Shown: piece after piece, positions 1-64,000 of the stretch
Position numbering within the stretch: position 1 is the first letter of the stretch
How the letters are laid out: each line of letters starts with the position of its first letter
Source: an uncultured Anaerolineales bacterium
GTDB taxonomy: Bacteria > Chloroflexota > Anaerolineae > Anaerolineales > UBA11858
Length of the DNA: 64,000 nucleotides
NCBI GenBank assembly: GCA_964453155.1
Contig: CAYVQU010000002.1
Location: 11,240-75,239, forward strand
Direction of reading: 5' to 3'
Position numbers and translations under genes: made by a program
The notes under the pieces: generated by a model
Databases searched by the model: none
The model's input: only the letters and a program-made list of their open reading frames with translations
What the model was told of the DNA's origin: nothing

Positions 1-2544
1 CGTGAAGTGATGCACTTTGCGCTCCTATTTGGCTATGGGGCCAGCGCCATCAATCCCTATGGCGCGTTCGCCAGTATCTATGAGCTGGTCAACCAAGGTC
101 GTTGCGAGGGGGTGCAAAACTATTTGGAGGCCGAAAATAATTATCTAGAGGGTCTCCAGACCGGCCTACTAAAAGTATTATCCAAATTGGGCATTTCCAC
201 CTTGCGCAGCTATCATGGTGCCCAAACTTTTGAAGCCATTGGGTTGAGTGATGATCTCATCACGACCCATTTCACCGGGACAACGTCTCGAATCGGCGGA
301 TTGGGACTCACCGAAATCGCCCAAGAAGCCCTGCAGCAACACCAAATCGCGACCATAGAACGTCCCGCCTATTTACCATCGGAAGGGGTTTACCAGTACC
401 GTAAAGATGGCGAAAAACACGCCTGGAACCCCGAGACTATCTACCTACTCCAATGGGCTGCCCGCACCCATAGTTATGAAAAATATAAAGAATTCGCGGC
501 CCGAGTTAATCAGCAAAACCAGCGGCCGCATGTGTTGCGAGGCTTACTCAATTTTGTCGACCGCGACCCAATCCCCCTCGCTGAAGTCGAACCGGCCACC
601 AAAATTCTCAAACGCTTCACCACCGGCGCGATGTCGTTTGGCTCACTGGGGAAAGAAATCCATGAAACCATCGCCATCGCGATGAACGCTATCGGCGGCC
701 GCAGTAACTCAGGGGAGGGCGGCGAAAATCCGGCTCGCTATCAACCCCTGGCCGATGGCACCTTGAGCCGCAGCGCGATCAAACAGGTGGCCTCAGGACG
801 ATTTGGGGTCACCATTGACTACCTGGTCAATGCTGACGAACTCCAAATTAAAGTCGCTCAGGGCGCCAAACCCGGAGAAGGAGGACAGTTGCCCGGCTTC
901 AAGGTCGATGAAAAAATTGCCGCCACCCGTTATTCCACCCCTGGGGTGACGCTGATCTCCCCGCCGCCCCATCACGATATTTACTCTATCGAAGACCTGA
1001 AGCAGTTGATCTTCGATCTCAAAAATGCCAACCCCCAGGCCCGGATCAGCGTCAAACTGGTGTCGGAAGCCGGAGTGGGGACGATTGCGGCCGGGGTCGC
1101 CAAAGCCCATGCCGACAATATTGTCATCAGCGGCTATGACGGCGGCACCGGAGCCAGCCCCCAAAGCTCGATCAAACATGCTGGGCTGCCGTTCGAATTG
1201 GGAATTGCCGAAACGCACCAAACCCTGGTGTTGAACAACCTGCGTGGCCGGGTTAGGCTGCAAACCGATGGCCAACTAAAAACCGGGCGCGATGTGGTTC
1301 TGGCCGCAATCTTAGGGGCTGATGAATTTGCCTTTGGCACTGCGGCCCTGATCGTTTTGGGCTGTGTGATGATGCGCAAATGCCACCAAAATACCTGCCC
1401 GGTGGGGATCGCTACCCAAAACCCCAAGTTGCGCGAGAATTTTGCGGGCCAAGCCCAACATCTGATCAACTACTTTAAATTTCTAACCGCCGAGGTGCGG
1501 GAAATTATGGCCCAACTCGGAATTCGGACCTTTGATGAACTCATCGGACGAACGGATTTGGTGCAAGCCCGGGCGACCGATCATTGGAAGGTCGGCACCC
1601 TAGACCTGGAACGGCTGCTTTACCAACCTGCCGAAGCCGCTGACAACCCCACCCGTTGTGTAACCGCCCAAGTCCAAGATGTTGACCCAGTTTTAGATCA
1701 AACCTTGATTAAGCAAGCCCAATCCGCCCTGGACGCCCAGAAACCGGTCCATATTGAAATGCCGATTACCAATGTCAACCGGGCCGTGGGGACGATGCTG
1801 TCGGGTGAAGTCGCCCGGCGCTATGGGAACGCCGGTTTGCCGGATGAGACCATCCAATTTGATTTTCAAGGCAGCGCCGGACAAAGCTTTGGGGCCTTTC
1901 TGGCCCCCGGCATCACCCTGCGGCTGCACGGCGACGCCAACGATTATTTTGGAAAAGGGTTATCTGGCGGCAAACTAATCACCGTCCCGCCCGCGGGGAG
2001 CGCGTTCGTGCCTGAAGAGAATATCATCATCGGTAACACGGCTCTGTATGGGGCCACTTCCGGCGAAGCCTATGTGCGCGGGATCGCCGGAGAGCGCTTT
2101 GGGGTCCGCAACAGCGGCGCGCTGGCCGTGGCGGAGGGGGTCGGCGACCATGGGGCCGAATACATGACCGGGGGCCGTCTAGTCGTTTTAGGTTCTGTGG
2201 GCCGTAATTTTGCCGCCGGGATGAGCGGGGGTATCGCCTATGTCCTAAATGTGGATGGTATGTTCGGGTATTTTTGCAATCAAGAAATGGTCGAACTATC
2301 ACCGGCTATCGAGTTAGACGATCAAAAATGGATTAAGTTGCTGCTCACCAATCACTACCATTACACCGGCAGCACCCTGGCCGAGAACATCCTGGCGAAT
2401 TGGTCGCAGTTTATGCCCCGTTTTGTCAAAGTGTTGCCACTAGACTACAAACGAGTCCTGGCGCAATCTGAAAATCTGGCCCAAATCCAACAGGCTGATC
2501 AACTCATGCTCGAGGCCGCCCACACTCCTATGGAGGTGTCCTGA
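1..2544 (+). CDS. gltB: glutamate synthase large subunit, C-terminal part (5' end cut by window edge)
   Basis: The ORF is open from base 1 in frame 1. It has FMN/TIM-barrel region motifs (KVAQGAKPGEGGQLPG, ISPPPHHDIYSIEDL, CHQNTCPVGIATQ) and a C-terminal GXGXG beta-helix domain (GDANDYFGKGLSGG...GGRLVVLG). Confidence 0.92.
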   Translation, partial: REVMHFALLFGYGASAINPYGAFASIYELVNQGRCEGVQNYLEAENNYLEGLQTGLLKVLSKLGISTLRSYHGAQTFEAIGLSDDLITTHFTGTTSRIGGLGLTEIAQEALQQHQIATIERPAYLPSEGVYQYRKDGEKHAWNPETIYLLQWAARTHSYEKYKEFAARVNQQNQRPHVLRGLLNFVDRDPIPLAEVEPATKILKRFTTGAMSFGSLGKEIHETIAIAMNAIGGRSNSGEGGENPARYQPLADGTLSRSAIKQVASGRFGVTIDYLVNADELQIKVAQGAKPGEGGQLPGFKVDEKIAATRYSTPGVTLISPPPHHDIYSIEDLKQLIFDLKNANPQARISVKLVSEAGVGTIAAGVAKAHADNIVISGYDGGTGASPQSSIKHAGLPFELGIAETHQTLVLNNLRGRVRLQTDGQLKTGRDVVLAAILGADEFAFGTAALIVLGCVMMRKCHQNTCPVGIATQNPKLRENFAGQAQHLINYFKFLTAEVREIMAQLGIRTFDELIGRTDLVQARATDHWKVGTLDLERLLYQPAEAADNPTRCVTAQVQDVDPVLDQTLIKQAQSALDAQKPVHIEMPITNVNRAVGTMLSGEVARRYGNAGLPDETIQFDFQGSAGQSFGAFLAPGITLRLHGDANDYFGKGLSGGKLITVPPAGSAFVPEENIIIGNTALYGATSGEAYVRGIAGERFGVRNSGALAVAEGVGDHGAEYMTGGRLVVLGSVGRNFAAGMSGGIAYVLNVDGMFGYFCNQEMVELSPAIELDDQKWIKLLLTNHYHYTGSTLAENILANWSQFMPRFVKVLPLDYKRVLAQSENLAQIQQADQLMLEAAHTPMEVS

Positions 2545-3974
2545 TGGCTGATCCCCACGGATTTTTACAGGTCGAACGCTCCGACAACCCTTATCGCCCC
2601 GTGGATTTGCGGGTCCGCGATTTCGCCGAAATAGAAACCCTACTCCCGGCCGCTGCACGCCAGGCGCAGGCCGCCCGTTGCATGGACTGTGGGGTCCCGT
2701 TTTGCCATTGGGGCTGCCCGGTCAGCAATCTGATCCCCGAATGGCAGGATAAACTCTACCATGGGGATTGGCGCGCTGCCTATGAATTACTCCAGCGCAC
2801 GAATAATTTCCCCGAGTTCACAGGCCGGGTGTGTCCTGCTCCCTGTGAGGGGTCCTGCGTGTTGGAAATTAACGACCAGGCTGTCACCATTCGTGCCAAC
2901 GAACTGGCCATCATCGAGCACGCTTTCGAGGCTGGATATGTGCAACCTCAGTCCCCACCCTTCCGGACCGGAAAAAAAGTGGCCGTCATCGGCAGCGGAC
3001 CCGCAGGTTTGGCCGCGGCGGACGAACTCAACCAAAGGGGGCATTCCGTGGTTTTATACGAGGCCGCGGCCGAAGTGGGAGGCTATTTGCGGTATGGGAT
3101 TCCGGATTTCAAGCTGGACAAGGCCGTCATCGACCGGCGGGTTGACATCCTGGTTCAGGAGGGAGTGGAAATTGTCACCGAGGTGAAAGTTGGGGTGGAT
3201 ATTCCTGTAGACGAACTCAAATCCCGGTTTGACGCCGTCTGCCTGGCAATTGGGGCCAGAATCCCGCGGGATTTAGCCATCCCTGGTCGAGATTTAGGGG
3301 GGATACACTTTGCCGTGGATTACCTCACCCAGCAAAACCAGGTCAACGCGGGCCTCCCCATTTCTGCCGCGGATCGATTTTTAGCCACCGGTAAAAATGT
3401 CGTCGTCATCGGGGGTGGCGATACCGGCGCTGATTGCGTCGGAACTGCTATCCGCCAGGGGGCTAAATCCGTCACCCAGTTGGAAATTATGCCCGAACCT
3501 CCGGCTGAGCGAAAAACTGACAATCCCTGGCCGTTGTGGCCGCGGACTTTGCGAACTTCGACTTCTCACCAAGAAGGGTGCGAACGGTATTTCAGCCTCG
3601 CCACTCAAAAATTCCAGGGCGAGAATGGGCAGGTCTCCAAGCTGGCAACCACCCGCGTCGACTGGCAACCCACTGCCAACGGTGGTTTTCAGATGAAAGA
3701 AATCTCAAATTCGGCCCAAGAATTCCCTGCTGAGGTGGTCCTGTTGGCGATGGGGTTTATCCAAATCGAAACGGAGGGATTGATTTCTGAGTTGGAAGTC
3801 CAACAAAATGAACGCGGCAGTCTGGCTTTGGACGAAAATATGATGACCAACCTCCCCGGCATTTTCGCGGCCGGAGATGCCCACCGCGGCCCTGCTCTGA
3901 TCGTGTGGGCCATTCAGGATGGCCGGGCGGTGGCGTCCGCTATTGATCAATATTTGCAAGATCGAAATTTCTGA
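2544..3974 (+). CDS. gltD: glutamate synthase small subunit (NADPH-dependent)
   Basis: It has N-terminal Cys clusters (CMDCGVPFC, CPAPCEGSC) and two dinucleotide-binding motifs (VAVIGSGPAGLAAA, VVVIGGGDTGADC). The ATG overlaps the gltB stop (ATGA coupling). Confidence 0.9.
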   Translation: MADPHGFLQVERSDNPYRPVDLRVRDFAEIETLLPAAARQAQAARCMDCGVPFCHWGCPVSNLIPEWQDKLYHGDWRAAYELLQRTNNFPEFTGRVCPAPCEGSCVLEINDQAVTIRANELAIIEHAFEAGYVQPQSPPFRTGKKVAVIGSGPAGLAAADELNQRGHSVVLYEAAAEVGGYLRYGIPDFKLDKAVIDRRVDILVQEGVEIVTEVKVGVDIPVDELKSRFDAVCLAIGARIPRDLAIPGRDLGGIHFAVDYLTQQNQVNAGLPISAADRFLATGKNVVVIGGGDTGADCVGTAIRQGAKSVTQLEIMPEPPAERKTDNPWPLWPRTLRTSTSHQEGCERYFSLATQKFQGENGQVSKLATTRVDWQPTANGGFQMKEISNSAQEFPAEVVLLAMGFIQIETEGLISELEVQQNERGSLALDENMMTNLPGIFAAGDAHRGPALIVWAIQDGRAVASAIDQYLQDRNF

Positions 3975-3977
3975 TTT

Positions 3978-4056
3978 GTCCAACTTATCTAACGGGTCTG
4001 AGCGGTCGGATCCGCTATACAAATTAGACCACTTAGACTTTTACGACCTTTTTGAC
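3978..4056. repeat. 9-bp-phased GTC/GAC word array forming an imperfect palindrome
   Basis: GTC or ATC occurs at 3978, 3987, 3996 and 4005. GAC occurs at 4027, 4036, 4045 and 4054, exactly 9 bp apart. The last unit (TTGACA) doubles as a -35 box. Confidence 0.7.
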
Positions 4057-4080
4057 AAATACTCTCCCCCATGCTACAAT
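4052..4080 (+). promoter_or_regulatory. sigma70-type promoter (TTGACA, 17-bp spacer, TACAAT)
   Basis: TTGACA lies at 4052-4057, the spacer is exactly 17 nt, and TACAAT lies at 4075-4080. Confidence 0.6.
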
Positions 4081-4086
4081 CCTGCC

Positions 4087-4220
4087 CGGCGAGAGCACGC
4101 TGCCGCACGGCCGAAACTGATAAATCAGTCCTTGGCCCGTTGATACCTCGATAGAATGATCTACAATAGATTTTTTGAAGCGTTGATTAACCCGGTTGGC
4201 AGGTGCCACCGGGATTTTTT
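4087..4220 (+). ncRNA. candidate ~135-nt small RNA or terminated leader; family not recognised
   Basis: It is bounded by the near-consensus promoter at 4052-4080 and a strong intrinsic terminator at 4191-4220. It has internal hairpins (for example ACUGA-UAAA-UCAGU) and no credible ORF. It lies 220 nt upstream of rnj. Confidence 0.3.
4191..4220 (+). terminator. Rho-independent terminator
   Basis: The stem is CCCGG(U)UGGC / GCCACCGGG (9 bp with one bulge), the loop is AGGU, and AUUUUUUG follows. Confidence 0.7.
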
Positions 4221-4441
4221 GTTCCTACCCGCGTGTTCTCTGTAGCGATATCTGGTTCCCTGTGATGATTGGTTGAACATAAAAGGATCGCTACCCTAAC
4301 TTAAAACTATTCCCTCGAGATACAGAGGGTTTAAATACAATTCCATATCCGTTTCTTGACAGGTTACAGGACAGGCGTAAACCGTTTTTCGGGTTAAGCG
4401 CGTCTATCACCTGGGATTTGGGCGGATGAAAAGGTGAAAAA

Positions 4442-6079
4442 ATGAATAAAAAATTACGCATCATTCCCCTGGGTGGTCTGGGGGAAGTCGGTAAAAACAT
4501 GATGATCTACGAATACGATGATCAAATTTTGATCGTCGATACCGGGATCATGTTCCCCGACAACGATATGCTGGGGATCGACTATATCATCCCTGATTTC
4601 CAATATCTCAAAGATAACCGTGACAAAGTTGTGGGGATCGTTATTACCCACGGGCACGAAGATCATACTGGGGCCATCCGCCACGTTTTAGAAGAAATCA
4701 ATGCCCCCATCTATGCTACCCCGCTGACCCGCGGCTTAATCGAAGTGAAACTGTCGAAGGCTGGTTTACTGGGCGCGGCCGAACTGGTCACCGTCCAGGC
4801 CGGAGAAATGGTCGAAATCGGCCCCTTCGAAGTCGAATTCTTCCACGTCTGTCACTCGGTGCCCGATGCAGTTGGACTGGGGATCAACACGCCCGAAGGC
4901 TTGATCGTCCATGCCAGCGACTACAAATTTGACCCCACCCCCGTGGATGGTTGGCCCACCGATTTTGCCAAACTGGCCGAACTCTCGGGGCGCGGCGTCC
5001 TGGCTCTCTTTGCCGACTCCACCAACGCCGACAAACCCGGCTGGACCCCCTCTGAACGGGTCATTGACGGTGCGCTGGACGAAGTTTTCGCCCAGGCTCC
5101 CGGTCGAATTTTGGTAGCCTCCTTCGCCTCGCTGATCTCTCGGATGCAGCAGGTTGCCAACGCCGCTCACCGGCATGGTAAAAAATTGGCCTTTGTGGGG
5201 ATGAGCATGACGGCCAATGCTGAAATGGCTCAAAAATTAGGGTATTTGGACATCCCTGCCGGGGTAGAAGTGCCCCTGGATCAGGCCCTCAAAATGCAGG
5301 ATAGCAAAGTGGTTTTGATGTGCACCGGTTCTCAAGGCGAGCCCTCCTCAATTTTAGGTCGGCTCTCGGCCGGAACGAATCGCCGCTTTTCAGTTCAAGC
5401 CGGGGACACCATCGTGCTTTCTTCTCACCCCATTCCGGGGAATGAAGAGACCATTTACCGCACCATCAACCGCTTGTTCCGCCGCGGGGCCAATGTGATC
5501 TACGAACCGCTCTACTCGGTTCACGTTTCAGGCCACGCCAACCAAGATGAAATGCGCTTGCTGCTCCATCTGGTCAAACCCAAATACTTCATCCCCACCC
5601 ACGGTGAACTCCGCCACCTGAAACAGCACGCCCTCATCGCTGAAGATGCCGGAATCCCCTGGGAAAACATCGAAGTGATCGAAAACGGTCAAATCGTAGA
5701 GTTTTCCAACGGGATGATGCGCCTCGGCGACCGGATCCCCGGCGGCTATGTCTTCGTGGACGGGGCCCGCCCCGGCGAAGTCGGTCCCAGTGTGGTCCGC
5801 GAACGCGAAGCCCTGGCCCGGGACGGCATCGTCCTCGTCAGCCTAGCTCTAGACCAAAACGGCCGTTTACTCGACGAACCCGAGATCATCACCCGCGGCT
5901 TCATCTACAAACGCGACGCCGATGACCTCCTCAGCGAGACCATCGTCCGCATCGAAGATGTCATCGAACGCGGTAATGGCAGCATCCACGATGATGTCAA
6001 ACAAACCGTGCGCTCGTTCCTGTACAATGAAACGAAACGCCGTCCGCAGGTGTTTGTGACTTTAAGTTGGGTTAATTGA
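4442..6079 (+). CDS. rnj: ribonuclease J
   Basis: The N-terminus (LRIIPLGGLGEVGKNM), the metallo-beta-lactamase motif (THGHEDHTG), the beta-CASP region and the 545-aa length are all typical of RNase J. Confidence 0.9.
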   Translation: MNKKLRIIPLGGLGEVGKNMMIYEYDDQILIVDTGIMFPDNDMLGIDYIIPDFQYLKDNRDKVVGIVITHGHEDHTGAIRHVLEEINAPIYATPLTRGLIEVKLSKAGLLGAAELVTVQAGEMVEIGPFEVEFFHVCHSVPDAVGLGINTPEGLIVHASDYKFDPTPVDGWPTDFAKLAELSGRGVLALFADSTNADKPGWTPSERVIDGALDEVFAQAPGRILVASFASLISRMQQVANAAHRHGKKLAFVGMSMTANAEMAQKLGYLDIPAGVEVPLDQALKMQDSKVVLMCTGSQGEPSSILGRLSAGTNRRFSVQAGDTIVLSSHPIPGNEETIYRTINRLFRRGANVIYEPLYSVHVSGHANQDEMRLLLHLVKPKYFIPTHGELRHLKQHALIAEDAGIPWENIEVIENGQIVEFSNGMMRLGDRIPGGYVFVDGARPGEVGPSVVREREALARDGIVLVSLALDQNGRLLDEPEIITRGFIYKRDADDLLSETIVRIEDVIERGNGSIHDDVKQTVRSFLYNETKRRPQVFVTLSWVN

Positions 6080-6093
6080 TCACAACAAAATTT

Positions 6094-6330
6094 ACCGCTA
6101 ATCTACGCGAATAAACGCGAATTTGAAATTATTCGGAGAAATTTGTAGAAGTCAGATAGAGCTTGAACATCGTTGAGGCGCTGAGCGCGCAGAGATTTTT
6201 TCAATTTCGTGAGAAGATCCAGCGAACTCCGCGTCTCCGCGGTGAAAAAAAGTTTTCAAGCTGTGTTGACGACCATTACATAATCACCGTGAATTTAAAG
6301 TTATTCGTGAAAATTCGCTAGATTAGCGGT
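6094..6330. repeat. nested long inverted repeat filling the rnj-hemY spacer
   Basis: The outer arms are perfect over 12 bp: ACCGCTAATCTA (6094-6105) and TAGATTAGCGGT (6319-6330). The middle arms are GCTTGAA (6161-6167) and TTCAAGC (6255-6261). The inner part uses CGCAGAG/CTCCGCG words. The arms are built from ~10-bp-phased CGCGAAT/ATTCGCG words. Confidence 0.75.
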
Positions 6331-6447
6331 TTTTTTATTTTTCTGGGGGAAATTTCATGAAACACACACCAAAACCTATGTAAACCTACATCGTCTGATT
6401 TTTCACAAACGAATAAAATCGACGCACATCAACTTTTGGAGTACTTA

Positions 6448-7869
6448 ATGGTATCGACTCAGAATGCGTCGCAACATATTGTCATCGTTGGGGGTGGGAT
6501 CACCGGGCTGAGTGCAGCCTGGGAAATTCAACAAACTACTGATGAAAATATTACCTTTACTGTTTTAGAAAAATCAGATCGCTGGGGCGGCAAAGTTGTC
6601 ACCCAGACTATTGATCATCCCTCCGGCGAGCAATTCACCATTGACGCCGGGCCTGAGTCCTTCATTACCCGCAAACCCGAAGCCTGGGAACTGGTTCAAG
6701 AACTCGAAATGGATGACCAAGCCATTGATCCTGGCAGTGAAACCCAGCAGATCTACGTCTTGGATGATGGTAAGCCAGTTGCCATTCCCCTTTCGCCGCC
6801 CGCGTTCATCACCTCGAAATTGATGACCTGGCATGGTAAATTGCGGATGCTGGCGGAACCGTTCATCCCCGCCAAGCGGGATGGAGAAGACGAATCGCTG
6901 GCTCAATTTGCAGACCGGAGATTGGGGATCGAGGCCCGGGAAAAATTTATTGGCCCGGTGCTGGCGGGAATCTACAATACCAACCCCGAAACCCAAAGTA
7001 TCCTGACGACCTCCCCCATCATGCGGGAGATGGAAGCCGAATACGGTGGCCTGTTCAAAGGCGCTTTTGGCCGCATGCGGGTCGCTCGGAAAGAGAAAAA
7101 AATGGGTGAGCCGCAGAAACCACGTTTTGTGACTTTCAAAAACGGAGCCGAAGAACTCATCGCTCGTTTGGTAGAGAAACTAGACGGGGATTTACGCTTG
7201 AATACCGGGGTAACCAACATCACAAAAAATAGTACTGGCTACCAGGTTCAACTCACAGATGGCACGCAACTCGCAGCCGATGGCGTCATCCTGACGACGA
7301 TGGCCAATGTGAGCGCGCAAATTTTGGCTGAGATTGCTTCTGAGGCCGCGGCCGAACTCGTAAAAATCCGACACACGAATATCGGCACGATATCGTTGGC
7401 CTACGATCAAGCTCAGATCACAGATTTACCTTTTCGCGGATTGATGATCCCCCGGAGAGAAAAACGCGACATCGACGCCGTGACCTACACTTCGGCCAAA
7501 TTGGATATTCGCGCCCCCAAAGACTGCTCACTGGTTCGGGTGTTCTTCGGAGCCGGGAATCCCGACACCGTTCACCTGGATGATGACACCCTGTTGGCGA
7601 CCGTAAAACGGGAGTTACGGGAACTACTCGACATCCAAGTTGAACCTAGCGATTACCGCGTTTGCCGCTGGCCCGCTGAATTCCCCCAGGCCGACGTCGG
7701 TCACCTGGACCGCGTTGATGCCATTGAAGCCGCTCTCCCGGTTGGTCTGTACCTCGCCGGGAGTTCCTACCGCGGCATTGGCGTCCCCGATTGCGTCCGC
7801 CAGGGGAGAGATACAGCACTAGAATCGATAAAAAACATCACGCAAAGGCGTCAAGTCGCAAAGTTTTAA
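6448..7869 (+). CDS. hemY: protoporphyrinogen/coproporphyrinogen III oxidase (HemY/PPOX family)
   Basis: It has the FAD-binding motif IVIVGGGITGLSAAW and HemY-like length and layout. I chose the ATG at 6448 (GGAG sits 6 nt upstream) over the TTG at 6436. Confidence 0.8.
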   Translation: MVSTQNASQHIVIVGGGITGLSAAWEIQQTTDENITFTVLEKSDRWGGKVVTQTIDHPSGEQFTIDAGPESFITRKPEAWELVQELEMDDQAIDPGSETQQIYVLDDGKPVAIPLSPPAFITSKLMTWHGKLRMLAEPFIPAKRDGEDESLAQFADRRLGIEAREKFIGPVLAGIYNTNPETQSILTTSPIMREMEAEYGGLFKGAFGRMRVARKEKKMGEPQKPRFVTFKNGAEELIARLVEKLDGDLRLNTGVTNITKNSTGYQVQLTDGTQLAADGVILTTMANVSAQILAEIASEAAAELVKIRHTNIGTISLAYDQAQITDLPFRGLMIPRREKRDIDAVTYTSAKLDIRAPKDCSLVRVFFGAGNPDTVHLDDDTLLATVKRELRELLDIQVEPSDYRVCRWPAEFPQADVGHLDRVDAIEAALPVGLYLAGSSYRGIGVPDCVRQGRDTALESIKNITQRRQVAKF

Positions 7870-7925
7870 GTTTTTCATAGCGCCTTTGCGGCTCTGCGTG
7901 ATTAAAAGTATTAAGGAGAGAATTT

Positions 7926-9254
7926 ATGAAAACAGTTGTAAAAATTTTGAATTATATTCGTCTGGCCTTGTTCCCGATTGGGTACGGCCTGACCGGAGCC
8001 TTGATTGGCGGCACCTTGAACCGCATCATGATCGCCGATATTGGCCTGCCCGCTTCTTTGGTAGGGTTGTTCTTTGCCGTCCCGCTGATGATTTCTCCCT
8101 TGCGGGTTTGGCTGGGCTATCGCTCAGACGGATTCCCCATCATGGGCCGCCGCCGTGAGCCGTATATGATCTTGGGCTTCGTTTTGGCGGGGATTGGGAT
8201 CCTATTGATCACCACCATTTCTGTGGGAATCGGTAAAGTCAACATGGCGCTGGTTGCCGGTGTATTCGTGGCCTTTGCAACCTATGGTTTGGGCCGCAAC
8301 TTAGCGCACAACTCCTTCCAGGCCCTGATCGCCGATAAGTTTAAGGGCGACCAACGCCCCCGCGCGGTCACCGCCTACGAAGTTGCTACGATGATCGGGC
8401 TGATTATTGGGGCTGGTGGTCTCGGTGGCGCGCTTAAAACTTATGATCCAGGCAAACTGGTCCAGGTCGCGATTGGCGTGGCGATCATCGCCCTGGTACT
8501 GACCTTCCTGGGCGCCATCGGTCAGGAACCCCGCACCGATGTCACCACCAAGGCCTCCGACAAGGCCCGCGAAACATCCTTCGCCGAATCGGTAAAAACC
8601 TTGATCTTGCCCGATCCCCAAATTCGCCTATTCTTTATCCTCGTATTCTTTACGATGGTCGGTACCCTGGCACAAGATGTTTTACTAGAACCCTACGGGG
8701 CGCTGGTGTTGGGTATGGAAGTCGGTGAGACCACCAAACTGACCCAGTTCTGGGGGATTGGCGTGCTGATTAGTATGCTCGTCTCCGGGGTTTTCCTGAT
8801 CAAATGGCTCGGACAGATGACCGTCTTGCGAATGGGGATTGTTGCCAGCATTTTGGTTTTCGTTGGGATCATCGTCGCTGGGATGGCTGGTAACGTCGGT
8901 CTGTTCAACCAACTTGTGCTGGTTATGGGCCTGGGCACCGGGCTGGCTGGTGCCGGTTTGTTAGCCGGGATCGTCAATTTCACGACCGTTATTCGAGCAG
9001 GATTATTGATGGGTGTTTGGGGGATGGCCAACCAGGTCGGGCATGCTTTCGGCAGCCTGATGGGCGGCGGCGTGGTTGATATCATGCAATCGGTCACCGG
9101 CGGGGATGCGTTTGTATCCTATGCGACAGTATTCGCCCTTGAGGTCGTCATGCTAGTCGTCGCCCTGTGGATGACCACCCGCCTCGACGTCCGCGCCGCA
9201 CAGGTGCAGGTTGAGGAAGTTACCCAGTTGGATGGGAGTGGAGCTGCGGAATAA
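7926..9254 (+). CDS. BCD-family MFS transporter (PucC/LhaA-like)
   Basis: GTLNRIMIADIGLPASLVGLFFAVPLMISPLRVWLGYRSDG...GRRREPYMILG closely parallels the conserved N-terminal block of PucC/LhaA proteins. It has about 12 predicted TM segments. Confidence 0.8.
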   Translation: MKTVVKILNYIRLALFPIGYGLTGALIGGTLNRIMIADIGLPASLVGLFFAVPLMISPLRVWLGYRSDGFPIMGRRREPYMILGFVLAGIGILLITTISVGIGKVNMALVAGVFVAFATYGLGRNLAHNSFQALIADKFKGDQRPRAVTAYEVATMIGLIIGAGGLGGALKTYDPGKLVQVAIGVAIIALVLTFLGAIGQEPRTDVTTKASDKARETSFAESVKTLILPDPQIRLFFILVFFTMVGTLAQDVLLEPYGALVLGMEVGETTKLTQFWGIGVLISMLVSGVFLIKWLGQMTVLRMGIVASILVFVGIIVAGMAGNVGLFNQLVLVMGLGTGLAGAGLLAGIVNFTTVIRAGLLMGVWGMANQVGHAFGSLMGGGVVDIMQSVTGGDAFVSYATVFALEVVMLVVALWMTTRLDVRAAQVQVEEVTQLDGSGAAE

Positions 9255-9279
9255 TCGTATTTTCCCCCAAAATCTTGTT

Positions 9280-9309
9280 GTAGGGGCGGGTTTCGAAACC
9301 CGCCCCTAC
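9280..9309. repeat. REP-like perfect palindrome GTAGGGGCGGGTTTC/GAAACCCGCCCCTAC
   Basis: It is a 30-bp perfect palindrome between convergent genes (7926-9254 + and 9314-9583 -). Confidence 0.85.
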
Positions 9310-9313
9310 GCGT

Positions 9314-9583
9314 TTAATCATGCCCTTTTTGGATCCGTTTTACCTGACGGAAGAATTCGATCCCATCCCAGATGGTGGTGATGGCGACGATGCCCAGAAC
9401 GCCAGAGAGGGTGTTATTCACTACAAATCCTGACCCGATCAGGATGACAACGCCCAATATGATGAAGGGTAGCCCTAAACGGGTACCAAATGTAGGGGTT
9501 AGACGACGGACGAGGATATGTCCGACCGCGATGGTGGCGAAACTGGTGATCGCGAGAATGATGCCGGCAAATTGCAAACTCAT
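9314..9583 (-). CDS. small integral membrane protein (3 TM), unknown function
   Basis: The 89-aa ORF is hydrophobic, and its start overlaps the stop of the upstream small membrane gene. Confidence 0.55.
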   Translation of the reverse strand: MSLQFAGIILAITSFATIAVGHILVRRLTPTFGTRLGLPFIILGVVILIGSGFVVNNTLSGVLGIVAITTIWDGIEFFRQVKRIQKGHD

Positions 9584-9873
9584 TTACGGTCCCCTTTGTT
9601 AGGATTGGCCGGGAAGATGCCGCGGGCGACGCGTTCCTCCTGATCGGGGAGTTCAGTGGCACCCCAGGCGATTGAACCGCCGATGATCCCTAGCAAGGCG
9701 GAACCCCAAAACGAGGGAATCCATAGGGAGGCGAGGCACAGGAGAATTCCCAGGGCCAGGACTCCCTTCCAAACATGGGCGCCCACATAAAATTCCAGTT
9801 TAATGACCCATATAAACCCGATCCCGATCGCAAAAAGTGTCAATAAGCCGATAAATAGTCCAGTTAAATTCAT
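9580..9873 (-). CDS. small integral membrane protein, unknown function
   Basis: I trimmed the ORF to the internal ATG (MNLTGLFIG...). The longer 9580-10035 form would overlap pcm, and its extension is encoded by an 8-bp TGGTTTGT repeat. Confidence 0.5.
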   Translation of the reverse strand: MNLTGLFIGLLTLFAIGIGFIWVIKLEFYVGAHVWKGVLALGILLCLASLWIPSFWGSALLGIIGGSIAWGATELPDQEERVARGIFPANPNKGDRK

Positions 9874-9970
9874 GTAATTTCCTGACAGGGGGGCTAGTTT
9901 GTGGGTTTGTTGGTTTGTTGGTTTGTTCGTTTTTTTCCCTAACGACCCAACTATCCAACCATCAAACCAA

Positions 9971-10651
9971 CTACCACAACTTAAACCGATCCCATTTCTT
10001 TTCATCCCAACCTTCCTCACCGATGAGGGGGACAAAAGCCACGGCCGTGATGGTATTCGTTTCGAATTTAGGACCTAACCGCTGCCAGACTTCGAGGGTT
10101 TGACTGTATTTACGACCAACAGGCAAGACCAAGCGACCCCCATCGGCGAGTTGATTCAGCAGGGGTTGGGGCACTTTGGGGGCCGCGGCGGTGACCATGA
10201 TGCCTTCATAGGGGCTGTGTTCAGGCAAGCCGAGAGTACCATCGCCAGTATGGACCTGGACATTGGAGAGACCGTGTTCGAGCAACAATTCTTGGGCTGC
10301 GTCAGCGAGGGGTCCATGGCGCTCGATGGTGTGAACTTCAGCGGCCAGATGACCCAAAACCGCGGCCTGATACCCTGATCCGGTGCCGACTTCGAGCACT
10401 TTCTCATTTCCCTGTAGTTTGAGCGCCGCGGACATCAACGCGACGATATAGGGCTGCGAGATGGTCTGCCCCATGTTGATTCGGAGCGCGCCATCGGAGT
10501 AGGCCCAGGTGCGCTGGTCTGCGGGGATGAAGCAATGGCGCGGCACGGTCCGCATGGCATGGAGCACCTGGGGATCGCGCACGCCCCGTTTGGCAATCTG
10601 CTCTTGGACCATATGTTCGCGTTGGCCGTCGAAATCTTCAGGGGATGTCAT
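9971..10651 (-). CDS. pcm: protein-L-isoaspartate O-methyltransferase
   Basis: It has the SAM motif VLEVGTGSGYQAAVL, the ISQPYIVALM block and the PLIGEEG C-terminal region typical of PIMT. Confidence 0.88.
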   Translation of the reverse strand: MTSPEDFDGQREHMVQEQIAKRGVRDPQVLHAMRTVPRHCFIPADQRTWAYSDGALRINMGQTISQPYIVALMSAALKLQGNEKVLEVGTGSGYQAAVLGHLAAEVHTIERHGPLADAAQELLLEHGLSNVQVHTGDGTLGLPEHSPYEGIMVTAAAPKVPQPLLNQLADGGRLVLPVGRKYSQTLEVWQRLGPKFETNTITAVAFVPLIGEEGWDEKKWDRFKLW

Positions 10652-10737
10652 AATAATTCAACGCAAAGACGCTGAGATGCAAAGGTGCAAAGATATTTTT
10701 ATAGTTCTTTGCATCTCGGCCCAGTTGCGCCTTTGCG

Positions 10738-11469
10738 TTAAGCTTTTATTGCCAGGGCCGCACCGATGATTCCGGCTTCGTTGAGGGTTTCGGCAGGGAC
10801 AACTTCGGCTTCGACGGTCAGGTAGTGGAAGAATTTTCTGTGTTTTTTGCTGGCACCGCCACCCAAGATGAAGAGATCGGGCCAGAAGAGGGCTTCGAGG
10901 GTGTTGAGGTAGCGGTCGAAGCGCCTGGACCATTTCTTCCAGGAGAGATCGAGACGTTTACGGGCCGCATCGGAAGCGTTCCATTCGGCGTCTTCACCGT
11001 CAATTTCGATGTGACCGAGTTCGGTGTTGGGGACGAGAACCCCATCGCTGAAGATGCAGGTCCCTAACCCAGTGCCGATGGTGACGATCATGACGACACC
11101 CATTCGCCCCTTGCCGGCCCCAAAACCCATTTCGGCGAGACCGGCCGCGTCGGCATCATTGATCATGGTAACCGGACAACCGGTGGCTTTGCCAAAAAGT
11201 TTTGCCGCGTTGGTGCCGATCCAGCTATCATCAATGTTGGCCGCGGTGCGAGCCACCCCTTGCTGCACTGGGGCCGGGAACCCACAGCCAATGGGGCCCG
11301 TCCATTCGAAATGGTTGGCAATTTCGCCAACCACGGCGGCCATATCCGCGGGTTTAGCTCCTTCGGGGGTCGGAATTCGGTAACGCGGGGCTAATAATTC
11401 ACCTTTGATGGTGTCAACGGGGGCGCCCTTGATGCCGCTGCCGCCAACGTCAATGCCGAGAATGTTCAT
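10738..11469 (-). CDS. ppgK: polyphosphate glucokinase (ROK family)
   Basis: [31 protein letters not shown] and ELGHIEIDG match the ROK/PPGK pattern. The length is 243 aa. Confidence 0.8.
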
Positions 11470-11554
11470 GGGAAACTCCTAGGGATGAGATATCCCCATT
11501 ATACCTAAGAGATTTTGTTGATACGTGAAGCGTGATGAGTGAAATGTGAGATTC

Positions 11555-11563
11555 TGCTATAAT
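11555..11563 (+). promoter_or_regulatory. extended -10 promoter element (TGcTATAAT)
   Basis: TGCTATAAT lies at 11555-11563, about 10 nt before the left end of the IS200-like element. Confidence 0.45.
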
Positions 11564-11573
11564 CAAATCGCTC

Positions 11574-12208
11574 GGCGATAAATCATCGAGCTAACGGCTA
11601 AAGGACGGTGAACCGCCCTGTTATTAGCCCCAGCGGGGCTTGCGCTCTGAGCCTGGGAGTTTACCCCCAGGCGTTAGGAGGGAACTATGCCATATTGGCG
11701 ACTTTTCTATCACATTACTTGGGGGACGAAGCATCGATTACCACTCATCGAAAATTCTTGGGAAGATGATCTTTATGGTTATTTGTGGGGTAAAACGGAT
11801 GCTTTAGGTTGCATTCCGCACGCGATCATTGGGGTGGTAGATCATGTGCACATTGTTATTTCGATTCCCCCGAAGTTTGCGGTGGCAGAAGTTATTGGGA
11901 AACTCAAAGGTGCGAGTTCCCACCATGTCAATCAAACGATTTTGGGGGAGAAGAATTTTTATTGGCAAGCAGAATATGGGGTGATGACATTTTCTGAGCG
12001 GCACCTTTCAACGGTTGTAGCATATGTGCAAAATCAGAAGAAGCACCATGCTGAAGAATGGTTGTGGCCGATATTAGAGAGTCGTTCGATTGGAGCGCCC
12101 AGCGATAAATCACCGGGTTAAACGCTCAAGGACGGTAAACCGCCCTGATTATTAGCCCCAGCGGGGCTTGCGCGCTGAGCCTGGGGGTTTAGCCCCTGGC
12201 GAATTAGG
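11574..12208 (+). mobile_element. IS200/IS605-family element (tnpA only) with ~105-bp hairpin-bearing ends in direct orientation
   Basis: Coordinates 11574-11678 and 12102-12208 are near-identical direct repeats. Each carries two hairpins (AGCCCCAGCGGGGCT and GCCTGGG...CCCAGGC). They flank a Y1 HUH transposase gene. Confidence 0.7.
11687..12121 (+). CDS. tnpA: IS200-like Y1 (HUH) transposase TnpA
   Basis: It has the HUH motif (HVHIVISIP), a catalytic-Tyr region (VVAYVQNQKKHH) and the N-terminal block YHITWGTKHRLPLI. The length is 144 aa. Confidence 0.85.
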   Translation: MPYWRLFYHITWGTKHRLPLIENSWEDDLYGYLWGKTDALGCIPHAIIGVVDHVHIVISIPPKFAVAEVIGKLKGASSHHVNQTILGEKNFYWQAEYGVMTFSERHLSTVVAYVQNQKKHHAEEWLWPILESRSIGAPSDKSPG

Positions 12209-12904
12209 CTCATAATCCCACCGGAAATTACAATACTCAGCGCCCATCCCAATCGTCTGCGCGCGGCCCCATTTAATTGATTCAGGCATCGCACCCATCA
12301 AAATATCATCCAGTTTGCAGAAAACCGGGGTTAGCTCAGGGGCATTGTACTGTTTGAGAACATCGATATAAAAACAATGATGGATATCGAAAGCCAGAGA
12401 ATTTTCGTCATTTTGGACAATGTCATACTGCCAACCCGGCGCGGGGAAAGCATTGTCCATTGCGAAAAGCGTCAGTTTTCGAAAGATGTCGAAATTCTCA
12501 GGAGCGAATTTCATCAACTGGTTCAGCCGCATATTAAGGGGTGGAAATTGGTAAAACCAGGCTTCAAACAGAGCATCAATCTCAACCAGCGCAGTTTTGA
12601 CATCTTTACCATCTTCCCGCAGGATTTGATAGAGCGCTAACCCCGGCAAGATGTTGCCAACCACATGGGAGTTGAAGACTGCCTTATCGAAAACAGGTCG
12701 CTGAACCTTTAATTCTCCATAGCGCTGCTCGACGCGGGTCATGAAAATCGCGGCATTAAGTTCACCCATTTTCTCAGTCAGGATCCGCTGCCAGATTTTG
12801 GCGTTGGGCATGCGGGGCGTGGCAAATCGTTTTTTAGCAATGAGGGTGCCACCGACTGCACCGATTGCAAGACCAAGCAAGAATTTTGCGACGTTTTTGA
12901 GCAT
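12152..12904 (-). CDS. membrane-anchored ATC-hydrolase-like (L-2-amino-thiazoline-4-carboxylate hydrolase family) protein
   Basis: It has an N-terminal TM helix. The C-terminal block HHCFY...APELTPVFCKLDD...GAEYCNFRW resembles the ATC_hydrolase Cys pattern. The last ~19 codons lie inside the IS200 right-end repeat. Confidence 0.4.
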   Translation of the reverse strand: MLKNVAKFLLGLAIGAVGGTLIAKKRFATPRMPNAKIWQRILTEKMGELNAAIFMTRVEQRYGELKVQRPVFDKAVFNSHVVGNILPGLALYQILREDGKDVKTALVEIDALFEAWFYQFPPLNMRLNQLMKFAPENFDIFRKLTLFAMDNAFPAPGWQYDIVQNDENSLAFDIHHCFYIDVLKQYNAPELTPVFCKLDDILMGAMPESIKWGRAQTIGMGAEYCNFRWDYEPNSPGAKPPGSARKPRWG

Positions 12905-12962
12905 AGTTTCTCCTACAGAGAGGATAATGAGTTATTGGGTATAGAGTGACTGGGGCAATTCC

Positions 12963-13766
12963 CTAATCACCTACTTTCGGTTTCCTGCCAACATAAATCC
13001 CATAGCCCATAAAATTGAGATATTTCCCTGGATTACTCCCAACATATTTGAGCATGGCGCGCGTTTCCCGATCAGCAAACAGCGTTTTAAAGGTCCGTCC
13101 TAGTATGCGTAGATAGGTACGTTTGTTTAAGAGCGCACTCTGATTTTTCGCTTCGGTTCGCATTCCCATCGCATGGTCCTCGGCAACCAGATCAACCAAC
13201 CCGGCCTCCGTCATGAGATTCTGCCATAACTCGGAGGGCAGGAATTCTTGCCCGGTGAGGTCAACAATGGTTTGGCGCGCCGCTACTTCGGGGTCATTGA
13301 CCCAGATTGCTTCTGTCAGCCCCACATACCCGCCTGATTTGATGACCCGGACATATTCGCTCATGGCCTTCGGTTTATCTGGCACGAATACATTGACGCT
13401 CTCACTCATCACTGCGTCAAATTGATCGGCATCAAAGGGTAGGTCCATCGCATCACCCAACCGAAACTCGACCTGGTCACCCATGTCTTTCTCAGTAGCC
13501 CAATTTTGGGCGCTGGCTACCATACTGGGAAGCAGATCCACGCCAACAACGCGGCACCCATACTTCTCGGCGATATACAAACTTGATAGCCCCGAGCCGG
13601 AGCCGACATACAGAAGGATTTTCCCTGGTTGAAGTTGACATAATTCAGCTAATTTATGGGTCGCGTGGGCCCCGCCGATGTGCTTGGTATGGCCGATCTT
13701 AGCCTGCATATCGAAGTATTGGGGCAGGCCGTGGTCGGCGGCGCGGGATGAAGTTTTTTCAGACAT
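12963..13766 (-). CDS. class I SAM-dependent methyltransferase
   Basis: It has motif I (ILLYVGSGSGLSS) and post-I (VVGVDL). Confidence 0.75.
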   Translation of the reverse strand: MSEKTSSRAADHGLPQYFDMQAKIGHTKHIGGAHATHKLAELCQLQPGKILLYVGSGSGLSSLYIAEKYGCRVVGVDLLPSMVASAQNWATEKDMGDQVEFRLGDAMDLPFDADQFDAVMSESVNVFVPDKPKAMSEYVRVIKSGGYVGLTEAIWVNDPEVAARQTIVDLTGQEFLPSELWQNLMTEAGLVDLVAEDHAMGMRTEAKNQSALLNKRTYLRILGRTFKTLFADRETRAMLKYVGSNPGKYLNFMGYGIYVGRKPKVGD

Positions 13767-13887
13767 AACTCGCTTCCTTCAATTTTTGGAAAGTAAACCA
13801 CGAATTACGCTAATCCCCGTTAATTTCTTACAAAGATTGGCGAAAATTCGCGCAATTAGCGGTTTTAAATCCGCTTTTCTAGAATTA

Positions 13888-14598
13888 TTACCAGATGAAC
13901 GGCAGCAATCGATAGCGCGTCTTCTGTGTAAATTCCTGATACCCCTCCAACTCAACCTGGAGGGTTTTATCTTCCAGCGCGGTACGGATGATGAGAGCGA
14001 TGAGGGTGAGCGCGACGGGGATGTAGGCCCAGAGAGCTCCAAGGATCAGGGGTATGGCGGCGAAGAACAACGCGGCCCCAGAATATCCTGGATGGCGGAC
14101 GATTTTGTAGGGACCGGTATCGCAGACGGTGTGGCCACGATCGGTCTGGATGCGGACGACGGCGGAAAAGAAGCGGTTTTCGATCAAAGCCCAGGTGCCG
14201 AAGGCAAATCCGAGCAGGCCAACAGCTAATGCAATCCAGGGGATTGCCGGGACAATCGAAGCTGACCAGCCAAAGCGATAATCCAACCCGGCGACGATCA
14301 AAATGGCAATATTGCCATACACCCCGACAATGGCGCTGAGCGCCCGATCCCAGGATTTGACACCCGCCGCCGCGCGAAAGTTGCCGCGCTCCTGGGCTAA
14401 GTCAGGATTTAGTTTAAACATGGCCACGCGGCTGACAATCGTCAAAACAACGGTGACGGCAGAATATACCCAACCCAGGGGCCATTTGATTGTGCCAGCG
14501 GTGACGAAAAGAATAATGGGATTGAGTAAGAGATAGATGCCAAAGGCGATGAGGGCTTTGACGGGGAATTCTTTTTGGGGTGGTGTGGTGGTGGACAT
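13888..14598 (-). CDS. isoprenylcysteine carboxyl methyltransferase (ICMT/PEMT) family membrane protein
   Basis: It is multi-TM and has the C-terminal motif VRHPGYSGAALFF...RTALEDKTLQVELEGYQEFTQKTRYRLLP. Confidence 0.75.
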   Translation of the reverse strand: MSTTTPPQKEFPVKALIAFGIYLLLNPIILFVTAGTIKWPLGWVYSAVTVVLTIVSRVAMFKLNPDLAQERGNFRAAAGVKSWDRALSAIVGVYGNIAILIVAGLDYRFGWSASIVPAIPWIALAVGLLGFAFGTWALIENRFFSAVVRIQTDRGHTVCDTGPYKIVRHPGYSGAALFFAAIPLILGALWAYIPVALTLIALIIRTALEDKTLQVELEGYQEFTQKTRYRLLPFIW

Positions 14599-14714
14599 GG
14601 AGCCTCCGAAGATAAAAGATTAGGGGAGAAGGATTGGGGGAAAGAGTCATGCAACCCTATGCCCTAACACTTCATACCTTATCCTTTATAAATCTACCCC
14701 CAGCCCACAATACC

Positions 14715-15896
14715 CTAATAATATTCGTGTAAATAGGGCAATTTCTGGGGGAACATGGTCCGCAGGACTGCTTGTATCTCGAGAGATGGATCACCCCATC
14801 CCAAGAAGCAGAAATCTCCCGGATCGTTGGTACCATAAATTAGAGCGGATAAGCCTTGAATAGTGAGGGTGCAGTCGGCACTGGGGGCTGGGGAGACCTC
14901 CAGGGTACCGGAATCTCCCCTAAATTTCCAGATGCAGTTGTTCCAAGGGCAATCCGAGTCCACGATTTGGGCTGAGAACGTGCCGGGTTCGCACGGCATC
15001 CCATTTAATCCCTTAACATCCAAAACCCGGCCCATGGGGGCCACAAAGACGGGCTCCAACTCAGGACGGAGATCAGCCAGCCAGGTGCCAGGGCGCTCGT
15101 AGGCCGGGAGCCACATTTCGACTCGGTTAGCTTGATCGACGTGGCGGGCGATCCAATCGAGCATGAGATATTTGGCCGCGCTGGTCCGATAATAAAATCG
15201 AGGCGCTCGAAGTGTAAACCGCATAATCTCACCGCCGGTGAGTGAATAGACCATCAGCCCCACCAACTCGCCATCCACAATGGCTTTCAAGACCCAGCTC
15301 CGGTTACTCTGCGCACCTTCCTTTTGCGACTCTTCGAAATTGGCCATACCATGAATGCCGGGCTGCATGGCGAGAACATAATCGCGGTACTCATCGTAAA
15401 CATCGCCTACCAGCGCCAGTTCGCATTCTCCGGGGAGATCCATTTTGAAAATTGGCTGCAAATCCTGGGGATCGAAAATAGCCTGTCGAGTTTGGGGGAA
15501 AGTCACGTAGCCGAGGCGCTCGTAAAATGAGCCCCGGAATGGGTAGAGGCTGGAGACTACCCGGCCTTCGTTGACCTGTTGCTCATAGGCGTGGCGCATG
15601 AGTTGGCGCACGTAGCCCTTGCGACGAGCTTTGGGGTGGGTGGCGATACTCGCAAAGCCCCCCATCCTGAGGATTACCCCGCGCACATTCTGCGTGAGGG
15701 TCGGGCAGCCAACGACCGCGACGGCTTCAACGCCTTCAAATAGGGCGTAATAAGTCGGCCCTTTGCGCGTTTTCAGCCGCGTTTCCCACTCGGCTTTATC
15801 CGAGAAGGGTGGGTTGGCCGTATAGGCGTAGTTATCGAGCCAGTAGGTGATATCGAGAAGTTCTTGATCTTGGATTTGGCGGATGGTGGTGGACAT
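14715..15896 (-). CDS. Eis-like GNAT N-acetyltransferase with C-terminal SCP2-like domain
   Basis: It has GNAT motif A (HPKARRKGYVRQLM) and an Eis-family layout of about 390 aa. I chose the ATG at 15896 (MSTTIRQ) because the TTG-initiated extension to 15956 is encoded by a word-repeat spacer. Confidence 0.7.
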   Translation of the reverse strand: MSTTIRQIQDQELLDITYWLDNYAYTANPPFSDKAEWETRLKTRKGPTYYALFEGVEAVAVVGCPTLTQNVRGVILRMGGFASIATHPKARRKGYVRQLMRHAYEQQVNEGRVVSSLYPFRGSFYERLGYVTFPQTRQAIFDPQDLQPIFKMDLPGECELALVGDVYDEYRDYVLAMQPGIHGMANFEESQKEGAQSNRSWVLKAIVDGELVGLMVYSLTGGEIMRFTLRAPRFYYRTSAAKYLMLDWIARHVDQANRVEMWLPAYERPGTWLADLRPELEPVFVAPMGRVLDVKGLNGMPCEPGTFSAQIVDSDCPWNNCIWKFRGDSGTLEVSPAPSADCTLTIQGLSALIYGTNDPGDFCFLGWGDPSLEIQAVLRTMFPQKLPYLHEYY

Positions 15897-16019
15897 GGCA
15901 GTTGGTTTGTTAGTTGGATGGTTGGTGAAAAATTTTGAGCTGTCTGATTGGTTCAAAGAGTCTTACTGGTCGGACATTTCAAACCAATCAGACCTTTTGG
16001 AACCTTTTGACCAATTGGA

Positions 16020-16613
16020 CTACTTCCGTTGGCGGTAAAGATCAGGATCAACCACCGCTTGCATTTGCTCGATATCCAACTCTCCACCCAAAAATTCGTT
16101 GATTTTATGGACGTAGGGAGTGGGGTCAGCGAGCATAGCATTGTAATCGACATCGATATATTGTAGGTTGGATTGGCTGTCCATCCAGGCCTTGACTTGC
16201 TTGACATGCTTGGCAAACAGGTCGGCCATGGTGGCGTCGTCGACTTTAGAATCTTCACCGCGATTTGCGAGCATCTTGGCCTGGGAGGCTAATACTTCTT
16301 CGATTTTGCGGCGCATGAAGAGGACGCGGTACTCATAGTTATTGGGGAGGGAGGTTAGCAGCGCGCCGATCACTTTGACGGCTTTGCCTTCAGCATCGGG
16401 AAGCCAGGCGACATCGCCTTCTTTGAGCTTTTTGGCGCGCTCGAATTCATAATAACCCTTGGGGTTGTCGCTATCCGCGGTGCGGATATGGTCGGTGAGA
16501 GGGGGAATTCCACCCGCTTCGAGCATCGTCATCGTCATCGAGGTCCCCGAGCGCGGCAGTCCCGAGACGATGGTGATGGGTGTTTTTTTCTTGCGTTTGA
16601 ATAGTTTTAGCAT
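16020..16613 (-). CDS. sulfotransferase family protein
   Basis: It has the PAPS-binding 5'-PSB-like loop SGLPRSGTSMT. The length is 197 aa. Confidence 0.65.
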   Translation of the reverse strand: MLKLFKRKKKTPITIVSGLPRSGTSMTMTMLEAGGIPPLTDHIRTADSDNPKGYYEFERAKKLKEGDVAWLPDAEGKAVKVIGALLTSLPNNYEYRVLFMRRKIEEVLASQAKMLANRGEDSKVDDATMADLFAKHVKQVKAWMDSQSNLQYIDVDYNAMLADPTPYVHKINEFLGGELDIEQMQAVVDPDLYRQRK

Positions 16614-16717
16614 GTTAAGTCCTTGAAGTAGAACACGGATGACGCGGATCTATTTATTTAATTTATATCCATGCGAATCCGAAAAATTCGCGTCATCCGC
16701 GTTCTATTTATGAAATG

Positions 16718-16751
16718 AAAAACCGACCGCGGATGGTGCTGCGGCCGGTTT
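16718..16751 (-). terminator. Rho-independent terminator after the ABC ATPase gene
   Basis: In minus-strand sense, the stem is ACCGGCCGC / GCGGUCGGU (9 bp, one G-U pair) and UUUUC follows. Confidence 0.6.
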
Positions 16752-16781
16752 GAATTATAGTCGAAAAACAGGTGTTTGGCT

Positions 16782-17639
16782 TTAAGCGCCGTTGGTCTCA
16801 ACTAGGAAATTTTTGACGGCTTTGAGGCCTTTCTTGGGCAATTCCATTTCGGCAAGAGCCCCATCGTGATCGCCTTCGACGATGCGGCGGCCGAGACCGG
16901 AGTGACGCCACATTTTGAGATCCTCCTCGACCGGAGAGCCGATCACATCTTCACGGGCAATCTTGCCATCGGCCATGACGACGATGCGGTTGGTCTGCCG
17001 GGCGACAGTGTGGTCGTGGGTGACGACGATGAAAGTGGTTCCCTGACTGGCATTGAGATCGTGGAGTAGGGTCATCAGGGCGCGCCCAGATTCGGAGTCC
17101 AGAGCACCGGTGGGTTCATCAGCGAGAACCAAGGCCGGATTATTGGCTAACGCCCGGGCTACCGCGACCCGTTGGCGCTGTCCGCCGGAGAGTTGGTTGG
17201 GTAGGTGGGTCATCCGATCACCCAATCCGACAAGTTCCAATAGCTCTTTCGAACGTTTCTTGCGGGCCAGAAGCCCAACTTGGCCCATCATCGGCACTTC
17301 AACGTTTTCACGCGCCGTCAGGGTCGGGATCAGGTTATGGAGTTGAAACACAAACCCTACTTTTTTAGCCCGAAAGACATCTTTATTCTTGATTTTAGCG
17401 AGGTCTTCGCCTTCAATAAGAACCTGGCCGTTGGTAGGTTCATCCAGGGCACCGATCATATTGAGCAATGTGCTTTTTCCGCTACCGCTGGGTCCCATTA
17501 CAGAGACCAGTTCACCCTGCTCAATCTTAAGGTCAACCCCATCCAAAGCCCGGATTTCTTCACCATCGCCATAGATGCGGGTGAGGTCGCGGGTTTCGAT
17601 GAGGGGAGTGGGAGTGCTTATATTTTGGGTCATAGGCAA
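16782..17639 (-). CDS. ABC transporter ATP-binding protein (MacB/LolD-type)
   Basis: It has Walker A (GPSGSGKST), the signature LSGGQRQR and Walker B (LVLADEPT). A C-terminal extension of about 55 aa follows. Confidence 0.9.
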   Translation of the reverse strand: MPMTQNISTPTPLIETRDLTRIYGDGEEIRALDGVDLKIEQGELVSVMGPSGSGKSTLLNMIGALDEPTNGQVLIEGEDLAKIKNKDVFRAKKVGFVFQLHNLIPTLTARENVEVPMMGQVGLLARKKRSKELLELVGLGDRMTHLPNQLSGGQRQRVAVARALANNPALVLADEPTGALDSESGRALMTLLHDLNASQGTTFIVVTHDHTVARQTNRIVVMADGKIAREDVIGSPVEEDLKMWRHSGLGRRIVEGDHDGALAEMELPKKGLKAVKNFLVETNGA

Positions 17640-17735
17640 GTTCCAGGGAAAATAGGGACTAGGGGGCCGAGGTGAGGGGGGTGGGCAAGCTCCATAATTG
17701 CGGAGCCCTAACCCTTCACCCTTATCCCCTGCCCT

Positions 17736-19079
17736 TTATTCCAATTCAACATCCACAAAGGCCGTCATCCCCCAACGTAACTCTGCCGGGACTTCGTCCA
17801 GTTCGACGACGACGGTGTAGTTGACGCCGGAGCCTTCGGTGGCCTTGGGCGCAATGCTGGTGATGGTGCCATCAATGACGGCATCCGGCAAGGCATCGAA
17901 GGTCACAATGACCCGGTCCTGAACCGCCACTTGGGCCACATCAATCTCACCCAGGTCCGTGGTCTCGACGTGCAGGTGTCCGAGATCGGCCAGGAGCAGG
18001 ACGGGTTGACCGGGCGAAACGAATTCACTCTCATTGATGTTGAGTTCACCAATCGTCCCGCTGAAGGAAGCTACCAGTTCCAGGTCCGCCAGCGCCGCTT
18101 CGGCTGCCGCCAGTTGGGCCTTGGCATTCTCGATCCGGGCCTCCGCAATCGCCACATCATCGGGGTCCGGCCCCTGAGTGTACATCTCGTGGTCGGCCTG
18201 GGCATCGGCAATCAAAGCTTCCAAGACGGCAATGTCTCCGGGTTCAGGCCCCTGTTGGACTCGATCCCACTCGCGCTGGGCTTGGGCCAGTTGGGCCTGC
18301 GCCAGCAGCAGCTTGCCTTCTTCCGCATCAATGTCCACCTGCCGCCCCGTCCCCTGCAGGTTGTTCAAGCGGCGGACCGCATCTTCGTAGGCTTTCTCCG
18401 CCGTGGCTTTCTTGGCCAGGAAGTGGGCCCGCGTCAGGTTCGTCTCCGCTTTCTTCTCATGTTCTTCGAAGTCTTCGGTCGCTTTCTCCAGCGCATCTTC
18501 TGCCAAAATCACCTGGGCCTGGGCCGCATCAATGTCATACTGATTGGCCGTCGTCTGTTGGTAGCGGAAGTTCCGGTCGTAGGTGTCGATGGCCTTGTTG
18601 GCATCCGCAATCGCCTTCAGGGCCGCCGCTGCTTGCAAATCGAAGGCCAGCAGTTCTTCCAGTTGGACGGCGTAGTCTTCTTTGGCCTGCAGGGCTTGGG
18701 CCGCCAGAAGATCGGTGTTGTCATATAGTTGATCCAGGGCGTATTCGGCGTTGGCCAGTTCGAACTTGGCCGCTGAGACCGCCGCCTGCTGCTGTTCGGT
18801 CCCTTCCAGGCGCACCAGGACGTCGCCTTCACTTACTACATCCCCCTTCTCGACCAATACTTCCTGCACCACTCCGCCGGTCTTGACCGACAGGTAGGCG
18901 CGCTGTTCGGGCACTACTTCGCCGGTAGCACTCACGATCGGCACAAATTCTTCAAAGACCGTCACTGCCTCGGCTTCTGCCGCTTCATCGCCACCAGGCG
19001 TAGGCAGTTCGCAGCTGGTGAGGGCAAAAGCCAGACTCAGGGCCAAAATTGCTAATATGGTTACTTTGCTTGTTTTCAT
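17736..19079 (-). CDS. HlyD/MacA-type periplasmic adaptor lipoprotein
   Basis: It has a lipobox (LTSC), a barrel-sandwich start (GGVVQEVLVEKGDVVSEGDVL) and a long Ala/Gln/Glu coiled-coil hairpin. Confidence 0.8.
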   Translation of the reverse strand: MKTSKVTILAILALSLAFALTSCELPTPGGDEAAEAEAVTVFEEFVPIVSATGEVVPEQRAYLSVKTGGVVQEVLVEKGDVVSEGDVLVRLEGTEQQQAAVSAAKFELANAEYALDQLYDNTDLLAAQALQAKEDYAVQLEELLAFDLQAAAALKAIADANKAIDTYDRNFRYQQTTANQYDIDAAQAQVILAEDALEKATEDFEEHEKKAETNLTRAHFLAKKATAEKAYEDAVRRLNNLQGTGRQVDIDAEEGKLLLAQAQLAQAQREWDRVQQGPEPGDIAVLEALIADAQADHEMYTQGPDPDDVAIAEARIENAKAQLAAAEAALADLELVASFSGTIGELNINESEFVSPGQPVLLLADLGHLHVETTDLGEIDVAQVAVQDRVIVTFDALPDAVIDGTITSIAPKATEGSGVNYTVVVELDEVPAELRWGMTAFVDVELE

Positions 19080-19132
19080 AGTTATCTCCTAAAAAACGCT
19101 AAAATGTTCAACGTTCGAACTTTCCAACGCTG

Positions 19133-21376
19133 TTATTCATATCGTAATGCTTCCACCGGTTGCAGTCGGGTGGCCCGAAAGGCCGGATAAATGCCACCGA
19201 GAATGCCCAAGAAAAGGGCAATGGCAATCGCGCGGGCAAAAATATCAATTTCCCAGATAATCGAATAGACATCACCCACCAGGGGAGCGTTATCAAGTAT
19301 ATAACCCAATCCAAATCCGATCAGGATACCGGTCAACCCACCCAAAATGCCCAGCCAAAACGCCTCTGTGACGATCATGCTCAAAATCCGGCGGCGGCGC
19401 CAACCTAAGGCCCGCAGCACACCGATTTCTCGGGTCCGTTCTAAAACGGCCATCAACATGGTATTCATCACGCCAAAACCGCCGACGGCAATTGCCAGGA
19501 AGGATATGGCCCCCATCATGACGTCCATGGCAGCCATATCGGGCATTTGTTCAGCGAATTCACCGGCGAGTGAGGCATGAGCTTCGGGGAATTGACGATT
19601 GATCTCGGCGACAATCTCGGGGGCGTCGGTGGGGTTATCCACTTTGACCATGTACATGCTGACTTTGCGGGGTTTGCCCACAATGGTCTGACCATCCCGC
19701 AAGGAGATGATGCCGCCCATTTCCATCCAGCCGGAACCACTTTCGTAAATGCCGACCACCTTGAAACGGCTGCCGATCAACTCAATCGTGTCGCCAATAT
19801 CCTTGTTCATGGCTTCGGCCATCATTTTGCCAAGGAGCATCTGATGGTTGCTGGTCAGCGGTTCCCCGGCAATAATGTTTTCTTGTTGAATACCATATTC
19901 GTTGGGAGCCATTCCCCGATAAATAAAGAAAGTTCCGGCTTCGGGGATCATCGTCGCGGAGAAAATCAGCCCACTCACAGCTCTGACGCCTTCTAAACCC
20001 GAAATCTGACTACCCAGGCGTTGATCGAGGGTACTGTAGCCTGTATCGGCGATGCCTGCTTGCCGGATCATAATTTCGGATTCGTTGCTAATTCCGCCAA
20101 TCATGTCCATCGTACCGCGCACCAGCGCTTCGAGGGCCGTGATCCCGCCGACGGTGATGCCGATCACACCGAGGGTCAGGAAGGTTCGGGAAGTACGCTG
20201 CCACAGGCTCTGGAGGGCCATTCCCCCAAAGGGCAATCGCCGGACTTTGCCGCCACTGCTACCCCCTTCATATCGGAGGGCTTCAACCGGGGGCATCCGA
20301 GAGGCTCGCCAGGCCGGGTAGGCCCCGCCAACAAATCCTAAAATCAACACGGTCATAAAGGCCTGGATCAAAATCGAGGCGCCGATATTTTCCACACCAG
20401 CCCCAAAGAAAGTCATAAAATCAGAAAGTGCGGCCATCATTAGCCAACCGAAGATGACGCCAACTAATCCACCCAAAAAGCCGACCAAAACCGATTCGCT
20501 CAAAATCAAAAGCATCACCCGCCGCTTGCTCCAGCCAATCGACCGTAATACGCCGATCTCCTGGGTACGCTCGATGACAGCCATGAGCTGGGAGTTCATC
20601 ATGCTGACACCACCGATGACAATGGCCAGCCCGGCGATGCCCCAGGCAAACCCGTTCATGGTTTGACCCATGATTTGTTTATCAGCAAACGTTTCGGTAG
20701 TGTTGACCTCGGCTTCAGGCCAGAAGCGGTTAATCCGGGTTTCGACCCGCTCCGTCATGGAGGGGTCTTTAAGTTGGACATAAAATATATTGACGGTGCG
20801 CTGCTTGCCCAGCAGGGTTTGGGCATCTTCCAACCGCATTACCCCGCCGCTGTCTTCGAGTTCCTGGCCGGTTTCGTAGATGCCCACAATCCGGAAGACA
20901 CTGTCGAGCATCCGCAGGGAGTCACCGGGCTTCTTTTCTAGTATTTCAGCCGCATTGGCTCCCAGAATGACGGGTTTACCTTTAACTCGGCTGGCATCCC
21001 GACTGTCGAGAGCTACTCCCTCAATGATATTGAATTTACCCAACACAAAACTATCAGCCGGATAGCCAAAAACAAAGAAATAGGGCACGGTCTCGGTTTG
21101 GACGAAACTCTGCATCATCGCGCTGACATCCGAGACTTCGGCCATTTTTTCCAGTTCATCCCCTATGCTTTCATCGAGGGAACTGATGCTGACATCCATT
21201 GATTCGGATTGCGAAATGACCAGATCAGCTTTGCTGCCAGTAATGAATGAGTCGTAACCGGCCTGAACACCCTCGGCCAGTGCGCCCAGGGCTACAATCG
21301 CGGCTACCCCCATAGAAATCGCGAGTACCGTCAGAATGGTCCGTCCCTTGCGTCGTGAAAGGTTTTTTAAGATCAT
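19133..21376 (-). CDS. ABC transporter permease with two MacB_PCD/FtsX modules
   Basis: The FtsX-type C-terminal block is duplicated (REIGVLRSIGWSKRRV and REIGVLRALGWRRRRI; both copies end PVEALRYE). Confidence 0.85.
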   Translation of the reverse strand: MILKNLSRRKGRTILTVLAISMGVAAIVALGALAEGVQAGYDSFITGSKADLVISQSESMDVSISSLDESIGDELEKMAEVSDVSAMMQSFVQTETVPYFFVFGYPADSFVLGKFNIIEGVALDSRDASRVKGKPVILGANAAEILEKKPGDSLRMLDSVFRIVGIYETGQELEDSGGVMRLEDAQTLLGKQRTVNIFYVQLKDPSMTERVETRINRFWPEAEVNTTETFADKQIMGQTMNGFAWGIAGLAIVIGGVSMMNSQLMAVIERTQEIGVLRSIGWSKRRVMLLILSESVLVGFLGGLVGVIFGWLMMAALSDFMTFFGAGVENIGASILIQAFMTVLILGFVGGAYPAWRASRMPPVEALRYEGGSSGGKVRRLPFGGMALQSLWQRTSRTFLTLGVIGITVGGITALEALVRGTMDMIGGISNESEIMIRQAGIADTGYSTLDQRLGSQISGLEGVRAVSGLIFSATMIPEAGTFFIYRGMAPNEYGIQQENIIAGEPLTSNHQMLLGKMMAEAMNKDIGDTIELIGSRFKVVGIYESGSGWMEMGGIISLRDGQTIVGKPRKVSMYMVKVDNPTDAPEIVAEINRQFPEAHASLAGEFAEQMPDMAAMDVMMGAISFLAIAVGGFGVMNTMLMAVLERTREIGVLRALGWRRRRILSMIVTEAFWLGILGGLTGILIGFGLGYILDNAPLVGDVYSIIWEIDIFARAIAIALFLGILGGIYPAFRATRLQPVEALRYE

Positions 21377-21628
21377 GTTTTTTTAGGAAATGGGTATTTG
21401 GTGATTAGGTGATAAGGCAACCTGTTACCTGATCACTTGTTACCTGGTCACCTGCCCCGAAATTATGCTCCTGCGGGGAGGGTTGATCACCCATAAAATA
21501 TAAGTGGTTGGGGGTGGGATGGTTTAGGATTGTTTTAATATTCGAACGATTTACCATCCCACCTTGGCAAATTTCGGTTCGAGCAAGATTTAAATTTTCA
21601 CGCTATCTCCGAAATTTGCCGAGAGAAA

Positions 21629-22432
21629 TTAAATTTCAGTAATTTCGGGGACGGTCAGCAGGTGAAAGGCCAGGGTAGACATCCAGGGGGCTTTGCGGAG
21701 TTTGCCGCCGGGCTGATTGGAGGTGGCCCGTTGGGTGATGGCCCGACAGTGTTCGAGCACGGCCTCGTCGGTGAAATACATATCCAGGGGCACCTCACCG
21801 GTCAAAATTTCACGCACGCCCAGTTTGCGATAAATGGTGCTGATAATTTCTGAGACCCACCCGGCACCCAAGACCAATTCATCCGCAATATCCCGAATGG
21901 CCAGATTGAAGATGATCCCCAGACGGATAAGTTCGTTTTCACGCCGGGAGAATTTAGTCGTCAGACGACGACCATCGAGGATCAAGGTGCCAGTCGGGAA
22001 GGCATACCGGCCTGCCGATTTATGGATCCCCGGAGAAATGACGCAAGTGTCATTATAGACAGCCGCGACGACAGCACCCAGGGCATATAAGATATCCTGT
22101 TTCAGGACATAGCCACTGCACTGCGAGTGAATAATTTCATCTAAAACTTCTCTTTTTGCCAACGTACCGGTATACAGAATTTTTGGAGGGTGCGGCATCT
22201 GCTGAGTTAGGGCTGCCAGCTTGAGGGGGAGTCCCGGTTCCCCTGGAATCTCGGTATCAATAATGACCACATCGACCGTTTGCAGTTCATCGGTGAGAAA
22301 CAGCTCTAACTCTTTCTCACCATAAACTTCACCAACCACCCGGGTTCGCCAATCACGAGTCAACAGCAGCGACATGAGATCGCGGGCGTAGGGGTCGTCT
22401 TCGATAATCAGTACACGGATGTCTTTGGCCAT
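21629..22432 (-). CDS. response regulator, REC domain plus LuxR-type HTH
   Basis: The REC domain shows VLIIEDDPYARD and VVIIDTEIPG. The HTH region shows RENELIRL...IRDIADELVLGAGWVSEIISTIYRKLGV. No histidine kinase gene is adjacent. Confidence 0.75.
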   Translation of the reverse strand: MAKDIRVLIIEDDPYARDLMSLLLTRDWRTRVVGEVYGEKELELFLTDELQTVDVVIIDTEIPGEPGLPLKLAALTQQMPHPPKILYTGTLAKREVLDEIIHSQCSGYVLKQDILYALGAVVAAVYNDTCVISPGIHKSAGRYAFPTGTLILDGRRLTTKFSRRENELIRLGIIFNLAIRDIADELVLGAGWVSEIISTIYRKLGVREILTGEVPLDMYFTDEAVLEHCRAITQRATSNQPGGKLRKAPWMSTLAFHLLTVPEITEI

Positions 22433-22446
22433 GGGGTTTTCCTTGG

Positions 22447-22479
22447 GTCTAAATGGTCGGAAAGGTCTAAGTTGTCGAG
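22447..22479. repeat. 9-bp-phased GTC word array directly upstream of the response-regulator start
   Basis: GTC occurs at 22447, 22456, 22465 and 22474 (GTCTAAATG GTCGGAAAG GTCTAAGTT GTCGAG). Confidence 0.65.
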
Positions 22480-22550
22480 TTTATTATCAGCATCTTGAGT
22501 AGCGCTGCGTATCGAAGGGGCGACTCGGTGTAAGTCATTTCACAGATGCA

Positions 22551-23048
22551 TCATTTGAAGAAGAGATTATACGCTAAAACTGTGTTTACCAGGGTTAAAA
22601 CCGCCCCGATTCCTAGACCAATTGGGAGGGAGATCAGAATATGCTTGCGCATGGATTCTTTTCCCAGCGCGGCAGGGAGTTTGAGGAAATCGGGTCGCCA
22701 TTTGGCGAGAACGAAACCGTCAATCACGATGGTATCGTAAGCAAAAAAGACCAGATATAACCCATAATTCAGGAGTAGAAGTGTCTCAAAGTCCAGCGAA
22801 ATTCCCTGGCGGGCAAGGTTGAAGTAATTAGCAGCTAAAGTTAACCCCAGAAAAAAGAGCGGAAGGATCATCATCGCCAAAATCCCCTGGAGGGGGATCT
22901 TTTCTTTGAGCAGGCCGTCTTCATTTCGGGCGGTGTAGACCAATCTTGTCCGGAAGGCGACCACAACAAAAACACTAAAGGCTGCGATGCCAATCAAGCC
23001 CCAGATGGTCAAAAACGAAATGAGCGTTGACGATGTCATTAGAATCAT
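22551..23048 (-). CDS. integral membrane protein, unknown function
   Basis: The ORF is hydrophobic with 4-5 TM segments. I trimmed it to the ATG at 23048 because the TTG-initiated codons up to 23063 lie inside a REP palindrome. Confidence 0.5.
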   Translation of the reverse strand: MILMTSSTLISFLTIWGLIGIAAFSVFVVVAFRTRLVYTARNEDGLLKEKIPLQGILAMMILPLFFLGLTLAANYFNLARQGISLDFETLLLLNYGLYLVFFAYDTIVIDGFVLAKWRPDFLKLPAALGKESMRKHILISLPIGLGIGAVLTLVNTVLAYNLFFK

Positions 23049-23050
23049 TT

Positions 23051-23080
23051 TGTAGGGACCCAATATATTGGGTCCCTACA
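23051..23080. repeat. REP-like palindrome variant TGTAGGGACCCAATAT/ATATTGGGTCCCTACA
   Basis: It is a 30-bp perfect palindrome. Its right arm supplies the last Leu codon and the TAG stop of the DtxR-family gene. Confidence 0.8.
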
Positions 23081-23744
23081 AGACCTCCACAAATATCTCA
23101 CAAGTAATACTCGGTCCCAAAACCACCGGTTCAGGCTGTCCGTCTACTTGAATTTTGAGATTACCATCGAAAGGCGAGATTTCGACCACCGTCAGAACCG
23201 CATGGGGTACAACGCCATTTTCGCCCAGGTAACGCAGTAATTCGGGGTCATCATCCGGAACTTGTTTGATCTCCGCCCGTTGGCCGATGGACAAATCTCC
23301 TAAACAGAGTGAAGTCGTCGCGGGGACTTTTAAATCACGAGAAGGGATCGGGGCGCCATGAGGATCATACTCCGGATTGCCTAACACTGCCGCCATCCGC
23401 TCAACAAAACGCGGCGAGATAACGTGCTCCAGGCGATGGGCTTCAGCATGCACCTCATCCCAGGGGAAGCCTAATATTTCATGGAGAAATTGTTCCAACA
23501 ACCGATGGCTGCGCGTAATTTTTAGCGCGGCATGTTCACCATCAGTGGTCAAAGTAACGCCGTAATGTTTCTTATACTCCACTAACGGCTGCTGGCTTGC
23601 GGCCAATTTCTGGATCATCCCGGTGACCGAGGCCGGTTTGACCTCCAACGCAGCGGCAATATCTTTCGTGCTGGCGCGGCCATGTTGGGCAGACAGATCG
23701 TAGATGATCTTGAGATAGTCTTGAATGGCGGGGGTTAAGTTCAT
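23076..23744 (-). CDS. DtxR/MntR-family metal-dependent transcriptional regulator with C-terminal FeoA/SH3-like domain
   Basis: The N-terminal wHTH shows AIQDYLKIIYDL...STKDIAAALEVKPASVTGMIQKL. The metal-site region shows HRLEHV...DPHGAPIP. An SH3-like tail follows. Confidence 0.85.
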   Translation of the reverse strand: MNLTPAIQDYLKIIYDLSAQHGRASTKDIAAALEVKPASVTGMIQKLAASQQPLVEYKKHYGVTLTTDGEHAALKITRSHRLLEQFLHEILGFPWDEVHAEAHRLEHVISPRFVERMAAVLGNPEYDPHGAPIPSRDLKVPATTSLCLGDLSIGQRAEIKQVPDDDPELLRYLGENGVVPHAVLTVVEISPFDGNLKIQVDGQPEPVVLGPSITCEIFVEVL

Positions 23745-23808
23745 AATTCGTGAGGCATGGAGCGTGAAGCGTGATGAATTTCAAGTCTCACGTATCACGC
23801 TTCACGGA

Positions 23809-24417
23809 TTATTTCTTTGAAAATCCAATCATTGGCAAAAACCTGCCGGTTCTGGTCATGTAATCCCGATATTCATCACCAAATTTCGCGATCAAGTTGG
23901 CTTCTTCTTGGGGGGTGCGGAACGCCATGATGATGAAGGTCAGTAAGCCCAGAAGCATGATGAACCAGTTATCGGCCATCAAGCCAAATGAGATGAAAAA
24001 GGTGGTCCCAATTGTGTAGAGGGGATGTCGCACCCAGCGATAAGGGCCACTCGTAGAAAGTTCGTGTTCTGTCCGGGTGGCACTGGTAGGGGTGATCCCG
24101 CTGCCGATGCTGCTGAACAACCAGTAAATACCGATGGTGCATAAAATACCAAGAACAGCGCCAGCCCAGCGAAAACCGACTAGCAATCCGAGTTTAGACC
24201 AGTTCATCCAGTGGGGATTGATCAAATAAGCCAGGGGGCTTAGCCACAAAACCAACCCACCAATCCGAATGATACTCAGCAGGGCAGTTCCATCGACACG
24301 ACGAGAGACTTGCTCCCCTGATTCCTGATCCGCCTTGCGCCGGAAATAGGCCGAGATGCCAAAACCAGTAAAGAAGATGAGACTAGCCAGCAGGCGAAAG
24401 ATGCTTTCGTTGTTCAT
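23809..24417 (-). CDS. ICMT/PEMT-family membrane methyltransferase
   Basis: It has YRWVRHPLYTIGTTFF...PQEEANLIAKFGDEYRDYMTRTGRFLP. Confidence 0.7.
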   Translation of the reverse strand: MNNESIFRLLASLIFFTGFGISAYFRRKADQESGEQVSRRVDGTALLSIIRIGGLVLWLSPLAYLINPHWMNWSKLGLLVGFRWAGAVLGILCTIGIYWLFSSIGSGITPTSATRTEHELSTSGPYRWVRHPLYTIGTTFFISFGLMADNWFIMLLGLLTFIIMAFRTPQEEANLIAKFGDEYRDYMTRTGRFLPMIGFSKK

Positions 24418-24489
24418 CAGTACCAGGGTTAGGGGACAAGAGTAAAGGGACAGGAAAATCCCTCAACCTTTATCCCTTCACCCCTATTT

Positions 24490-25920
24490 TTATCCTGCAA
24501 ATAACCGCCACACCTGAGCGACTACAAATGTGATTACAAAGCCCATCAGCACTGGGGCCAGCGAAGCGACCCAGGTCCATTTGGCATTGCCAGTTTCTTT
24601 GTAGATGGTGTAGATGGTTGTGCTGCACGGGTTATGGATCAGACTGAAGAGCATCAAGTTGACGGCCGTCAGTAAGGTCCAGCCCCCGGCTTGGAAGAGA
24701 GCCATTGTCTCCATTCCGGATTCAAGTTCGAACATCACGCCCGTTCCTTCGCCGACGCCGGAAACACCGGTCACCAGGACGGTTAGCATCATAATAGTGG
24801 GAATGACAATCTCGTTAGCAGGGATGGCGACAATATAGGCCACCAAGATCACACCATTCAACCCTAGGAGCAAGCCAAAGGGGTTTAGGAAATCGATCAG
24901 ATGTCCGGCGATGCTGACCCCAGCAATGTTGATATTCGCACTCAGCCACAGGACGGCGCCCGCGGGAAGGGCGAACACAATGGCGCGCCACAGCACGATC
25001 AAAGTCCGGTCGATGATGGAGGTATAGATGGTCTGCCAGATACGGGGTGGGCGATATGGCGGTAATTCCAAACTAAAGGTGGAAACTTCGCCTTTGAGCC
25101 AGGTTTTGGAGAGAAACATAGAGGTCAAAAAGGTCAGCAATATCCCTAAAAGGGCGATGCCCACCACCGCCAGGGCCGATATCACGCCGGCCAAGGCGGG
25201 CGGCACCAGCGCGCCAATGAACAGGCTGGCAATCAAAATTTGCGTCGGCCAGCGGCCGTTACAGAGGGCAAAGTTGTTGGTGATGATGGCGATCAAGCGT
25301 TCCCGGGGGCTGTCAATGATCCGGGTAGCAACTACTCCGGCGGCATTGCAGCCAAACCCCATCGTCATGCTGAGGGCTTGTTTGCCGTGGGCCCCAGCTT
25401 TGCGAAACATATTATCCAGGTTAAACGCGACCCGGGGGAGATAACCAAAGTCTTCGAGCAGCGTGAACAGCGGGAAGAAAATGGCCATCGGGGGCAGCAT
25501 CACGCTGATGACCCAGCCGGTAGCGAGGTACATCCCGTCGATCAACAGACCATCGAGCCACCAGGGCATGTTGATGGCAGCCGCCAGCCCCTTAAGCCAG
25601 GGATGGATGGTATCCAGGAAGAGAGTCGCCAGCATTGAGGAGGGTACATTGGCTCCCGAGATCGTCAGCCAAAAGACGATCATCAGCAGGAGCAGCATCA
25701 GGGGGAAACCCCAGACCCGACTGGTTAAGATTTGGTCAAGTTTGCGGTCAAAATCGAAGCGCGGTTTCTCTTCGGGGCGAGTCACGGCTCGGTCGGCGAT
25801 TTGGGCCGCGTCGGTATACATCGTTTCCATCAATTTTTCGTGAAAATCCACACCGACTTCCCAGCGCAGGGATTGAGCGGCATTCAGAATTTCATCGGGG
25901 GAGGTTGTGTTTGTGGTCAT
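24490..25920 (-). CDS. feoB: FeoB membrane (gate/nucleoside-recognition) portion, separate ORF
   Basis: Its N-terminus aligns with the end of the FeoB helical domain (AAQIADRAV...[19 protein letters not shown]), and the polytopic FeoB core follows. A GGAG RBS lies 7 nt before the ATG. Confidence 0.85.
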
Positions 25921-25934
25921 AATTTCTCCGTGGT

Positions 25935-26002
25935 CAGTGAACAGTTATCAATGGTCGGTAATCAGTGAGCACTGTTTACTGCTAACCGATAACTGTTTAC
26001 TG
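25935..26002. repeat. nested hairpin element at the FeoB split point
   Basis: CAGTGAACAGTTATC (25935-25949) pairs with GATAACTGTTTACTG (25988-26002), matching 14 of 15 positions. An inner pair is CGGTAATCAGT / ACTGCTAACCG. The stop codon of the G-domain ORF (25997-25999) lies in the right arm. Confidence 0.7.
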
Positions 26003-26833
26003 ATTCCCGATCACTTGCAACTGTGCGGCCCGGGACTCAATATCACCATGCGTCAAATCGCCAAGTTCACCCCGGCGCAGGGCCTCGGCAATGCGTTCGT
26101 CGCCGTCGAGGAGGCGGAGGGCCACCCACCGGGCATTGGGCAGCTCGGGGTAAGCGGTTTCGATTTGAGCTGTGAGTTGGGAGACCGCTTTTTTGAGTTC
26201 GGGTGAGTCATAGTTTACTTTGTAGGGGTTTCCGACGACCTCGCCGCTGGCAACTTCATTGACAGCCTGCAAAAGTTCGGGAACCCCTTCACCTTGACGG
26301 GCCACCATTGGAACCACCGGCACCCCTAAATCCCGTGCCAGCCGCCGTTCATCAATATCGAGGCCGTGCCGCTGAGCTTCATCCATCAAATTCAGGGCCA
26401 CGACGGCTCGATTGGTAATTTCCAAGACCTGTAAAACCAGGTTCAAATTGCGTTCCAGGCGGGTAGCATCCACCACCACAATCGTCACATCTGGTTGGCC
26501 AAATAGAATGAAATCGCGGGCCACTTCCTCGTCCAGGCTGGTTGCCAGGAGGGAGTAGGTGCCGGGGAGATCTACGAGCTTGAACTTGGCATCGGCATAC
26601 TCAAAACCACCTTCAGCGCGCGTCACAGTTTTGCCAGGCCAATTGCCCGTGTGCTGACGCAGACCGGTCAGAGCATTGAAAACGGTGCTTTTTCCCGTAT
26701 TGGGGTTCCCAGCCAGGGCGATCACATAATCGAAATCCGTCATATCGACGCCGAGTTTACGCAACGCAGCCGCATTGTGAACCGGGCAAGTAGCGCAGCC
26801 GTCGGCAGAGACATTAACATTGGTTGTCATCAT
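25997..26833 (-). CDS. feoB: FeoB N-terminal GTPase plus part of the helical domain, separate ORF
   Basis: It has G1 (GNPNTGKST), G3 (DLPG), G4 (NLMD) and RWVALRLLDGD of the helical domain. It ends inside the repeat element. Confidence 0.85.
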   Translation of the reverse strand: MMTTNVNVSADGCATCPVHNAAALRKLGVDMTDFDYVIALAGNPNTGKSTVFNALTGLRQHTGNWPGKTVTRAEGGFEYADAKFKLVDLPGTYSLLATSLDEEVARDFILFGQPDVTIVVVDATRLERNLNLVLQVLEITNRAVVALNLMDEAQRHGLDIDERRLARDLGVPVVPMVARQGEGVPELLQAVNEVASGEVVGNPYKVNYDSPELKKAVSQLTAQIETAYPELPNARWVALRLLDGDERIAEALRRGELGDLTHGDIESRAAQLQVIGNQ

Positions 26834-26914
26834 TTTTTTCCTTCACTTTTTGCATACCGTAAAGCGTGATACGTACTTACAAATCATCACGCATCACGGT
26901 TTACATTTCAGGTA

Positions 26915-27949
26915 TCAGCATTCCCCCATTTCGGGGCAAACGGTAATTAACTTAGCTTGTGATTTGCGCAGGGCAATCACTGCTCCGCGGACACGATAAG
27001 CGATGGGATCACCGCCGGCCGATGCCATCTCGACTTCAATGGTCGTACCGGGTAGTAGACCGAGGTCCATTAAGCGGCGGCGTTCGGCCCCTCGAATTCG
27101 AGGGGATACTTCTACGACCTCGGCTTCTTGACCGGGTTTGAGATTGGTCAGCGGTTCTCCGGGGACAGCCTCGGCTTCAGGTTGTTCGGCTACCGGGACC
27201 ACCGCGATATTGTTGGCCAAAATTGGCGCCAGAATATGTTCATCACCCCCGGCCCAAAAGCGGACCCGTTGAGACGAGGTCTCGAGCAATCGAACTTCCT
27301 GACCGACATGCAGACCCTCCGCGACGAGTTGGGCATAAACCGCCTCAGGCTCATCTTCCATATGGATGATGCGGGCCGGGGTATTTAGATCGAGTTGGGT
27401 CAGGGCTTTGCGGTCAGCGGGATAGACCACAGTCCCGTCAGCCATGGGGATGGGGTCGCCATGGGGGTCATGGGTGGGATTCCCCAGTTGGTAAGCCAGT
27501 TTTTCGACCTCTTCTGGAGTGAGTTGATGCTCCAGCTGATGTGCTTTGGTGTGCCATTCGGATTCTTCAAAACCGGTCTGTTCGGCCAGATAGCGTTCAT
27601 AGATGCGATGGGCGCGAATGACTCGCAGGGCATAATCGCGCCCCGCGGTTGTCAGGCTGAAGTCAGTGCCGGCCATTTTGATGAGATCATGAGCCTCGAG
27701 ATTAGAGATCACATCCGCAGCCTGACTGGTGCTGATGTTCAGAGCACCTGCCAGACTCTCCACGGAAGGTTGTCCACCGTGAATGTCAAAATCATGAATA
27801 TGTTTGAGCGCATCCTCGTTCAAGACACGGTCCGTCATTTCATTGGTACGCTGCCAACGCCAGTACAATCCGCGTTCAGGCCAAAAGATCAACAGGCCCA
27901 CGGCTGTCAGCACGGCGGCGATGATTAAGGAAGATAAGGGATCGGGCAT
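26915..27949 (-). CDS. membrane-anchored DtxR-like regulator fused to two FeoA domains
   Basis: It has an N-terminal TM helix (LIIAAVLTAVGLLIFW), a DtxR-type wHTH with dimerisation/metal region (RAHRIYERYL...HQLEH...DPHGDPIP), and two FeoA/SH3-like repeats. The second repeat is LKPGQEAEVVEV...LMDLGLLPGTTIEV. Confidence 0.75.
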   Translation of the reverse strand: MPDPLSSLIIAAVLTAVGLLIFWPERGLYWRWQRTNEMTDRVLNEDALKHIHDFDIHGGQPSVESLAGALNISTSQAADVISNLEAHDLIKMAGTDFSLTTAGRDYALRVIRAHRIYERYLAEQTGFEESEWHTKAHQLEHQLTPEEVEKLAYQLGNPTHDPHGDPIPMADGTVVYPADRKALTQLDLNTPARIIHMEDEPEAVYAQLVAEGLHVGQEVRLLETSSQRVRFWAGGDEHILAPILANNIAVVPVAEQPEAEAVPGEPLTNLKPGQEAEVVEVSPRIRGAERRRLMDLGLLPGTTIEVEMASAGGDPIAYRVRGAVIALRKSQAKLITVCPEMGEC

Positions 27950-27966
27950 AAGGTCACCTCGGTGGG

Positions 27967-28045
27967 GTCTAAATCGTCCAAGATATCTGATAGGTCTAAC
28001 TGGTCATTGGCTTTGACATTTTCGACAAATTTGACCTATCAGATA
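27967..28045. repeat. 9-bp-phased GTC/GAC palindromic array upstream of the DtxR-FeoA gene
   Basis: GTC or ATC occurs at 27967, 27976, 27985, 27994 and 28003. GAC or GAT occurs at 28015, 28024, 28033 and 28042. The array includes a perfect 13-bp inverted repeat: TATCTGATAGGTC (27984-27996) and GACCTATCAGATA (28033-28045). Confidence 0.75.
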
Positions 28046-28149
28046 CGCTAGATTTTTTGACTAAAACAATATTTAGGCCAGACTAATATTTCGGATTTTA
28101 GCAATTCTATCCAAAAATGTCAATGACAAGTTTTGCAGGATTTCATCTC

Positions 28150-28178
28150 TTGGCAAATGTCAGCATGTCCCTTACAAT
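28150..28178 (+). promoter_or_regulatory. sigma70-type promoter (TTGGCA, 17-bp spacer, TACAAT)
   Basis: TTGGCA lies at 28150-28155 and TACAAT at 28173-28178. A GGAG RBS lies before the ATG at 28213. Confidence 0.55.
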
Positions 28179-28212
28179 CCAAAAACACTGAAACCGCATA
28201 GGAGCAACACAG

Positions 28213-29409
28213 ATGCAATATCGTAAATTTGGTTCTTTAGATTTCGCCGTTTCCGCCTTGGGGTTCGGTTGTATGCGCCTCCCCGGGCGCCGCTTTAGCC
28301 TGATGGGGGCGGACACAAATGAGTCCATCAAAATTATTCGTTCAGGGATCGATCAGGGCATCAACTATATCGATACGGCCTGGCCCTACCACCTGGGTGA
28401 AAGCGAAAAAGTTTTGGGTTTGACGCTGAAAGATGGTTACCGCGCAAAAGTCAAACTGGTGACCAAACTGCCCATGTTTTTAGTTCGTAAAACTGAGGAT
28501 TTTGACCGTTATCTGAACGCCCAACTCGAACGCCTACAAACTGAAACTATCGATATTTATCTCTTCCATGCCATGAATGCGGGTGGATTGGAGAAAGTCA
28601 AACGGTTGGGTTTGATCGAAAAAATGGAAGCGGCCCAGCGTCAGGGTCGGATTCAGCACATCGGGTTCTCGTTCCATGATACCGCGCCAGTTTTTCGTGA
28701 GATCATCGATTACTACGATTGGGATATGACCCAAATCCAATACAACTATATGGATACCGGTTTTCAGGCCACCACGGCCGGGCTTGAGTATGCCCATGAA
28801 AAAGGGATCGCCGTCGTCATCATGGAACCGGTCAAGGGTGGAACACTGGCAAATCCCCCGGCGGAAGCCCTGGCCGTGATGAATTCGGCCGCTGTGAAAC
28901 GCACGCCAGTCGATTGGGCCCTCCAATTCTTATGGAATCGGCCCGAAGTCGCGACCGTCATCAGCGGGATGGGCACTCAGCAAATGGTGGACGAAAACTG
29001 TGCCAGTGCCGCCCGTTCGGGGATCAACTCACTCAGCCCTGAAGATGAAGCAATCATTGAAAAACTGGCTGCCATTTACCAGCAAAAAATCCTGGTTCCC
29101 TGTACTGCCTGTGAGTATTGTATGCCTTGTCCGGCGGGGGTTAACATCCCCCAAAATTTTGCCATTTTGAACAATCTCTCGCTTACTGATGGCCGTCTCC
29201 GAAAATTCATGACGCGCCGGGATTATGGCAAATTGGCGAATACCAAAGCCCAACTCAACTCAGAGAAAACCAACGGGAATGCGGCCATGTGTGCGGATTG
29301 CGGCCAATGCGTCGAAAAATGCCCGCAGAACATCAACATCCCGGTTGAATTAGAAAAAACCCATGCAATTTTGGGAAAAAGAGAGGCAATTGAACAATAT
29401 TACACGTAA
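28213..29409 (+). CDS. aldo/keto reductase with C-terminal 4Fe-4S ferredoxin-type domain
   Basis: The AKR N-terminus shows LGFGCMRLP and IDTAWPYH. Two C-terminal Cys clusters are present (CTACEYCMPCP and CADCGQCVEKCP). Confidence 0.8.
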   Translation: MQYRKFGSLDFAVSALGFGCMRLPGRRFSLMGADTNESIKIIRSGIDQGINYIDTAWPYHLGESEKVLGLTLKDGYRAKVKLVTKLPMFLVRKTEDFDRYLNAQLERLQTETIDIYLFHAMNAGGLEKVKRLGLIEKMEAAQRQGRIQHIGFSFHDTAPVFREIIDYYDWDMTQIQYNYMDTGFQATTAGLEYAHEKGIAVVIMEPVKGGTLANPPAEALAVMNSAAVKRTPVDWALQFLWNRPEVATVISGMGTQQMVDENCASAARSGINSLSPEDEAIIEKLAAIYQQKILVPCTACEYCMPCPAGVNIPQNFAILNNLSLTDGRLRKFMTRRDYGKLANTKAQLNSEKTNGNAAMCADCGQCVEKCPQNINIPVELEKTHAILGKREAIEQYYT

Positions 29410-29614
29410 GTGCGTGGCGATTTGTGGTTTATGAGAAAACTGGCAAGATTATCCGCCGCGCCTGAGCAGATTTCGGTTTGCACGGAAATTTTATTGCATA
29501 TTATGTATGATCTCAATTTTTCGGAGCTAGCAACCAGCATCCTGAGTTACGGAATGTATCAAAGGATACTGGTCAGGCTTAGCCTCGAAGCTCTGAGAGG
29601 ATACCAAAATCTGC

Positions 29615-30169
29615 TTGGGATCCAAAATGGATTTGGACATGTGGCCGTTCGATAATCTGACAATCCAGGCCGCCTTGTTAAAAATCTCGATCTTCTGGCC
29701 AACTAAATATAATGCCCCCTGGCTGCCAGCTTCCATGGAAATTGTGCATAAAACGTTGCAACTTGCCGAGGTCGGGCCTGAAGACCTGATCTATGATCTC
29801 GGTTGCGGCGATGGACGTACCATCATCACGGCCGCCCGCGACTATGGGGCCAAGGCGGTAGGCATCGAGCTTGATCTGCTTCGTTATCTATGGTGTCAAT
29901 TGCTGGTTACCATTTTGGGTTTGCGCGGGCGGGTCAGAATCATCTACGGCGATTTCTTTCAGCACAATATCAGCGCAGCCGATGTAGTCACCTGTTACTT
30001 GGGGCAGGCTACCAACGAGACATTACAAACCAAATTTGAACAAGAGCTACGGCCTAATGCTCGAGTTGTATCCTATAACTTCACCTTTCCTAAACTAAAC
30101 CTCATCAGCCAAGACGATCAAGCCGAACTTTTTCTGTACGACTTACGCGCATCTGATCAACAGAATTAA
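29615..30169 (+). CDS. small class I SAM-dependent methyltransferase, paralogue A
   Basis: It has motif I (IYDLGCGDGR). It is clearly paralogous to 31592-32131 along its length. The start codon is uncertain. Confidence 0.65.
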   Translation: MGSKMDLDMWPFDNLTIQAALLKISIFWPTKYNAPWLPASMEIVHKTLQLAEVGPEDLIYDLGCGDGRTIITAARDYGAKAVGIELDLLRYLWCQLLVTILGLRGRVRIIYGDFFQHNISAADVVTCYLGQATNETLQTKFEQELRPNARVVSYNFTFPKLNLISQDDQAELFLYDLRASDQQN

Positions 30170-30172
30170 TAA

Positions 30173-30365
30173 CTCATGTTACGCACGAAGCATCCCTTCG
30201 ACAGGCTCAGGACAGGCCTGAGTAAGTCCGCAGGACCGTATCGAAGGGTGCGGGTCGTCCAAAAATTCACCCTTCGATACGCTAGCGCTACTCAGAGCCT
30301 GCACTGAGCGCAGTCGAAGTGATGAATTTTCAAGCATATTTTCTCAACCTTGCGTAACATCAGTT
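30173..30365 (+). mobile_element. 193-bp MITE-like element, copy A (TA-flanked, terminal inverted repeats)
   Basis: The terminal inverted repeats are ACTCATGTTACGCA and TGCGTAACATCAGT, with TA on both flanks. The interior is self-complementary (for example CGTATCGAAGGGTG / CACCCTTCGATACG). Confidence 0.75.
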
Positions 30366-30433
30366 AATAACAATTAAAAGACCAAGAAACCAGAAATTTT
30401 CCTCTAGCATTTCTGGTTTCCTTAGGAAAAAAT

Positions 30434-31357
30434 ATGCCCCCAAAATGGACGCAACAAGACATTCCTGATTTATCGGGAAAAATCATTGTCATCACCGGTG
30501 CCAATAGCGGTTTAGGTTTTGAATGTTCGAAGACTTTTGCAGAAAAGGGCGCCACCGTCGTGATAACCGCCCGCAACCTGACCAAAGGTGAGCAGGCCAA
30601 AGCAGGAATTCTCAAAGCATTTCCAAATTCTCCTCTGGACCTGATGAAACTCGATGTCGGTGACTTAACCTCCGTGCGGGAATTTTCCGAGGCTTTCAAG
30701 GAAAAATATGATCGTCTCGATATTTTGCTCAACAACGCGGGAGTAATGGCCATCCCGCGGCAGGAAACTGTTGATGGTTTCGAACAGCAGTTGGGCGTCA
30801 ACCACCTGGGACACTTTGCTCTGACTGGGTTACTCCTGGACGCCATAGTGAAAACTCCTGGCGCTCGTATTCACAATGTCACCAGCAGCGTTCATTGGAT
30901 TGGGCGGTTCAATTTCGAGGATCTGATGGGCCAGAAGAAGTACAACCGCTGGCGGGCTTATGGACAGAGTAAACTTGCCAATGTATGCTTCACTTATGAG
31001 TTACAAAAACGGCTGCAAACAAACGGGTACGATACGATTGCGAATACATCACATCCGGGATTTGTAATCGGCCAATTGCAAGCAAACAGCATTGAACAAT
31101 CAGGGACCCCACTAGAAGGATTGCTTTACACCCTTGGTAAACCGCTAGTAGCCCAAGATGTTACAACAGGTGTGCTGCCAATGCTCTACGGGATGACAGC
31201 TCCCGCGGCCAAAGGCGGTGTATTCTATGGGCCAAGCTTCTTGAGTATGCGCGGCTACCCCAAGGAAAATATACCCAACAAAGCAGTTAACGATGCAGCC
31301 ATTCTCAAGCGTATTTGGGATGTATCGGAAGAATTGACCGGTGTTCAATTTCTTTAA
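30434..31357 (+). CDS. SDR-family oxidoreductase (classical short-chain dehydrogenase)
   Basis: It has the cofactor motif VITGANSGLGFE, NNAG, and YGQSK for the YxxxK catalytic motif. The stop codon overlaps the TA flank and end of MITE copy B. Confidence 0.85.
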   Translation: MPPKWTQQDIPDLSGKIIVITGANSGLGFECSKTFAEKGATVVITARNLTKGEQAKAGILKAFPNSPLDLMKLDVGDLTSVREFSEAFKEKYDRLDILLNNAGVMAIPRQETVDGFEQQLGVNHLGHFALTGLLLDAIVKTPGARIHNVTSSVHWIGRFNFEDLMGQKKYNRWRAYGQSKLANVCFTYELQKRLQTNGYDTIANTSHPGFVIGQLQANSIEQSGTPLEGLLYTLGKPLVAQDVTTGVLPMLYGMTAPAAKGGVFYGPSFLSMRGYPKENIPNKAVNDAAILKRIWDVSEELTGVQFL

Positions 31358-31549
31358 CTCATGTCACGCACGATATGCAAAATGAGCCAGAAAATTCATC
31401 CCTTCGACTGCGCTCAGTGCAGGCTCTGAATAGCGATAGCGTATCGCAGGGTAAATTTTCGGATGAGCCGCACCCTTCGATATGGTCCTTCGAACTTACT
31501 CAGGCCTCACCTGAGCCTGTCGAAGGGATGCTTGTTGCGTGACATCAAT
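31357..31549 (-). mobile_element. 193-bp MITE-like element, copy B (inverted relative to copy A)
   Basis: It is close to the reverse complement of copy A along its whole length. The terminal repeats are ACTCATGTCACGCA and TGCGTGACATCAAT, and it is TA-flanked. Confidence 0.75.
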
Positions 31550-31591
31550 TATTAAACCTTAGCGGTTGGCGCCTTTTCGTGCGATTCTACA

Positions 31592-32131
31592 ATGGCAGTC
31601 TATATTCTCGCAATCTTAATTATCGTTATTGTCATCTCCATCTTCCTGGCGGACTTCTTCGGTGCACCGTGGGTACCAACACCGCGGAAATTAGTGCCTA
31701 GAATGCTGACCCTGGCCGAGGTTGGTCCTGACGACGTCGTTTATGACCTGGGATGTGGGGATGGGCGGATTCTCATCACCGCGGCTCGAAAGTATGGGGC
31801 CAGAGCCGTGGGGATTGAAATCGACCCCCTGCGATACTTATGGTGTCAGATCATGGTTACCCTGTTCGGCGTTCGAGACCGAGTCATCGTCGTTTATGGG
31901 AATATCTTCACAGAAAATTATCATCCCGCCACGGTGGTCACCTGTTTCCTCCGCCAGCGCACGAATAATAAATTGGAAAAAAAACTGCTCGCAGAATTGA
32001 AACCGGGCACCCGGGTAGTTTCCAACACATTTATTTTTCCCACCATTCCTGCGGTGGGAGGCGACGACACAATTCGGTTATATCTTTTTTATCCAGATAA
32101 AACCGAGGGTTTGAAAAAATCATTATTTTAG
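31592..32131 (+). CDS. small class I SAM-dependent methyltransferase with N-terminal TM helix, paralogue B
   Basis: It has an N-terminal TM helix (ILAILIIVIVISIFLADFF) and motif I (VYDLGCGDGR). Confidence 0.65.
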   Translation: MAVYILAILIIVIVISIFLADFFGAPWVPTPRKLVPRMLTLAEVGPDDVVYDLGCGDGRILITAARKYGARAVGIEIDPLRYLWCQIMVTLFGVRDRVIVVYGNIFTENYHPATVVTCFLRQRTNNKLEKKLLAELKPGTRVVSNTFIFPTIPAVGGDDTIRLYLFYPDKTEGLKKSLF

Positions 32132-32170
32132 GGCGCGTTTTGCTCCTGCAAAAAATCAGAGCAGCAGGGG

Positions 32171-32200
32171 TTGACAAATCTGGGTCACTAGAGAGATACT
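32171..32200 (+). promoter_or_regulatory. possible promoter (TTGACA, 18-bp spacer, GATACT)
   Basis: TTGACA lies at 32171-32176 and GATACT at 32195-32200, upstream of the hydrolase gene. Confidence 0.35.
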
Positions 32201-32344
32201 TTTATCAAATATCAAATTTTTTTATGCAGATTTCGGAACGCTTTTTAAAATAGCATTTAAATTTAGACCGAAATCTGCTCAGGCGGTGCGGTAAACCAAG
32301 TTGGTTGGTTTAAAGCACAAACCGCAGCGCACTTAGGAGGCAAC

Positions 32345-33181
32345 ATGCACCACGCGGAGGGCAATTTCAAAGGGGTACGAGATGCAAATATTTACTATCA
32401 AAACTGGCTACCAGATGGGGAAGTAAAAGCTGTGCTGCTGGTCGTTCATGGGCTAGGCGAACATTGTGGCCGTTATATGAATGTAGTCAATCACTTTGTT
32501 CCACGGGGATACGCGGTCTACGGTCTCGATAATATCGGCCATGGCCGCTCAGATGGGCAGCGCGAATTTGTCGATAAGTTTACAGATTTCACCATTACAC
32601 TGAAGACCTTTTATGATTTGGTCGCGGCCGCGCAACCCGAAAAACCAATCTTCCTACTAGGGCACAGCATGGGCGGGGCGATCGCGACGTATTATCTTCT
32701 CGACCACCAGGATGATTTCAAAGGCGCAATTTTGTCAGCTCCGGGGGTAAAAATTGGAGAAGGGATTTCGCCAGTAGCGATCACGATGAGCAAAATATTA
32801 TCAAAGTTGGCCCCTAAAATGGGTGTAGTCGCGTTGGATCCGAACGCCATCTCACGGGATCCGAAAGTGGTAGAAACATATCGTAATGACCCCCTGGTTT
32901 TCTCTGGAAAAACACCGGCCCGATTGGGTGCAGAATTTCTAACCGCAGTTGAACGCATCGGTAGCGAGGCAGACAAGATTGCTTTGCCACTGATCATGGT
33001 TCAGGGCGCAAAAGACACGCTCGTCGAACCAGCTGGGGCCCAGATGCTGTATGACCAGGTCACTTCAGCCGATAAAACCATCAAAATTTACCCCGAGATG
33101 TATCACGAGGTCTTCAACGAACCTGATCGAGATTTGGCCCTCAAAGATGTCGAGGAATGGCTGGAAAAACAACTTAACTAA
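32345..33181 (+). CDS. alpha/beta hydrolase (lysophospholipase/monoacylglycerol lipase-like)
   Basis: It has the oxyanion region HGLGEH, the nucleophile elbow GHSMGG, and a C-terminal His in YHEVFNE. Confidence 0.8.
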   Translation: MHHAEGNFKGVRDANIYYQNWLPDGEVKAVLLVVHGLGEHCGRYMNVVNHFVPRGYAVYGLDNIGHGRSDGQREFVDKFTDFTITLKTFYDLVAAAQPEKPIFLLGHSMGGAIATYYLLDHQDDFKGAILSAPGVKIGEGISPVAITMSKILSKLAPKMGVVALDPNAISRDPKVVETYRNDPLVFSGKTPARLGAEFLTAVERIGSEADKIALPLIMVQGAKDTLVEPAGAQMLYDQVTSADKTIKIYPEMYHEVFNEPDRDLALKDVEEWLEKQLN

Positions 33182-33182
33182 C

Positions 33183-33212
33183 AAAAAAGAGCGCTCTCGG
33201 GCGCTCTTTTTT
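33183..33212. terminator. bidirectional Rho-independent terminator
   Basis: AAAAAAGAGCGC-TCTCGG-GCGCTCTTTTTT lies between convergent genes. Confidence 0.75.
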
Positions 33213-33237
33213 GATTCTTGATCCCGCTGGCAAATGA

Positions 33238-34179
33238 TTATCTTTTCGCAGCCTGATTGACCTCGATGGTAATATGCGCCAGCCCCAAATCAGTAGGGAG
33301 AAGTTGTTTATATTCATCCGGTGACCGCAGGTTTTCGGCCAGTAGTGAAATAATAACGCTGTTCATTTTCGGCCCAATCGACCAAAGATGTAAGTCCGTG
33401 ACCTGAGCGCCGCTGGCTTCCAAAGCCGTCTGTATTCGCTGGCGAAGAGTAGCCGAACCCTGCTTATCTAGCAGGACAGCGCTGGTGGTGCGGATCAGCC
33501 CCAGGGACCACTTCGACACCCAAAATGCGCCGACCAACCCCATCAGGGGATCCATCCAACTCAGGCCGAGAAATTTTCCGCCCAAGAGAGCGAAAATCGC
33601 CAGTAGGGAAGTCAGGGCATCGGCCAAAACGTGCAGATACGCGGCCCGCAAGTTATGATCGTGATGCTCGTGTTCGTGGTCATGGTCGTCATGCTGGTGA
33701 TCATGGTCGTGTTCGTGATCGTGGTTGTCTCCCAAAATTAACACCGAAACCCCGTTGACGATCAGTCCCAACACGGCGACAAAAATGGCCTGATTGAATG
33801 CGATCTCCACCGGGTTGAGCAGCCGGTCGACGCTCTCCCAGGCCATCATTAGGGCAAAGATGGCCAGCAAAACAGCCCCCGTAAAACCACCCAGGGCATT
33901 GACTTTACCGGTCCCAAAGCTAAAGGTGTGGTTATGGGCCTGCCGCCGGGCGTAGACATAGGCAAAGACGTTGATGGTCAGAGCCGCGGCATGAGAGGCC
34001 ATATGCATCCCATCGGCCAGCAGTGCGATCGAGCCAAAGAGTACACCGGTGGCAATTTCAACCACCATCATGGTGGCGGTGATAATAATAACGATTAAGG
34101 TGCGCAGCTCCCCGGTCCGCTTTTCATCCTGACCGAAGGCATGACTGTGTTGCCATTGTTTGAGATTTGTATTTTGCAT
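33238..34179 (-). CDS. cation diffusion facilitator (CDF) metal efflux transporter with His/Asp-rich loop
   Basis: It has six TM segments, the CDF signature region (LLADGMHMASHAAAL) and the loop DNHDHEHDHDHQHDDHDHEHEHHDHN. Confidence 0.85.
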   Translation of the reverse strand: MQNTNLKQWQHSHAFGQDEKRTGELRTLIVIIITATMMVVEIATGVLFGSIALLADGMHMASHAAALTINVFAYVYARRQAHNHTFSFGTGKVNALGGFTGAVLLAIFALMMAWESVDRLLNPVEIAFNQAIFVAVLGLIVNGVSVLILGDNHDHEHDHDHQHDDHDHEHEHHDHNLRAAYLHVLADALTSLLAIFALLGGKFLGLSWMDPLMGLVGAFWVSKWSLGLIRTTSAVLLDKQGSATLRQRIQTALEASGAQVTDLHLWSIGPKMNSVIISLLAENLRSPDEYKQLLPTDLGLAHITIEVNQAAKR

Positions 34180-34285
34180 ATTTTAAAATGGAAACCCGAT
34201 ACAAAAGAGTGGCTGGTTGTCGTTTTAGGATGATTTGTACCGGGTTGTACCGGGTTAGTGTCAAAAAGATTTTGTTGATATGGGT

Positions 34286-34543
34286 TTACTTTTGGATCGT
34301 GTATACGTTTGGAATCTGCGCACAAGCGCGAACCAAAACCGGAGCACAATTACTGGCTCCCGGACCACAGGAGCAATTGTCTCCTTCTCTTTCATCAGCT
34401 TGAATTTGCAAGCGCCCCTTCTGCACCCAAAACTGGATCATCCCTTCTAGGGCGGCAGGCTCAATTTCCATCTTCCGGCCCAATTCACTGACCGTGATCG
34501 GCCCGCGGGCATTTTCAATTTCACACAATACTTGATTTAACAT
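34286..34543 (-). CDS. feoC: FeoC-like winged-helix protein with Cys-rich tail
   Basis: It is 85 aa, with a wHTH (ITVSELGRKMEIEPAALEGMIQFWVQKGRL) and then the cysteines CSCGPGASNC. It lies immediately downstream of feoB. Confidence 0.6.
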   Translation of the reverse strand: MLNQVLCEIENARGPITVSELGRKMEIEPAALEGMIQFWVQKGRLQIQADEREGDNCSCGPGASNCAPVLVRACAQIPNVYTIQK

Positions 34544-34554
34544 AATAATCCATT

Positions 34555-34580
34555 GTAGGGGCGCAATCGTGCGCCCCTAC
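34555..34580. repeat. REP-like hairpin GTAGGGGCGCA-ATCG-TGCGCCCCTAC
   Basis: It has an 11-bp stem and a 4-nt loop, and sits between feoB and the feoC-like gene. Confidence 0.8.
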
Positions 34581-34586
34581 ATATAT

Positions 34587-36326
34587 TTATCCTAATCCCA
34601 ACAACAAACCACCCTGGAAGACGACAAAGGCCATCATCCAGGCCAAAACCAACTGCCCCAGGATCGAAACCCAGGTCCATTTCATCCCGAGTTCCTGGCG
34701 TTCGGCCGCGACGGCAACCATGCAGGGAGTGTAGATCAACACGAAGACCATAAAAGCCAGGGCTGCCAAGGCCGCGTGACCACCACTGGAAGTCTCAAAC
34801 CCGGATCGAATCGCACCCATCAGGGCACTGGGCTCTTCTTCAGCATCTTCATCAAACAAATTGATCCCCACAATCAGCGGCAGAGATTTAAGCGTGTCAC
34901 CGGTCGCGCTGACGAAGGAGGTTACAATTTCGCGCAGGTCCGCCCCAAAGGTGGTCGGTTCAGCTGCAGCCTCGGCTTCTTCGACATCATAGACCTGCGA
35001 CATGGTGCTGACGACCACTTCTTTGGCGACAAACCCGGTCAGCAGGGCGCTGCTGGCTTGCCAGTTGCCAAATCCCAAAGGTTTTAGCAGTGGAGCGGTG
35101 ACCCGGTTAATACCCGCGAACAGGCTGTTTTCTAGGTCTACCTCGGCAAACGGTTCCCCCTGAACAATTGGGGTCGCCATCAAAATCCAGATCAAAATGG
35201 AGGTGCCTAAAATAATGGTGGTGGCATTCTTCAAAAAAGTACCAACCCGCTTCTGGACGTAGATCCCGACGGATTGCATGTTCGGCCAGCGGTAAGGGGG
35301 CAACTCGATGATCAAGGCTGATTGTTCTTTGCCTTTGAAAACCGTGTTGCGCAAGATCACCCCAAAAACCAGAGCGGTTAAGATCCCCAATAGATACATG
35401 CTGAATACGGCCGTCCCGGCATTATTCGAGAAGAAGATGGCTCCAAACAAAATATAAACCGGCAGGCGGGCCCCACAGCTCATGAAGGGCACCAATAACC
35501 CAGTCAGAATCCGGTCTTTCTCGTTTTCGAGGGTGCGGGTGGCGTAAAAGGCTGGTACTGTGCACCCAAATCCGACCAGCATCGGCAAGAAGCTCTTGCC
35601 GTGCAATCCGATGGCACTCATCACCCGGTCCATCACAAAAGCCCCGCGGCTCATATAACCGGTGTCTTCCAAAATCGCCAGCGCCAGATATAAGAACCCG
35701 AGTACCGGTACAAAAACCAGCACGCCACCGACCCCGGCAATGATCCCGTCCACAAACAGGCTGCTGACCCAGGTATCCCCCAGACCCAACGCGGCGATAA
35801 TGGCGGCCACCCACTTGGTAATTGGACCGCCGATCAACCCATCAACCCAATCCAAATAGGGCGCCGAGACTTCGGCCGTCAATTTGAACACGGCCCACAT
35901 GACGACTAAGAAAATGGGAATACCCAGGTAGCGGTGTGTCAGGATACTGTCCAAGCGATCAGAAAAAGATACCGAGGCGGTCGCGGGGCGTGAAACCGCG
36001 TTATGCACCAATTGGTTGATCCACTGATAGCGCCGGTCGGCGATCTGGACGTCTAAATCTTCACCGTGGATTTCCCGCAGCCGGGCCACGCTTTGTTTGG
36101 ATTTCTCAATTAGATCCGAGCCCCCTTGTAAAGCCAATAATTTGATCTGAATATCGCGATCTTCTTCCAGTAATTTGATCGCCACCCAGCGAGCCGGGTA
36201 TTTGTCCTGAATTTGGGGGTGATTGCCAATCTCATTAATCAGGGACCCAATTTCGATTTCTAACTCGGTCCCATAGTTAATTTTGAAGGTATTGTCTACC
36301 GATAAAGTTGATTCTGCAAAACTCAT
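34587..36326 (-). CDS. feoB: FeoB helical plus membrane portion, separate ORF
   Basis: It starts at the helical domain (ARWVAIKLLEEDRD...QIADRRYQWI...LDSILTHRYLGIPIFLVVM), and the full polytopic FeoB core follows. GAGGA lies upstream of the ATG. Confidence 0.88.
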   Translation of the reverse strand: MSFAESTLSVDNTFKINYGTELEIEIGSLINEIGNHPQIQDKYPARWVAIKLLEEDRDIQIKLLALQGGSDLIEKSKQSVARLREIHGEDLDVQIADRRYQWINQLVHNAVSRPATASVSFSDRLDSILTHRYLGIPIFLVVMWAVFKLTAEVSAPYLDWVDGLIGGPITKWVAAIIAALGLGDTWVSSLFVDGIIAGVGGVLVFVPVLGFLYLALAILEDTGYMSRGAFVMDRVMSAIGLHGKSFLPMLVGFGCTVPAFYATRTLENEKDRILTGLLVPFMSCGARLPVYILFGAIFFSNNAGTAVFSMYLLGILTALVFGVILRNTVFKGKEQSALIIELPPYRWPNMQSVGIYVQKRVGTFLKNATTIILGTSILIWILMATPIVQGEPFAEVDLENSLFAGINRVTAPLLKPLGFGNWQASSALLTGFVAKEVVVSTMSQVYDVEEAEAAAEPTTFGADLREIVTSFVSATGDTLKSLPLIVGINLFDEDAEEEPSALMGAIRSGFETSSGGHAALAALAFMVFVLIYTPCMVAVAAERQELGMKWTWVSILGQLVLAWMMAFVVFQGGLLLGLG

Positions 36327-36346
36327 TGTTTTCCTCGATGCTGCAG

Positions 36347-36847
36347 TTAGGTGTTGGTTGAGGTGGCCACGATGGCATCCAATAACTGCCCCAGCCCTTT
36401 CTCTGCCCGGGCTACCGTCCGGACGACCGGCACATCCAAAGCTGCGGTCAGGGCTTGTTCTTGGACCTTAATCCGCTTGGAATCAGCGACATCAGTCATA
36501 TTGAGGGCCAATATCACCGGAACTTCGGTCTCCAAGACCTGGACGGTCAGATACAGATTGCGTTCCAGGTTGGTCGCATCAACTACATTCACAACTAGAT
36601 CGGGTTTTTCATTCAAAATAAAGTCACGGGCAATAACCTCTTCTGGTGAAAAGGCGCTTAAACTATAAGTCCCTGGCAAATCTACAATCCAGATTTCCTG
36701 GCCTTTGTGTTTGAAAGTGCCTTCTTTTTTCTCGACCGTTTTTCCAGGCCAATTGCCCACGTGTTGCCGCGCCCCCGTCATGGCATTAAATAAAGTCGTT
36801 TTTCCGGCATTGGGGTTGCCCGCCAAGCCTACTAAGATGGGTTTCAT
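36347..36847 (-). CDS. feoB: FeoB GTPase domain, stand-alone ORF
   Basis: It has G1 (GNPNAGKTT), G3 (DLPG) and G4 (NMTD). I chose the ATG at 36847 (MKPILVGLAG). The stop lies 20 nt before the next feoB ORF. Confidence 0.85.
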   Translation of the reverse strand: MKPILVGLAGNPNAGKTTLFNAMTGARQHVGNWPGKTVEKKEGTFKHKGQEIWIVDLPGTYSLSAFSPEEVIARDFILNEKPDLVVNVVDATNLERNLYLTVQVLETEVPVILALNMTDVADSKRIKVQEQALTAALDVPVVRTVARAEKGLGQLLDAIVATSTNT

Positions 36848-36979
36848 AAAGTGTGATGTCTGATACCATTTTCGCATATTTCGGCAAGAATCTGAAAATA
36901 AGAAGATCCATCAAGCCAAAATTTGCTCAGGTGTGGCGTTAAAATTTGCTCGTTTTATTATTAGCAACAAACCGCCAAC

Positions 36980-37213
36980 TTATCCAATCAAGTCGACGCT
37001 GATTTTATTGGCCATCCCTCGCCCAATGGCGATGCGTGAATCCCGCACCGAAATCAACAATGGGCCACCGTTATCATGTAGTACCGAGAATTCAACCCCC
37101 GGGGTTAACCCCAATTCGGCCAAACGATGACTAAAGCGCCGTCCGGCATCTGCCCGGACCATTCGTACTTTTTGTCCGACTGAGACATTGGATAAAGATA
37201 AAGAATCAGACAT
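36980..37213 (-). CDS. feoA: FeoA
   Basis: It has an SH3-like FeoA pattern (VGQKVRMVR...LAELGLTPGVEFSVL). The ATG at 37213 overlaps the stop of the upstream regulator gene. Confidence 0.8.
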   Translation of the reverse strand: MSDSLSLSNVSVGQKVRMVRADAGRRFSHRLAELGLTPGVEFSVLHDNGGPLLISVRDSRIAIGRGMANKISVDLIG

Positions 37214-37916
37214 TTTGCTCCTCAACAAGGATAGTATCAGCGATATCTTTAGTCACCGTCACTTGTTCACCCTGATCGGTTTCTACCAAAAAATTTCCCG
37301 ATCCATTGGCCGCGATAATGCTGCCACGGGTCCCCGGAAATATTCCCGCGTCCGTCAAGAAAACTTGAACATTCTCGGCCCCATCGACGTTGACAACTTG
37401 GAATACTTTTCCAACCTTCATGGCGCTTAAGGCCACGCTGGGGATACGTTGGCCCTGATCTTTGGCCGGGTAAATGGGTTTGCCATGAAAGCACACAGCA
37501 GGGTCTTCCAAAAACGTCGAGAGCCGGTTGGCCACATCTTCCGAAGTGATATGCTCCAACTGACAGGCCAGTACATCGGCCTCCTCAATCCCCATCTTCA
37601 GGGCTTTGACCAGGAAAACCTCCCACATCCGGCGATGGCGCAAAATCGTGTTCGAGATCGAGCGCCCCTCGGCGGTGAGTTCTACACCCTTGTAGGGAAT
37701 GTAGTTTACATAACCCGATTCAGCCAATTTTTTAACCATATGATTGACCGACACCGGCTGCACGTCCAACGCCGCCGCGATTTTGGGGATCGGGATCACC
37801 GCATTATCACCCTCTTCGCTGATTTGGCGAATGGTCACCAGATATTGATCTTCACTGCTGGTTAGAATGTTGTGATGAGACATAAGATATTCGCTATAAA
37901 TTTTATGCTTGGGCAT
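37206..37916 (-). CDS. DtxR-family metal-dependent regulator with FeoA/SH3-like C-terminal domain
   Basis: It has a wHTH (IPKIAAALDVQPVSVNHMVKKLAESGYV), RHRRMWEVFL, and CQLEH...CFHGKPIY. An alternative start lies at 37883. Confidence 0.8.
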   Translation of the reverse strand: MPKHKIYSEYLMSHHNILTSSEDQYLVTIRQISEEGDNAVIPIPKIAAALDVQPVSVNHMVKKLAESGYVNYIPYKGVELTAEGRSISNTILRHRRMWEVFLVKALKMGIEEADVLACQLEHITSEDVANRLSTFLEDPAVCFHGKPIYPAKDQGQRIPSVALSAMKVGKVFQVVNVDGAENVQVFLTDAGIFPGTRGSIIAANGSGNFLVETDQGEQVTVTKDIADTILVEEQNV

Positions 37917-37966
37917 AATATATCACTAACCGGGTGACTCGTAACGGATAAATATCATGTCAATTT

Positions 37967-37982
37967 TGTGACAACTGTCACA
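37967..37982. promoter_or_regulatory. perfect CRP/FNR-type palindrome TGTGA-N6-TCACA
   Basis: TGTGACAACTGTCACA lies at 37967-37982, about 50 bp upstream of the dtxR-feoA-feoB operon start. A TTGACA hexamer abuts it on the operon strand. Confidence 0.45.
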
Positions 37983-38032
37983 GATAACATTCTGATTCAC
38001 CCCCAGGGTGCTTCTGCGTCCTTAAACCGTCA

Positions 38033-38062
38033 GCCGGGAGGCTTCAGCTCCCGGCATTTTTG
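38033..38062 (+). terminator. orphan plus-strand Rho-independent terminator
   Basis: GCCGGGAG-GCUUCAG-CUCCCGGC is a perfect 8-bp stem, followed by AUUUUUGG. No plus-strand gene lies upstream. Confidence 0.55.
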
Positions 38063-38169
38063 GTACGCGGATTATTTGTAGCTCTCTCCAATAACCACAG
38101 AGCACACTGAGTTCGCGGAGTTTTTTATATGTCTCTGCGTTCTCCGCGCACTCTGCGGTGAAAAGTTTC

Positions 38170-40554
38170 TTACCCTAAAACAACCTTAACCCGATTCTCA
38201 TCCCCCAACTTTTCAACCGGGATCAAGTTATCAGGCAATACTTCCCCATTCAGCGTGATCGCTTTCATCCCGCGGCAAACGCCCGCAGGATTGGTCACTT
38301 CGATTTGGAGTGACTTCCCCCGGAAGCGGCGGGTGACCTTGAATCCATCCCATTCCGACGGAATGCAGGGATCAATCCGCAAGCCGTCATACTCCGGCCG
38401 GATTCCCAGGATGTATTGGGTCGCGCTGTAGTAGAACCAGGCCGCGGTTCCCGTCAACCAGGCCAGCCGGGTGTTACCCGGCCGCGGTGAGAAGATCGAA
38501 TACGTTGTCTGCCCCTGGACGTAGGGTTCCAACTGCCGGATTTCAGCTCGGTCGTTGTAGGCTGCGGGCATCGCGGCCCGGAGATATTCATAGGCTCGGT
38601 CGCCGTTACCTTGCATACACTCGGCCATGATGCCCCAACCCTGGGTGTGGTTGAAAATCCCCGCGTTTTCTTTAATCCCTGGGTTGAACACCACGGACCG
38701 CATCACATCCACCGGGGTTTTGACAAACGGCGGGGCAGCCAGCATCAGCCCATAAGGGGTTGCCAACTGCTCGTGGACGGTCTCCAGGCTGCTTTCGGCT
38801 TGTTCCGCGGTCGCGGCCGCACTGAGCACGGCCCAGATTTGGGTGTTGAGATAAACCTGACCTTCGTCATAATCCTTGGTGCCGTAGACGGTACCATCTT
38901 CGCCAATCGCCCAGATAAACCACTCCCCATCCCAGGCAATCGCCTGAATATTGGCGTCGAGTTCGGCCCGTTGCGCGAAAGCCCAATCGCGTTCTACCGG
39001 GTTGTCAAAGCGTTCATTTAACTCGGCGTAAACCGTCAACCCCAATCGGAGTTGAAAGGCCACAAACAGGCTCTCGCCGTAATACCCCAGACGCAGGCAG
39101 TCGTTCCAATCTGCGGAGAGACCACACGGCAGGCCGTTTTTGCCCCGGCGTTCCAGGTTGAATTCCAACGCCCGCCGCAAGTGGCCGAGAACCGTATCTT
39201 CACCCTCATCAGCGTAGGGCAGCACTTTAAGGTAGAAGTCCATGTTCCCGATTTCGGCGACCAGCGCGGGAACCGCATTAAAGAACCACAGGCAGTCGTC
39301 GGAGCGGTATTCTTCATCGGGCGGGGGGGCTTCATGCCCAGGATTATGCTCGAAGGGCTTGATCACCGGAATGGCTCCGCCGTTGGCGAGTTGGCCGGTT
39401 AGCATCAGTTCCAACCGAGCCTGGGCCTCCTCTGGAATGGCCGCGGCAACCCCCACAATATCCTGGACTGAATCCCGGAAACCGAGCCCATCACGCTCGC
39501 CATTGTAGATCAGGCTGGCGGCCCGTGACCACGCAAATGTAATCAGACAATTGTACAACCCCCACATATTGATCGTCGAGTTGAGTTCCGCATCGGGCGT
39601 TTCAACCAACATGCTGCCCAGTTTGGCGTGCCAGCTTGCTTTGAGTTGGTCGAGTTCGGCAGTGGCCCGTTCCAGCGATCCAAATTCAGCAACCGCTGCT
39701 TTTCCGACAGTTTTGGCTTCCCCGATCCCCAACATCACCAGGATCTCTTTAGTTTCGCCTGGCTGCAGGGTTAAAGTGGCTTGTAGCGTCCCGCAGGCAT
39801 TGTCCCCATAGGCCTGACTGTCAGTGCATTGCCCCATCTCCACAATCAGCGGGTTATGATAGCTGCGATAGGGTCCAATGAAAGCTTCCCGGCTGGTGTC
39901 GTATCCGTCCAGGTCAGCTCCTACCAACGCCATCCAGGACTGCATAACCCCATCGTTACCGCCGCTTTGAGATAAATTGTCGTGGCTGGCGATTCGCAGT
40001 AATTTATCATCGGTCAGGCTGCCTTTCACGATGAAGGTCGAGTATTGTAAATTGACCTGATCTTGTTCGGTGAACCATTGGTTGGTGAATTCGCAGTAGG
40101 TGAAGGCCGCAATCTCCCGCGGGCGATCACTCTCGTTGGTCAGTTTCAGCCGCCAGTATTCGAAATTCTGCCCCAGTGGGACAAAATATGTCGCTTCAGA
40201 CGCAATTCCGGCATACCGGGATTCAAACACGCTGTACGCAGTCCCATGTCGACAAGTGGATTGGTACTCTTCCAGGGATTTACCAACTGGCTGCCAGGAG
40301 GCGGACCAATAATCACCGCTCTCCTGATCCCGCAGATAAAAATATCGTCCCGGTTGGTCCATGGGGATAGCGTTAAACCGCAGGCGCAAAAATCGCCCGC
40401 GGGCTCCAGACTTATAAAATCCATACCCCCCGGCATTATTGGTGATCACGGCCCCATATTCCGTCGATCCGAGATAATTACTCCAGGACCGCGGCGTATC
40501 CGGCCGAGTGATCACATATTCGTTGGCTTGATCGTCAAAATAACCGTATTTCAC
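38170..40554 (-). CDS. GH94 cellobiose/chitobiose-type phosphorylase
   Basis: The N-terminus MKYGYFDD..EYVITRPDTPRSWSNYLG, the catalytic-region motif ADWNDCL and the C-terminus WLTGTAAW...GLRIDPCIP..WDGFKVTRRFRG closely parallel characterised cellobiose phosphorylases. The length is 794 aa. Confidence 0.9.
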   Translation of the reverse strand: MKYGYFDDQANEYVITRPDTPRSWSNYLGSTEYGAVITNNAGGYGFYKSGARGRFLRLRFNAIPMDQPGRYFYLRDQESGDYWSASWQPVGKSLEEYQSTCRHGTAYSVFESRYAGIASEATYFVPLGQNFEYWRLKLTNESDRPREIAAFTYCEFTNQWFTEQDQVNLQYSTFIVKGSLTDDKLLRIASHDNLSQSGGNDGVMQSWMALVGADLDGYDTSREAFIGPYRSYHNPLIVEMGQCTDSQAYGDNACGTLQATLTLQPGETKEILVMLGIGEAKTVGKAAVAEFGSLERATAELDQLKASWHAKLGSMLVETPDAELNSTINMWGLYNCLITFAWSRAASLIYNGERDGLGFRDSVQDIVGVAAAIPEEAQARLELMLTGQLANGGAIPVIKPFEHNPGHEAPPPDEEYRSDDCLWFFNAVPALVAEIGNMDFYLKVLPYADEGEDTVLGHLRRALEFNLERRGKNGLPCGLSADWNDCLRLGYYGESLFVAFQLRLGLTVYAELNERFDNPVERDWAFAQRAELDANIQAIAWDGEWFIWAIGEDGTVYGTKDYDEGQVYLNTQIWAVLSAAATAEQAESSLETVHEQLATPYGLMLAAPPFVKTPVDVMRSVVFNPGIKENAGIFNHTQGWGIMAECMQGNGDRAYEYLRAAMPAAYNDRAEIRQLEPYVQGQTTYSIFSPRPGNTRLAWLTGTAAWFYYSATQYILGIRPEYDGLRIDPCIPSEWDGFKVTRRFRGKSLQIEVTNPAGVCRGMKAITLNGEVLPDNLIPVEKLGDENRVKVVLG

Positions 40555-40685
40555 TGCTTGCTCCTCTCTGCTGAAATTGGGTTGATTCTATCAAAAGATG
40601 GTGAAATTGGCTGATGATCCGACAATGGTGTCATCTAGACGATTGATCTAGATTATGGCATAATCCCCCCAACTTATTCGAGAAA

Positions 40686-41013
40686 AGCGATGATGGAAAC
40701 GAGTAGACTGGCCGGCGCCCCGTGGTGCCATGATTTGATAGAGAACCCAGGGTAGCTGGAAACTGGGACAGATCGGCGAGTTGAAAATCCTTCCGGAGCT
40801 GTGACCTGAAAGCGCAATCATTTTGATTACGGATTAGTAGGGAAAACGGAATTGTTCACCGTTAGCAGAACACAAGCTTGAATTGGTTATCAGTTGCAAA
40901 CTGACATACACCGAGAGAGCTTGACCAAGTGCCCGATAAACGTCGGGAATTCCGGGTGGTACCGCGGGAGAAGCATTAGCGACCTCGTCCCAGAGTGGAT
41001 GAGGCGTTTTTTG
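40686..41013 (+). promoter_or_regulatory. T-box riboswitch leader, probable Ile (AUC) specifier, with intrinsic terminator
   Basis: Stem I base and K-turn: AGC-GAUGAU-GGAA pairs with UUCC-GGA-GCU. Other Stem I elements are GAGUA, an AGAGA bulge and a distal loop. AUC lies at 40787-40789 in the 3' side of the specifier loop. The F-box CCGUUA is at about 40859 and Stem III is CCCGA...UCGGG. The T-box sequence is GGGUGGUACCGCG (40953-40965). The terminator is CCUCGUCC...GGAUGAGG followed by a U-run (40983-41013). Confidence 0.8.
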
Positions 41014-41020
41014 TTTAAAG

Positions 41021-41116
41021 GTCGCAGATGTCCAAAAGGTCTGAATCGTCTAAAATGTCGACTACTCAGACAAATTAGACCAACTAGACGCTTTAGACAT
41101 CTCAGACCATTGAGAC
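41021..41116. repeat. 9-bp-phased GTC/GAC palindromic array (5 + 7 units) centred on GTCGAC
   Basis: GTC occurs at 41021, 41030, 41039, 41048 and 41057. GAC occurs at 41060, 41069, 41078, 41087, 41096, 41105 and 41114. The arms are about three-quarters complementary. The array ends 8 nt before the ATG at 41124. Confidence 0.8.
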
Positions 41117-41123
41117 AAATATT

Positions 41124-41585
41124 ATGGCTACCAAAGATGAATTAATTGCCTGGCTGGAAGAATCACACGCCAAAATGGAGGCCGTAGTCGCCCAGGTAGA
41201 TTGTGACACCGAAATCTATCCGGGCTGGACGATACGCGAAGTGCTGGCCCATCTGACCGGCTGGGACGACGCCGTCCTGACCTCGCTCAAGTCGCACGCC
41301 GCGGGCGGCATCCCCGTCGTCGTAGCCCAACACGGACCCGACGCTTACAACGCCGCCACCGTTACCGAACGCGAGACTTTGAGCTACGACCACATTTACC
41401 GGGAATGGCAGACCACCCACGAGCAGCTCAAGATCGCCATTCGTGATCTGTCCCCGGATAAGATGAACGAACAAATCGTTTTCCCCTGGGGACAGGCCGG
41501 TAATGTCGAAGATTTGGTCATAGGGCTCACAACCGAACACGAAGTGAGTCATGCGAAAGATATTGAAAACTTACTGACAAAATAA
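41124..41585 (+). CDS. DinB/ClbS-like four-helix-bundle protein
   Basis: It is 153 aa. WTIREVLAHLTGWDDAV and a C-terminal HEVSH match the DinB-superfamily His pattern. Confidence 0.55.
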   Translation: MATKDELIAWLEESHAKMEAVVAQVDCDTEIYPGWTIREVLAHLTGWDDAVLTSLKSHAAGGIPVVVAQHGPDAYNAATVTERETLSYDHIYREWQTTHEQLKIAIRDLSPDKMNEQIVFPWGQAGNVEDLVIGLTTEHEVSHAKDIENLLTK

Positions 41586-41779
41586 AAATTGGTACCCGGA
41601 TTTAATGGATATAACGGATTTTTCAACCGCGAATAACGCTAAGCTTCACGAATATAAAAATTAGCGTCAATTCGCGTGACACCTGCACTTGTCACCGCAG
41701 GTGCAAGTGTTAGCGGTTTTATATCCGCAAAATCTGCGTTAGCGAAGCGACATCCGCGTACAAAAAGATGGAGAACACA

Positions 41780-44700
41780 ATGGCATTCAAACAAGTACCC
41801 AACAAAGTCGACTTTGTCGACCAAGAACACGAAGTTTTGGCGTTCTGGAAAGATACCGACGCCTTTGAAAAATCCCGCGCCCTGCGGAAGGACAAACCGA
41901 CTTGGTCCTTCATCGACGGCCCGATCACGGCCAACAACCCGATGGGCGTCCATCACGGCTGGGGTCGGACCTATAAGGATCTCTACAACCGCTTCTGGAC
42001 CATGACGGGCCGCGAGCTCCGCTACCAGAATGGCTTTGACTGCCAGGGTTTGTGGGTCGAAGTCGAAGTTGAGAAAGAAAAAGGCTTCAAATCCAAGATG
42101 GATATTGAAGAATACGGCCTCGACGAATTCGTCAAGGAATGTAAAGCCCGCGTGCTGCGCTACGCGGGGGTCCAGACCCACCAATCGATGCGTCTCGGCT
42201 ACTGGATGGAGTGGAACGACCCCGAGAAACTCAATATGCTGGCTGACAAATTGCTCGAAGATCCGCTGCAAGAGATCACCTTCACCGGGCCGAATGGCAA
42301 AACCGTCACCGACACCGTCGAACAGGTCGTCGGCCAACTCGGTTTGGCCCAACTGGGTGGCAGCTACTTCACCTTCTCCAATGAAAACAACTTCATGATC
42401 TGGAAAATGATCAAGAAGAGTTGGGAGAACGGCTGGCTCTACCGCGGCGCCGACGTCATGCCCTGGTGCCCGCGCTGCGCCACCGGGATCAGCCAGCACG
42501 AGATCGTCACTGACGGGTATATGGAGCTGACGCACCGCTCCGTGACGCTGCGATTCCCCCTGCGAGACAAACCGGGTGAATCCCTCCTCGTCTGGACCAC
42601 CACCCCCTGGACCCTGACATCCAACGTCGCCGCAGCCGTCGGCCCCGAACTGGATTACGTCAAGGTCAAAAACAATGGGCACATCTTATATATGTCCAAA
42701 GGTACCCTCCACATGCTGAAGGGCGACTATGAAGTCCTGGCTGAACTCAAAGGTGCCGAGATGGAAGGCTGGACCTACGATGGTCCCTTCGATGATTTGC
42801 CCGCGGCCAACACTCCCGGCGGTGTGACCTATCTCGACGAGTTGATCGAAGGGATCACCGCCACTGCCGTGACCTCCCACCAGGTCATCCTGTGGGACGA
42901 AGTTGGCGAGGCCGAAGGTACCGGCATCGTCCACATCGCACCCGGTTGTGGGGCCGAGGACTTTGAACTCGGCAAAGAGCATAATTTCCCGTTGATCGCC
43001 CCCATCGAGGATGAAGGTGCCTTCATCGACGGCTTCGGCTGGCTGACTGGAATGCATGTCTCGGAAGTTGCTGATCCCATCTTCGAAGATCTGAAGAAAA
43101 AGGGCGTGCTCTACGTCGTCGAGCCCTACACCCACCGCTACCCGACCTGCTGGCGCTGCAAGACCGAATTGGTTTTCCGCCTGGTCGATGAGTGGTTCAT
43201 CAGCATGGGCCAATTGCACGACAAACCGCGTGAGCAGGTCACCGCGGCCGAGAAACAAGAATCCCTGCGCTACCAGATCATGGACGTGGTCGATCAAATC
43301 CGTTGGATTCCCGAATTTGGCCACAAACGCGAACTCGATTGGCTCCGCAACATGCACGACTGGATGATCTCCAAGAAACGCTATTGGGGCCTGGCCCTGC
43401 CAATCTGGGTCTGTGATGAGTGTGGCCACTACCACGTCATCGGCGACGATCACGAACTCGAAGAGCGCGCCGTTGAAGGCTGGGACGAATTCGCCGGTCA
43501 CACACCCCACCGCCCCTTCATCGACGCCATCAAGATCGTCTGCGACAAATGCGAATCCAAAATGAGCCGTATCCCCGATGTCGGCAACCCCTGGCTCGAT
43601 GCCGGGATCGTCAGCTTCAGCACCCTCGGTTACCGCGATGACCCCGAATTCTGGCAAAAATGGTATCCAGCCGACTGGATCAGCGAATCCTTCCCCGGCC
43701 AGTTCCGCAACTGGTTCTACAGCATGCTCACCATGGGCACCGTCCTCGATGGCTCGCCCTCCTTCCTGGAAAACTTCGGTTACGCTAGCCTGCACGCCGA
43801 GGACGGCCGCGAGATGCACAAATCGTGGGGCAACTCCATCGAATTCAATGAAGCTGCCGACAAAATGGGCGTCGACACCATGCGCTGGCTGTACTGTGCC
43901 CACAAACCCGAGAACAACCTGCTCTTCGGCTACAACCGGGCCGAAGAAACCCGCCGCCGGTTCATTATTCCTTTGTGGAATGTGTACTCATTCTTCTCCA
44001 CATATGCGAGTTTAGATGGGTGGGTTCCGACGGTTGAGAACTTTGAACCTGGCACCCCCGAGGGTCCCACGCCCCAGAGTGATAACCCGTTGGACGCGTG
44101 GATTTTGGCCCGCCTGAACCAGGTGGTGGCCCGCGTCACCGATAATTTCACCAACTCCGACGCTTATACCGCCACCCTGGCTTTCGAGGCCCTGATGGAC
44201 GATTTGAGCAACTGGTTCGTCCGCCGCTCCCGCCGCCGCTTCTGGAAGTCCGAGCAGGATAACGACAAGAACACGGCCTACGCCACCCTGTGGCACGTCC
44301 TGGTCAAGATGGGCCGGGCGCTGGCCCCCGTGATCCCCTTTATCACCGAAGTCATGTACCAAAATCTGGTCCGCGGGGTGTTTGACGAAGCCTATGAAAG
44401 CGTCCACCACACTGACTGGCCTGAGATCGACGAAGCCGCCATCGACGAAAAACTCGTCTACCAGATGGGACTGGCCCGCCGGGTCGCCAGCCTGGGCCTC
44501 AGCGCTCGCGGCAACGCTGGCTTGAAAGTGCGCCAACCGCTGGCCAAAGTTTTGGCCCACGTTTCTGAAGGCGAAGCCGAACTCAACCAGGAACTGGTCG
44601 ATATCGTCGCCGACGAACTCAACGTCAAGGCCCTCCAATTTGTCGAGGATGCTGGCGACTTGGTCAGCTACAAAGTTTTGCCGGTCAACAAAGTCCTCGG

Positions 44701-45217
44701 CCCCCGTTTCGGCAAGGATTTCCCCAAAGTCCGTGCCGCCCTGGCAGCCCTGGACCCCGCCGAAGTTGCTGAAACTGTTGCAGCCGGTAAACCGGTCACC
44801 TTCGAAGTGGCCGGTGAAACCATCGAGTTGGCCCCCGACGAAGTCCTGGTCAACACTGAGTCGGCCGAAGGCATGGCCGTCGCCGCCGACAAAATCGTCA
44901 CCGTCGCCATCGACACCGTCCTGACCCCCGAACTGAAAGCCGAAGGACTGGCCCGCGAACTCGTCCGCCGCATCCAGGCCCAGCGCAAAGACGCCGATTT
45001 TAATATCGAAGACCGCATCACCACCTGGTATCAGGCTGAAGATGACCCTTCGACAGGCTTAGGACAGGGACTGGCCGAAGTTTTTGCGACCTTCGCCGAC
45101 TACATCCAAGCTGAAACCCTGACGACAAAACTCGTCGCCGGGGAACCGCCCGCAGAGGCCTACACCGAAACCCACAAAGTCGAAGGCCAGGAGGTCACCA
45201 TCGGCGTGAAGAATTAA
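41780..45217 (+). CDS. ileS: isoleucine--tRNA ligase
   Basis: It has a class I HIGH-type motif (NNPMGVHHGWGR), an editing-domain insert, a Zn-type Cys cluster (CDECGHYH...CDKCES), a KMSKS-position variant (MHKSWGNS) and an anticodon-binding region. I preferred the ATG at 41780 (GGAG 6 nt upstream) over the one at 41768. Confidence 0.92.
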   Translation: MAFKQVPNKVDFVDQEHEVLAFWKDTDAFEKSRALRKDKPTWSFIDGPITANNPMGVHHGWGRTYKDLYNRFWTMTGRELRYQNGFDCQGLWVEVEVEKEKGFKSKMDIEEYGLDEFVKECKARVLRYAGVQTHQSMRLGYWMEWNDPEKLNMLADKLLEDPLQEITFTGPNGKTVTDTVEQVVGQLGLAQLGGSYFTFSNENNFMIWKMIKKSWENGWLYRGADVMPWCPRCATGISQHEIVTDGYMELTHRSVTLRFPLRDKPGESLLVWTTTPWTLTSNVAAAVGPELDYVKVKNNGHILYMSKGTLHMLKGDYEVLAELKGAEMEGWTYDGPFDDLPAANTPGGVTYLDELIEGITATAVTSHQVILWDEVGEAEGTGIVHIAPGCGAEDFELGKEHNFPLIAPIEDEGAFIDGFGWLTGMHVSEVADPIFEDLKKKGVLYVVEPYTHRYPTCWRCKTELVFRLVDEWFISMGQLHDKPREQVTAAEKQESLRYQIMDVVDQIRWIPEFGHKRELDWLRNMHDWMISKKRYWGLALPIWVCDECGHYHVIGDDHELEERAVEGWDEFAGHTPHRPFIDAIKIVCDKCESKMSRIPDVGNPWLDAGIVSFSTLGYRDDPEFWQKWYPADWISESFPGQFRNWFYSMLTMGTVLDGSPSFLENFGYASLHAEDGREMHKSWGNSIEFNEAADKMGVDTMRWLYCAHKPENNLLFGYNRAEETRRRFIIPLWNVYSFFSTYASLDGWVPTVENFEPGTPEGPTPQSDNPLDAWILARLNQVVARVTDNFTNSDAYTATLAFEALMDDLSNWFVRRSRRRFWKSEQDNDKNTAYATLWHVLVKMGRALAPVIPFITEVMYQNLVRGVFDEAYESVHHTDWPEIDEAAIDEKLVYQMGLARRVASLGLSARGNAGLKVRQPLAKVLAHVSEGEAELNQELVDIVADELNVKALQFVEDAGDLVSYKVLPVNKVLGPRFGKDFPKVRAALAALDPAEVAETVAAGKPVTFEVAGETIELAPDEVLVNTESAEGMAVAADKIVTVAIDTVLTPELKAEGLARELVRRIQAQRKDADFNIEDRITTWYQAEDDPSTGLGQGLAEVFATFADYIQAETLTTKLVAGEPPAEAYTETHKVEGQEVTIGVKN

Positions 45218-45225
45218 TCTACGAC

Positions 45226-45253
45226 GTAGGGGCGCAATATATTGCGCCCCTAC
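45226..45253. repeat. REP palindrome GTAGGGGCGCAATAT/ATATTGCGCCCCTAC
   Basis: It is a 28-bp perfect palindrome between the ileS stop and the RAYT RBS. Confidence 0.9.
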
Positions 45254-45271
45254 CCGTATTGGGAGGAATTT

Positions 45272-45823
45272 ATGACCAGGGGACGAAAACCAAAATACGA
45301 TCCACAAAAACACCAGCGTAAATCCATTCGGTTGCGGGGCTATGACTACACCCAAGCAGGCGCGTATTTCGTGACCATTTGCACTTATCAGCGGGAATGT
45401 TTGTTCGGTGAAATTATGAACGAGGAAATGGTCTTAAACGAATTGGGTGTTATTGCAAATGAATGTTGGCGCGCCCTTCCTGAACATTTCCCTCGCGTAG
45501 AATTGGGGGCGTTTGTGGTTATGCCTAATCATGTGCATGGGATTGTTATCATTACCGAATCCAAGGTAGGGGCGCAGCATGCTGCGCCCCTACGACAGCA
45601 ATCAATAAACGTGAAACCCGGATCACTAGGCGCAATTGTGCGTTCATTCAAAGCCGCCGCCACTCGCCGCATTGGACGCGAACAAGGCATATCAGGCATT
45701 TGGCAGCGCAATTATTACGAACACATCATTCGCAACGAGGTCGGCCTGCACCGCATTACTGCTTACATCGAAGCTAACCATGCAAATTGGGAAACAGATA
45801 GTGAAAACCCTAAAAATATTTGA
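45272..45823 (+). CDS. REP-associated tyrosine transposase (RAYT, IS200-like Y1 HUH family)
   Basis: It has the HUH motif (PNHVHGIVII) and the catalytic region WQRNYYEHIIRNE...ITAYIEAN. A GGGAGG RBS lies before the ATG at 45272. REP palindromes lie upstream, inside and downstream. Confidence 0.85.
   Translation: MTRGRKPKYDPQKHQRKSIRLRGYDYTQAGAYFVTICTYQRECLFGEIMNEEMVLNELGVIANECWRALPEHFPRVELGAFVVMPNHVHGIVIITESKVGAQHAAPLRQQSINVKPGSLGAIVRSFKAAATRRIGREQGISGIWQRNYYEHIIRNEVGLHRITAYIEANHANWETDSENPKNI
45566..45593. repeat. REP palindrome variant GTAGGGGCGCAGCAT/ATGCTGCGCCCCTAC inside the RAYT CDS
   Basis: It is a 28-bp perfect palindrome, in frame, encoding VGAQHAAPL between the HUH and Tyr motifs. 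Confidence 0.85.
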
Positions 45824-45862
45824 CGTGGTATCATCTCCAAAAATGATTTTTCAGGAGTATAA

Positions 45863-46498
45863 ATGCGCATTTTAGCCCTTTGCGACGACATCTGGCATCC
45901 GGCGCAAGTTGTTCAAGACGGGTTGTTAGGTCTAGAAAAACACGGTTTTGAATTCGACTTCATAACTAACGCGCGGGAATGGTCTTCCGAGCGAATGGCC
46001 GAATATCCGCTGGTGATTTTGGCAAAGGCGAATAATATCTCAGCCGCTGATGAAACGCCCTGGATGATACCCGAAGTGGCGCAGGTTTTTCAGGAGTATG
46101 TCCAGACCGGGAATGGGTTGTTGGCAATCCATTCGGGGACGGCGGGATATGCGGATACACTGGTTTTACGGAGGGTGTTGGGTGGTGTGTTTCGAGAGCA
46201 TCCGGAGCAGTGTGAGGTGACAATAAAATCCGTCGTAGGGGCGCAATATATTGCGCCCCTACCATCTAACGAATTCTCCATTATGGATGAACATTATTTC
46301 ATGGAATTGGATGATGATCAGGCCACAGTGTTTATGACAACCACGTCCGAACATGGGACCCAACCGGGGGGTTGGACGCGGATGGAGGGGGATGGAAGGG
46401 TGTGTGTGTTGACACCAGGGCATAATTTGGCGGTATGGGAGCAGCCGGTGTATCAGGATTTGATTGAGCAGGCAATAAATTGGGCTGGTAATTTGTAG
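45863..46498 (+). CDS. ThuA-like (class I glutamine amidotransferase-like fold) protein
   Basis: It is 211 aa with a ThuA-type layout (MRILAL.DD.WHP...LLAIHSG...HPE...TPGHN). It contains an in-frame REP palindrome. Confidence 0.6.
   Translation: MRILALCDDIWHPAQVVQDGLLGLEKHGFEFDFITNAREWSSERMAEYPLVILAKANNISAADETPWMIPEVAQVFQEYVQTGNGLLAIHSGTAGYADTLVLRRVLGGVFREHPEQCEVTIKSVVGAQYIAPLPSNEFSIMDEHYFMELDDDQATVFMTTTSEHGTQPGGWTRMEGDGRVCVLTPGHNLAVWEQPVYQDLIEQAINWAGNL
46235..46262. repeat. REP palindrome identical to 45226-45253, inside the ThuA-like CDS
   Basis: It is a 28-bp perfect palindrome, in frame, encoding VGAQYIAPL. Confidence 0.9.
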
Positions 46499-46524
46499 GG
46501 GCAGGTTTGAAACCTGCCCCTACA
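46494..46524. repeat. REP palindrome variant TGTAGGGGCAGGTTT-G-AAACCTGCCCCTACA
   Basis: It overlaps the ThuA-like stop codon (TAG in GTAGGGG) and ends 12 nt before the next gene. Confidence 0.85.
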
Positions 46525-46536
46525 TGAGGGATTTTC

Positions 46537-47256
46537 ATGGATCAAAATACGTTTGTAACCGGTGCAGATCGCGGGTTGGGGTTGGCAATTTGTGCGAATT
46601 TATTGGAACGCGGCTGGCAGGTATTTGCGGGACAGTATTTACCCGATTGGCACGAGTTGGGAGAGTTGACAAATTGGTATCCCGGGAAATTACACCTGAT
46701 CCCGTTGGATGTGGCTGCGCTGGAGTCGGTGCAGGCGGCGGCCAAGGAAGTAGCGACGGTAACCGGTCATATTGATCTGCTGGTTAACAACGCGGGGGTT
46801 AATACACCGACGAAGGAGCGAAAAATACACCAGGGACAGGATTACGCCGAGTTCGACCGAATGTATCAGATCAATGCAGTTGGTCCGATTCGGGTAGTGG
46901 AATCCTTTTGGGGTTTGGTGGAGCAGGGGAATCTCAAACGGTTGGCATTTATATCTTCGGAGGCAGCCAGCATCAAACGATGTACCCGGGAGGCGTGGTA
47001 CGGCTACACGATGTCAAAAGCCGCGCTAAATCGGGCCGTGAAGATCATGTTTAACCACCTCCATCCTAAAGGATATACGTTTCGGCTCTTTCATCCCGGC
47101 TGGGTGCAATCCTATATCGGAGGCGAATACAATCATGAGGCCCATCTAACTCCCACAGAATCGGCTGCCGCCGCGGTTGAGCATTTTCTCAACCCATTGG
47201 AAAATGAAGCCCAATTGGCCATGATTGATTGGGAGGAACGGTCATGGCCGTGGTAA
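46537..47256 (+). CDS. SDR-family oxidoreductase
   Basis: It has the cofactor motif VTGADRGLGLA, NNAG, and YTMSK for the YxxxK catalytic motif. Confidence 0.8.
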   Translation: MDQNTFVTGADRGLGLAICANLLERGWQVFAGQYLPDWHELGELTNWYPGKLHLIPLDVAALESVQAAAKEVATVTGHIDLLVNNAGVNTPTKERKIHQGQDYAEFDRMYQINAVGPIRVVESFWGLVEQGNLKRLAFISSEAASIKRCTREAWYGYTMSKAALNRAVKIMFNHLHPKGYTFRLFHPGWVQSYIGGEYNHEAHLTPTESAAAAVEHFLNPLENEAQLAMIDWEERSWPW

Positions 47257-47296
47257 CAAATTCGTAGTACCCCAATACTATTTAACCTAATTTCAG

Positions 47297-47305
47297 TGCT
47301 ATAAT
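47297..47305 (+). promoter_or_regulatory. extended -10 promoter element (TGcTATAAT)
   Basis: TGCTATAAT lies at 47297-47305. A GGGAG RBS lies before the ATG at 47364. Confidence 0.45.
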
Positions 47306-47363
47306 CCAAATTGGTGTTATCTTTTTTGGCATTCCATGTGCGCGCATCCGAAGGGAGTGGATC

Positions 47364-50300
47364 ATGGCAAAGAGAAAGTGGAACCCAGGGATTGAAGTTT
47401 TGGTCGCCATCATTGGGATGGTTGGATTAGCTGCGTTGGCATTTTCCCAAATATCTGCATTGAGCGCTAGCAGTGAGGCCTGGCATGTGGCTGTCGTAGG
47501 CCCCATGAGTGGAAAAAACCAGGCCAAAGGCCAAGAAATGGTGCAAGGGGTAAGCCTGTATATCGATCAGATCAATGCTCAAGGGGGTATTAACGGTAAA
47601 CCGGTAAGACTGCTGCCCCCATATGATGATCAAAATGATCCCGATTTAGCGCGGCAAGCGGCCGAAAAAATCGCGGCCGAAAGTCAGGCCTTGGTGGTGT
47701 TTGGCCACCGCTCGACTGAAGCCTCGGTGGCCGGTGGTGCAATCTATCAAGAATATGGGGTTCCAGCCATCTCAGGGTCGGAGGCCGAAACCGAGGGCAA
47801 TGACTGGTACTTTCGCACGACTTCCAGCAACCAGGATCAAGCGATCTTTTTAGCCAACTACGTTCGCCGGATTTTGGGACAGGAGACGGTCAGCATCATA
47901 TTTGATCAAGATACCTATGGGACTTCAATCGCTGAGAATTTTGAGTATACCTTCCAAGGATTAGGGGGAGAGATCAAATTTAAATGGAGTTTTGATACCC
48001 AAACCGGTGATTTAGAGGCCCAAATCGACGAAATCGTAACCGCCCTGCTCAAAGCCCGCAACGACAACCCCGGGATGCTGTTCATGTCCACGCATGGTAA
48101 TGAAGCCGTCAAAATCGTAACCGCGCTACGGCGTAAGGGGTTGAAATATGCCATAATCGGTACTGATTCCTTAGGAACCCCGGCAATGGGTGAAAAATTT
48201 GCGACCTATCCTGAAGAGCAAAGCCAGCCCGGCTATCTCTCCGATGGAATATATGCCGTCACCGATGTCCTCTTTGATGTCGGTGGTGAGGAGGCGGCCC
48301 AATTCAAGAATTATTTCATTAAAGCCTATGGGGAAGATCCCGGTTCGCGGGCCGCCACTTACTATAACGCCGCTATTGCCGCCTTCCACGCCATGGAACA
48401 GGCCGACCTGCAGGGGGATTCTATCAATTTGGCCGCCGACCGGTTGAAAATCCGCAACCAACTTCTAGCCTTGAATAATCTCAATAATATCGCCACCGGC
48501 ATCGGCGGCCCGGTTTTTTTCGATGATCATGGCGATGTGGTTAAGGCCATGTCGATGGGCATATTTGATCACCAAAAATTCATCTCAGCGCTGACCCAAC
48601 TCAAACCGATTACCGATCTCAACCGCATCCCCGATCTCAATGCCGAATTGGCGGCAGGACGGGTACATGTGGTCAATGGCGAATATATGCTCCAGACCAA
48701 CGTGGTCTACGCGGGGATGGATATTAATGAAATCAGCAACCTAGATATCAAAAATTCATCGTACACGGTTGATTTTTACTTGTGGTTCCGCTATCGCGGC
48801 GATTTTGAACCCGATAATATCGAGTTCATCAACATCAAGGGAAAGACCAATCTGGGCGAACCGATCATCCATGATGTGATCGATGGCGTCACTCACAAAC
48901 TGTACCGGATTAAAACCGAGTTTATCGGTGATTTTTCTTTTTACGATTACCCCTTCGATGAGCAGGATGTTGAGATTAAATTTCGACATATCAGTATGAC
49001 CCGCGACCAACTGCTGTACGTGGTCGATGTGGTCGGCATCCGGGAAACCGCCAGCCAGGATATTTTGGCAAAATTCGACCGGGCGCAGGTCCTCGATTCC
49101 ATCGACACCTGGGAGGCAACCACAGTTAAGTTTTTCCAGGATTCACTCCATAATGAATCTACGCTCGGTTCGCCCCACTTCTTTGACACCGTTTCAGACA
49201 TCGAATATTCCCGTTTCAACGCCAATATTGGTCTCAAGCGCGATGTACTCAGCTTTACGATCAAAAACCTGCTGCCCCTGTTTGCCATCATCATTCTAGC
49301 CTATATTGCCGCTTTGCTGGCCCCGGCGCAGTTTGCAATCACCAACGCCATTTTGCGCGGCTCACTGCTGACGGTAGCCTTCTTTCATATCAAATTGTCG
49401 AACGATCTCCCTGGCATCGGTTACACCGTGGCCCTCGATTATGTGTTTTATATGATGTATGTGTTGATCGTCTTGCTCCTCATTTTGACGGTTCTCAGTC
49501 ATAATGATCATCAAAATAACCAGTTAAAACGGGCCAGAGTGTTTAACCAGATTGGGCGGATACTTTATCCGGTGGTCATCTTGGGATGTGGAATATTCTT
49601 TGTGACCCGGTTTGATCTGCTGACCCGTTTCAATGTGGCGGGAATGGCGGAATCCGAGGCATTAACGGCTACCGCCGATGAGGCTGCCGCTCCCACTGCC
49701 TCACCCGGTGAGGGGGCGGCTGACGAGGCAGTCGTCCTCACTTTGGGTTCCTGGCGGGTCGAGGACGACGAGCAAATGACCCGCATCCTGGATATTTTCA
49801 ACGCCGAACATCCTGATATCACGGTGAAATTCTCCCCCGGGGTTGAATATCAGCCGACCCTGACGTTCCAACTCGAGAATGGGATCGCGCCCGATCTGTT
49901 TTATATATCGTCTTATTCATTCTCCCAAAATCTGTTCAAACGGGGATTTTTGGAAACCGTAAATGATGTTCCCGGTCTGAACGAGAGTTTCCCCGCGGCG
50001 GCGATTGCAGCCTGGGCTACGGATGATGGCACAGTCTATGGGGTGCCCTTCCTGGCCGTTTCCCATGGGGTGTATTACAACCAGGATATTTTTGATGAAC
50101 TTGGACTGGCAATCCCAACCACCTGGGAAGAATTCCTGACCGTTTCTGAGCAAATCAAAGCAGCCGGATATATTCCGCTCGCTAATGCTCCTGGGCAGCA
50201 TGGCGCGTTTGCGGAAGAAGTTTTCATGAATTTAGCCCCCAATTTCATCGGCGGTCAGACCGGGAGGGAGCAGTATTTAACCGGGGAACGCTGCTTTAAC

Positions 50301-50912
50301 GATGCGCACACAACTGCAGCCTACCAGGCAGTTTTAGATTTAGGTCCTTATTTGCCTGAAAATGGAACCGAACTCAGTTCCCATGATAGCAAGCGGATGT
50401 GGCTAGATGGTGAGGCCACCATGATGATGGGCGGTTCGTGGGATATCTCGTTTTTCGAAGGGCAGGCTCCCGATTTTGAGTGGAGTATTTTTGCCATCCC
50501 TGCGCCGGAGGGGCAAACGCAATACGTAACTTTCCATCCCGACGCAGCCATTGGTCTGAGTGCGGCATCCCCACATAAAGCTGAAGCCAAAATCTTCTTG
50601 GAATGGTTGACAACCCCCAAAGTGGCCGAATTGCTCAATAATGAACTGCCGGGCTTTTTCTCCATGCAAAGCTACGCGCCCGAAATTCAAAACGAACACG
50701 CCAATACCTTCTTGGGTCTCAACCAGGGTCGAGGTACCGATGTCCGCTGGCCGTACCCGGTCCTGCGGGACAGCATCCCCGATGGATTTGCGCTGATGAA
50801 AGATGGAACCGCCGCGGTCATTCGAGAAGAAATGACACCCCAAGAAGCTGCTGATGCCCTGCAAGCAGGCTTGGCCCAATGGTTTAAACCGGCGCAAGTC
50901 TGTGGAAAATAA
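47364..50912 (+). CDS. tripartite fusion: LivK-type periplasmic binding domain + pentameric ligand-gated ion channel (ECD + 4 TM) + family-1 solute-binding domain
   Basis: It has a signal-like N-terminus. Residues ~40-400 look like Peripla_BP_6 (VAVVGPMSGKNQAKGQEMVQGVSLYIDQINAQGGINGKPV). Residues ~445-628 form a pLGIC extracellular domain with YPFDEQDVEIKF. Residues ~629-750 contain M1 (NLLPLF), M2, the M2-M3 loop LPGIGYTVALDY, M3 and M4. Residues ~788-1182 look like a sugar-type SBP. Confidence 0.8.
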   Translation: MAKRKWNPGIEVLVAIIGMVGLAALAFSQISALSASSEAWHVAVVGPMSGKNQAKGQEMVQGVSLYIDQINAQGGINGKPVRLLPPYDDQNDPDLARQAAEKIAAESQALVVFGHRSTEASVAGGAIYQEYGVPAISGSEAETEGNDWYFRTTSSNQDQAIFLANYVRRILGQETVSIIFDQDTYGTSIAENFEYTFQGLGGEIKFKWSFDTQTGDLEAQIDEIVTALLKARNDNPGMLFMSTHGNEAVKIVTALRRKGLKYAIIGTDSLGTPAMGEKFATYPEEQSQPGYLSDGIYAVTDVLFDVGGEEAAQFKNYFIKAYGEDPGSRAATYYNAAIAAFHAMEQADLQGDSINLAADRLKIRNQLLALNNLNNIATGIGGPVFFDDHGDVVKAMSMGIFDHQKFISALTQLKPITDLNRIPDLNAELAAGRVHVVNGEYMLQTNVVYAGMDINEISNLDIKNSSYTVDFYLWFRYRGDFEPDNIEFINIKGKTNLGEPIIHDVIDGVTHKLYRIKTEFIGDFSFYDYPFDEQDVEIKFRHISMTRDQLLYVVDVVGIRETASQDILAKFDRAQVLDSIDTWEATTVKFFQDSLHNESTLGSPHFFDTVSDIEYSRFNANIGLKRDVLSFTIKNLLPLFAIIILAYIAALLAPAQFAITNAILRGSLLTVAFFHIKLSNDLPGIGYTVALDYVFYMMYVLIVLLLILTVLSHNDHQNNQLKRARVFNQIGRILYPVVILGCGIFFVTRFDLLTRFNVAGMAESEALTATADEAAAPTASPGEGAADEAVVLTLGSWRVEDDEQMTRILDIFNAEHPDITVKFSPGVEYQPTLTFQLENGIAPDLFYISSYSFSQNLFKRGFLETVNDVPGLNESFPAAAIAAWATDDGTVYGVPFLAVSHGVYYNQDIFDELGLAIPTTWEEFLTVSEQIKAAGYIPLANAPGQHGAFAEEVFMNLAPNFIGGQTGREQYLTGERCFNDAHTTAAYQAVLDLGPYLPENGTELSSHDSKRMWLDGEATMMMGGSWDISFFEGQAPDFEWSIFAIPAPEGQTQYVTFHPDAAIGLSAASPHKAEAKIFLEWLTTPKVAELLNNELPGFFSMQSYAPEIQNEHANTFLGLNQGRGTDVRWPYPVLRDSIPDGFALMKDGTAAVIREEMTPQEAADALQAGLAQWFKPAQVCGK

Positions 50913-51263
50913 TCGCTGAATAGGACACGGAGCATTCCAATGTTCTACATTGGAACGAGATACGCACTGGGGTATTCTGGTTATAGTGCTCTGCGTCGTA
51001 ACCAAACCAGCACACTCCGCGTGCCGTTAATCCATGATAGAATGCCCCGGCATGGATACCTTACGCTATCGCCTCATTGCTCAAATATTTTTCGTTTTCG
51101 GAGGAGTTTCTCTGGCCTGCCGTCCAGTGATGACCATTGGTTGGCAGGAAATGTTGATATTGATCGTAATCTTGGGGATATTGATCGGACCAGCGTTATT
51201 CCGGTTGTATAAACGGTGGGATGAGTTTCAGCGGTGGCGATCCAGAGATCAAGATAAGCAGGA

Positions 51264-54020
51264 TTAATGACCGATACTTTTCGGAATAGCTGGTACCGAT
51301 AAGGGGCAAATCAATTCTTCGGGATCGGGTACTCGAGTAAAAATTTGTGGTTCGGTACCTAATACTGCCACGGCTGCTGCTTCAACTTCGTGTATGGAGC
51401 GACCACGGCAACCAATAATTAACACATCAGCAGCGTGAAAAATATCGGGGGGAGATGGTAACAAGGGCAAGATTACCTGTTTGGCACCATTGGTACTCAA
51501 TGTTGTTAGCACTAACCTAGAGAACGGTTGAATCCGATAGCCACGGGTACCATCGCCTTGTCTGGCCCAAAAATAACGCGGGTACAAACCCCGCCCCACG
51601 AAAGCCAGGGCATCCGGTTGTTGCAAGAACTGCTCAAAATCAGCTGGTTCATAATCAGTTTGAGTCAGTAATGCTTCTTGGGATAACGTATTGAGCACCT
51701 CTTCGGTTGTAACGGGGTGATAGCGGAGCGGAATCGTTCGGTCTAAAGCCGTAATAGTAAGCATGAAAACTACAAATGGAACCAAACTCCAAGCTCCCAC
51801 CGTAAATGAAAGTGGTCTTACAACTATTTCATCAGATTCTAGCTTTGGGGAAAATCCAAAAAGGGTTAACCCGACCCAGATCAGCTGAAGCAATCCCAAC
51901 GCGAAATAGAGCAATACAACCCAATTGATCGGCACAATATAACGCCCCCCGCCATTCCGGGCCAGGGCGGTAGCCGTATTGTAAGCCAAGTAAATTCCCA
52001 TGGGTATCAATCCAGCTAAATGCCATTTTTGGAACGCTTTTGCAATTCCCAAGGCCAGAATCAACAAATTGATGGCGATGGCAATTTTATCGATGAGGGG
52101 TAAATCCATCAACCAGTCATCTGCAGTATCTCGCCAGTAGCGACTGCTTTCAAAAATAGTACCCGTTCGGATTTCGTTCGGAAAATGGGCCAAGATAGAC
52201 TGGGTTGGCAGGATCAGCACACTGGTGATGAGATTATGACTAAAGTAGTTAAAAATTCGATAAACTGTCCCGTAACGGTGAAATTCAGGTTCAACCGGTT
52301 GAGCGGCTTGAACAGTAGGTTGAGGACTTCCAGCCTCAACTTGTTCAGCAGTAGTGGTTACGGCTTGATCAGTTGAAAGAGTTGTAGGTGTGGGGCTGGG
52401 AACCGGGGTTGTTTTGGGCTGGATCAATGGATTAGCTTTGGAATTAGGTGAGGGCGCCCCTCGAAAACCACTATCGAACACCAGTGCGATTTGATGCGTA
52501 AAGAAAAATGGGTTTCCCGATATAGACCAACTTCGCCACATCCAGGGTGAGACAACCAAAAGAAAGGAAATTATGACAATGGCTACGTATTTCAGGCTGG
52601 TTTTCAGATCTAGTCCAAAAACCATAATTATTCCTACCAAGGCCGCCAAAAAGACGACCAGGCCATTGAAACGAAACATAATCAACAACCCCAGTAATCC
52701 CCCTAAAAGTATGGCGTAACCTGGACTTTTGTGCGGTTTTCGCAGCCAAAGGAACATCAGGAGAGCAATCCCCACCAAGCTAACCGCACTGGGAAATTCG
52801 GTCAACAGCAATTTTGAATGTGATAAATTCAATTCGTTGCTAGAAAGAATCGCATTTATCTCATGTAAGATTGCTAAACCCGCTAAAAAAAGACCTAGAT
52901 AACGATTATACATCTCCTTCCCCAACCAAAAAAGTAGGGCGGGTAAAATTGACAAAATACCAACTTGCAATGTCATGATGGCTTCATAATCTTGACCGAC
53001 AAGCAGATGGAAAATGAGTAAAAGGCCCGAATAACCAGCATGGTCGGCCCGGGCTAGACTATTGGCTAGGCCTTGACCGATGAGCGCAAACTGCGCATTA
53101 GTATCCCAGGAGGCAGCATCAGAAAAAGGGTAATATTCGTTACCCGGCAAAATTGGTTTGGGCAAAAAATAATTTTGCTTAAATGATGTATTTTGCCACA
53201 TCACAAAAGCCAACATCCAAACACTAAAAAATAGGATTACGTTAATGATGCTTTGAGTAAGTTTAAGGTTTTTAAGCGCCAACAGCAATATTGTAATTAG
53301 ACCCGCACAAATTGCGGCCAGCCCGACCTGGCTTCCTAATATCGGCACACCAACTTCGTACCAAACGGTCCATTTATCAGATTGAATGCCCAACCCAGAA
53401 TAAACCAATCCCCCCCAACTGCTCAACAAAAGAATATAGACACCCCCAGCCATAGTGATATAAGGTATTTGATCTCGATTCAGTTTCGGCCAGGATGCGT
53501 TATTTGTGAGTGTCTTTATAAGCAGAATTGTTTGCCAACTTATTTGGGTAGTCAATAACATGGCTGGGCGGAGGCGCACAATGTAAGCCTGCCAGTTCCC
53601 AAAACGATTGCCAGGCACCAAGAGAAGAAATATTGTCAAAATAGCTACTAATTGGGAAATTCGAATAACAAGCCAGCTCAAATTCGGGCTAGAAGTGAAG
53701 GTTTTTTGAACTCGGACGCTCCAAGCTGGCTTACGCCGTGCCTGAATACCAGCCCAAATGGCTAGGAATAATAAAAAAATAAATACCCCGGCAAGCCCCA
53801 TCCGGAATTTTGAAAACCCGAACAGCCAATTGGATTTTTGATCAGTGGGAATGTTCAGCAAACAAAACAAATTTCCAGCTGAGCCTAACGCGGCCAGAAT
53901 AAAATAAACCGAAAAAACTGAACGTACTGAATATTGGGTTTCGGTTGAGTTGTGTGTCAAGTTCCGCTGCCTCTTATTACCACCCAAATCGTCCGAAATA
54001 AAATATAAAAATCCATCCAA
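51264..54020 (-). CDS. very large polytopic membrane protein with internal Pro/Thr-rich linker and C-terminal soluble domain; function unknown (possible GT-C-like enzyme)
   Basis: It is 918 aa with more than 15 hydrophobic segments. The linker is [45 protein letters not shown]. It is the last gene of the glycan operon. The start is uncertain because it overlaps the upstream gene by 64 nt. Confidence 0.45.
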   Translation of the reverse strand: MDGFLYFISDDLGGNKRQRNLTHNSTETQYSVRSVFSVYFILAALGSAGNLFCLLNIPTDQKSNWLFGFSKFRMGLAGVFIFLLFLAIWAGIQARRKPAWSVRVQKTFTSSPNLSWLVIRISQLVAILTIFLLLVPGNRFGNWQAYIVRLRPAMLLTTQISWQTILLIKTLTNNASWPKLNRDQIPYITMAGGVYILLLSSWGGLVYSGLGIQSDKWTVWYEVGVPILGSQVGLAAICAGLITILLLALKNLKLTQSIINVILFFSVWMLAFVMWQNTSFKQNYFLPKPILPGNEYYPFSDAASWDTNAQFALIGQGLANSLARADHAGYSGLLLIFHLLVGQDYEAIMTLQVGILSILPALLFWLGKEMYNRYLGLFLAGLAILHEINAILSSNELNLSHSKLLLTEFPSAVSLVGIALLMFLWLRKPHKSPGYAILLGGLLGLLIMFRFNGLVVFLAALVGIIMVFGLDLKTSLKYVAIVIISFLLVVSPWMWRSWSISGNPFFFTHQIALVFDSGFRGAPSPNSKANPLIQPKTTPVPSPTPTTLSTDQAVTTTAEQVEAGSPQPTVQAAQPVEPEFHRYGTVYRIFNYFSHNLITSVLILPTQSILAHFPNEIRTGTIFESSRYWRDTADDWLMDLPLIDKIAIAINLLILALGIAKAFQKWHLAGLIPMGIYLAYNTATALARNGGGRYIVPINWVVLLYFALGLLQLIWVGLTLFGFSPKLESDEIVVRPLSFTVGAWSLVPFVVFMLTITALDRTIPLRYHPVTTEEVLNTLSQEALLTQTDYEPADFEQFLQQPDALAFVGRGLYPRYFWARQGDGTRGYRIQPFSRLVLTTLSTNGAKQVILPLLPSPPDIFHAADVLIIGCRGRSIHEVEAAAVAVLGTEPQIFTRVPDPEELICPLSVPAIPKSIGH

Positions 54021-55309
54021 ATAGACCAGTTGCTGATATAGTGCTCGTCCATAAGCAGACGCTGTTCAAAGGTTGTATTATGCCGGCCTAAAACCTGCCA
54101 CCAGCCGGTCATACCCGGTTTTACTCTTAAGATAATGGCCGCATGGACTCCCATCTCACCATGTTCGGAAACCATATAGGCGCGCGGACCAACCAGACTC
54201 ATATCGCCTTTGATGATATTCAGGATTTGGGGTAATTCATCTAAACTAAACCGCCGTAACCAGGTTCCAACGCGAGTAACACGCGGGTCGGGGTGAATTT
54301 TATGATATTTCTCATAGGCTGCACAGGTTTCGGGGTCCGATTGAAGTAGTTCAGCCAGTTTTTCATCCGCATCAACTATCATTGTCCGGAACTTGTAAAC
54401 ATTAAATTCTTTAAAGTTTTGCCCAAACCTTTTTTGCATATATATAATTGGCCAGCCAGAATCAAACCAGATTACGATAGAGATCATAATAAAAATTGGA
54501 CTTAGCAACAAAAAAATGATACCGCCGCCTACAAAATCGATAATAATTTTGGTCCATTTGGCGCGGTTGGTAAGCAAATGATATTGGAACTCTAAACCTA
54601 ATTGTCCATCTAAATCCCTGGGTATGACATAAATTGAACCAAAATTATTGCGTTCGTGCACCAGTATCACTCGTCGAAAGTGTCTTTGCAAATGGCGGGT
54701 ATAAGCATTCACCCGAGACCGACTGGATGGCGCTAAAATCGCAATTTCATGCTGATTGCCCTCGTATTGTTCAATCCTATCGAGAGAGTAAATCTGCTTC
54801 ACTTGCCAGCCTAACCGGGTAATTCGAGCTAGCGACTCAGCCACATGATCGACCCAAGGCTGATCGCCAAAAATGATGACCGGAACACCATACCAGGTTT
54901 GTTTGGAAAGTAAATTTCGAACGATCAACCGTCCCAGGGGTAGGATACCCAATGAAAGCAGCCAAGCAATCAGCAGTACCAACCGAGAAAAAATCAAAAA
55001 ATCTCTGTTAAGAAAAGAAATCCCGGCCAAAACGATGAACACCAAGGTCGTGCCACGGGCAATACCTTCAATCTCTTGAACGGCTAATATCCCAAAACCA
55101 GGGTATTGTTCCAGCAACAGAAAAATAGCTATGAGAAAAAATACCGCCAGACGAATGAGCGCGGTTATGGTCTCGAACTGAACCGGAAAACCAATCAGAG
55201 GTGTCAATAAACTCCGTAGATACCAGGCGAAATGAAAAATCCCCAAAAAAAGTAATGCATCTACGAACATGATGATCAAACTAGTGGAAAATACAGATTT
55301 ATGCTTCAT
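53957..55309 (-). CDS. polyprenyl-phosphate glycosyl-1-phosphate transferase (WbaP/EpsL-type initiating sugar transferase)
   Basis: The Bac_transf domain shows [29 protein letters not shown]...YKFRTM...[37 protein letters not shown]. Confidence 0.88.
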
Positions 55310-55332
55310 AATTTCCTCCCAAAGGAATATTA

Positions 55333-56103
55333 CTAATTAGTCATTTTTCTTTCTGAAAAATCTTTCCACATTTGGGCAACTGCCAGCATAACAAACTGAG
55401 GGTAAAGCCGATAGCGCGGCCACAATCTTCTTGGTTCAGTGAAAAATCGAAACAACCACTCTAATCCAATTTGCTGCATCCATAAGGGCGCTCTGATTTT
55501 CTGTCCAGACAAAAAATCAAAGGCGGCGCCAACCCCCACTAGAACTGAAGCATTCAACTTATCGATGTTGGCCGTCATCCAGCGTTCTTGTTTCGGTGAG
55601 CTGATGCCTACCCAAATGATATCGGGTTGCGCAGCGTTGATGCTGGAATGAACATCGTCCGTCTCTGCTGGCGTTAATACGCGAAAGGGAGGGGAATAGG
55701 TTCCAACAATTTGCAGATCGGGATATTTGCGTTTGAAAGTTTGGGCTAATTTTTCAGGTACTCCGGGACAACCACCATAGAAATAGTGACGCCACCCTTT
55801 CTGACCAGAGGCGGCTAAAACCGCGGTCATCAAGTCGGAACCAGCTACTCGTTCTACATGTTTATTACCCTTCATTTTTAATATCCAGGCTAATGACATG
55901 CCATCGGGTGTAGTCATCCCGCTGTTATTGAAAAGTTCATAAAGGCTGGGGTCATTCACACAATCCATGACCGAATGGGCTGGGGTAACACAAACATAGT
56001 GTTTGGTTTTTGTAGAGATCCAATTTCCGATGGTGGCAACTGCTTGCGCCATATTAATGGCACTCACTTGAACGCCGAGAATATCCACACGTTTGATGGT
56101 CAT
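55333..56103 (-). CDS. WecB/TagA/CpsF-family glycosyltransferase (GT26)
   Basis: VDILGVQVSAI...TPDGMSL..., GISSPKQERW and EWLFRFFTEPRRLWPRY are typical of GT26. Confidence 0.85.
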   Translation of the reverse strand: MTIKRVDILGVQVSAINMAQAVATIGNWISTKTKHYVCVTPAHSVMDCVNDPSLYELFNNSGMTTPDGMSLAWILKMKGNKHVERVAGSDLMTAVLAASGQKGWRHYFYGGCPGVPEKLAQTFKRKYPDLQIVGTYSPPFRVLTPAETDDVHSSINAAQPDIIWVGISSPKQERWMTANIDKLNASVLVGVGAAFDFLSGQKIRAPLWMQQIGLEWLFRFFTEPRRLWPRYRLYPQFVMLAVAQMWKDFSERKMTN

Positions 56104-57290
56104 TTCTTATTCCCGTGATTGGATATGGCCCGCTGATAGATTGTCATGAGTAATTGATAATTCTTATCGGCAGCATATTTGGTTTCAAATTCGCAGCGAG
56201 CAGCTTTGCCCATCGCGGCCATTTCTGCTGGGTGCTGCCAGGCCCAATCGACTTTAGCGGCCAGATCTTCAGGATTTCCAGGGGTGAAGTGGAGGCCAGT
56301 ATGCTGATCGGCAATGATTTCAGCCATTGCACCTAATTTTGAGCCAACTACCGGGGTTCCACACGCAAAAGATTCGGCAATCGTCATCGGGAAACCTTCA
56401 TAATTTTCTGAAGGGAACACTAAAAACTGGGCACCTTTAATAATCGGTACAATTTCTGCGTATGGCAGACGTCCAGCGATGTCGACGGAAGAAATTTGGT
56501 GAGCAGCTACAAATTTTTTCATCTCAGCCATGAGCGGACCATCGCCAAAAATTCGCAGCGGAATATGAGGCAGGTGCTGCCAGGCCTTCAGCATAGTAAA
56601 TATGCCCTTATCGGCGCTCATACGGCCAACATGGCAAACATAGTTTCCTTTATCTTGGGCAGCCGGCAAATCAAGATCGGGAAAGACAATATTGGGCTTT
56701 ACCATAATTTTGTCGGCAGACAGGCCGCCCTCGATATATTTCCGGCGGGCAAAATCTGTTAGGGCAATGTAAACATCCACTTTCTGGTTCCAGGTCTTTA
56801 TCCAGTGATGGAATGAAACTGATAAGGTCAGATTTAACGTTTGAGAGCGAGAATTACGATAACAGGCGTAGCGTACTCCGTTGCGTGGTAAAGGAGAATT
56901 AAGGCACAGTTCACAAATTACATTGTCGCGATAAAAATGGGTTGACGAAGGGCAAAATAAACGATAGTTATGTAAAGTTTGCACCACCGGGACGCCCATA
57001 TTCTGTGAAGCATAAAACAGTGCCGGTGACATCAGCGGCCAAGTATTATGACTGTGGAGCAGATCGGGTTTTTCAGCAGTAATTATTGTCCGAATCTGCT
57101 GGTAAACATGATGGTTCCAAAACGATTTTCTAACCACCTGCCGGATGGGCATGTTTTTAATAGCGTCATTATGCAGCGTATACCGGATAACTTCGTGGCC
57201 ATGTGACTCTAGCAAGAATTTTTCGGCGTCGAAGACTGCTTTTTCGCCCCCAGGCTGCTGGTAATAATTATGGGTTTGTAGTATTTTCAT
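56100..57290 (-). CDS. GT4-family glycosyltransferase
   Basis: It has a GT-B C-terminal domain with the EX7E-type region (PSENYEGFPMTIAESFACGTPVV). Confidence 0.8.
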   Translation of the reverse strand: MKILQTHNYYQQPGGEKAVFDAEKFLLESHGHEVIRYTLHNDAIKNMPIRQVVRKSFWNHHVYQQIRTIITAEKPDLLHSHNTWPLMSPALFYASQNMGVPVVQTLHNYRLFCPSSTHFYRDNVICELCLNSPLPRNGVRYACYRNSRSQTLNLTLSVSFHHWIKTWNQKVDVYIALTDFARRKYIEGGLSADKIMVKPNIVFPDLDLPAAQDKGNYVCHVGRMSADKGIFTMLKAWQHLPHIPLRIFGDGPLMAEMKKFVAAHQISSVDIAGRLPYAEIVPIIKGAQFLVFPSENYEGFPMTIAESFACGTPVVGSKLGAMAEIIADQHTGLHFTPGNPEDLAAKVDWAWQHPAEMAAMGKAARCEFETKYAADKNYQLLMTIYQRAISNHGNKK

Positions 57291-58692
57291 CCGTCACCAG
57301 ATTATTTTGTGTGCTTTGGGATGTGGCAGGGAGTACTTCTCGTGGCAACCAACCTGAACGCAGCCGATCATAAAATGCCAATATACAGCCCCAAAAGAAA
57401 TAATACGGAATAGTCCAAAACGGTTTTTCAAACGCATCTTCACCAATGGCCAACACCCAGGTCATCACAAAGAAGGCCATGATGAACAACAACCAGTTCA
57501 ACCCAGTTTGCCAATTGATCTGTTTACACATCTGGTAAGTGCGGCGCCAAATTCGAATCAATAAGAAGTGCATCCAGGAGAAAGCCAACAAACCAACGGC
57601 TCCCAGTCGTCCAATAATGGAGATGTATGAGTTATGAGGTTCGCGGACTGGAACTTGGTAACGAATTCGAAACTCGGTTAGCGGAAAACCATAACCAACA
57701 CCAAACAAGAAGTTCCAAACAGAAGCAAGCCACTCATCTATGATTGCAAGCCACCAGCCTAAACGCTGCTCGATACCATGAGCTGGACCCTCCAAACCAC
57801 TCGTTGCAATTCCAAAAGTAGATATGAGATGCTTGAGCAAAAATTCAATCGATATCGCCTGCTGTAATCGACCGGTAATCTTAATATCTAAACCTGATAC
57901 CAACATCAATAAGAAGAACGCTGCCACACCTCCGATAACAAACCTAGATAACAAGTTTTTGCGAAAAAATACCAATAAGGCAATCAGGGCAATGAGTTGC
58001 AGATATATTGTTCGAGCTTGAAAAAGAAATACTACGTAGCAAGTTAAAATACCCGCTAGAATATTCGCAATGGTTATATTTTTACCAACACCACTACGAA
58101 ACAGGAGCAGGAATACGGCAGTCCACAATAACATTTGAGGGGTGTTTGTGTAGTAAAAAAGAATTGGGGCTATATAACCAGCTCCAGCCACAATAGTTGG
58201 CGACATCAGGAGCAATTTATCTCGAATCGGATAGCCCAGCGCGTATAGACTGACTATGATTAAGAATACGGGCACATACCAGTAAAGCTGCTCTGGTTTT
58301 TTCATACCGATAACCAGGGCAAAGCCAACAATAAAAAACAGAGATTCGATAACATGAGTGGCATCCCGCAACGCCCACAACCCCCACTCAGGGACACCAA
58401 ATATTGCCCGCCCCAACCCAAAACCCCACCAAACTAGAAAGGGTAGCAAGAAAACGGCCTTAGATAACTGGGGGATTAAATTCTTGTAATCCAAGCTTGC
58501 CAACACAATTAGCAAGATCAACTCACCAATCGGGATCCCCCCACCTGCAATGGGGGGAATCCGCACTTGCATAAAGCCGCTATTCAGCAATAGATACAAA
58601 CCCAGAATTACCCCAACCAAGGCAATCCGCATGGTCATAAACGACTTCAATATTTCATTTATAGATAATGATCGCCAACGACTATTTGCCAT
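57268..58692 (-). CDS. O-antigen ligase/polymerase (Wzy-like) family membrane protein
   Basis: It has about 12 TM segments and a large loop containing REPHNSYISIIGRLG (a Wzy_C-like motif). Confidence 0.6.
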   Translation of the reverse strand: MANSRWRSLSINEILKSFMTMRIALVGVILGLYLLLNSGFMQVRIPPIAGGGIPIGELILLIVLASLDYKNLIPQLSKAVFLLPFLVWWGFGLGRAIFGVPEWGLWALRDATHVIESLFFIVGFALVIGMKKPEQLYWYVPVFLIIVSLYALGYPIRDKLLLMSPTIVAGAGYIAPILFYYTNTPQMLLWTAVFLLLFRSGVGKNITIANILAGILTCYVVFLFQARTIYLQLIALIALLVFFRKNLLSRFVIGGVAAFFLLMLVSGLDIKITGRLQQAISIEFLLKHLISTFGIATSGLEGPAHGIEQRLGWWLAIIDEWLASVWNFLFGVGYGFPLTEFRIRYQVPVREPHNSYISIIGRLGAVGLLAFSWMHFLLIRIWRRTYQMCKQINWQTGLNWLLFIMAFFVMTWVLAIGEDAFEKPFWTIPYYFFWGCILAFYDRLRSGWLPREVLPATSQSTQNNLVTDENTTNP

Positions 58693-59885
58693 AAATATCT
58701 CTCTGCTCGCTTGCAGGCGCCCTGGCGGAGAGTAGCATTTAAATCTCCATTGCCTGATAATTCCATCAAAGCCGCCGTCAAGGCCACGATAATTTCTTTT
58801 TCATGACGTCCTGCAGTTCGAATTTTGCGACCACAAGTAGAATCCACGATCACTCCCGGACCGCCTAAATCTAAGCAAATTGTAGGTAAGCCATGAGCCA
58901 GAGCCTCTAAGACTACCATTCCGCCAGAATCCCGCAGGCTGGGAAATAAAAACACATCATGTTGGGCATAAATTTCTGATAATTCTGCCTGATTTACCCA
59001 AGGTATCCAAACCGTTTGGTCAGCGATACCCAAATCTTGAGTCATTGATCGCCAGTTAGCTTCACTAGGCCCGCGCCCCACCAGCGTTAGGCGAGCAGCT
59101 GGGTATCGCTGCGCCAGATTTGCAAAGGCCTGCAAGCCTAAATGCCCCCCTTTTAGAGGCAGAAAATGCCCCACAAAAAGAACTCGCACCGTATCATTTT
59201 CAGCACGCGGTACCAATTTTATATCATTTTGAATGATTTGAGACCCACTCCAACCAATCGCCAATTTAACATTCGTCTTGGGATGAAATTTCTTTGGAAG
59301 TAAAACGCGAGTCTGATCGGAGGTTACATATATTTTTTCTGCAGATCGGTATGTCAACCGCAATAAAGGATCAAAGCGCGGTAGAAAATTAGAGAGATCT
59401 CGTAATAACTCATATATTTGCGCTTCCCTGGAAAAACTCCGCCGTAATGGTTTTGGGACACTTTCCCCACCGGCGACTGGACCAAAGGTGAATGGTATAT
59501 TCAACCGTCCCATAAAACTGGGTTGGCGAACGCTTACCAGGGTCACATGATGTACCCGGTCAAATCTTTCACGGTGATGTATTTTTTTAACGGCTTGATA
59601 CGCGCCCCATTGCCATAAAAAATAATATAAATGAATACCTCGCCGGCCTTTTTTCCACCACAACGCCCATATGGGCAGATCATAGTAAATAAAATTGATA
59701 TTTGGTATTGGACTTTGTGTTAGGGCAGTTTCGATTACTGGCTGGTTGTTCTTGCGAGTAACAACCCAAACTTCATGCCCCAATTTGGTCAACTCAATGG
59801 CCCAATGCCAGCCAACGCCAGGCTCTGACCCTTTATGCGGCTCGCAAGCATATGCTGAAAGTAAAATTTTTTGCGATTTCGTCAT
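58659..59885 (-). CDS. GT4-family glycosyltransferase
   Basis: GVGWHW appears near the N-terminus. The C-terminal GT-B region shows FPSLRDSGGMVVLEALAHGLPTI. Confidence 0.8.
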   Translation of the reverse strand: MTKSQKILLSAYACEPHKGSEPGVGWHWAIELTKLGHEVWVVTRKNNQPVIETALTQSPIPNINFIYYDLPIWALWWKKGRRGIHLYYFLWQWGAYQAVKKIHHRERFDRVHHVTLVSVRQPSFMGRLNIPFTFGPVAGGESVPKPLRRSFSREAQIYELLRDLSNFLPRFDPLLRLTYRSAEKIYVTSDQTRVLLPKKFHPKTNVKLAIGWSGSQIIQNDIKLVPRAENDTVRVLFVGHFLPLKGGHLGLQAFANLAQRYPAARLTLVGRGPSEANWRSMTQDLGIADQTVWIPWVNQAELSEIYAQHDVFLFPSLRDSGGMVVLEALAHGLPTICLDLGGPGVIVDSTCGRKIRTAGRHEKEIIVALTAALMELSGNGDLNATLRQGACKRAERYLWQIVVGDHYL

Positions 59886-59927
59886 AATGATTGGTTATTT
59901 TTTGATCACAAAAAGCGTTTTATCTCT

Positions 59928-60971
59928 TTAGATCCAAAACTTTTGGTGCCAAAATCGATAATGTGAGTCACTCATAGTTCCATCTTGCAATGCTTTCTTA
60001 TATGCATCAAAGGCGGTCAGCATCGTTATGGCTTGTGCCTGGCGATGATTAACATTCAGCCAATCGACCTCTGTCAAAATTCTTGTTGTTTTATGTAATG
60101 CTTTTTCAGGCGGCCAACGATTAATGAGTGCCCCGATTTGAAGCAGATAATAGGCCATATCGACACCTGGAAAACCATCCAGGGTGCCGTATTCCCAATC
60201 AACTGCTGTGATCTGATTTCCTTTTTGCAACAAATTCCAGGGGGCAAAATCTCCATGCACTGGTAGAACAGCCCATTCTCGGGCAGCTAATTGGCTCGCA
60301 GCAGCAGAAATTACCGGGATATCACTCGAAAAAAATTGTGCTAACCACGGATGTGAATTTCCCGGCCTATGATCCATAACTGGTATAGAGGCCAAATAAC
60401 GACTGACATTTTTGGGGATTTGAAAACGGGCAGAAACCCGGCGACCCAACCCAGGAGAAATCAAAAGGCCAACTTGGGCATCAAAATGTAGCGGTTTGGG
60501 TGCCAAACCTACAGGCAACGCGGCCAAAACTGAATATTCGTGGGAAATTCGTTTTTGAGCTGCTCGAGAACACCCATATTTAAAATAAGCGGCTATTGAT
60601 CCAGATTGATCTCTCAGTTCTAGAATCATTTTCTTAGCTGCATTTTGTGTTCCAACCAGTAATGTACTGGGTATTAATTCAGAACATTGCCTCATCTGCA
60701 AGAATTCATCCAGGAAATACTCGTTCCCAGACTGGTAGGCTGGCCCTGGGAATAATAAACCTTTCGTTCGCATAAAATAACGGAAGATCAAGGCGGTCCA
60801 ACGCGAGGCCGGGTAGAGACGACTACCAGTCCAACGCAAATGAAAATTGGCTGCATTCAGATACAAACGCGGCTGCCTCCAATTAGGGAGGGCAATGACC
60901 TTGGTCCCAGGCCGAAACAATTTTCTCCAGGTTTCTTCCATTGATCCACTTACTACTGCAACCCAATACAC
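59928..60971 (-). CDS. aminoglycoside-phosphotransferase/choline-kinase-fold kinase-like protein
   Basis: It has the catalytic loop HGDFAPWN, the metal-binding VDWEYG, and candidate beta3 Lys (AYFKYG) and alphaC Glu (HEYSVL). Confidence 0.65.
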   Translation of the reverse strand: MYWVAVVSGSMEETWRKLFRPGTKVIALPNWRQPRLYLNAANFHLRWTGSRLYPASRWTALIFRYFMRTKGLLFPGPAYQSGNEYFLDEFLQMRQCSELIPSTLLVGTQNAAKKMILELRDQSGSIAAYFKYGCSRAAQKRISHEYSVLAALPVGLAPKPLHFDAQVGLLISPGLGRRVSARFQIPKNVSRYLASIPVMDHRPGNSHPWLAQFFSSDIPVISAAASQLAAREWAVLPVHGDFAPWNLLQKGNQITAVDWEYGTLDGFPGVDMAYYLLQIGALINRWPPEKALHKTTRILTEVDWLNVNHRQAQAITMLTAFDAYKKALQDGTMSDSHYRFWHQKFWI

Positions 60972-62101
60972 GCCAGCATTACTTGCTCGATTTGATGAGC
61001 AAAATTTGCCGGGCTATACCTTTTTAAAGCATCGTCCTTGGCTCGCGAACCATATAAATTTCCTTCCGAGGGAAACTTCAATAGTCTTTCGATATTTTGG
61101 GATAACTCGTGAGAATTTCCGGCTTTAAATAACAAACCATTTAATTCGTGTTGAATTAATTCGGGTAAAGCTCCAGTATTCGCAACGATAATTGGTTTAG
61201 CAGCTAACATGGCCTCAGCCACGGCAATTCCAAAAGCTTCTCCTTGGGCAGTATGAACGTAAATATCCATTAGCCCTAGTAAATTTCTGGCGTCTGTTCT
61301 TGGACCCAAAAACACTACATTTTCGCTGATACCTAGCGCAACTGCCTCATTTTTCATATCTTCAAAAATTTGGCCAATACCCACTAAAACCAGTTTCAGC
61401 AGAGGGTATTTTTCGGTCAACAGGGAGAAAGCTTCCAATAATGTTTGGTGATCTTTCCAGTTTGTGAACTCAGCGGTATAGCCTAAAATAATATTGTTCT
61501 CAGGCAAACCTAAGATTTCGCGAACTTGTGATTTCGAATAGGGAGTATTGTCTCCGGTCGCTGGAAAAACACCATAAGGAATAACCCAACTTTGACCCTG
61601 ATACCAATCTCCACCATGGACTTGCTGGGTTGCCTTTGAATTAAAAATCAACGGATCATTTTTGGCCAAAATCCTGAATACCCATTTACGTATTCTTCCT
61701 GGCATCAAAGGAATAGCCTGAATCCAAAATGCTATCCTTGTTTTATTTAAAATCAGGGTGGTAGCAATTTTAGCTACTAGATAACTCTTAAAAGATGCCG
61801 CAATAACTAAATCAAAATTTTCTTGCAACAAGAGCTGGCGAATTACTAGAATTGGCTGCCAATACCCTGAATCGCCAATAGTATGCACCGGGATTTCGCT
61901 TTCCAAAAACGCTGAAGACATTTCAGACGAAGGTTTTTCAAAACTCGCAACTTGGATCAAGAAATCTTTTGAAGTAATGCTATGAGTTAATATAGAAAAC
62001 GCTCGGGGAATACCGCCGTGAAAAACCAAATCTCGATTTAATAACAGGATCTTTTTAGAGAATGCTAAATCATCGTTGATACGGGCCTCACTTCTCATCA
62101 T
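60953..62101 (-). CDS. GT4-family glycosyltransferase
   Basis: The GT-B C-terminal region shows VHTAQGEAFGIAVAEAMLAAKPIIV. Confidence 0.8.
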   Translation of the reverse strand: MMRSEARINDDLAFSKKILLLNRDLVFHGGIPRAFSILTHSITSKDFLIQVASFEKPSSEMSSAFLESEIPVHTIGDSGYWQPILVIRQLLLQENFDLVIAASFKSYLVAKIATTLILNKTRIAFWIQAIPLMPGRIRKWVFRILAKNDPLIFNSKATQQVHGGDWYQGQSWVIPYGVFPATGDNTPYSKSQVREILGLPENNIILGYTAEFTNWKDHQTLLEAFSLLTEKYPLLKLVLVGIGQIFEDMKNEAVALGISENVVFLGPRTDARNLLGLMDIYVHTAQGEAFGIAVAEAMLAAKPIIVANTGALPELIQHELNGLLFKAGNSHELSQNIERLLKFPSEGNLYGSRAKDDALKRYSPANFAHQIEQVMLACIGLQ

Positions 62102-63020
62102 TACCCCCTTTTTTACACAACAAATTGAGGTAGAAGGTTCGCCTAAGATTCCCTTGATAGTAACCGTCTGAATTTATAATTTGTGAAACAGGAATCAAGT
62201 TACCTTTTTCCTCAAGGATTGCCTGGATATCATCAAAACCTAATTCCTGGAGAAAATTTAGCAATTCTATTGGTTTATTCCCTGCCAAAGTCTGATAGTG
62301 GGGTGCATATTCAATGAGTAAGTATAAATCATTTGATCGCTCAATAACTTTTTGCATCCCTCGCAAGGCCAGGATTTCAGCCCCTTCAATATCCAGTTTA
62401 ATCAGATTTACCTGATCAATATTCAATTCAGACAACGCTTGATCCACAGTAATAGTGTCTACCTGATACTCCTGTGGTTTAAAACCAGCTTTGATTTTGG
62501 GACTTAACTCATTTTTAAATTCATTCCAGATTGACTCGCGAGTCTCCTCGTCAAAATAAATCGAAGCGGTAGCAGAGGAAGTAGATGAATCATACAGTGT
62601 GATCTGCCCAATTATGTCTGAGGCCGCTTTTTTTAAAACCATTACATTGTTTTGATTGCCAACATTGTGGGTCAGCAGTTGATGATTCAGGGGATGAGGT
62701 TCAAAAGCAATTACTTTCCCTTGAGAACCAGCTAATTTTGAAAATATCTTGGTGTAATACCCAATATTGGCACCTATATCTAGATAAACCCAATCTAATT
62801 GAGCTACTTCCCGAACAACTTTCATCGATCCACTTTCGGTTCTCTTTAGCAAATATTCTACTCTACCAGATAGCGGGTCTGTTGGGTTGGTCTGAAAACC
62901 GTTTAAGGTTTCAAGCAATATCAGCAAATTACTCATAAGCCAATAAATCAACCGATGAACTAAAGGAATCTTTTTCAAAATGTTACGATAGAATTCCATA
63001 AAGGCAGTATAAAATTTCAT
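62088..63020 (-). CDS. FkbM-family methyltransferase
   Basis: YLDIGANIGYYT, IAFEPHP and IKLDIEGAEILAL are typical of FkbM. Confidence 0.8.
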   Translation of the reverse strand: MKFYTAFMEFYRNILKKIPLVHRLIYWLMSNLLILLETLNGFQTNPTDPLSGRVEYLLKRTESGSMKVVREVAQLDWVYLDIGANIGYYTKIFSKLAGSQGKVIAFEPHPLNHQLLTHNVGNQNNVMVLKKAASDIIGQITLYDSSTSSATASIYFDEETRESIWNEFKNELSPKIKAGFKPQEYQVDTITVDQALSELNIDQVNLIKLDIEGAEILALRGMQKVIERSNDLYLLIEYAPHYQTLAGNKPIELLNFLQELGFDDIQAILEEKGNLIPVSQIINSDGYYQGNLRRTFYLNLLCKKGGNDEK

Positions 63021-63931
63021 TTATCAAGTCCTAATAGCATTGATTGGGTAATGCTTGCCCGGTGGTCAAACCATTTGTCTACTTTTTTTGGCCAGCCATC
63101 TGCAGATTGAGACCATTCTTGTAAGGCCGCGCTCCATACATCCAAAGTATAAGCTAGAGCTAACAATACAATAATTCGCTCTCCTACAATGCCTAAGGCC
63201 CCAAAATAAGAAAAAAAACTGCGTTGTTCAGCCCGCAGCACCTGCAATCCAAAATGTGAAATTTGGAAAAAATGGAACAAGTCCCATCCTGGTAGCCAAC
63301 TTGGACGCGCACTTTCCAGATCAGTCACATTAAGTTTTCCAGTTTCACGATCTAACCCCAAGTTCCAAGGGGAGAAGTCTCCCAACCGCCATATGAATGG
63401 AAAGGCAATATTACATAATTCAGAATTTAGGGTAATAATCACCTGACTTATTAATTCTACATGCTCATTCGGAATTTTTTGAAATAGCTTTTTCCAACGT
63501 TTTTGAACAGTTATCCAAAATCCACTTGCTATAAATTGCTGTAAGGCCATATCTATTTCGGCAATTTCGATTAGGCAATTCGAATGCTTATCGGAGAAGT
63601 TAGGAGTAAAGGTCAACTTTAGTGGGCTGGATACTAAAACATTGAATCCGGCGCCTGAATCTTGGAAAAATTGCACGTCCGGCAACCTGGTATATTTTAG
63701 GGGGAAAGTGCCAAATACTTGCAACACCTTTTTTTCATTGGATACCATATCTCTGGTAATCTGATCCCACCCAATTTTTATATATGCTCGAATTTCTCTA
63801 TCAAGATCAGCAATCTGGAGCACTGGCTTGCGCTGAGGACCGGGGGTGCCTAATGATATCGAGAGAATGGAATTATCATGGGAAAGAACATCCCTGATCA
63901 CTTTTGAAAAAACATTGTTTTCTCGATGCAA
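63017..63931 (-). CDS. second kinase-like (APH fold) protein, divergent paralogue of 59928-60971
   Basis: It has AYIKIG, NEKKVL, RLGDFSPWN (His replaced by Leu) and TDLESA. It has a TTG start, and an in-frame stop lies just upstream. Confidence 0.5.
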   Translation of the reverse strand: MHRENNVFSKVIRDVLSHDNSILSISLGTPGPQRKPVLQIADLDREIRAYIKIGWDQITRDMVSNEKKVLQVFGTFPLKYTRLPDVQFFQDSGAGFNVLVSSPLKLTFTPNFSDKHSNCLIEIAEIDMALQQFIASGFWITVQKRWKKLFQKIPNEHVELISQVIITLNSELCNIAFPFIWRLGDFSPWNLGLDRETGKLNVTDLESARPSWLPGWDLFHFFQISHFGLQVLRAEQRSFFSYFGALGIVGERIIVLLALAYTLDVWSAALQEWSQSADGWPKKVDKWFDHRASITQSMLLGLDK

Positions 63932-64000
63932 ATATACTCTCGGGAGTACTCGAATTAAAATTTTGTTTTGAAAAACTTTGGATAAAATTTTTTTTATTCG

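Follow-up and report, generated by a model that had tools for sequence, protein, structure and literature searches.

The DNA analyzed here, a stretch of 64 kb that is called the window below, derives from an uncultured marine Anaerolineales bacterium. It contains five arrays in which the trinucleotide GTC, alone or followed by GAC, recurs with a period of 9 bp. The genes downstream of the five loci are mutually unrelated and encode, in the order of the loci along the window, RNase J, a GNAT protein, a response regulator, a DtxR-FeoA protein and a DinB-like protein. The arrays, to which no strand is assigned, are the following:

3978-4057: GTC/GAC 9-bp array, locus 1 (left arm 3978-4016, right arm 4018-4057)
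15933-16022: GTC/GAC 9-bp array, fifth locus
22447-22476: GTC-only half array of four units, locus 2, without a GAC partner and without a fold
27967-28062: GTC/GAC 9-bp array, locus 3
41021-41116: GTC/GAC 9-bp array, locus 4, centered on GTCGAC

Four of these had been listed in a first-pass annotation of the sequence, and all four are present where it had placed them. The array at 15933-16022 was absent from that list and brings the number of loci in the 64 kb to five.

Locus 1 starts 4 nt past the stop codon (3972-3974) of a gltD-like gene. It contains GTC units at 3978, 3996 and 4005, an ATC unit at 3987, and GAC units at 4027, 4036, 4045 and 4054, the last of which overlaps the -35 box of the RNase J promoter, with the array lying upstream of this promoter. 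The fifth locus begins on the stop codon of a sulfotransferase-like gene (16020-16022, minus strand) and has GTC units at 15942, 15960 and 15969 and GAC units at 15973, 15991, 16009 and 16018. The distance from its end to the start of the GNAT gene is 37 nt when this start is placed at the inferred position 15896; the mechanical start of the open reading frame is a TTG at 15956. In locus 2, the GTC units are found at 22447, 22456, 22465 and 22474, 14 nt upstream of the start codon of the response-regulator gene (22432). The first-pass annotation had called this regulator LuxR-type, which agrees with weak full-length alignments to the NarL family, but Pfam finds a receiver domain only. The left arm of locus 3 consists of GTC at 27967, 27976, 27994 and 28003 and ATC at 27985, and the right arm of GAC at 28015, 28024 and 28033 and GAT at 28042 and 28051. 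The 13-bp perfect inverted repeat that had been noticed here (TATCTGATAGGTC and GACCTATCAGATA, 27984-27996 and 28033-28045) was recovered and includes a matched degenerate pair, ATC/GAT. The start-codon distances of ~15 nt and ~18 nt given earlier for loci 2 and 3 are likewise correct. Locus 4 has five GTC units at 41021-41057, followed by seven GAC units at 41060-41114, and ends 7 nt upstream of an ATG at 41124.

A degenerate 9-bp lattice

Every full GTC/GAC array is a quasi-palindrome, in which a run of GTC in strict 9-bp phase is followed by a run of GAC. The full element consists of two head-to-head degenerate 9-bp arrays on one continuous lattice, with the orientation flipping at a GTC(N)GAC center. 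The arms are 4-7 units long, and the phase of GAC is always that of GTC plus 3 or 4. A degenerate unit in one arm has its mirror image in the other, as ATC/GAT in locus 3 and as GTT/AAC in the fifth locus, and together with the fixed phase offset this fits arms that were derived from each other. The consensus of the unit is T-Y-n-G-A-C-M-W. Its core is strongly conserved (T in 40, G in 42, A in 46 and C in 41 of 47 units), against 38-57% at the other positions, and ~6 of the 9 positions per unit are constrained. The T at -3 and the Y at -2 were outside the search criterion. Since the T alternates between -3 and -2 within units, a pattern of five consecutive TNNGAC units had no match even in the window. 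Tandem Repeats Finder is nearly blind to the arrays because their units are degenerate, and it reported only 41068-41089 (2.4 copies, score 30). Similar elements may therefore be widely overlooked.

Phased GTC or GAC, with at least 3 of 5 cores present, occurs at 43 positions with period 9 and at 0-6 positions with each other period from 5 to 14. Five arms carry 4 or more of 5 phased cores, whilst 300 local shuffles contained 0.027 such arms on average and never more than 1. When a weight matrix of the 9-mer was scanned as a lattice, 9 of 9 arms scored 20-37 bits, compared with a maximum of 14.8-19.6 bits in three shuffles of 1.4 Mb, although these scores are partly circular because the matrix was trained on the arrays of the window. 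All five loci are intergenic, in a window of which 10% is intergenic (P ~1e-5). Thus, the claims of the first-pass annotation that the arrays share a strict 9-bp phase, form one non-random family and lie outside genes are borne out.

These counts also bear on the reading that the arrays are low-complexity sequence that arose by chance or as a side effect of codon periodicity. It could draw on weak three-unit phased runs of GTC or GAC inside genes, e.g., near 33670 and 44588, and on the relatives, in which 3 of 4 phased GTC are equally common at period 6 and period 9. The excess of arms over shuffles, the specificity of the signal for period 9, the intergenic position of all five loci, the conservation of motif positions that were not used in the search and the pairing of inverted arms in a fixed register speak against it. 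Chance is refuted as an explanation, and its probability is practically nil.

The relationship between the loci is limited to the unit. When the five loci were aligned with one another and compared in different registers, nothing indicated descent from one master element, and outside the core no register of between-locus identity was clearly higher, except for one arm pair at 71%. In ~14 kb of sequence flanking both ends of the window, no further arrays were found.

All full arrays, four in number, form a fold (z-scores of -3.3 to -6.2), whereas the half array at 22447 does not (-2.9 kcal/mol, z +0.87). Arms pair about as well with a partner from another locus as with their own (-27.1 vs. -28.2 kcal/mol), which suggests that what the loci share is the motif and not a locus-specific pairing.

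Sister families with other cores

The same architecture is found in other intergenic spacers of the window, where it forms no fewer than eight additional families; their cores include CGTGA, AGGG, CAGT, GCAAAG and CGCTAAT, and their periods are 7, 8 and 10. A search for repeated cores followed by a loop and the repeated reverse complement of the core returned 8 loci in the window, with several cores and periods of 7-10, and none in 10 shuffles. By eye, array-bearing spacers number ~21, i.e., the five GTC/GAC loci and ~16 with other cores. Examples, again without a strand, are:

23745-23808: CGTGA/TCACG palindromic array, period 7, occupying an entire 64-nt intercistronic spacer
26850-26914: second copy of the CGTGA/TCACG array
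about 11526-11553: CGTGA half array, preceding TGCTATAAT
24418-24489: AGGG/CCCT palindromic array, period 7 (further copies at 14610-14714 and 17640-17735)
25921-26030: CAGT/ACTG palindromic array, period 7
10652-10737: GCAAAG/CTTTGC palindromic array, period 8 (second copy at 7835-7900)
9885-9985: GGTTTGTT/CCAAC palindromic array, period 8
21377-21462: AGGTGAT/ATCACCT palindromic array, period 8
41620-41767: CGCTAAT/CGCGAAT array, period 10, between the DinB-like and ileS-like genes (further copies at 6085-6340 and 13790-13887)

A given core always comes with a single period, also in distant relatives: the GCAAAG core recurs at period 8 in relative L011, and the period-10 unit CGCTAAT/CGCGAAT in relative L060. 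Most arrays of the window, all families considered, begin 0-5 nt past the stop codon of the upstream gene.

Across 18 arrays, the sense strand had no folding advantage, and in the GTC family it was the less stable strand in three of four cases, which fits an origin at the level of DNA.

Transcription signals and relatives

The predicted transcription signals next to the GTC/GAC arrays are:

4052-4080, plus strand: promoter-like site TTGACA-17-TACAAT of the RNase J leader, 11 of 12 consensus positions
28095-28123, minus strand: promoter-like site TTGACA-17-TAAAAT, 11 of 12 positions, with TG
40681-40995, plus strand: T-box leader, directly upstream of locus 4
40983-41015, plus strand: T-box terminator hairpin and U tract, from the terminator scan

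The first of these had been described as a promoter whose -35 box is the last unit of locus 1. The match to the consensus upholds this, but the box also occurs in relatives without the array, in which its context TTTTGACAAA is kept. Judged from this conservation, it is the -35 box of a putative ancestral RNase J promoter that is older than the array. The second site, if it is a real promoter, would mean that the mRNA of the feo operon carries locus 3 in its 5' leader. Locus 4 follows the T-box terminator and precedes the start codon; the T-box scored 78 bits at relaxed Rfam thresholds, below its gathering score of 93 bits. It was the only match next to an array at these thresholds, and no match in the window reached a gathering score. 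The terminator scan found no intrinsic terminators at the arrays, which are not followed by a T tract. Thus, the position relative to transcription signals differs from locus to locus, and the earlier statement that all loci are in 5' regulatory positions does not hold; some contexts are of another kind, e.g., directly past a stop codon.

In 84 related loci (1.38 Mb), strict scans and the weight-matrix lattice scan found no GTC/GAC arrays. The first-pass annotation had suggested scanning with a matrix of the 9-mer; such a matrix recovers the arms of the window and nothing comparable in these relatives. The spacers of the feo operon, which are orthologous to those of relatives at 88-92% FeoB identity, are 64-81 nt long in the window, each filled with a period-7 array, and 11-28 nt long and array-free in the relatives. 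The presence of arrays explains why the spacers are much longer than in relatives. Compared with relative L206, the CAGT array is a clean 65-nt insertion, with the stop codon immediately on one side and the Shine-Dalgarno sequence immediately on the other. Among relatives with spacers of similar length, P0003 is the closest (93% FeoB identity).

The first-pass annotation had also proposed a shared cis-element. A shared sequence family is indeed present, but a common module for promoters or regulator genes is unsupported, because the position relative to transcription signals varies and the downstream genes are unrelated, and also because the -35 box appears ancestral, the architecture recurs with other cores, and the feo arrays are absent in relatives. 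The arrays are probably not switches for the neighboring regulator genes. A transcription-factor operator is improbable, since the position is not fixed and the RNase J and feo orthologues of relatives lack an array. DnaA boxes, DtxR/IdeR boxes, arrays of -35 boxes acting as promoters and DrdI-type GAC-N6-GTC sites were dropped for poor sequence match or geometry.

A different possibility is that the arrays act as RNA, i.e., as modules whose structure, in 5' leaders and between cistrons, would control the stability of mRNA, its processing by RNase III or the translational coupling of adjacent genes. The long hairpins of the four full arrays suit such a role, as do the location of locus 3 downstream of a predicted promoter, that of locus 4 in a leader downstream of the T-box terminator, and that of the sister families of the feo operon precisely in the gap that separates one gene's stop codon from the start codon of the following gene. 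It would resemble the role in transcript stability or translational coupling that has been proposed for the STRR hairpins between cyanobacterial genes (PMC2670836). Against it, the sense strand is not favored in folding, locus 1 lies upstream of the adjoining promoter, the half array does not fold, no array matches an Rfam family, and arms pair no better with their own partner than across loci. This role is, therefore, improbable.

Population and metagenome data extend the comparison. Among 4-12 metagenome contigs of the same population, which were identical, no variation in unit number was found and, thus, no sign of ongoing slippage. A metagenome scan with five AGAC(N5) units gave matches of which those listed are mostly coding sequence or simple tandem repeats. 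Among the matches listed, the inverted architecture is present in at least ~15 contigs, and intergenic period-9 palindromes of GTCT followed by AGAC occur in unrelated contigs, one of them Armatimonadota-like. The GTC arm comes first in 17 contigs vs. 6 among the matches listed. As the search pattern itself forces AGAC and period 9, these matches are no proof of core conservation across lineages.

Likeness to known repeats and possible origin

On balance, we lean towards the reading that the GTC/GAC arrays form one family among dispersed, palindromic short-tandem-repeat elements that are specific to the lineage, resemble STRR and REP sequences and lie in intergenic spacers. By analogy, they appear most like the STRR hairpins of filamentous cyanobacteria. 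STRR sequences have short units (5-11 nt) in tandem in non-coding DNA, which corresponds to the period of 9 bp and the 4-7 units per arm seen here. Like STRR sequences, the arrays are inverted and hairpin-capable between genes, with four of the five GTC/GAC loci folding and sister families filling intercistronic spacers, and both are lineage-specific and occur within operons, e.g., hupS-hupL (PMC2670836). In contrast, STRR units are usually 7 bp and near-identical, the units here are 9 bp and degenerate, and the hosts are cyanobacteria and Chloroflexota, respectively. The GTC/GAC arrays lack the near-identical units by which STRR sequences can be detected as simple tandem repeats.

Other known repeats share single properties with the arrays. 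The TAACTGA heptamer repeats, known from marine Beggiatoaceae and from some Cyanobacteria and Bacteroidetes, are likewise short, abundant and intergenic; they lie upstream of genes without a common function, often only a few nucleotides from the start codon, and a binding protein has been suggested for them (PMC4679880). However, they are exact, occur in 169 direct sets vs. one indirect set and are oriented with the downstream gene (PMC4679880), whereas the arrays here are inverted pairs of degenerate units without strand preference. In Chloroflexus aurantiacus, which also belongs to the Chloroflexota, the (GATAGRA)n satellites are one family of short repeats dispersed over the genome and were read as having spread within it; as far as their description in this source goes, they have another unit and period, and an inverted-pair architecture is not part of it (PMC6749651). 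REP, BIME and REPIN sequences are extragenic palindromes in many copies, located past stop codons and inside operons (PMC3733652, PMC3116915, PMC2817692), with coexisting families, often in inverted pairs, and a presence that varies between relatives. REP sequences differ in being single hairpins of 20-40 nt with a GTAG or CGTC tag and arms without internal periodicity, and copies of one REP family align, whereas the GTC/GAC arrays share the unit only. No terminal tag of the REP/REPIN type is common to the five loci, which are elements of 80-100 nt with periodic arms, and no RAYT gene was found in the window.

The elements would most likely arise or spread through a process at the DNA level, possibly by tandem duplication combined with fold-back (inverted) duplication of local sequence, or by microhomology-guided copying from another array. 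They may be tolerated because they are self-complementary and leave coding sequence untouched. The majority appear to lie inside transcription units and would be transcribed as long imperfect stem-loops, past stop codons or in leaders, where their effect might be no more than generic: mRNA ends may be protected or processed, or a stop codon may be brought close to the start codon of the following gene. Evidence that counts for dispersed repeats comes from the eight palindromic-array loci vs. none in shuffles, the start of most arrays 0-5 nt past a stop codon, the absence of the feo and GTC/GAC arrays in relatives, the heterogeneous contexts of the five loci together with the pre-existing -35 box, and the period-9 palindromes in unrelated metagenome contigs. 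Other evidence goes against it. Conservation is far higher in the core than in the spacer, a difference that neutral repeat decay would not bring about; locus 2 keeps core and phase without a hairpin partner; arms pair equally across loci; the unit number is constant in the population; and no mobilizing enzyme was found in the window. Should this ordinary reading be correct, an annotation of the arrays as dispersed repeats instead of operators is called for and avoids false regulon predictions for uncultured Chloroflexota.

The coupling of core and period, distant relatives included, suggests recognition or copying and not random local slippage. A conserved core with a free spacer, one period per core and a constant orientation point to a specific recognition or copying mechanism behind the arrays. 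Regular arrays of protein-binding units are well known for ribbon-helix-helix proteins, e.g., the omega heptads of pSM19035, the boxes of ParG tetramers and the met-boxes of MetJ. There, contiguous 7-8-bp units with a small conserved core, direct and inverted, are bound by cooperative dimers, either at the promoter of the operon that encodes the protein or at the partition site of a plasmid. They differ from the five chromosomal loci described here, which lie next to unrelated genes and have a 9-bp period. The GTC/GAC arrays might likewise be cooperative multi-site platforms for a candidate protein reading T-Y-n-G-A-C-M every 9 bp, possibly a nucleoid-associated protein, a global regulator or an enzyme that spreads the repeats. 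Given the spacing, its subunits would spiral around the DNA and return to the same helix face after 7 units (63 bp), and the dyad would be the meeting point of two filaments of opposite orientation. The conserved core with a variable spacer, the strict phase, its retention in the half array, the equal complementarity of arms within and across loci, arms of 4-7 units, the GTC arm coming first in the metagenome contigs among the matches listed, and the core-period coupling that other families have in common with distant relatives would all fit such a protein. Nevertheless, we consider this unlikely: the position relative to promoters is not fixed, the downstream genes are unrelated, relatives lack the arrays, a separate protein would be required for each of the other families, which number at least eight and differ in core and period, and no candidate protein was found. 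NarL-type regulators, one of which may be encoded next to locus 2, are not known to recognize lattices of this kind.

A bolder and rather doubtful idea is that Anaerolineales and at least one Armatimonadota-like lineage possess an undescribed system of "lattice palindromes," in which families are fixed pairs of core and period served by dedicated machinery. The families may include GTC/9, CGTGA/7, AGGG/7, GCAAAG/8 and CGCTAAT/10, with the G-rich arm first in all of them. The machinery may consist of sequence-specific array-binding proteins or of template-switching copying guided by microhomology, e.g., at -35 boxes or gene ends. Such a system, if it exists, could rewire promoter-proximal and intercistronic regions. 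With regard to function, a tractable second system beside the cyanobacterial STRR sequences would help.

Among mobile elements, a MITE identity was rejected, as the copies cannot be aligned over their full length and no flanking duplications were seen at the four loci listed first. A link of the arrays to an IS200-type transposase or to a 205-bp MITE-like element (30166/31354) is unsupported. The only Y1 transposase of the window (11687-12121) scored 71.5 bits as IS200 (cut-off 55) and 24 bits as RAYT (cut-off 80), and it is flanked not by arrays but by unrelated direct repeats of ~100 bp.

Architecture of the GTC/GAC arrays

The first-pass annotation had described 9-bp-phased GTC/GAC arrays at four loci in 64 kb. 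Reading these loci and marking every GTC and GAC confirmed all four: the 9-bp spacing is exact within the GTC runs and then within the GAC runs. The count was one short, as a tolerant scan yielded a fifth locus.

GTC/GAC array loci and unit positions
3978-4057, locus 1: GTC at 3978, 3996 and 4005, ATC at 3987; GAC at 4027, 4036, 4045 and 4054
22447-22476, locus 2 (half array): four GTC units only
27967-28062, locus 3: GTC at 27967, 27976, 27994 and 28003, ATC at 27985; GAC at 28015, 28024 and 28033, GAT at 28042 and 28051
41021-41116, locus 4: five GTC and seven GAC units, joined in GTCGAC
15933-16022, fifth locus: same build as loci 1-4

Full elements are quasi-palindromes in which [GTC-N6]n precedes [N6-GAC]n. 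Since the GAC phase equals the GTC phase plus 3 or 4 without exception, both arms lie on one lattice, which flips at a GTC(N)GAC centre. Alignment of 47 units gave the consensus T(40/47) Y(41/47) a(25/47) G(42) A(46) C(41) M(37) W(37) n. At locus 3, the degenerate ATC is mirrored by GAT in the opposite arm, within a 13-bp perfect repeat, and at the fifth locus, GTT in one arm has AAC as its mirror in the other. These mirrored units fit a derivation of the arms from each other.

That the arrays are not random, as proposed earlier, is borne out by their period, by shuffling and by their intergenic placement. In the window, 43 positions have at least 3/5 phased GTC/GAC at period 9, against 0-6 for each of the other periods from 5 to 14. 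Five arms have at least 4/5 phased cores, where 300 local shuffles gave 0.027 such arms on average and never more than 1; GTC and GAC rank top among all 64 trinucleotides at the 4/5 threshold. All five loci are intergenic, against 10% of the window (P ~1e-5). A weight-matrix lattice gave 20-37 bits for all nine arms and found nothing else at this level in the rest of the window, the best scores in three shuffles of 1.4 Mb being 14.8-19.6; the matrix was trained on the window arrays, so that window scores are partly circular, whereas those of relatives are not. Tandem Repeats Finder barely detects the arrays.

Genomic setting and folding

Locus 1 follows a gene resembling that of the glutamate-synthase small subunit, starting 4 nt past its stop codon. 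The array ends within the -35 box of a promoter close to consensus (TTGACA-17-TACAAT), which lies ~360 nt ahead of RNase J. This box had been taken for the last unit of an array at 3978-4056. The array does end there, but the supposed unit belongs to a promoter that is present in array-less relatives: at the related loci L007-L011, a terminator, a promoter that shares the window's -35 context (CTTTTGACAAAG; in L011 TTTGACAAATAC, matching the window) and a conserved leader lie ahead of RNase J, and no array was found upstream of it. By this comparison, the -35 box predates the array, which was added upstream of a promoter already in place. The RNase J leader (~360 nt; window 4052-4441, L007-L011 about 9750-10000) could be autoregulatory; the position of the promoter and of a terminator-like hairpin (window 4190-4222) is conserved across Anaerolineales relatives. 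In these relatives groEL precedes rnj; in the window gltB and gltD intervene.

The fifth locus, which precedes a GNAT gene, has its start on a stop codon, that of a sulfotransferase-like gene; a response-regulator gene follows 14 nt downstream of locus 2. Locus 3 occupies a divergent spacer. A promoter predicted on the minus strand (TTGACA-17-TAAAAT, 28123-28095) lies upstream of it, which would place the array in the feo operon's 5' leader. At locus 4, a T-box leader and its terminator precede the array, and the start codon of a DinB-like gene follows it.

Features around locus 4
40681-40995, plus strand: T-box leader (RF00230), full-length, 78 bits (gathering score 93), E 3e-17; GGGUGGUACCGCG present
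40983-41015, plus strand: terminator hairpin and U tract of the T-box leader
41124-41585: DinB-like ORF, after the T-box and before the ileS-like gene
41768-45217: ileS-like gene, after the DinB-like ORF

The DinB-like gene is thus placed between T-box and synthetase, and two repeat arrays bracket it.

The settings of the five loci differ, with neither promoters nor start sites in a common position, and the earlier placement of all loci in 5' regulatory positions does not hold. Nor is there support for a regulatory module that promoters and regulator genes share, since the five downstream genes are also unrelated to each other.

Folded as single strands, all four full arrays give long imperfect hairpins (-23 to -35 kcal/mol; z-scores -3.3 to -6.2); the half array of locus 2 gave no fold (z +0.87). 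A G-U pair of one strand corresponds to A-C on the other, so that hairpins kept as RNA would be expected to fold better on the sense strand. No such advantage was found in 18 arrays (totals -608 vs. -600 kcal/mol), and three of four GTC-family arrays fold less well on the sense strand. Left arms pair about equally well with right arms of their own locus and of other loci (-28.2 vs. -27.1 kcal/mol). The common feature of the loci is an oriented motif on a lattice, rather than locus-specific base pairing, and the strand and cross-locus results argue against a tuned RNA structure. Two readings therefore remain: the arrays are either repeat elements at the DNA level or a lattice for protein binding. 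The latter, a sequence-specific protein reading the lattice, is the main rival; the conserved unit core, its coupling to the period and the existence of a half array speak for such a protein, which we nonetheless consider rather unlikely. We lean towards the GTC/GAC arrays being a lineage-specific family of dispersed palindromic short-repeat elements, one of many here, passively transcribed as generic hairpins; the route by which they are generated is one that we infer.

Sister families, relatives and known repeats

Autocorrelation and a look through all intergenic spacers revealed further families, built of a periodic arm, a loop and a reverse-complement periodic arm, with cores and periods other than GTC and 9.

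Sister families in the window
CGTGA, period 7: 23745-23808, 26850-26914; half array near 11526-11553
AGGG/CCCT, period 7: 14610-14714, 17640-17735, 24418-24489
CAGT, period 7: 25921-26030
GCAAAG, period 8: 7835-7900, 10652-10737
GGTTTGTT, period 8: 9885-9985
AGGTGAT, period 8: 21377-21462
CGCTAAT/CGCGAAT, period 10: 6085-6340, 13790-13887, 41620-41767

A generic palindromic-array detector found 8 loci in the window and none in 10 shuffles; in relatives it found ~0.7 per 64 kb, for the most part artefacts. Most arrays start 0-5 nt past the preceding stop codon; summed over 18 arrays, G outnumbers C in the 5' arm (209 to 124), and C outnumbers G in the 3' arm (199 to 102). Every core occurs with one period only, and the pairs GCA[AG]AG/8, CGT[GA]A/7 and CGC[GT]AAT/10 recur in a few distant Anaerolineales. 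In the AGGG/CCCT arrays, one arm carries 4-6 G-runs and the other telomere-like CCCTAA; besides hairpins, they could form a G-quadruplex or i-motif. In L011 (20017-20638), inverted GCAAAG/GCAGAG period-8 arrays bracket, like arms, a small selfish-looking gene.

20136-20543 of L011, minus strand: GxxExxY protein gene (TIGR04256, 133 bits)

The source organism is a marine, uncultured member of the Anaerolineales. Identical contigs are present in several marine metagenomes, and the arrays are invariant within the population (0-1 differences, with no unit-number changes, in 4-12 contigs). The best RNase J relative among 185,579 species genomes is 75% identical. The GTC family was not found in 1.38 Mb around RNase J and FeoB genes (84 related loci). 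The feo intercistronic spacers of relatives with 88-92% FeoB identity measure 11-28 nt and hold no periodic arrays, against 64-81 nt in the window, where an array fills each; in a closer relative (93%), the lengths alone are 32, 66, 79 and 49 nt. One feo array is a clean 65-nt insertion between stop codon and Shine-Dalgarno sequence, with a unit similar to the conserved end of the gene, AATCAGTA(A/G).

A metagenome scan used the pattern AGAC(N5) x5, which forces AGAC and the period, so that only inverted architecture and intergenic location are independent. Among the matches listed, coding and simple repeats predominate, at least ~15 contigs carry intergenic GTCT-then-AGAC arrays of period 9 (contig GC content 52-67%), and GTC comes first in 17 cases against 6. 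The metagenome contig L142 (67% GC; mutase closest to Armatimonadota proteins among named matches) has such palindromes at two sites.

2879-2983 of L142: methylmalonyl-CoA mutase/meaB spacer
3925-4074 of L142: after meaB

The nearest described system is the STRR hairpins of filamentous cyanobacteria, 7-bp repeats found between hupS and hupL, with a role that is unexplained (PMC2670836). Next rank the TAACTGA repeats of Beggiatoaceae, upstream of start codons (PMC4679880); further comparisons are REP/BIME/REPIN elements (PMC3733652, PMC3116915) and the dispersed (GATAGRA)n satellites of Chloroflexus aurantiacus (PMC6749651). What sets the window arrays apart is a period of 9 bp, units that are degenerate around a conserved core, inverted pairing on a single lattice as an obligatory feature, and the host phylum. 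REP identity was rejected (no GTAG/CGTC tag; no RAYT in the window, where the Y1 transposase is IS200-type), as were a MITE, because array copies do not align, and a transcription-factor operator (no fixed position, no conservation).

Other elements in and near the window

11687-12121: IS200/IS605-type Y1 transposase gene (Pfam Y1_Tnp 2e-23; NCBIfam IS200 71.5 bits; RAYT model 24 bits only)
30166-30367 and 31354-31555: MITE-like self-complementary element of ~205 bp, inverted copies, 85% identical

Within 11560-12200, ~100-bp direct repeats containing small hairpins (11573-11672, 12103-12200) flank the transposase gene. The two MITE-like copies flank a gene at 30434-31357, with an outer inverted repeat at 29453-29495 and 32249-32291. 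A strong repeat at 33649-33736 (periods 6, 9, 18 and 27 nt; consensus ATGGTCGTGATGCTGGTGATCATGGTC), inside the gene at 33238-34179, is a coding repeat that is not related to the intergenic arrays. The 5 kb left of the window (L220) holds classical terminators and no repeat arrays; at about 800-840 of L220, groES is preceded by an inverted repeat of CIRCE-like type, TTAGCACTC-N9-GAGTGCTAA.

Follow-up and report, generated by a model that had tools for sequence, protein, structure and literature searches.

The locus described here raises the question of whether two small repeats lying in inverted orientation around a single gene moved that gene as a cassette or were inserted, one by one, into a gene cluster that was already in place. 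The window, i.e., the whole stretch of 64,000 nucleotides that was analysed, comes from an uncultured Chloroflexota bacterium and harbors a same-strand cluster of five genes in the order AKR (aldo/keto reductase), MTase1, SDR, MTase2, and hydrolase. MTase1 (29639-30169, forward strand) codes for a small SAM-dependent methyltransferase of 176 aa (Pfam CMAS/Methyltransf_25). All its homologs begin with MWxFDNL, and the ATG at 29639 is a more likely start codon than the TTG at 29615, from which the gene had been read in an earlier interpretation of the letters alone (hereafter, the sequence-only reading) and which is probably too early. The SDR gene (30434-31357, forward strand) codes for an adh_short protein of 307 aa, as supported by the Pfam domain, a syntenic relative, and the alignment of the C-terminus; MTase2 (31592-32131, forward strand; 179 aa) is orthologous to the only methyltransferase located after the SDR gene in that relative. 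According to the sequence-only reading, the block would be a composite MITE-bounded cassette inserted into, or driving, a tandem duplication of the methyltransferase genes.

The repeat finder retrieved two inverted arms of 202 nt each (30166-30367 and 31354-31555), 85% complementary to each other and spaced by 986 nt. The corresponding hairpin repeats are copy A (30166-30370, forward strand), which was defined through the repeat finder, the alignment to copy B, and the RNA and DNA folds, and copy B (31351-31555, reverse strand, inverted with respect to A), defined through the repeat finder, the alignment to copy A, and the RNA fold. The alignment of the two copies revealed 32 differences over 205 gapless columns (85% identity), with no identical run longer than 28 bp. 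The element is 194-205 bp long, has equal length in A and B, and its interior is not A+T-rich, being made of GC-rich CCCTTCGA/TCGAAGGG arms. Copy A lies directly 3' of the MTase1 stop codon (TAA, 30167-69), and the terminus of copy B contains the SDR stop codon (TAA, 31355-57). These data confirm the inverted pair around the SDR gene, as well as the claim that exactly one gene, coding for a 307-aa SDR and overlapping the end of copy B with its stop codon, is enclosed.

Both ends of both copies carry terminal inverted repeats of 14 nt, which might extend to 20 nt. In copy A, the left one (ACTCATGTTACGCA, 30172-30185, forward strand) has its partner at 30351-30364 (TGCGTAACATCAGT), and the similarity may reach 20 nt (TTAATAACTCATGTTACGCA/TGCGTAACATCAGTTAATAA); in copy B, the repeat at 31357-31370 (ACTCATGTCACGCA, forward strand) is matched by that at 31536-31549 (TGCGTGACATCAAT). 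Within the 64-kb window, TSATGTYACGCA is present once at each of the four element ends and nowhere else, in agreement with the ~14-bp terminal inverted repeats that had been proposed; a search of the window with a longer end pattern likewise gave four matches, vs. 0.00 expected by chance. TA flanks copy A at 30170-71 and 30365-66 and copy B at 31355-56 and 31550-51, as the sequence-only reading had noticed, and TTAA fits equally well in both copies, with exactly 194 bp between the brackets (30166-69/30364-67 and 31354-57/31552-55). With TA as the target duplication, copy A spans 30172-30364, and with TTAA 30170-30363; copy B spans 31357-31549 and 31358-31551, respectively. Under the TA reading, the coordinates previously assigned to copy B hold, and those assigned to copy A are off by one. 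Moreover, the flanking 7 nt are alike in A, B, and the metagenomic contig L021 discussed below (TCAATAA in the latter); since they are similar between copies, they may belong to the element, and the true target duplication would then be undefined.

Each copy is predicted to fold into one long hairpin, with an RNA minimum free energy (MFE) of -88.6 kcal/mol for A (z -8.7) and -78.7 kcal/mol for B (z -6.6), and in both cases 0 out of 200 shuffles were as stable; the DNA fold of copy A gave z -8.3. The high self-complementarity of the interiors, which had been recognized by eye, is therefore borne out by these values (z -6.6 to -8.7). The structure predicted from copy A alone was then used as a frame on which the 32 substitutions of B were placed: 12 fall in the 142 paired positions vs. 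20 in the 63 unpaired ones, and only five pairs are broken, a number as low as this being reached in none of 20,000 random placements (P<1e-4). Two compensatory double changes distinguish the stems of A and B. A T/C difference of B with respect to A in the terminal repeat can be considered compensatory, since the partner repeat carries the matching A/G. The avoidance of the stem by substitutions, together with the two compensatory pairs, implies that the hairpin is under preservation; on the modelled structure, the stem has been preserved between the two diverged copies.

The conserved feature does not appear to be a protein. The single open frame of the element differs between A and B by 4 synonymous vs. 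20 nonsynonymous codon differences, evenly distributed over codon positions, and a protein-coding element was rejected on this basis. The alignment of its peptide against 5.8 billion protein clusters retrieved no matches, and an exhaustive phmmer search with the other open frame against 1.84 billion representatives retrieved as its sole match an unrelated tandem-repeat ORF (P0241). The idea that peptides such as PFDRLRTGLSK, LSLSKG, and PEPVEG mark a widespread hairpin-repeat class gained no support from the searches and was dropped. Rfam covariance models yielded no match at the gathering score in the whole window, and what appeared at E<=1 in the region 29300-32450 was noise below threshold. 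Downstream of the hairpin, a U-tract is absent at both A and B; neither is, thus, a canonical terminator, and a terminator role was rejected.

The comparison with relatives bears directly on the origin of the arrangement. In the nearest syntenic relative, the order is AKR, SDR, MTase, with the SDR (76% identical) in unchanged position. The relative's methyltransferase (P0124) shares 83% identity with MTase2 vs. 54% with MTase1, and MTase1 is missing from this closest syntenic genome. No similarity to copy B was found in the 180 bp upstream of the relative's MTase2 ortholog, so that copy B is missing from the orthologous gap and appears to be lineage-specific. The interval occupied in the window by MTase1 and copy A corresponds to an AKR-SDR gap of only 87 bp in the relative, in which copy A cannot fit. 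Since the relative has the SDR in place with neither copy B nor room for A, the SDR gene is best regarded as resident rather than delivered by the elements; judging from this synteny, SDR and MTase2 were already at the locus before the elements. A clean empty site was not found in the relative, whose intergenic sequence is too diverged for the flanks to be aligned. The C-terminus of the SDR is QFL* vs. QYL* in the syntenic relative, i.e., the protein ends at its native residue, and the insertion of copy B, as far as the alignment indicates, was precise and left the SDR C-terminus unaltered. A strain variant (L043, 99.0% identical overall) has copy B in the same place, differing at 1 position out of 205.

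The two methyltransferases are indeed paralogous (54% identity over 144 aa), as suggested by the sequence-only reading; a tandem duplication, in contrast, does not follow from the data, the two proteins being 54% identical to each other vs. 75% (MTase1 and its best foreign homolog, P0126) and 83% (MTase2) to foreign proteins. MTase1 is the nearer of the two for 85 out of 120 methyltransferase matches, and MTase2 for the other 35. According to these comparisons, MTase1 and MTase2 are old paralogs belonging to separate subfamilies, and not recent tandem duplicates. Synteny in relatives had been indicated as a check: in the nearest one, the SDR gene does lie between AKR and the MTase2 ortholog.

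As for the distribution of the element, two copies were found in ~73 kb of the genome (the window plus ~9 kb beyond it, L048), both at this locus; the ~9 kb beyond the window contain no further ones. Copy number is where the case for a MITE-like family is weakest. The scan pattern ATGTYACGCAN{3,30}CATCMCTTCGAC, able to recognize each end of A and of B, was searched for as exact matches in 185,579 GTDB species-representative genomes, in the JGI metagenome collection, and in IMG/VR, giving 8, 20, and 0 matches, respectively. By BLAST and nhmmer, these matches turned out to be chance occurrences, except for L021, and several of them fall in a conserved Rhodothermales coding stretch; the metagenome scan is weak negative evidence, since the source contig and sample are not in the collection. 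L021, a contig from an unrelated metagenome, harbors an intergenic terminus, cut by the contig end, that is identical at 19 of 20 positions to the right end of A and is accompanied by the subterminal GTCGAAGGGATG arm. The terminus alone is common to A/B, and L021 has CA where A and B have the flanking TA; its unconstrained flank gives 9/12 matches vs. no more than 7 among 27 chance hits. L021 is, on this similarity, a probable relative of the A/B repeat family.

An IS630/Tc1-type transposase with matching ends had also been expected. Neither the sizeable ORFs of the 64-kb window nor the genes called in the neighbouring ~9 kb contain a transposase domain, and a transposase with matching ends was not retrieved. 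An IS630/Tc1 parentage of the repeat, of the type represented by RUP, would be a guess: the TA flanks are compatible with it, but TTAA fits equally well. BLAST of the element against plasmids gave no matches, and no sequence similarity to described MITE families emerged from Rfam or plasmids.

On the whole, we consider it probable (roughly 0.6) that A and B are diverged, non-coding, non-autonomous, MITE-like hairpin repeats inserted at stop codons, and not the borders of a cassette. The MITE-like anatomy (terminal inverted repeats, TA flanks, self-complementary interior, and placement at gene ends) is supported by the observations; the kind of element is already known, and the repeat family, hosted by an uncultured Chloroflexota bacterium, is previously undescribed. 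Each copy would have entered an AT-rich T-TA-A site at a gene stop codon (that of MTase1 and that of SDR, respectively), leaving the proteins intact, and the two insertions may have been separate, or one copy may have hopped locally over a short distance; any past mobility would have depended on a trans-acting transposase. The elements would be co-transcribed with the cluster, with predicted long inter-cistronic RNA hairpins. By analogy with Correia/NEMIS and ERIC, these would probably act at the RNA level, whether by blocking 3' exonucleases, by being cleaved by RNase III, or by causing partial attenuation.

In principle, the same arrangement might be explained in other ways. The copies could constitute a locus-specific, non-mobile pair, in which an A:B RNA stem of ~172 bp would loop out the SDR cistron for RNase III processing or translational control. 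The cofold of the two copies reaches -293.8 kcal/mol vs. -167.3 for two separate hairpins, 172 A:B pairs are part of the minimum-energy structure predicted for the 1.39-kb segment, the stems are conserved, and the two copies known lie both at the locus (~73 kb searched). However, A is made ~1.2 kb before B, and co-transcriptional folding therefore favours local hairpins; the compensatory changes keep the pairing within each copy, yet create A:B mismatches (85% complementary). The relative does without the elements, the terminus is common to the unrelated contig L021, and the terminal inverted repeats and TA flanks would be left unexplained, which makes this explanation unlikely. A domesticated MITE pair, whose ~172 bp A:B dsRNA stem would be an RNase III-dependent switch uncoupling the SDR from the methyltransferases, is distinctly improbable; if it were true, stem conservation would represent selection on such a pair. 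Long palindromes are prone to copying by template switching or recombination, and a local, transposase-independent origin, with the hairpin copied in inverted orientation across the SDR gene by a replication template switch or by recombination, would suit two copies 1.2 kb apart with no others in ~73 kb. The sharp ends, the same T-TA-A bracket, the same length, and flanking sequence that is not co-duplicated argue against it, as does the presence of the same terminus in another organism (L021); moreover, copies that differ by 15% but have kept their termini are in line with descent from a family, so we hold a local origin to be quite unlikely.

The composite cassette, in which the two copies would have jointly moved the SDR gene into the methyltransferase locus or driven the tandem duplication, draws its appeal from the bracketing of exactly one gene and from known MITE pairs around cargo, such as IMU, NFM2-MITE, and bcr5 (PMC3184786). 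The syntenic relative, however, has the SDR in the same position without the elements, the bounding copies are not near-identical (only 85%), the methyltransferases (54% identical) represent separate old subfamilies, and the GC content across the block is in line with that of the surroundings. The cassette was, thus, not borne out and is very unlikely. Replacement of the SDR gene by a foreign copy would still be compatible with its identity to the syntenic relative (76%), which is about the same as that to non-syntenic homologs (74-76%). A DNA inversion switch, with recombination between the inverted copies flipping the SDR on or off, would be in line with 202-bp inverted repeats around one gene and an identical run of 28 bp, but a single orientation was found in all seven assemblies covering at least part of the locus (L009-L014, L043; different samples), a nearby recombinase gene is absent, and 85% identity makes a poor recombination substrate; we regard it as highly improbable. 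Lastly, imperfect palindromes at gene 3' ends over stop codons, with structure kept more than sequence, recall integron-type attC sites marking gene cassettes. The copies, however, are in opposite orientation and, at ~200 bp, exceed the typical attC length, RYYYAAC/GTTRRRY cores are not at the element ends, no integrase or other tyrosine recombinase was found in the window, and the genes are resident and syntenic. The attC interpretation was rejected on its defining features (core sites, orientation, integrase), and its probability is close to nil.

The reading of A and B as MITE-like repeats is consistent with what is known of such elements. The copies are shorter than ~400 bp without coding capacity, and have terminal inverted repeats and a highly stable predicted structure, in accordance with the defining features of bacterial MITEs; the same literature describes how Correia and ERIC act at the RNA level, with reported effects on neighbouring cistrons (PMC2229807, PMC3184786). 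Correia/NEMIS (Neisseria), ERIC/IRU (enterobacteria), Chunjie (Geobacter), and Nezha (cyanobacteria) resemble A/B in size (100-235 bp), in their terminal inverted repeats, TA termini, and non-coding nature, in the very stable end-to-end hairpin (about -98 to -130 kcal/mol for Chunjie; PMC2229807, PMC3184786), and in lying beside or overlapping gene ends. Unlike the described MITEs, with which no sequence similarity was found, A/B have GC-rich arms and are known as two copies at one locus. The bcr1 element of the Bacillus cereus group (about 155 bp, transcribed) shares with A/B compensatory base-pair changes maintaining a double-stranded structure (PMC3184786), but is cruciform-like, with two stems and 5-bp direct repeats, whereas each A/B copy folds into a single long hairpin flanked by TA or TTAA. 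IMU (pCHE-A) and NFM2-MITE (Tn402-like integron) also consist of two small elements with terminal inverted repeats around coding cargo (PMC3184786); their copies are identical and their cargo foreign, whereas A and B are inverted, 15% different, and surround a resident gene. YPAL/RU-2 (Yersinia, 168 bp) is likewise a long palindromic intergenic element that is not A+T-rich, and its recent mobility is demonstrated by filled vs. empty sites (PMC2229807); unlike A/B, it has no TA at its termini, carries its inverted repeats internally, and shows target duplications of variable length (3 to 26 bp). A limited literature search retrieved no dedicated description of MITEs for Chloroflexota.

Other repeats are present in the same cluster and elsewhere in the window, and this repeat-rich setting speaks for the MITE-like reading. 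An outer inverted pair (29404-29495, forward strand, retrieved by the repeat finder in the AKR-MTase1 gap, and 32249-32340, in the MTase2-hydrolase gap; ~70-75% identity), absent from the sequence-only reading, encloses the whole block. A third copy was found at 36911-36977 (E 2.6e-7), and the pair is, on sequence comparison, part of a dispersed repeat family distinct from and unrelated to A/B. A nested palindrome, i.e., an ancient inverted duplication of the block, was rejected: the two methyltransferases share one strand and, at 54% aa identity, have diverged much further than the non-coding outer repeats, whose third copy lies 4.6 kb off. Outside the repeat, in the interval that separates copy A from the ribosome-binding site of the SDR gene, there is also a perfect 11-bp palindrome (AAACCAGAAAT-N11-ATTTCTGGTTT, 30387-30419, forward strand; fold z -3.25), which might serve as an operator or form a small hairpin. 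Palindromes of REP-like type were found in other parts of the 64-kb window. All four intergenic gaps of the five-gene cluster hold small repeats, belonging to two families.

The meaning of these findings is mostly corrective: what appeared to be a mobile cassette corresponds to two ordinary small repeats placed at stop codons within an old conserved cluster. The A/B repeats also add a MITE-like family not described before to marine Chloroflexota, on whose small mobile repeats little work has been carried out, and the stem of their hairpin is measurably preserved. Since all four gaps of the cluster hold small repeats, the locus could serve to test the effects of hairpins on single cistrons.

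Two copies of a roughly 200-bp hairpin-forming element, A and B, lie in inverted orientation on either side of the SDR (adh_short) gene, which codes for a 307-aa protein. The repeat finder delimited them at 30166-30367 and 31354-31555 (202 nt, 85% complementary), and when A was aligned without gaps to the reverse complement of B, 32 of the 205 columns differed. Both copies end in the terminal inverted repeats ACTCATGTYACGCA and TGCGTRACATSAKT; their 12-nt core, TSATGTYACGCA, has four occurrences in 64 kb, all of them at the ends of A and B, and a longer end pattern also occurs four times, versus 0.00 expected in the 64-kb window. The open frame in the element is non-coding. As RNA, each copy folds into one long hairpin (-88.6 kcal/mol and z -8.7 for A, -78.7 kcal/mol and z -6.6 for B), and the DNA fold of the element has a z of -8.3. 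According to these data, the sequence-only reading of an inverted pair with terminal repeats, TA flanks, and self-complementary interiors was correct, its coordinates for copy A being off by one.

The comparison of the two copies indicates that the stem has been preserved. The structure was predicted from the sequence of copy A by itself and is thus free of consensus-fold bias. Of the substitutions in B, 12 fall in its 142 paired positions and 20 in its 63 unpaired ones, and only five pairs are broken; in 20,000 random placements, so low a number never occurred. The reciprocal test pointed in the same direction, though more weakly, and so did the opposite strand. Moreover, two compensatory doubles were found, one within the terminal repeats at columns 15/191 (T-A to C-G) and one at columns 66/120 (C-G to A-T), and for such changes bcr1 offers a precedent (PMC2229807, PMC3184786). 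For the two sequences compared, this pattern indicates that the hairpin is under selection, as RNA or DNA, or else that one arm of the palindrome has corrected the other.

Multi-copy status is the hallmark of a textbook MITE. Exact, mismatch-tolerant, and profile searches retrieved no further copies in the window, and a further stretch of about 9 kb from this genome contained none; with both open frames of the element as queries, peptide searches gave no real match. Scans of genome, metagenome, and viral collections with exact-match patterns (the metagenome collection lacking the source sample) yielded match numbers near the chance estimate, and BLAST and nhmmer discarded all of them except L021, a 1.5-kb contig that starts within element-like sequence beside a LacI-type regulator gene. 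Its terminus, TTATTGACTGATGTTACGCA, shares 19/20 positions with the right end of A, and 9 of the 12 flank positions outside the pattern-forced bases match, versus at most seven (typically 2-4) in 27 other matches, while its interior is not clearly above background. L021 is thus a probable relative at the terminus level (p about 0.003 after correction, by our own rough estimate). In five other matched contigs (L002, L019, L022, L024, and L029), the flanking sequence is identical and apparently belongs to a coding stretch conserved among Rhodothermales-like genomes; the five therefore represent a single chance event. On sequence grounds, we regard A and B as a MITE-like hairpin repeat of an ordinary kind and a new family in Chloroflexota, with two copies found at one locus.

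The limits of the element can be read in different ways. Both flanks of A and of B carry TA, compatible with elements of 193 bp with flush 14-nt terminal repeats; TTAA brackets the copies equally well, with exactly 194 bp between, and on this reading excising the element and one TTAA would exactly restore both native stop codons. A 20-nt repeat is supported by the conservation of TTAWTRA at four of the five known ends, including that of L021, and in this case no visible duplication would remain. The putative IS630/Tc1 parentage proposed earlier is compatible with the sequence; no transposase or integrase was found in the window, which is core chromosome (glutamate synthase, RNase J, isoleucyl-tRNA synthetase, and an exopolysaccharide cluster).

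The SDR gene (30434-31357) belongs to a cluster of five genes on the same strand, identified through Pfam and embedded amid Feo iron-transport genes: an aldo/keto reductase (AKR) with a 4Fe-4S domain (28213-29409), the small methyltransferase MTase1 (start ATG at 29639, according to its homologs), SDR, a second small methyltransferase, MTase2 (31592-32131), and a Hydrolase_4 esterase (32345-33181). The exact SDR protein recurs, in an identical layout, on several contigs from this population, and in a strain variant (99.0% identical DNA) copy B occupies the same site and differs by one mismatch; the closest relatives of SDR that carry a name, at 66-71%, all belong to Chloroflexota (Caldilineaceae, Anaerolineales, Aggregatilineales, and Phototrophicaceae). 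In the closest different relative, a 63-kb JGI contig with SDR 76% identical and the Feo/AKR/hydrolase neighbourhood in common, the order is AKR, an 87-bp gap too short for MTase1 or copy A, SDR, a 212-bp gap, one methyltransferase, TetR, and hydrolase. This methyltransferase (P0124) shares 83% identity with MTase2 and 54% with MTase1, which makes MTase2 the resident ortholog. The 180 bp upstream of P0124 are available on a short ENA contig: its coding part can be aligned with the window starting at the ATG, and no similarity to copy B was found in these 180 bp. Furthermore, SDR terminates at its native residue (…GVQFL*, versus …GVQYL* in element-free orthologs). Taken together, the relative and the native C-terminus argue that the insertion of B hit precisely the stop codon of a pre-existing gene. 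SDR is therefore resident, and the idea of a composite cassette delivering it as mobile cargo was rejected.

Where the window has copy B, the relative has an unrelated hairpin of its own, ACCCCAAGGGTTTTA…TAAAACCCCTGGGGT (L041, 110-175), a 15-nt inverted repeat with one mismatch in the AT-rich 212-bp gap; in either lineage, the SDR-methyltransferase gap seems to draw in hairpins or to put up with them. Gene content also differs in the region of the window at 32132-34179: the TetR regulator gene of the relative's cluster has no counterpart between MTase2 and the hydrolase, and a cation-diffusion-facilitator gene (33238-34179, minus strand), located between the hydrolase and FeoC, is missing from the relative. 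Directly upstream of the SDR ribosome-binding site there is a perfect 11-bp palindrome, AAACCAGAAAT-N11-ATTTCTGGTTT (30387-30419; fold z -3.25), which could be an operator.

A tandem duplication of the methyltransferases, also proposed earlier, does not hold: MTase1 and MTase2 are 54% identical, and 120 homologs split into two old subfamilies, 85 of them being closer to MTase1 (top identity 75%) and 35 to MTase2 (top identity of a foreign protein 83%). In a distant organism (JGI 3300017613; L045, 1045-4341), four consecutive genes code for two MTase1-like proteins, an SDR of 343 aa, and an aldo/keto reductase of 317 aa; a DDE transposase lies further along. These families seem to form a recurrent functional neighbourhood, and thus their adjacency in the window needs no mobile-element explanation.

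A second repeat family (about 70-95 nt, dispersed, always intergenic; consensus GGCGGTTTGTG…TTTACCGCCnCGCCTGAGCAGATTTCGG) brackets the MTase1-SDR-MTase2 block with an inverted outer pair (29404-29495, plus; 32249-32340, minus), so that, with A and B, a small repeat occupies all four intergenic gaps of the cluster. If orientations were random, such nesting of one inverted pair inside another would arise about one time in four, and it calls for no special cause. A third copy lies at 36911-36977 (minus; E 2.6e-7) and a candidate fourth at 21544-21584 (plus), where the conserved stem GGCGGT/ACCGCC reads GATGGT/ACCATC, a change that may be compensatory; the copy at 32220-32342 folds with z -4.4 to -4.9. 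REP-like perfect palindromes, GTAGGGGCGCAATATATTGCGCCCCTAC, occur at about 23041-23080, 34533-34567, 45215-45254, 45555-45594, and 46224-46263, three of them grouped around two small genes (45.2-46.3 kb); they begin with GTAG, like the GTAG-tagged REP superfamily as outlined in PMC3733652. A direct repeat pair (11569-11673 and 12096-12201; about 105 nt, 83-92% identical, 527 nt apart) lies between a ROK-family gene and an ATC_hydrolase-domain gene.

As for function, A and B lie between co-oriented genes and have no U-tract, which rules them out as canonical terminators. They might anneal with each other in one RNA as a functional pair: A:B pairing is favoured on thermodynamics, kinetics ignored (-293.8 versus -167.3 kcal/mol for two separate hairpins), and the minimum-energy fold of the 1.39-kb segment 30166-31555 contains 172 long-range A:B pairs. 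However, co-transcriptional folding favours local hairpins and the compensatory changes act within each copy, which makes such a pair improbable. RNA-level roles have been reported both for Correia/NEMIS elements (RNase III) and for ERIC elements, where the flanking transcripts differ in stability (PMC2229807, PMC3184786). By analogy, the best-supported role of A and B would be that, transcribed within the gene cluster, they form long inter-cistronic hairpins altering mRNA decay or processing.

Follow-up and report, generated by a model that had tools for sequence, protein, structure and literature searches.

A polar GTC/GAC array between a T-box terminator and the DinB-like/ileS genes of an Anaerolineales bacterium as a candidate iteron lattice

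The leader of the DinB-like/ileS genes in an uncultured Anaerolineales bacterium carries, between its T-box terminator and the first start codon, an array of short units that, as judged from sequence comparison, belongs to a dispersed, intergenic-only family of polar 9-bp iteron arrays. In the window, which comprises the whole stretch of 64,000 nucleotides that was analyzed, the array at 41012-41122 is the largest of at least five copies of this family. It does not stand alone, as there are four further arrays in the window and others in related genomes and in a viral contig. Across the copies compared, the conserved feature is the lattice of motifs and not the hairpin. Our best explanation, held tentatively, is that the array represents an iteron lattice for a putative cooperatively binding factor, probably acting on double-stranded DNA; the main rival to this reading is a leader element acting at the level of the mRNA. 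The family was mapped in the 64 kb of the source genome and in short pieces of other genomes. The features of the locus are the following.

40681..40995, plus strand: T-box leader, probably with an isoleucine (AUC) specifier; Rfam RF00230, 78 bits, E 3.8e-17, full-length model match
40983..41016, plus strand: T-box terminator hairpin and U-run (TTTTTTGTTT); terminator-like site at 40983-41004, then CGTTTTTTGT
41012..41059, plus strand: left arm, five GTC units (41021-41057) and a degenerate unit at 41012, which are GAC units when read on the minus strand
41057..41062, no strand: dyad centre GTCGAC, from the sequence recount
41060..41122, plus strand: right arm, seven GAC units found by the position-specific matrix (PSSM), GACTACTCA, GACAAATTA, GACCAACTA, GACGCTTTA, GACATCTCA, GACCATTGA and GACAAATAT
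41112..41126, plus strand: weak putative ribosome-binding site (GAG at 41112-41114, within the last full unit) and ATG at 41124, read from the sequence
41124..41585, plus strand: DinB/MDMPI_N-like protein, 153 aa, the first gene 3' of the array; Pfam PF11716, PF12867 and PF08020
41768..45217, plus strand: type-2 isoleucyl-tRNA synthetase, 1149 aa; Pfam tRNA-synt_1, Anticodon_1 and DUF5915

The preliminary description reported a strict 9-nt period of five GTC and seven GAC units around a GTCGAC centre, and an exact recount agrees with it in every spacing. GTC recurs at 41021, 41030, 41039, 41048 and 41057, and GAC at 41060, 41069, 41078, 41087, 41096, 41105 and 41114, with AGAC occurring six times consecutively from 41068. 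The last GAC ends at 41116. These are the longest periodic runs of 3-mers and of 4-mers anywhere in the window. The preliminary description had also asked for a comparison with shuffled sequence, and here the array stands out clearly: among 20,000 shuffles of 41012-41123, the longest period-9 run of any 3-mer was four units (8 cases), against seven observed. When scanned with the position-specific matrix, the right arm yields seven units with 60.9 bits and the left arm is reported as GAC on the minus strand (41015-41059, five units, 39.7 bits), and 10 shuffles give no array. The source is a marine metagenomic population of Chloroflexota (Anaerolineae), and nine contigs drawn from different samples have the array in identical form. 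Tandem Repeats Finder reports only 2.4 copies, because the units are too diverged, and a gap-free palindrome scan misses the array of 41021-41116 and finds REP-like palindromes instead.

The placement of the array between the T-box terminator and the start codon, as previously described, is borne out by the terminator at 40983-41004 with its U-run and by the ATG at 41124. The T-box itself is real, with a full-length match of 78 bits with an E-value of 3.8e-17, but its score falls below the Rfam gathering score of RF00230, which is 93 bits; at gathering thresholds no Rfam family matches within the window, and at E <= 1 the T-box is the only match. The specifier region (GAAAAUCC) probably corresponds to isoleucine, the AUC codon being deduced from the alignment together with the downstream ileS, which is the gene ultimately under T-box control. 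The annotated neighbors encode a GH94 enzyme, the DinB-like protein and IleRS, none of which is DNA-binding. The GAG at 41112-41114 may serve as the Shine-Dalgarno sequence of the DinB-like gene; in the orthologues, GGAG or AGGA lies 7-10 nt 5' of the conserved ATGGCTAC start.

A search with the DinB-like protein found 100 homologues, and the DinB-like/ileS pair is kept in all those at or above 58% identity. Ten orthologous loci gave a T-box match. In eight leaders (L016, L070, L071, L072, L073, L150/151, L152 and L153), the Shine-Dalgarno sequence and the start codon come straight after the terminator U-run, within 20-30 nt of it. The slot between terminator and start codon is occupied as follows in the remaining leaders.

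L120: spacer of ~60 nt, aperiodic
L010 (87% identical protein) and L011: unrelated, non-periodic hairpins
L013: palindrome with an 8-nt period
L015: TGAC/GTCA palindrome with a 7-nt period
L018 (68% identical protein): 9-nt GTC/GAC palindrome of the same type as that of the window

Nothing periodic is thus found in this slot in 11 orthologous leaders, and other periodic palindromes are found in two. In the case of L018, no T-box was detected within the 890 nt available upstream of the palindrome. Most orthologous T-box/DinB-like/ileS leaders lack the array, which therefore does not belong to the T-box mechanism; a reading of the array as a component of the T-box was also rejected on position, the Rfam match ending at 40995 and the terminator at about 41016. 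On this comparison of leaders, the array is an insertion or expansion at this particular site, the slot between terminator and start codon has a rapid turnover, and T-box function does not depend on the array.

A 9-mer matrix derived from the units detects four more arrays in the window and 0 in 10 shuffles. All five window arrays are intergenic, although intergenic sequence accounts for only 13.6% of the window. The four additional arrays are listed below.

3972..4062, no strand: second array, palindromic, 4+4 units, from the matrix scan
15936..16026, no strand: third array, palindromic and partly degenerate, between two minus-strand genes, from the matrix scan
22450..22476, minus strand: fourth array, single-arm, with GAC on the sense (minus) strand, from the matrix scan
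27970..28041, no strand: fifth array, palindromic, located in a 5' leader whose minus-strand gene is of the DtxR/FeoA type, from the matrix scan

The last GAC of the array at 3972-4062 falls within the TTGACA of a near-consensus promoter (TTGACA-17-TACAAT with TG, 4052-4080). The array at 22450-22476 is followed by AAGGAAA and then by the ATG at 22432 of a response-regulator gene. In the array at 27970-28041, the last sense GAC lies 17 nt before the ATG, and a minus-strand promoter is located at 28123-28095. A blastn-short search of the 41012-41122 array against the window and all loci returned only the array itself, and no two arrays align.

The unit profile was built from 40 units, taken from the window, from two arrays of L018 and from the viral contig L195, and it gives frequencies of.94 for G1,.96 for A2,.94 for C3,.78 for Y4,.82 for A5,.87 for T7 and.68 for A9. 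In 33 independent new units that played no part in building the matrix, the same positions are held (G.94, A 1.0, C.91 and T7.94) and the remaining ones vary. The unit can be written as G1 A2 C3 N W N T7 N N, commonly with an A in front (AGAC), and its non-core positions are about 44% identical between pairs of units. The GTC/GAC core of the preliminary description stands, but a trinucleotide alone does not describe the unit, since the 9-mer adds conserved positions (G1 A2 C3 .. T7). Every arm stays in phase throughout, also past units in which the core has mutated. Of the two inverted arrangements that are possible, the palindromic arrays use a single one in 10 of 10 cases, GTC and then GAC, such that GAC reads outward from the dyad on each strand. 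All three single arms are oriented with GAC in sense toward the downstream gene. Taken over all 13 arrays, the gene-proximal arm carries GAC on the sense strand in every one, and 10 have the inverted arm; in 8 of 11, the distance from the last GAC to the start codon is 7-17 nt, the array abutting the Shine-Dalgarno sequence. The genes found 3' of the arrays (DinB-like/ileS, RNase J, DtxR/FeoA-type, response regulator and GNAT) have no common function.

Outside the window, the 9-nt GAC unit occurs in two arrays of L018, one of which is a seven-unit single arm directly 5' of the ileS ribosome-binding site, with no complementary arm. In L013, an array of this unit is located inside T-box Stem II and extends that stem. 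A 16-unit single arm in L136 is made of a sub-variant, GACYTRTTN, with T at position 5 in place of A, and ends about 12-20 bp before an extended -10 element. Three viral contigs contain GTC/GAC 9-nt arrays, one of them matching the unit and two carrying a sub-variant. In the contig that matches, L195, six GTC and seven GAC units separate a capsid gene from the gene after it, and some of its 9-mers are identical to those of the window, for example GACTACTCA and GACCATTGA. A sub-variant unit is found in L298, with two arrays flanking a tail-tube gene, and in L321. Of the hundreds of matches from pattern scans of viral sequences, nearly all are 9-nt tandem repeats in coding sequence (collagen-like GTCCGACNN) or, in GC-rich phages, coincidences of codon phase; the only true non-coding analogues in these scans were those of L195, L298 (two arrays) and L321. 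Phage and plasmid collections gave no BLAST match to the array, and the relatives of the L298 tail-tube protein among the viral contigs are limited to the contig itself.

Iterated operators and plasmid centromeres bound cooperatively by small DNA-binding proteins offer a close comparison. The 7-bp heptads to which the omega protein of pSM19035 binds occur in both direct and inverted orientation, and MetJ has AGACGTCT as its metbox. In the case of pCXC100, the ribbon-helix-helix protein ParB binds cooperatively to nine 9-bp repeats that follow one another without spacers, with a footprint that has a period of 9 bp (PMC3074162), and KfrA of RA3 binds five 9-nt repeats, three direct and two inverted (PMC7783346). 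The array resembles these systems in its short unspaced repeats, in an exact period that is off the helical repeat, in the partial conservation of its units and in combining direct and inverted orientation within one array; the 9-bp period is that of the two precedents (PMC3074162, PMC7783346). It has the unspaced fixed-period repeats, the two orientations and the position-specific conservation of an iterated operator or centromere. The differences are those of setting: the known systems are single plasmid loci next to the gene of their binder, whereas at least five arrays occur here in 64 kb of chromosome, with more in other genomes and in phage-like contigs, many of the arrays lie within transcribed leaders and against a ribosome-binding site, and the binder is only putative. 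The statement in the preliminary description that the array fits no repeat class does not hold, its architecture matching the pCXC100 ParB iterons (PMC3074162), the KfrA repeats (PMC7783346) and the cyanobacterial short tandem intergenic repeats (STRR; PMC2670836). Literature searches on inverted tandem repeats, on Anaerolineae repeats and on T-box/ileS/Chloroflexi found nothing specific.

We read the array as a docking lattice on double-stranded DNA for an oligomerizing protein because position-specific conservation, a rigid lattice and the use of both orientations are together the signature of a cooperative factor that reads individual units, the known precedents being ribbon-helix-helix or helix-turn-helix proteins bound to unspaced repeats of 7-9 bp. 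The putative factor would read each unit and bind cooperatively, side by side, along a lattice that would span the 110 bp from the T-box terminator to the start codon. The bound filament would then act on RNA polymerase that has passed the T-box, as a roadblock or second checkpoint, or alternatively it could act on local DNA structure. Upon read-through, the array would be transcribed and a mismatched hairpin could form, its 3' arm carrying the weak ribosome-binding site, as a secondary effect. Several observations weigh against a lattice. The binder is only putative and no regulator gene is consistently adjacent to the arrays, the downstream genes lack a common function, and most orthologous loci do without the array. 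Several arrays are located in operons or in 5' leaders right at the Shine-Dalgarno sequence, where an element acting in RNA would be more natural. Finally, since other unit families with periods of 7, 8 and 9 nt exist, the protein model needs a separate binder for each, whereas a general process of repeat expansion explains all of them together.

An mRNA-level leader element is possible, if somewhat doubtful. According to this explanation, the GUC arm and the A/C-rich GAC arm would pair into a mismatched hairpin that ends at the ribosome-binding site, or the single-stranded GAC arm would act as an enhancer, a standby site or a protein platform, in either case tuning the DinB-like/ileS message in its translation initiation, its processing (e.g., by RNase III) or its stability. 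The long imperfect hairpin of the preliminary description stands as a predicted fold, for which RNAfold gives -36.3 kcal/mol and z = -4.9, selecting a register that is displaced by one unit, so that the loop consists of the first GAC unit. The complementarity of the arms had been overestimated at about three-quarters: the GTCGAC-centered register has 23 Watson-Crick and 3 G-T pairs in 39 (59% and 67% with G-T pairs), and the shifted register has 32 and 3 in 48 (67% and 73%). Beyond the predicted fold, this explanation draws on the sense GAC of the gene-proximal arm in 13 of 13 arrays, on the last GAC lying 7-17 nt before the start codon, at the Shine-Dalgarno sequence, in 8 of 11, and on the arrays within operon-internal spacers of phage structural genes, which flank the tail-tube gene or follow the capsid gene. 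Arrays of this and related kinds also lengthen T-box leader hairpins, with the T-box match surviving. In cyanobacteria, a proposed role of the STRR hairpins between genes is an influence on the stability of transcripts or on translational coupling (PMC2670836).

As a conserved feature, however, the hairpin fails on its spacers, on its unpaired units and on the antisense fold. There are no compensatory changes between the arms, and in-register spacer complementarity is barely above that found out of register. Two of the seven GAC units of this array have no GTC partner, and both have an intact GAC core; unpaired units are conserved as much as paired ones, and single-arm arrays follow the same consensus as palindromic arrays. 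T7, which forms only an isolated pair in the predicted hairpin, is nonetheless conserved like the core (~90%). The antisense strand of the 41021-41116 array gives a more stable fold than the sense strand, at -42.0 vs -36.3 kcal/mol, and over the 10 palindromic arrays the sense RNA is never the more stable of the two and is clearly weaker in six. At the dyad, the cores are 0-1 nt apart (GTCGAC or GTC-N-GAC) in 7 of 10 palindromic arrays of this unit, phage sub-variant included, and arms that abut in this way leave no room for a loop. Moreover, two arrays end at or before the -35 region of a promoter and so lie outside its transcript. A strict phase would also be unexpected for flexible single-stranded RNA, and the spacers of TRAP and HutP sites are indeed variable: TRAP sites consist of 11 GAG/UAG triplets and HutP sites of UAG repeats, with a period of 5-7 nt, variable spacers and no complementary arm. 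The arrays resemble these sites in repeating a conserved trinucleotide on the sense strand of a leader, beside expression signals (13 of 13 arrays), and differ from them in a strict 9-nt period with spacers of exactly 6 nt instead of a variable 2-4 nt, in the conservation of T7, and in the inverted arm present in 10 of 13.

Repeat expansion is an unlikely explanation for the array, although it accounts for the diversity of periodic palindromes in these genomes. It holds that the array is functionless or selfish DNA of the STRR kind, in which slippage would expand the units, hairpin-templated switching would copy the other arm, and intergenic space would be filled up to the nearest functional signal, such as a stop codon, a promoter or a Shine-Dalgarno sequence. 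We scanned about 600 kb, consisting of the window and non-redundant Anaerolineae loci, for a 3-mer that recurs at a fixed period and then gives way to a run of its reverse complement, and 15 such periodic palindromes were observed, as compared with 0-1 in block shuffles. Other unit types and periods were seen besides GTC/GAC, namely 8-nt GTT/AAC, 9-nt GAG/CTC, 7-nt CAGT/ACTG and 7-nt TGAC/GTCA, including the following.

9897-9967 of the window: periodic palindrome, 8-nt GTTTGTTG
38100-38153 of the window: periodic palindrome, 9-nt GAG/CTC
L133, L076 and L118: further periodic palindromes

The window also holds a REP-like GTAGGG..CCCTAC family. In the T-box variable region, a CAGT..ACTG hairpin has a single unit in the window and 4+4 seven-nt units in L152, with similar expansions in L150 and L013; these differences in unit number indicate that hairpins in these lineages grow by periodic units. 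The explanation by expansion accommodates such many unit families and their rapid turnover, and with them the slot between terminator and start codon, which holds another palindrome in L013 (8 nt) and in L015 (7 nt) and nothing periodic in 11 lineages. It is also in keeping with the missing functional theme among downstream genes, and filler would abut functional signals by default. What it does not explain is the unit itself: neutral decay cannot hold G1A2C3 and T7 at ~90-100% while the other positions drop to ~44%, and the absence of indels and the single inverted arrangement in 10 of 10 arrays are left unexplained. The identity of the array in nine contigs from different samples shows that it is not hypervariable, and BLAST reveals no similar copies that would indicate recent spread.

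For the growth of hairpins by periodic units, the cyanobacterial STRR are the nearest phenomenon so far described. Judging by the title of a 1997 report by Vioque, STRRs reportedly occur inside the gene for RNase P RNA, where they are said to lengthen a helix (P12), and arrays lie here inside T-box stems. Both kinds of repeat consist of short tandem intergenic units, with several families per genome and intergenic hairpins. The cyanobacterial STRR are 7-bp tandem repeats that form hairpins between genes, as between hupS and hupL (PMC2670836). The array shares with them the head-to-tail short unit (5 + 7 at 9 nt, a unit length other than the classical 7 bp) and the dispersed intergenic copies (five arrays in the window, 0 in shuffles). 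It departs from them in that STRR units are 7 bp long and near-identical in heterocystous cyanobacteria, whereas the 9-nt units described here are diverged save for G1A2C3/T7 (~44% non-core identity), have a polar palindromic layout and occur in Chloroflexota (Anaerolineae).

That a MITE or REP-like mobile palindrome was inserted behind the T-box terminator is very improbable. Such an insertion would agree with the imperfect palindrome, with an intergenic site that is empty in relatives and with the presence of the REP-like GTAGGG..CCCTAC family in the window. Mobile palindromes of this kind are recognized by several copies with extended identity, by terminal inverted repeats and by target-site duplications. 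Nonetheless, blastn-short found no copy with extended identity, also among phages and plasmids, no target-site duplication flanks the array, conserved termini are absent, the number of units differs in every copy, and single-arm versions exist. REP/BIME, ERIC and the Neisseria Correia elements are near-identical families without internal periodicity. The arrays are like them in being intergenic, often between co-directional genes and co-transcribed, with hairpins that could affect mRNA processing or stability; they are unlike them in that no two arrays align and that the 9-nt lattice is the defining feature.

That the array is a coding repeat, or an internal promoter driving the DinB-like/ileS genes, is hardly credible: a 9/12 match to TAGACA-18-AATATT lies at 41094-41123 and one reading frame is open across the array, within an 83-aa ORF (40894-41145) that has Arg-x-x through the right arm, but transcription from this promoter would start past the conserved ATG, the number of such sites matches that expected from shuffles (2 vs 1.6), the ORF has its start within the T-box, and sister arrays have 7- or 8-nt periods or stop codons. 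The array was also rejected as a CRISPR, in agreement with the preliminary description: CRISPR repeats of ~21-48 bp alternate with unique spacers of similar length, whereas the units here are 9 nt long, contiguous and spacerless, and the arms are inverted. It was likewise rejected as an intrinsic terminator, in which a G+C-rich stem-loop runs straight into a U-run, the scan reporting only the T-box terminator at 40983-41004 and the array being followed by AAATATTATG. T7 primase reads GTC and the EcoP1I site is AGACC; none of primase triplets, Type I/III restriction sites, rut sites or repeated target-site duplications covers position T7 of the unit, the polarity and the exact period together.

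On a wider scale, marine Anaerolineae, and presumably their phages, may share a genome-wide system, a proposal that we regard as speculative. In such a system, an oligomerizing factor would bind polar GAC-N3-T-N2 lattices just upstream of ribosome-binding sites or promoters, adding to devices such as the T-box a further level of control, or of organization of the nucleoid or of mRNA, and the 7- and 8-nt palindromes would be lattices for paralogous factors. If a factor does read these lattices, they would form, in a phylum that has received little study, an iteron system that is chromosome-wide, is common to phage-like contigs and acts where transcription hands over to translation. If the arrays are repeat expansions instead, they would show that hairpins in leaders grow by periodic units, even inside riboswitches, and why Rfam models under-score bloated T-boxes. 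Should the proposed reading by a factor be true, the family would also give a handle on the short tandem intergenic repeats that have been unexplained since about 1990, in the form of a defined 9-mer, a rule of polarity and natural pairs of leaders with and without an array at ileS.

Periodic palindromes and tracts other than the GAC-9 array, which is built of unspaced 9-nt units with a GAC core, occur at the following positions of the window:

9897-9967, palindrome of 8-nt period, GTTTGTTG five times and then AAC four times
11519-11565, array of four 7-nt units, NGTGANN
15885-15915, single-arm GTTGG/CCAAC tract related to the palindrome of 8-nt period
33655-33725, GTG-, ATC- and GTC-rich tandem repeat, period 27 (also 18 and 6), ATGGTCGTGATGCTGGTGATCATGGTC, probably coding
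38100-38153, GAG/CTC palindrome of 9-nt period, GAGCACACT GAGTTCGCG GAG ... CTC

The gene that starts at 9874 on the minus strand has the palindrome of 8-nt period in its 5' region, and the single-arm tract directly precedes a minus-strand ATG at 15896 that has no obvious Shine-Dalgarno sequence. The GAG/CTC palindrome closely follows the stop codon of the GH94 gene, and similar units, GAGNNCACN, are carried by two comparison loci from other Anaerolineae contigs (L118 and L076). Within an ileS reading frame itself, that of locus L011, a palindrome of 7-nt period (4353-4402) comprises four GAC and four GTC units.

The NGTGANN array ends a few bases 5' of an extended -10 element, TGCTATAAT, and the same layout of an array followed by TGnTAnAAT is found at 4027-4080 and in locus L136. 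A near-consensus promoter, TTGACA-17-TGcTACAAT, is located within 4052-4441, followed by a leader of ~360 nt, which matches no Rfam family, and by the RNase J gene (4442-6079).

A further family in the window consists of perfect REP-like palindromes with the pattern GTAGGG(G)..(C)CCCTAC, four of which cluster closely 3' of ileS:

9280-9309
23052-23079
34555-34580
45226-45253
45566-45593
46235-46262
46495-46523

Their GTAG/CTAC heads resemble those of REP elements mobilised by RAYT transposases.

The T-box leader of locus L013 (2406-2883) is enlarged to 478 nt through three hairpin insertions: Stem II carries a GAC-9 array, and the other two are an unrelated long hairpin and a CAGT/ACTG array with 7-nt units. 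Despite these insertions it is still matched by Rfam at 66.8 bits; none of the T-boxes of this clade reaches the Rfam gathering score.

Downstream of the T-box, the spacer between the DinB-like gene and ileS (41586-41767) is crowded with additional small palindromes, such as CGCGAATAACGCTAA..TTAGCGTCAATTCGCG and CACCTGCACTTGTCACCGCAGGTGCAAGTG, together with CGGATATAA repeats. In two lineages (L014/L015 and L074), the T-box and the DinB-like gene are separated by an inserted ORF of ~200 aa that lacks a Pfam match and probably encodes a membrane protein. DinB-like paralogues below ~55% identity show no linkage to ileS. Across the window (41124-45217) and loci L010-L018, L070-L074 and L150-L153, at least 12 Anaerolineae lineages retain the 153-aa DinB/MDMPI_N-like gene with the Ile T-box on one side and type-2 ileS on the other, a conservation which suggests that its product is functionally linked to IleRS.
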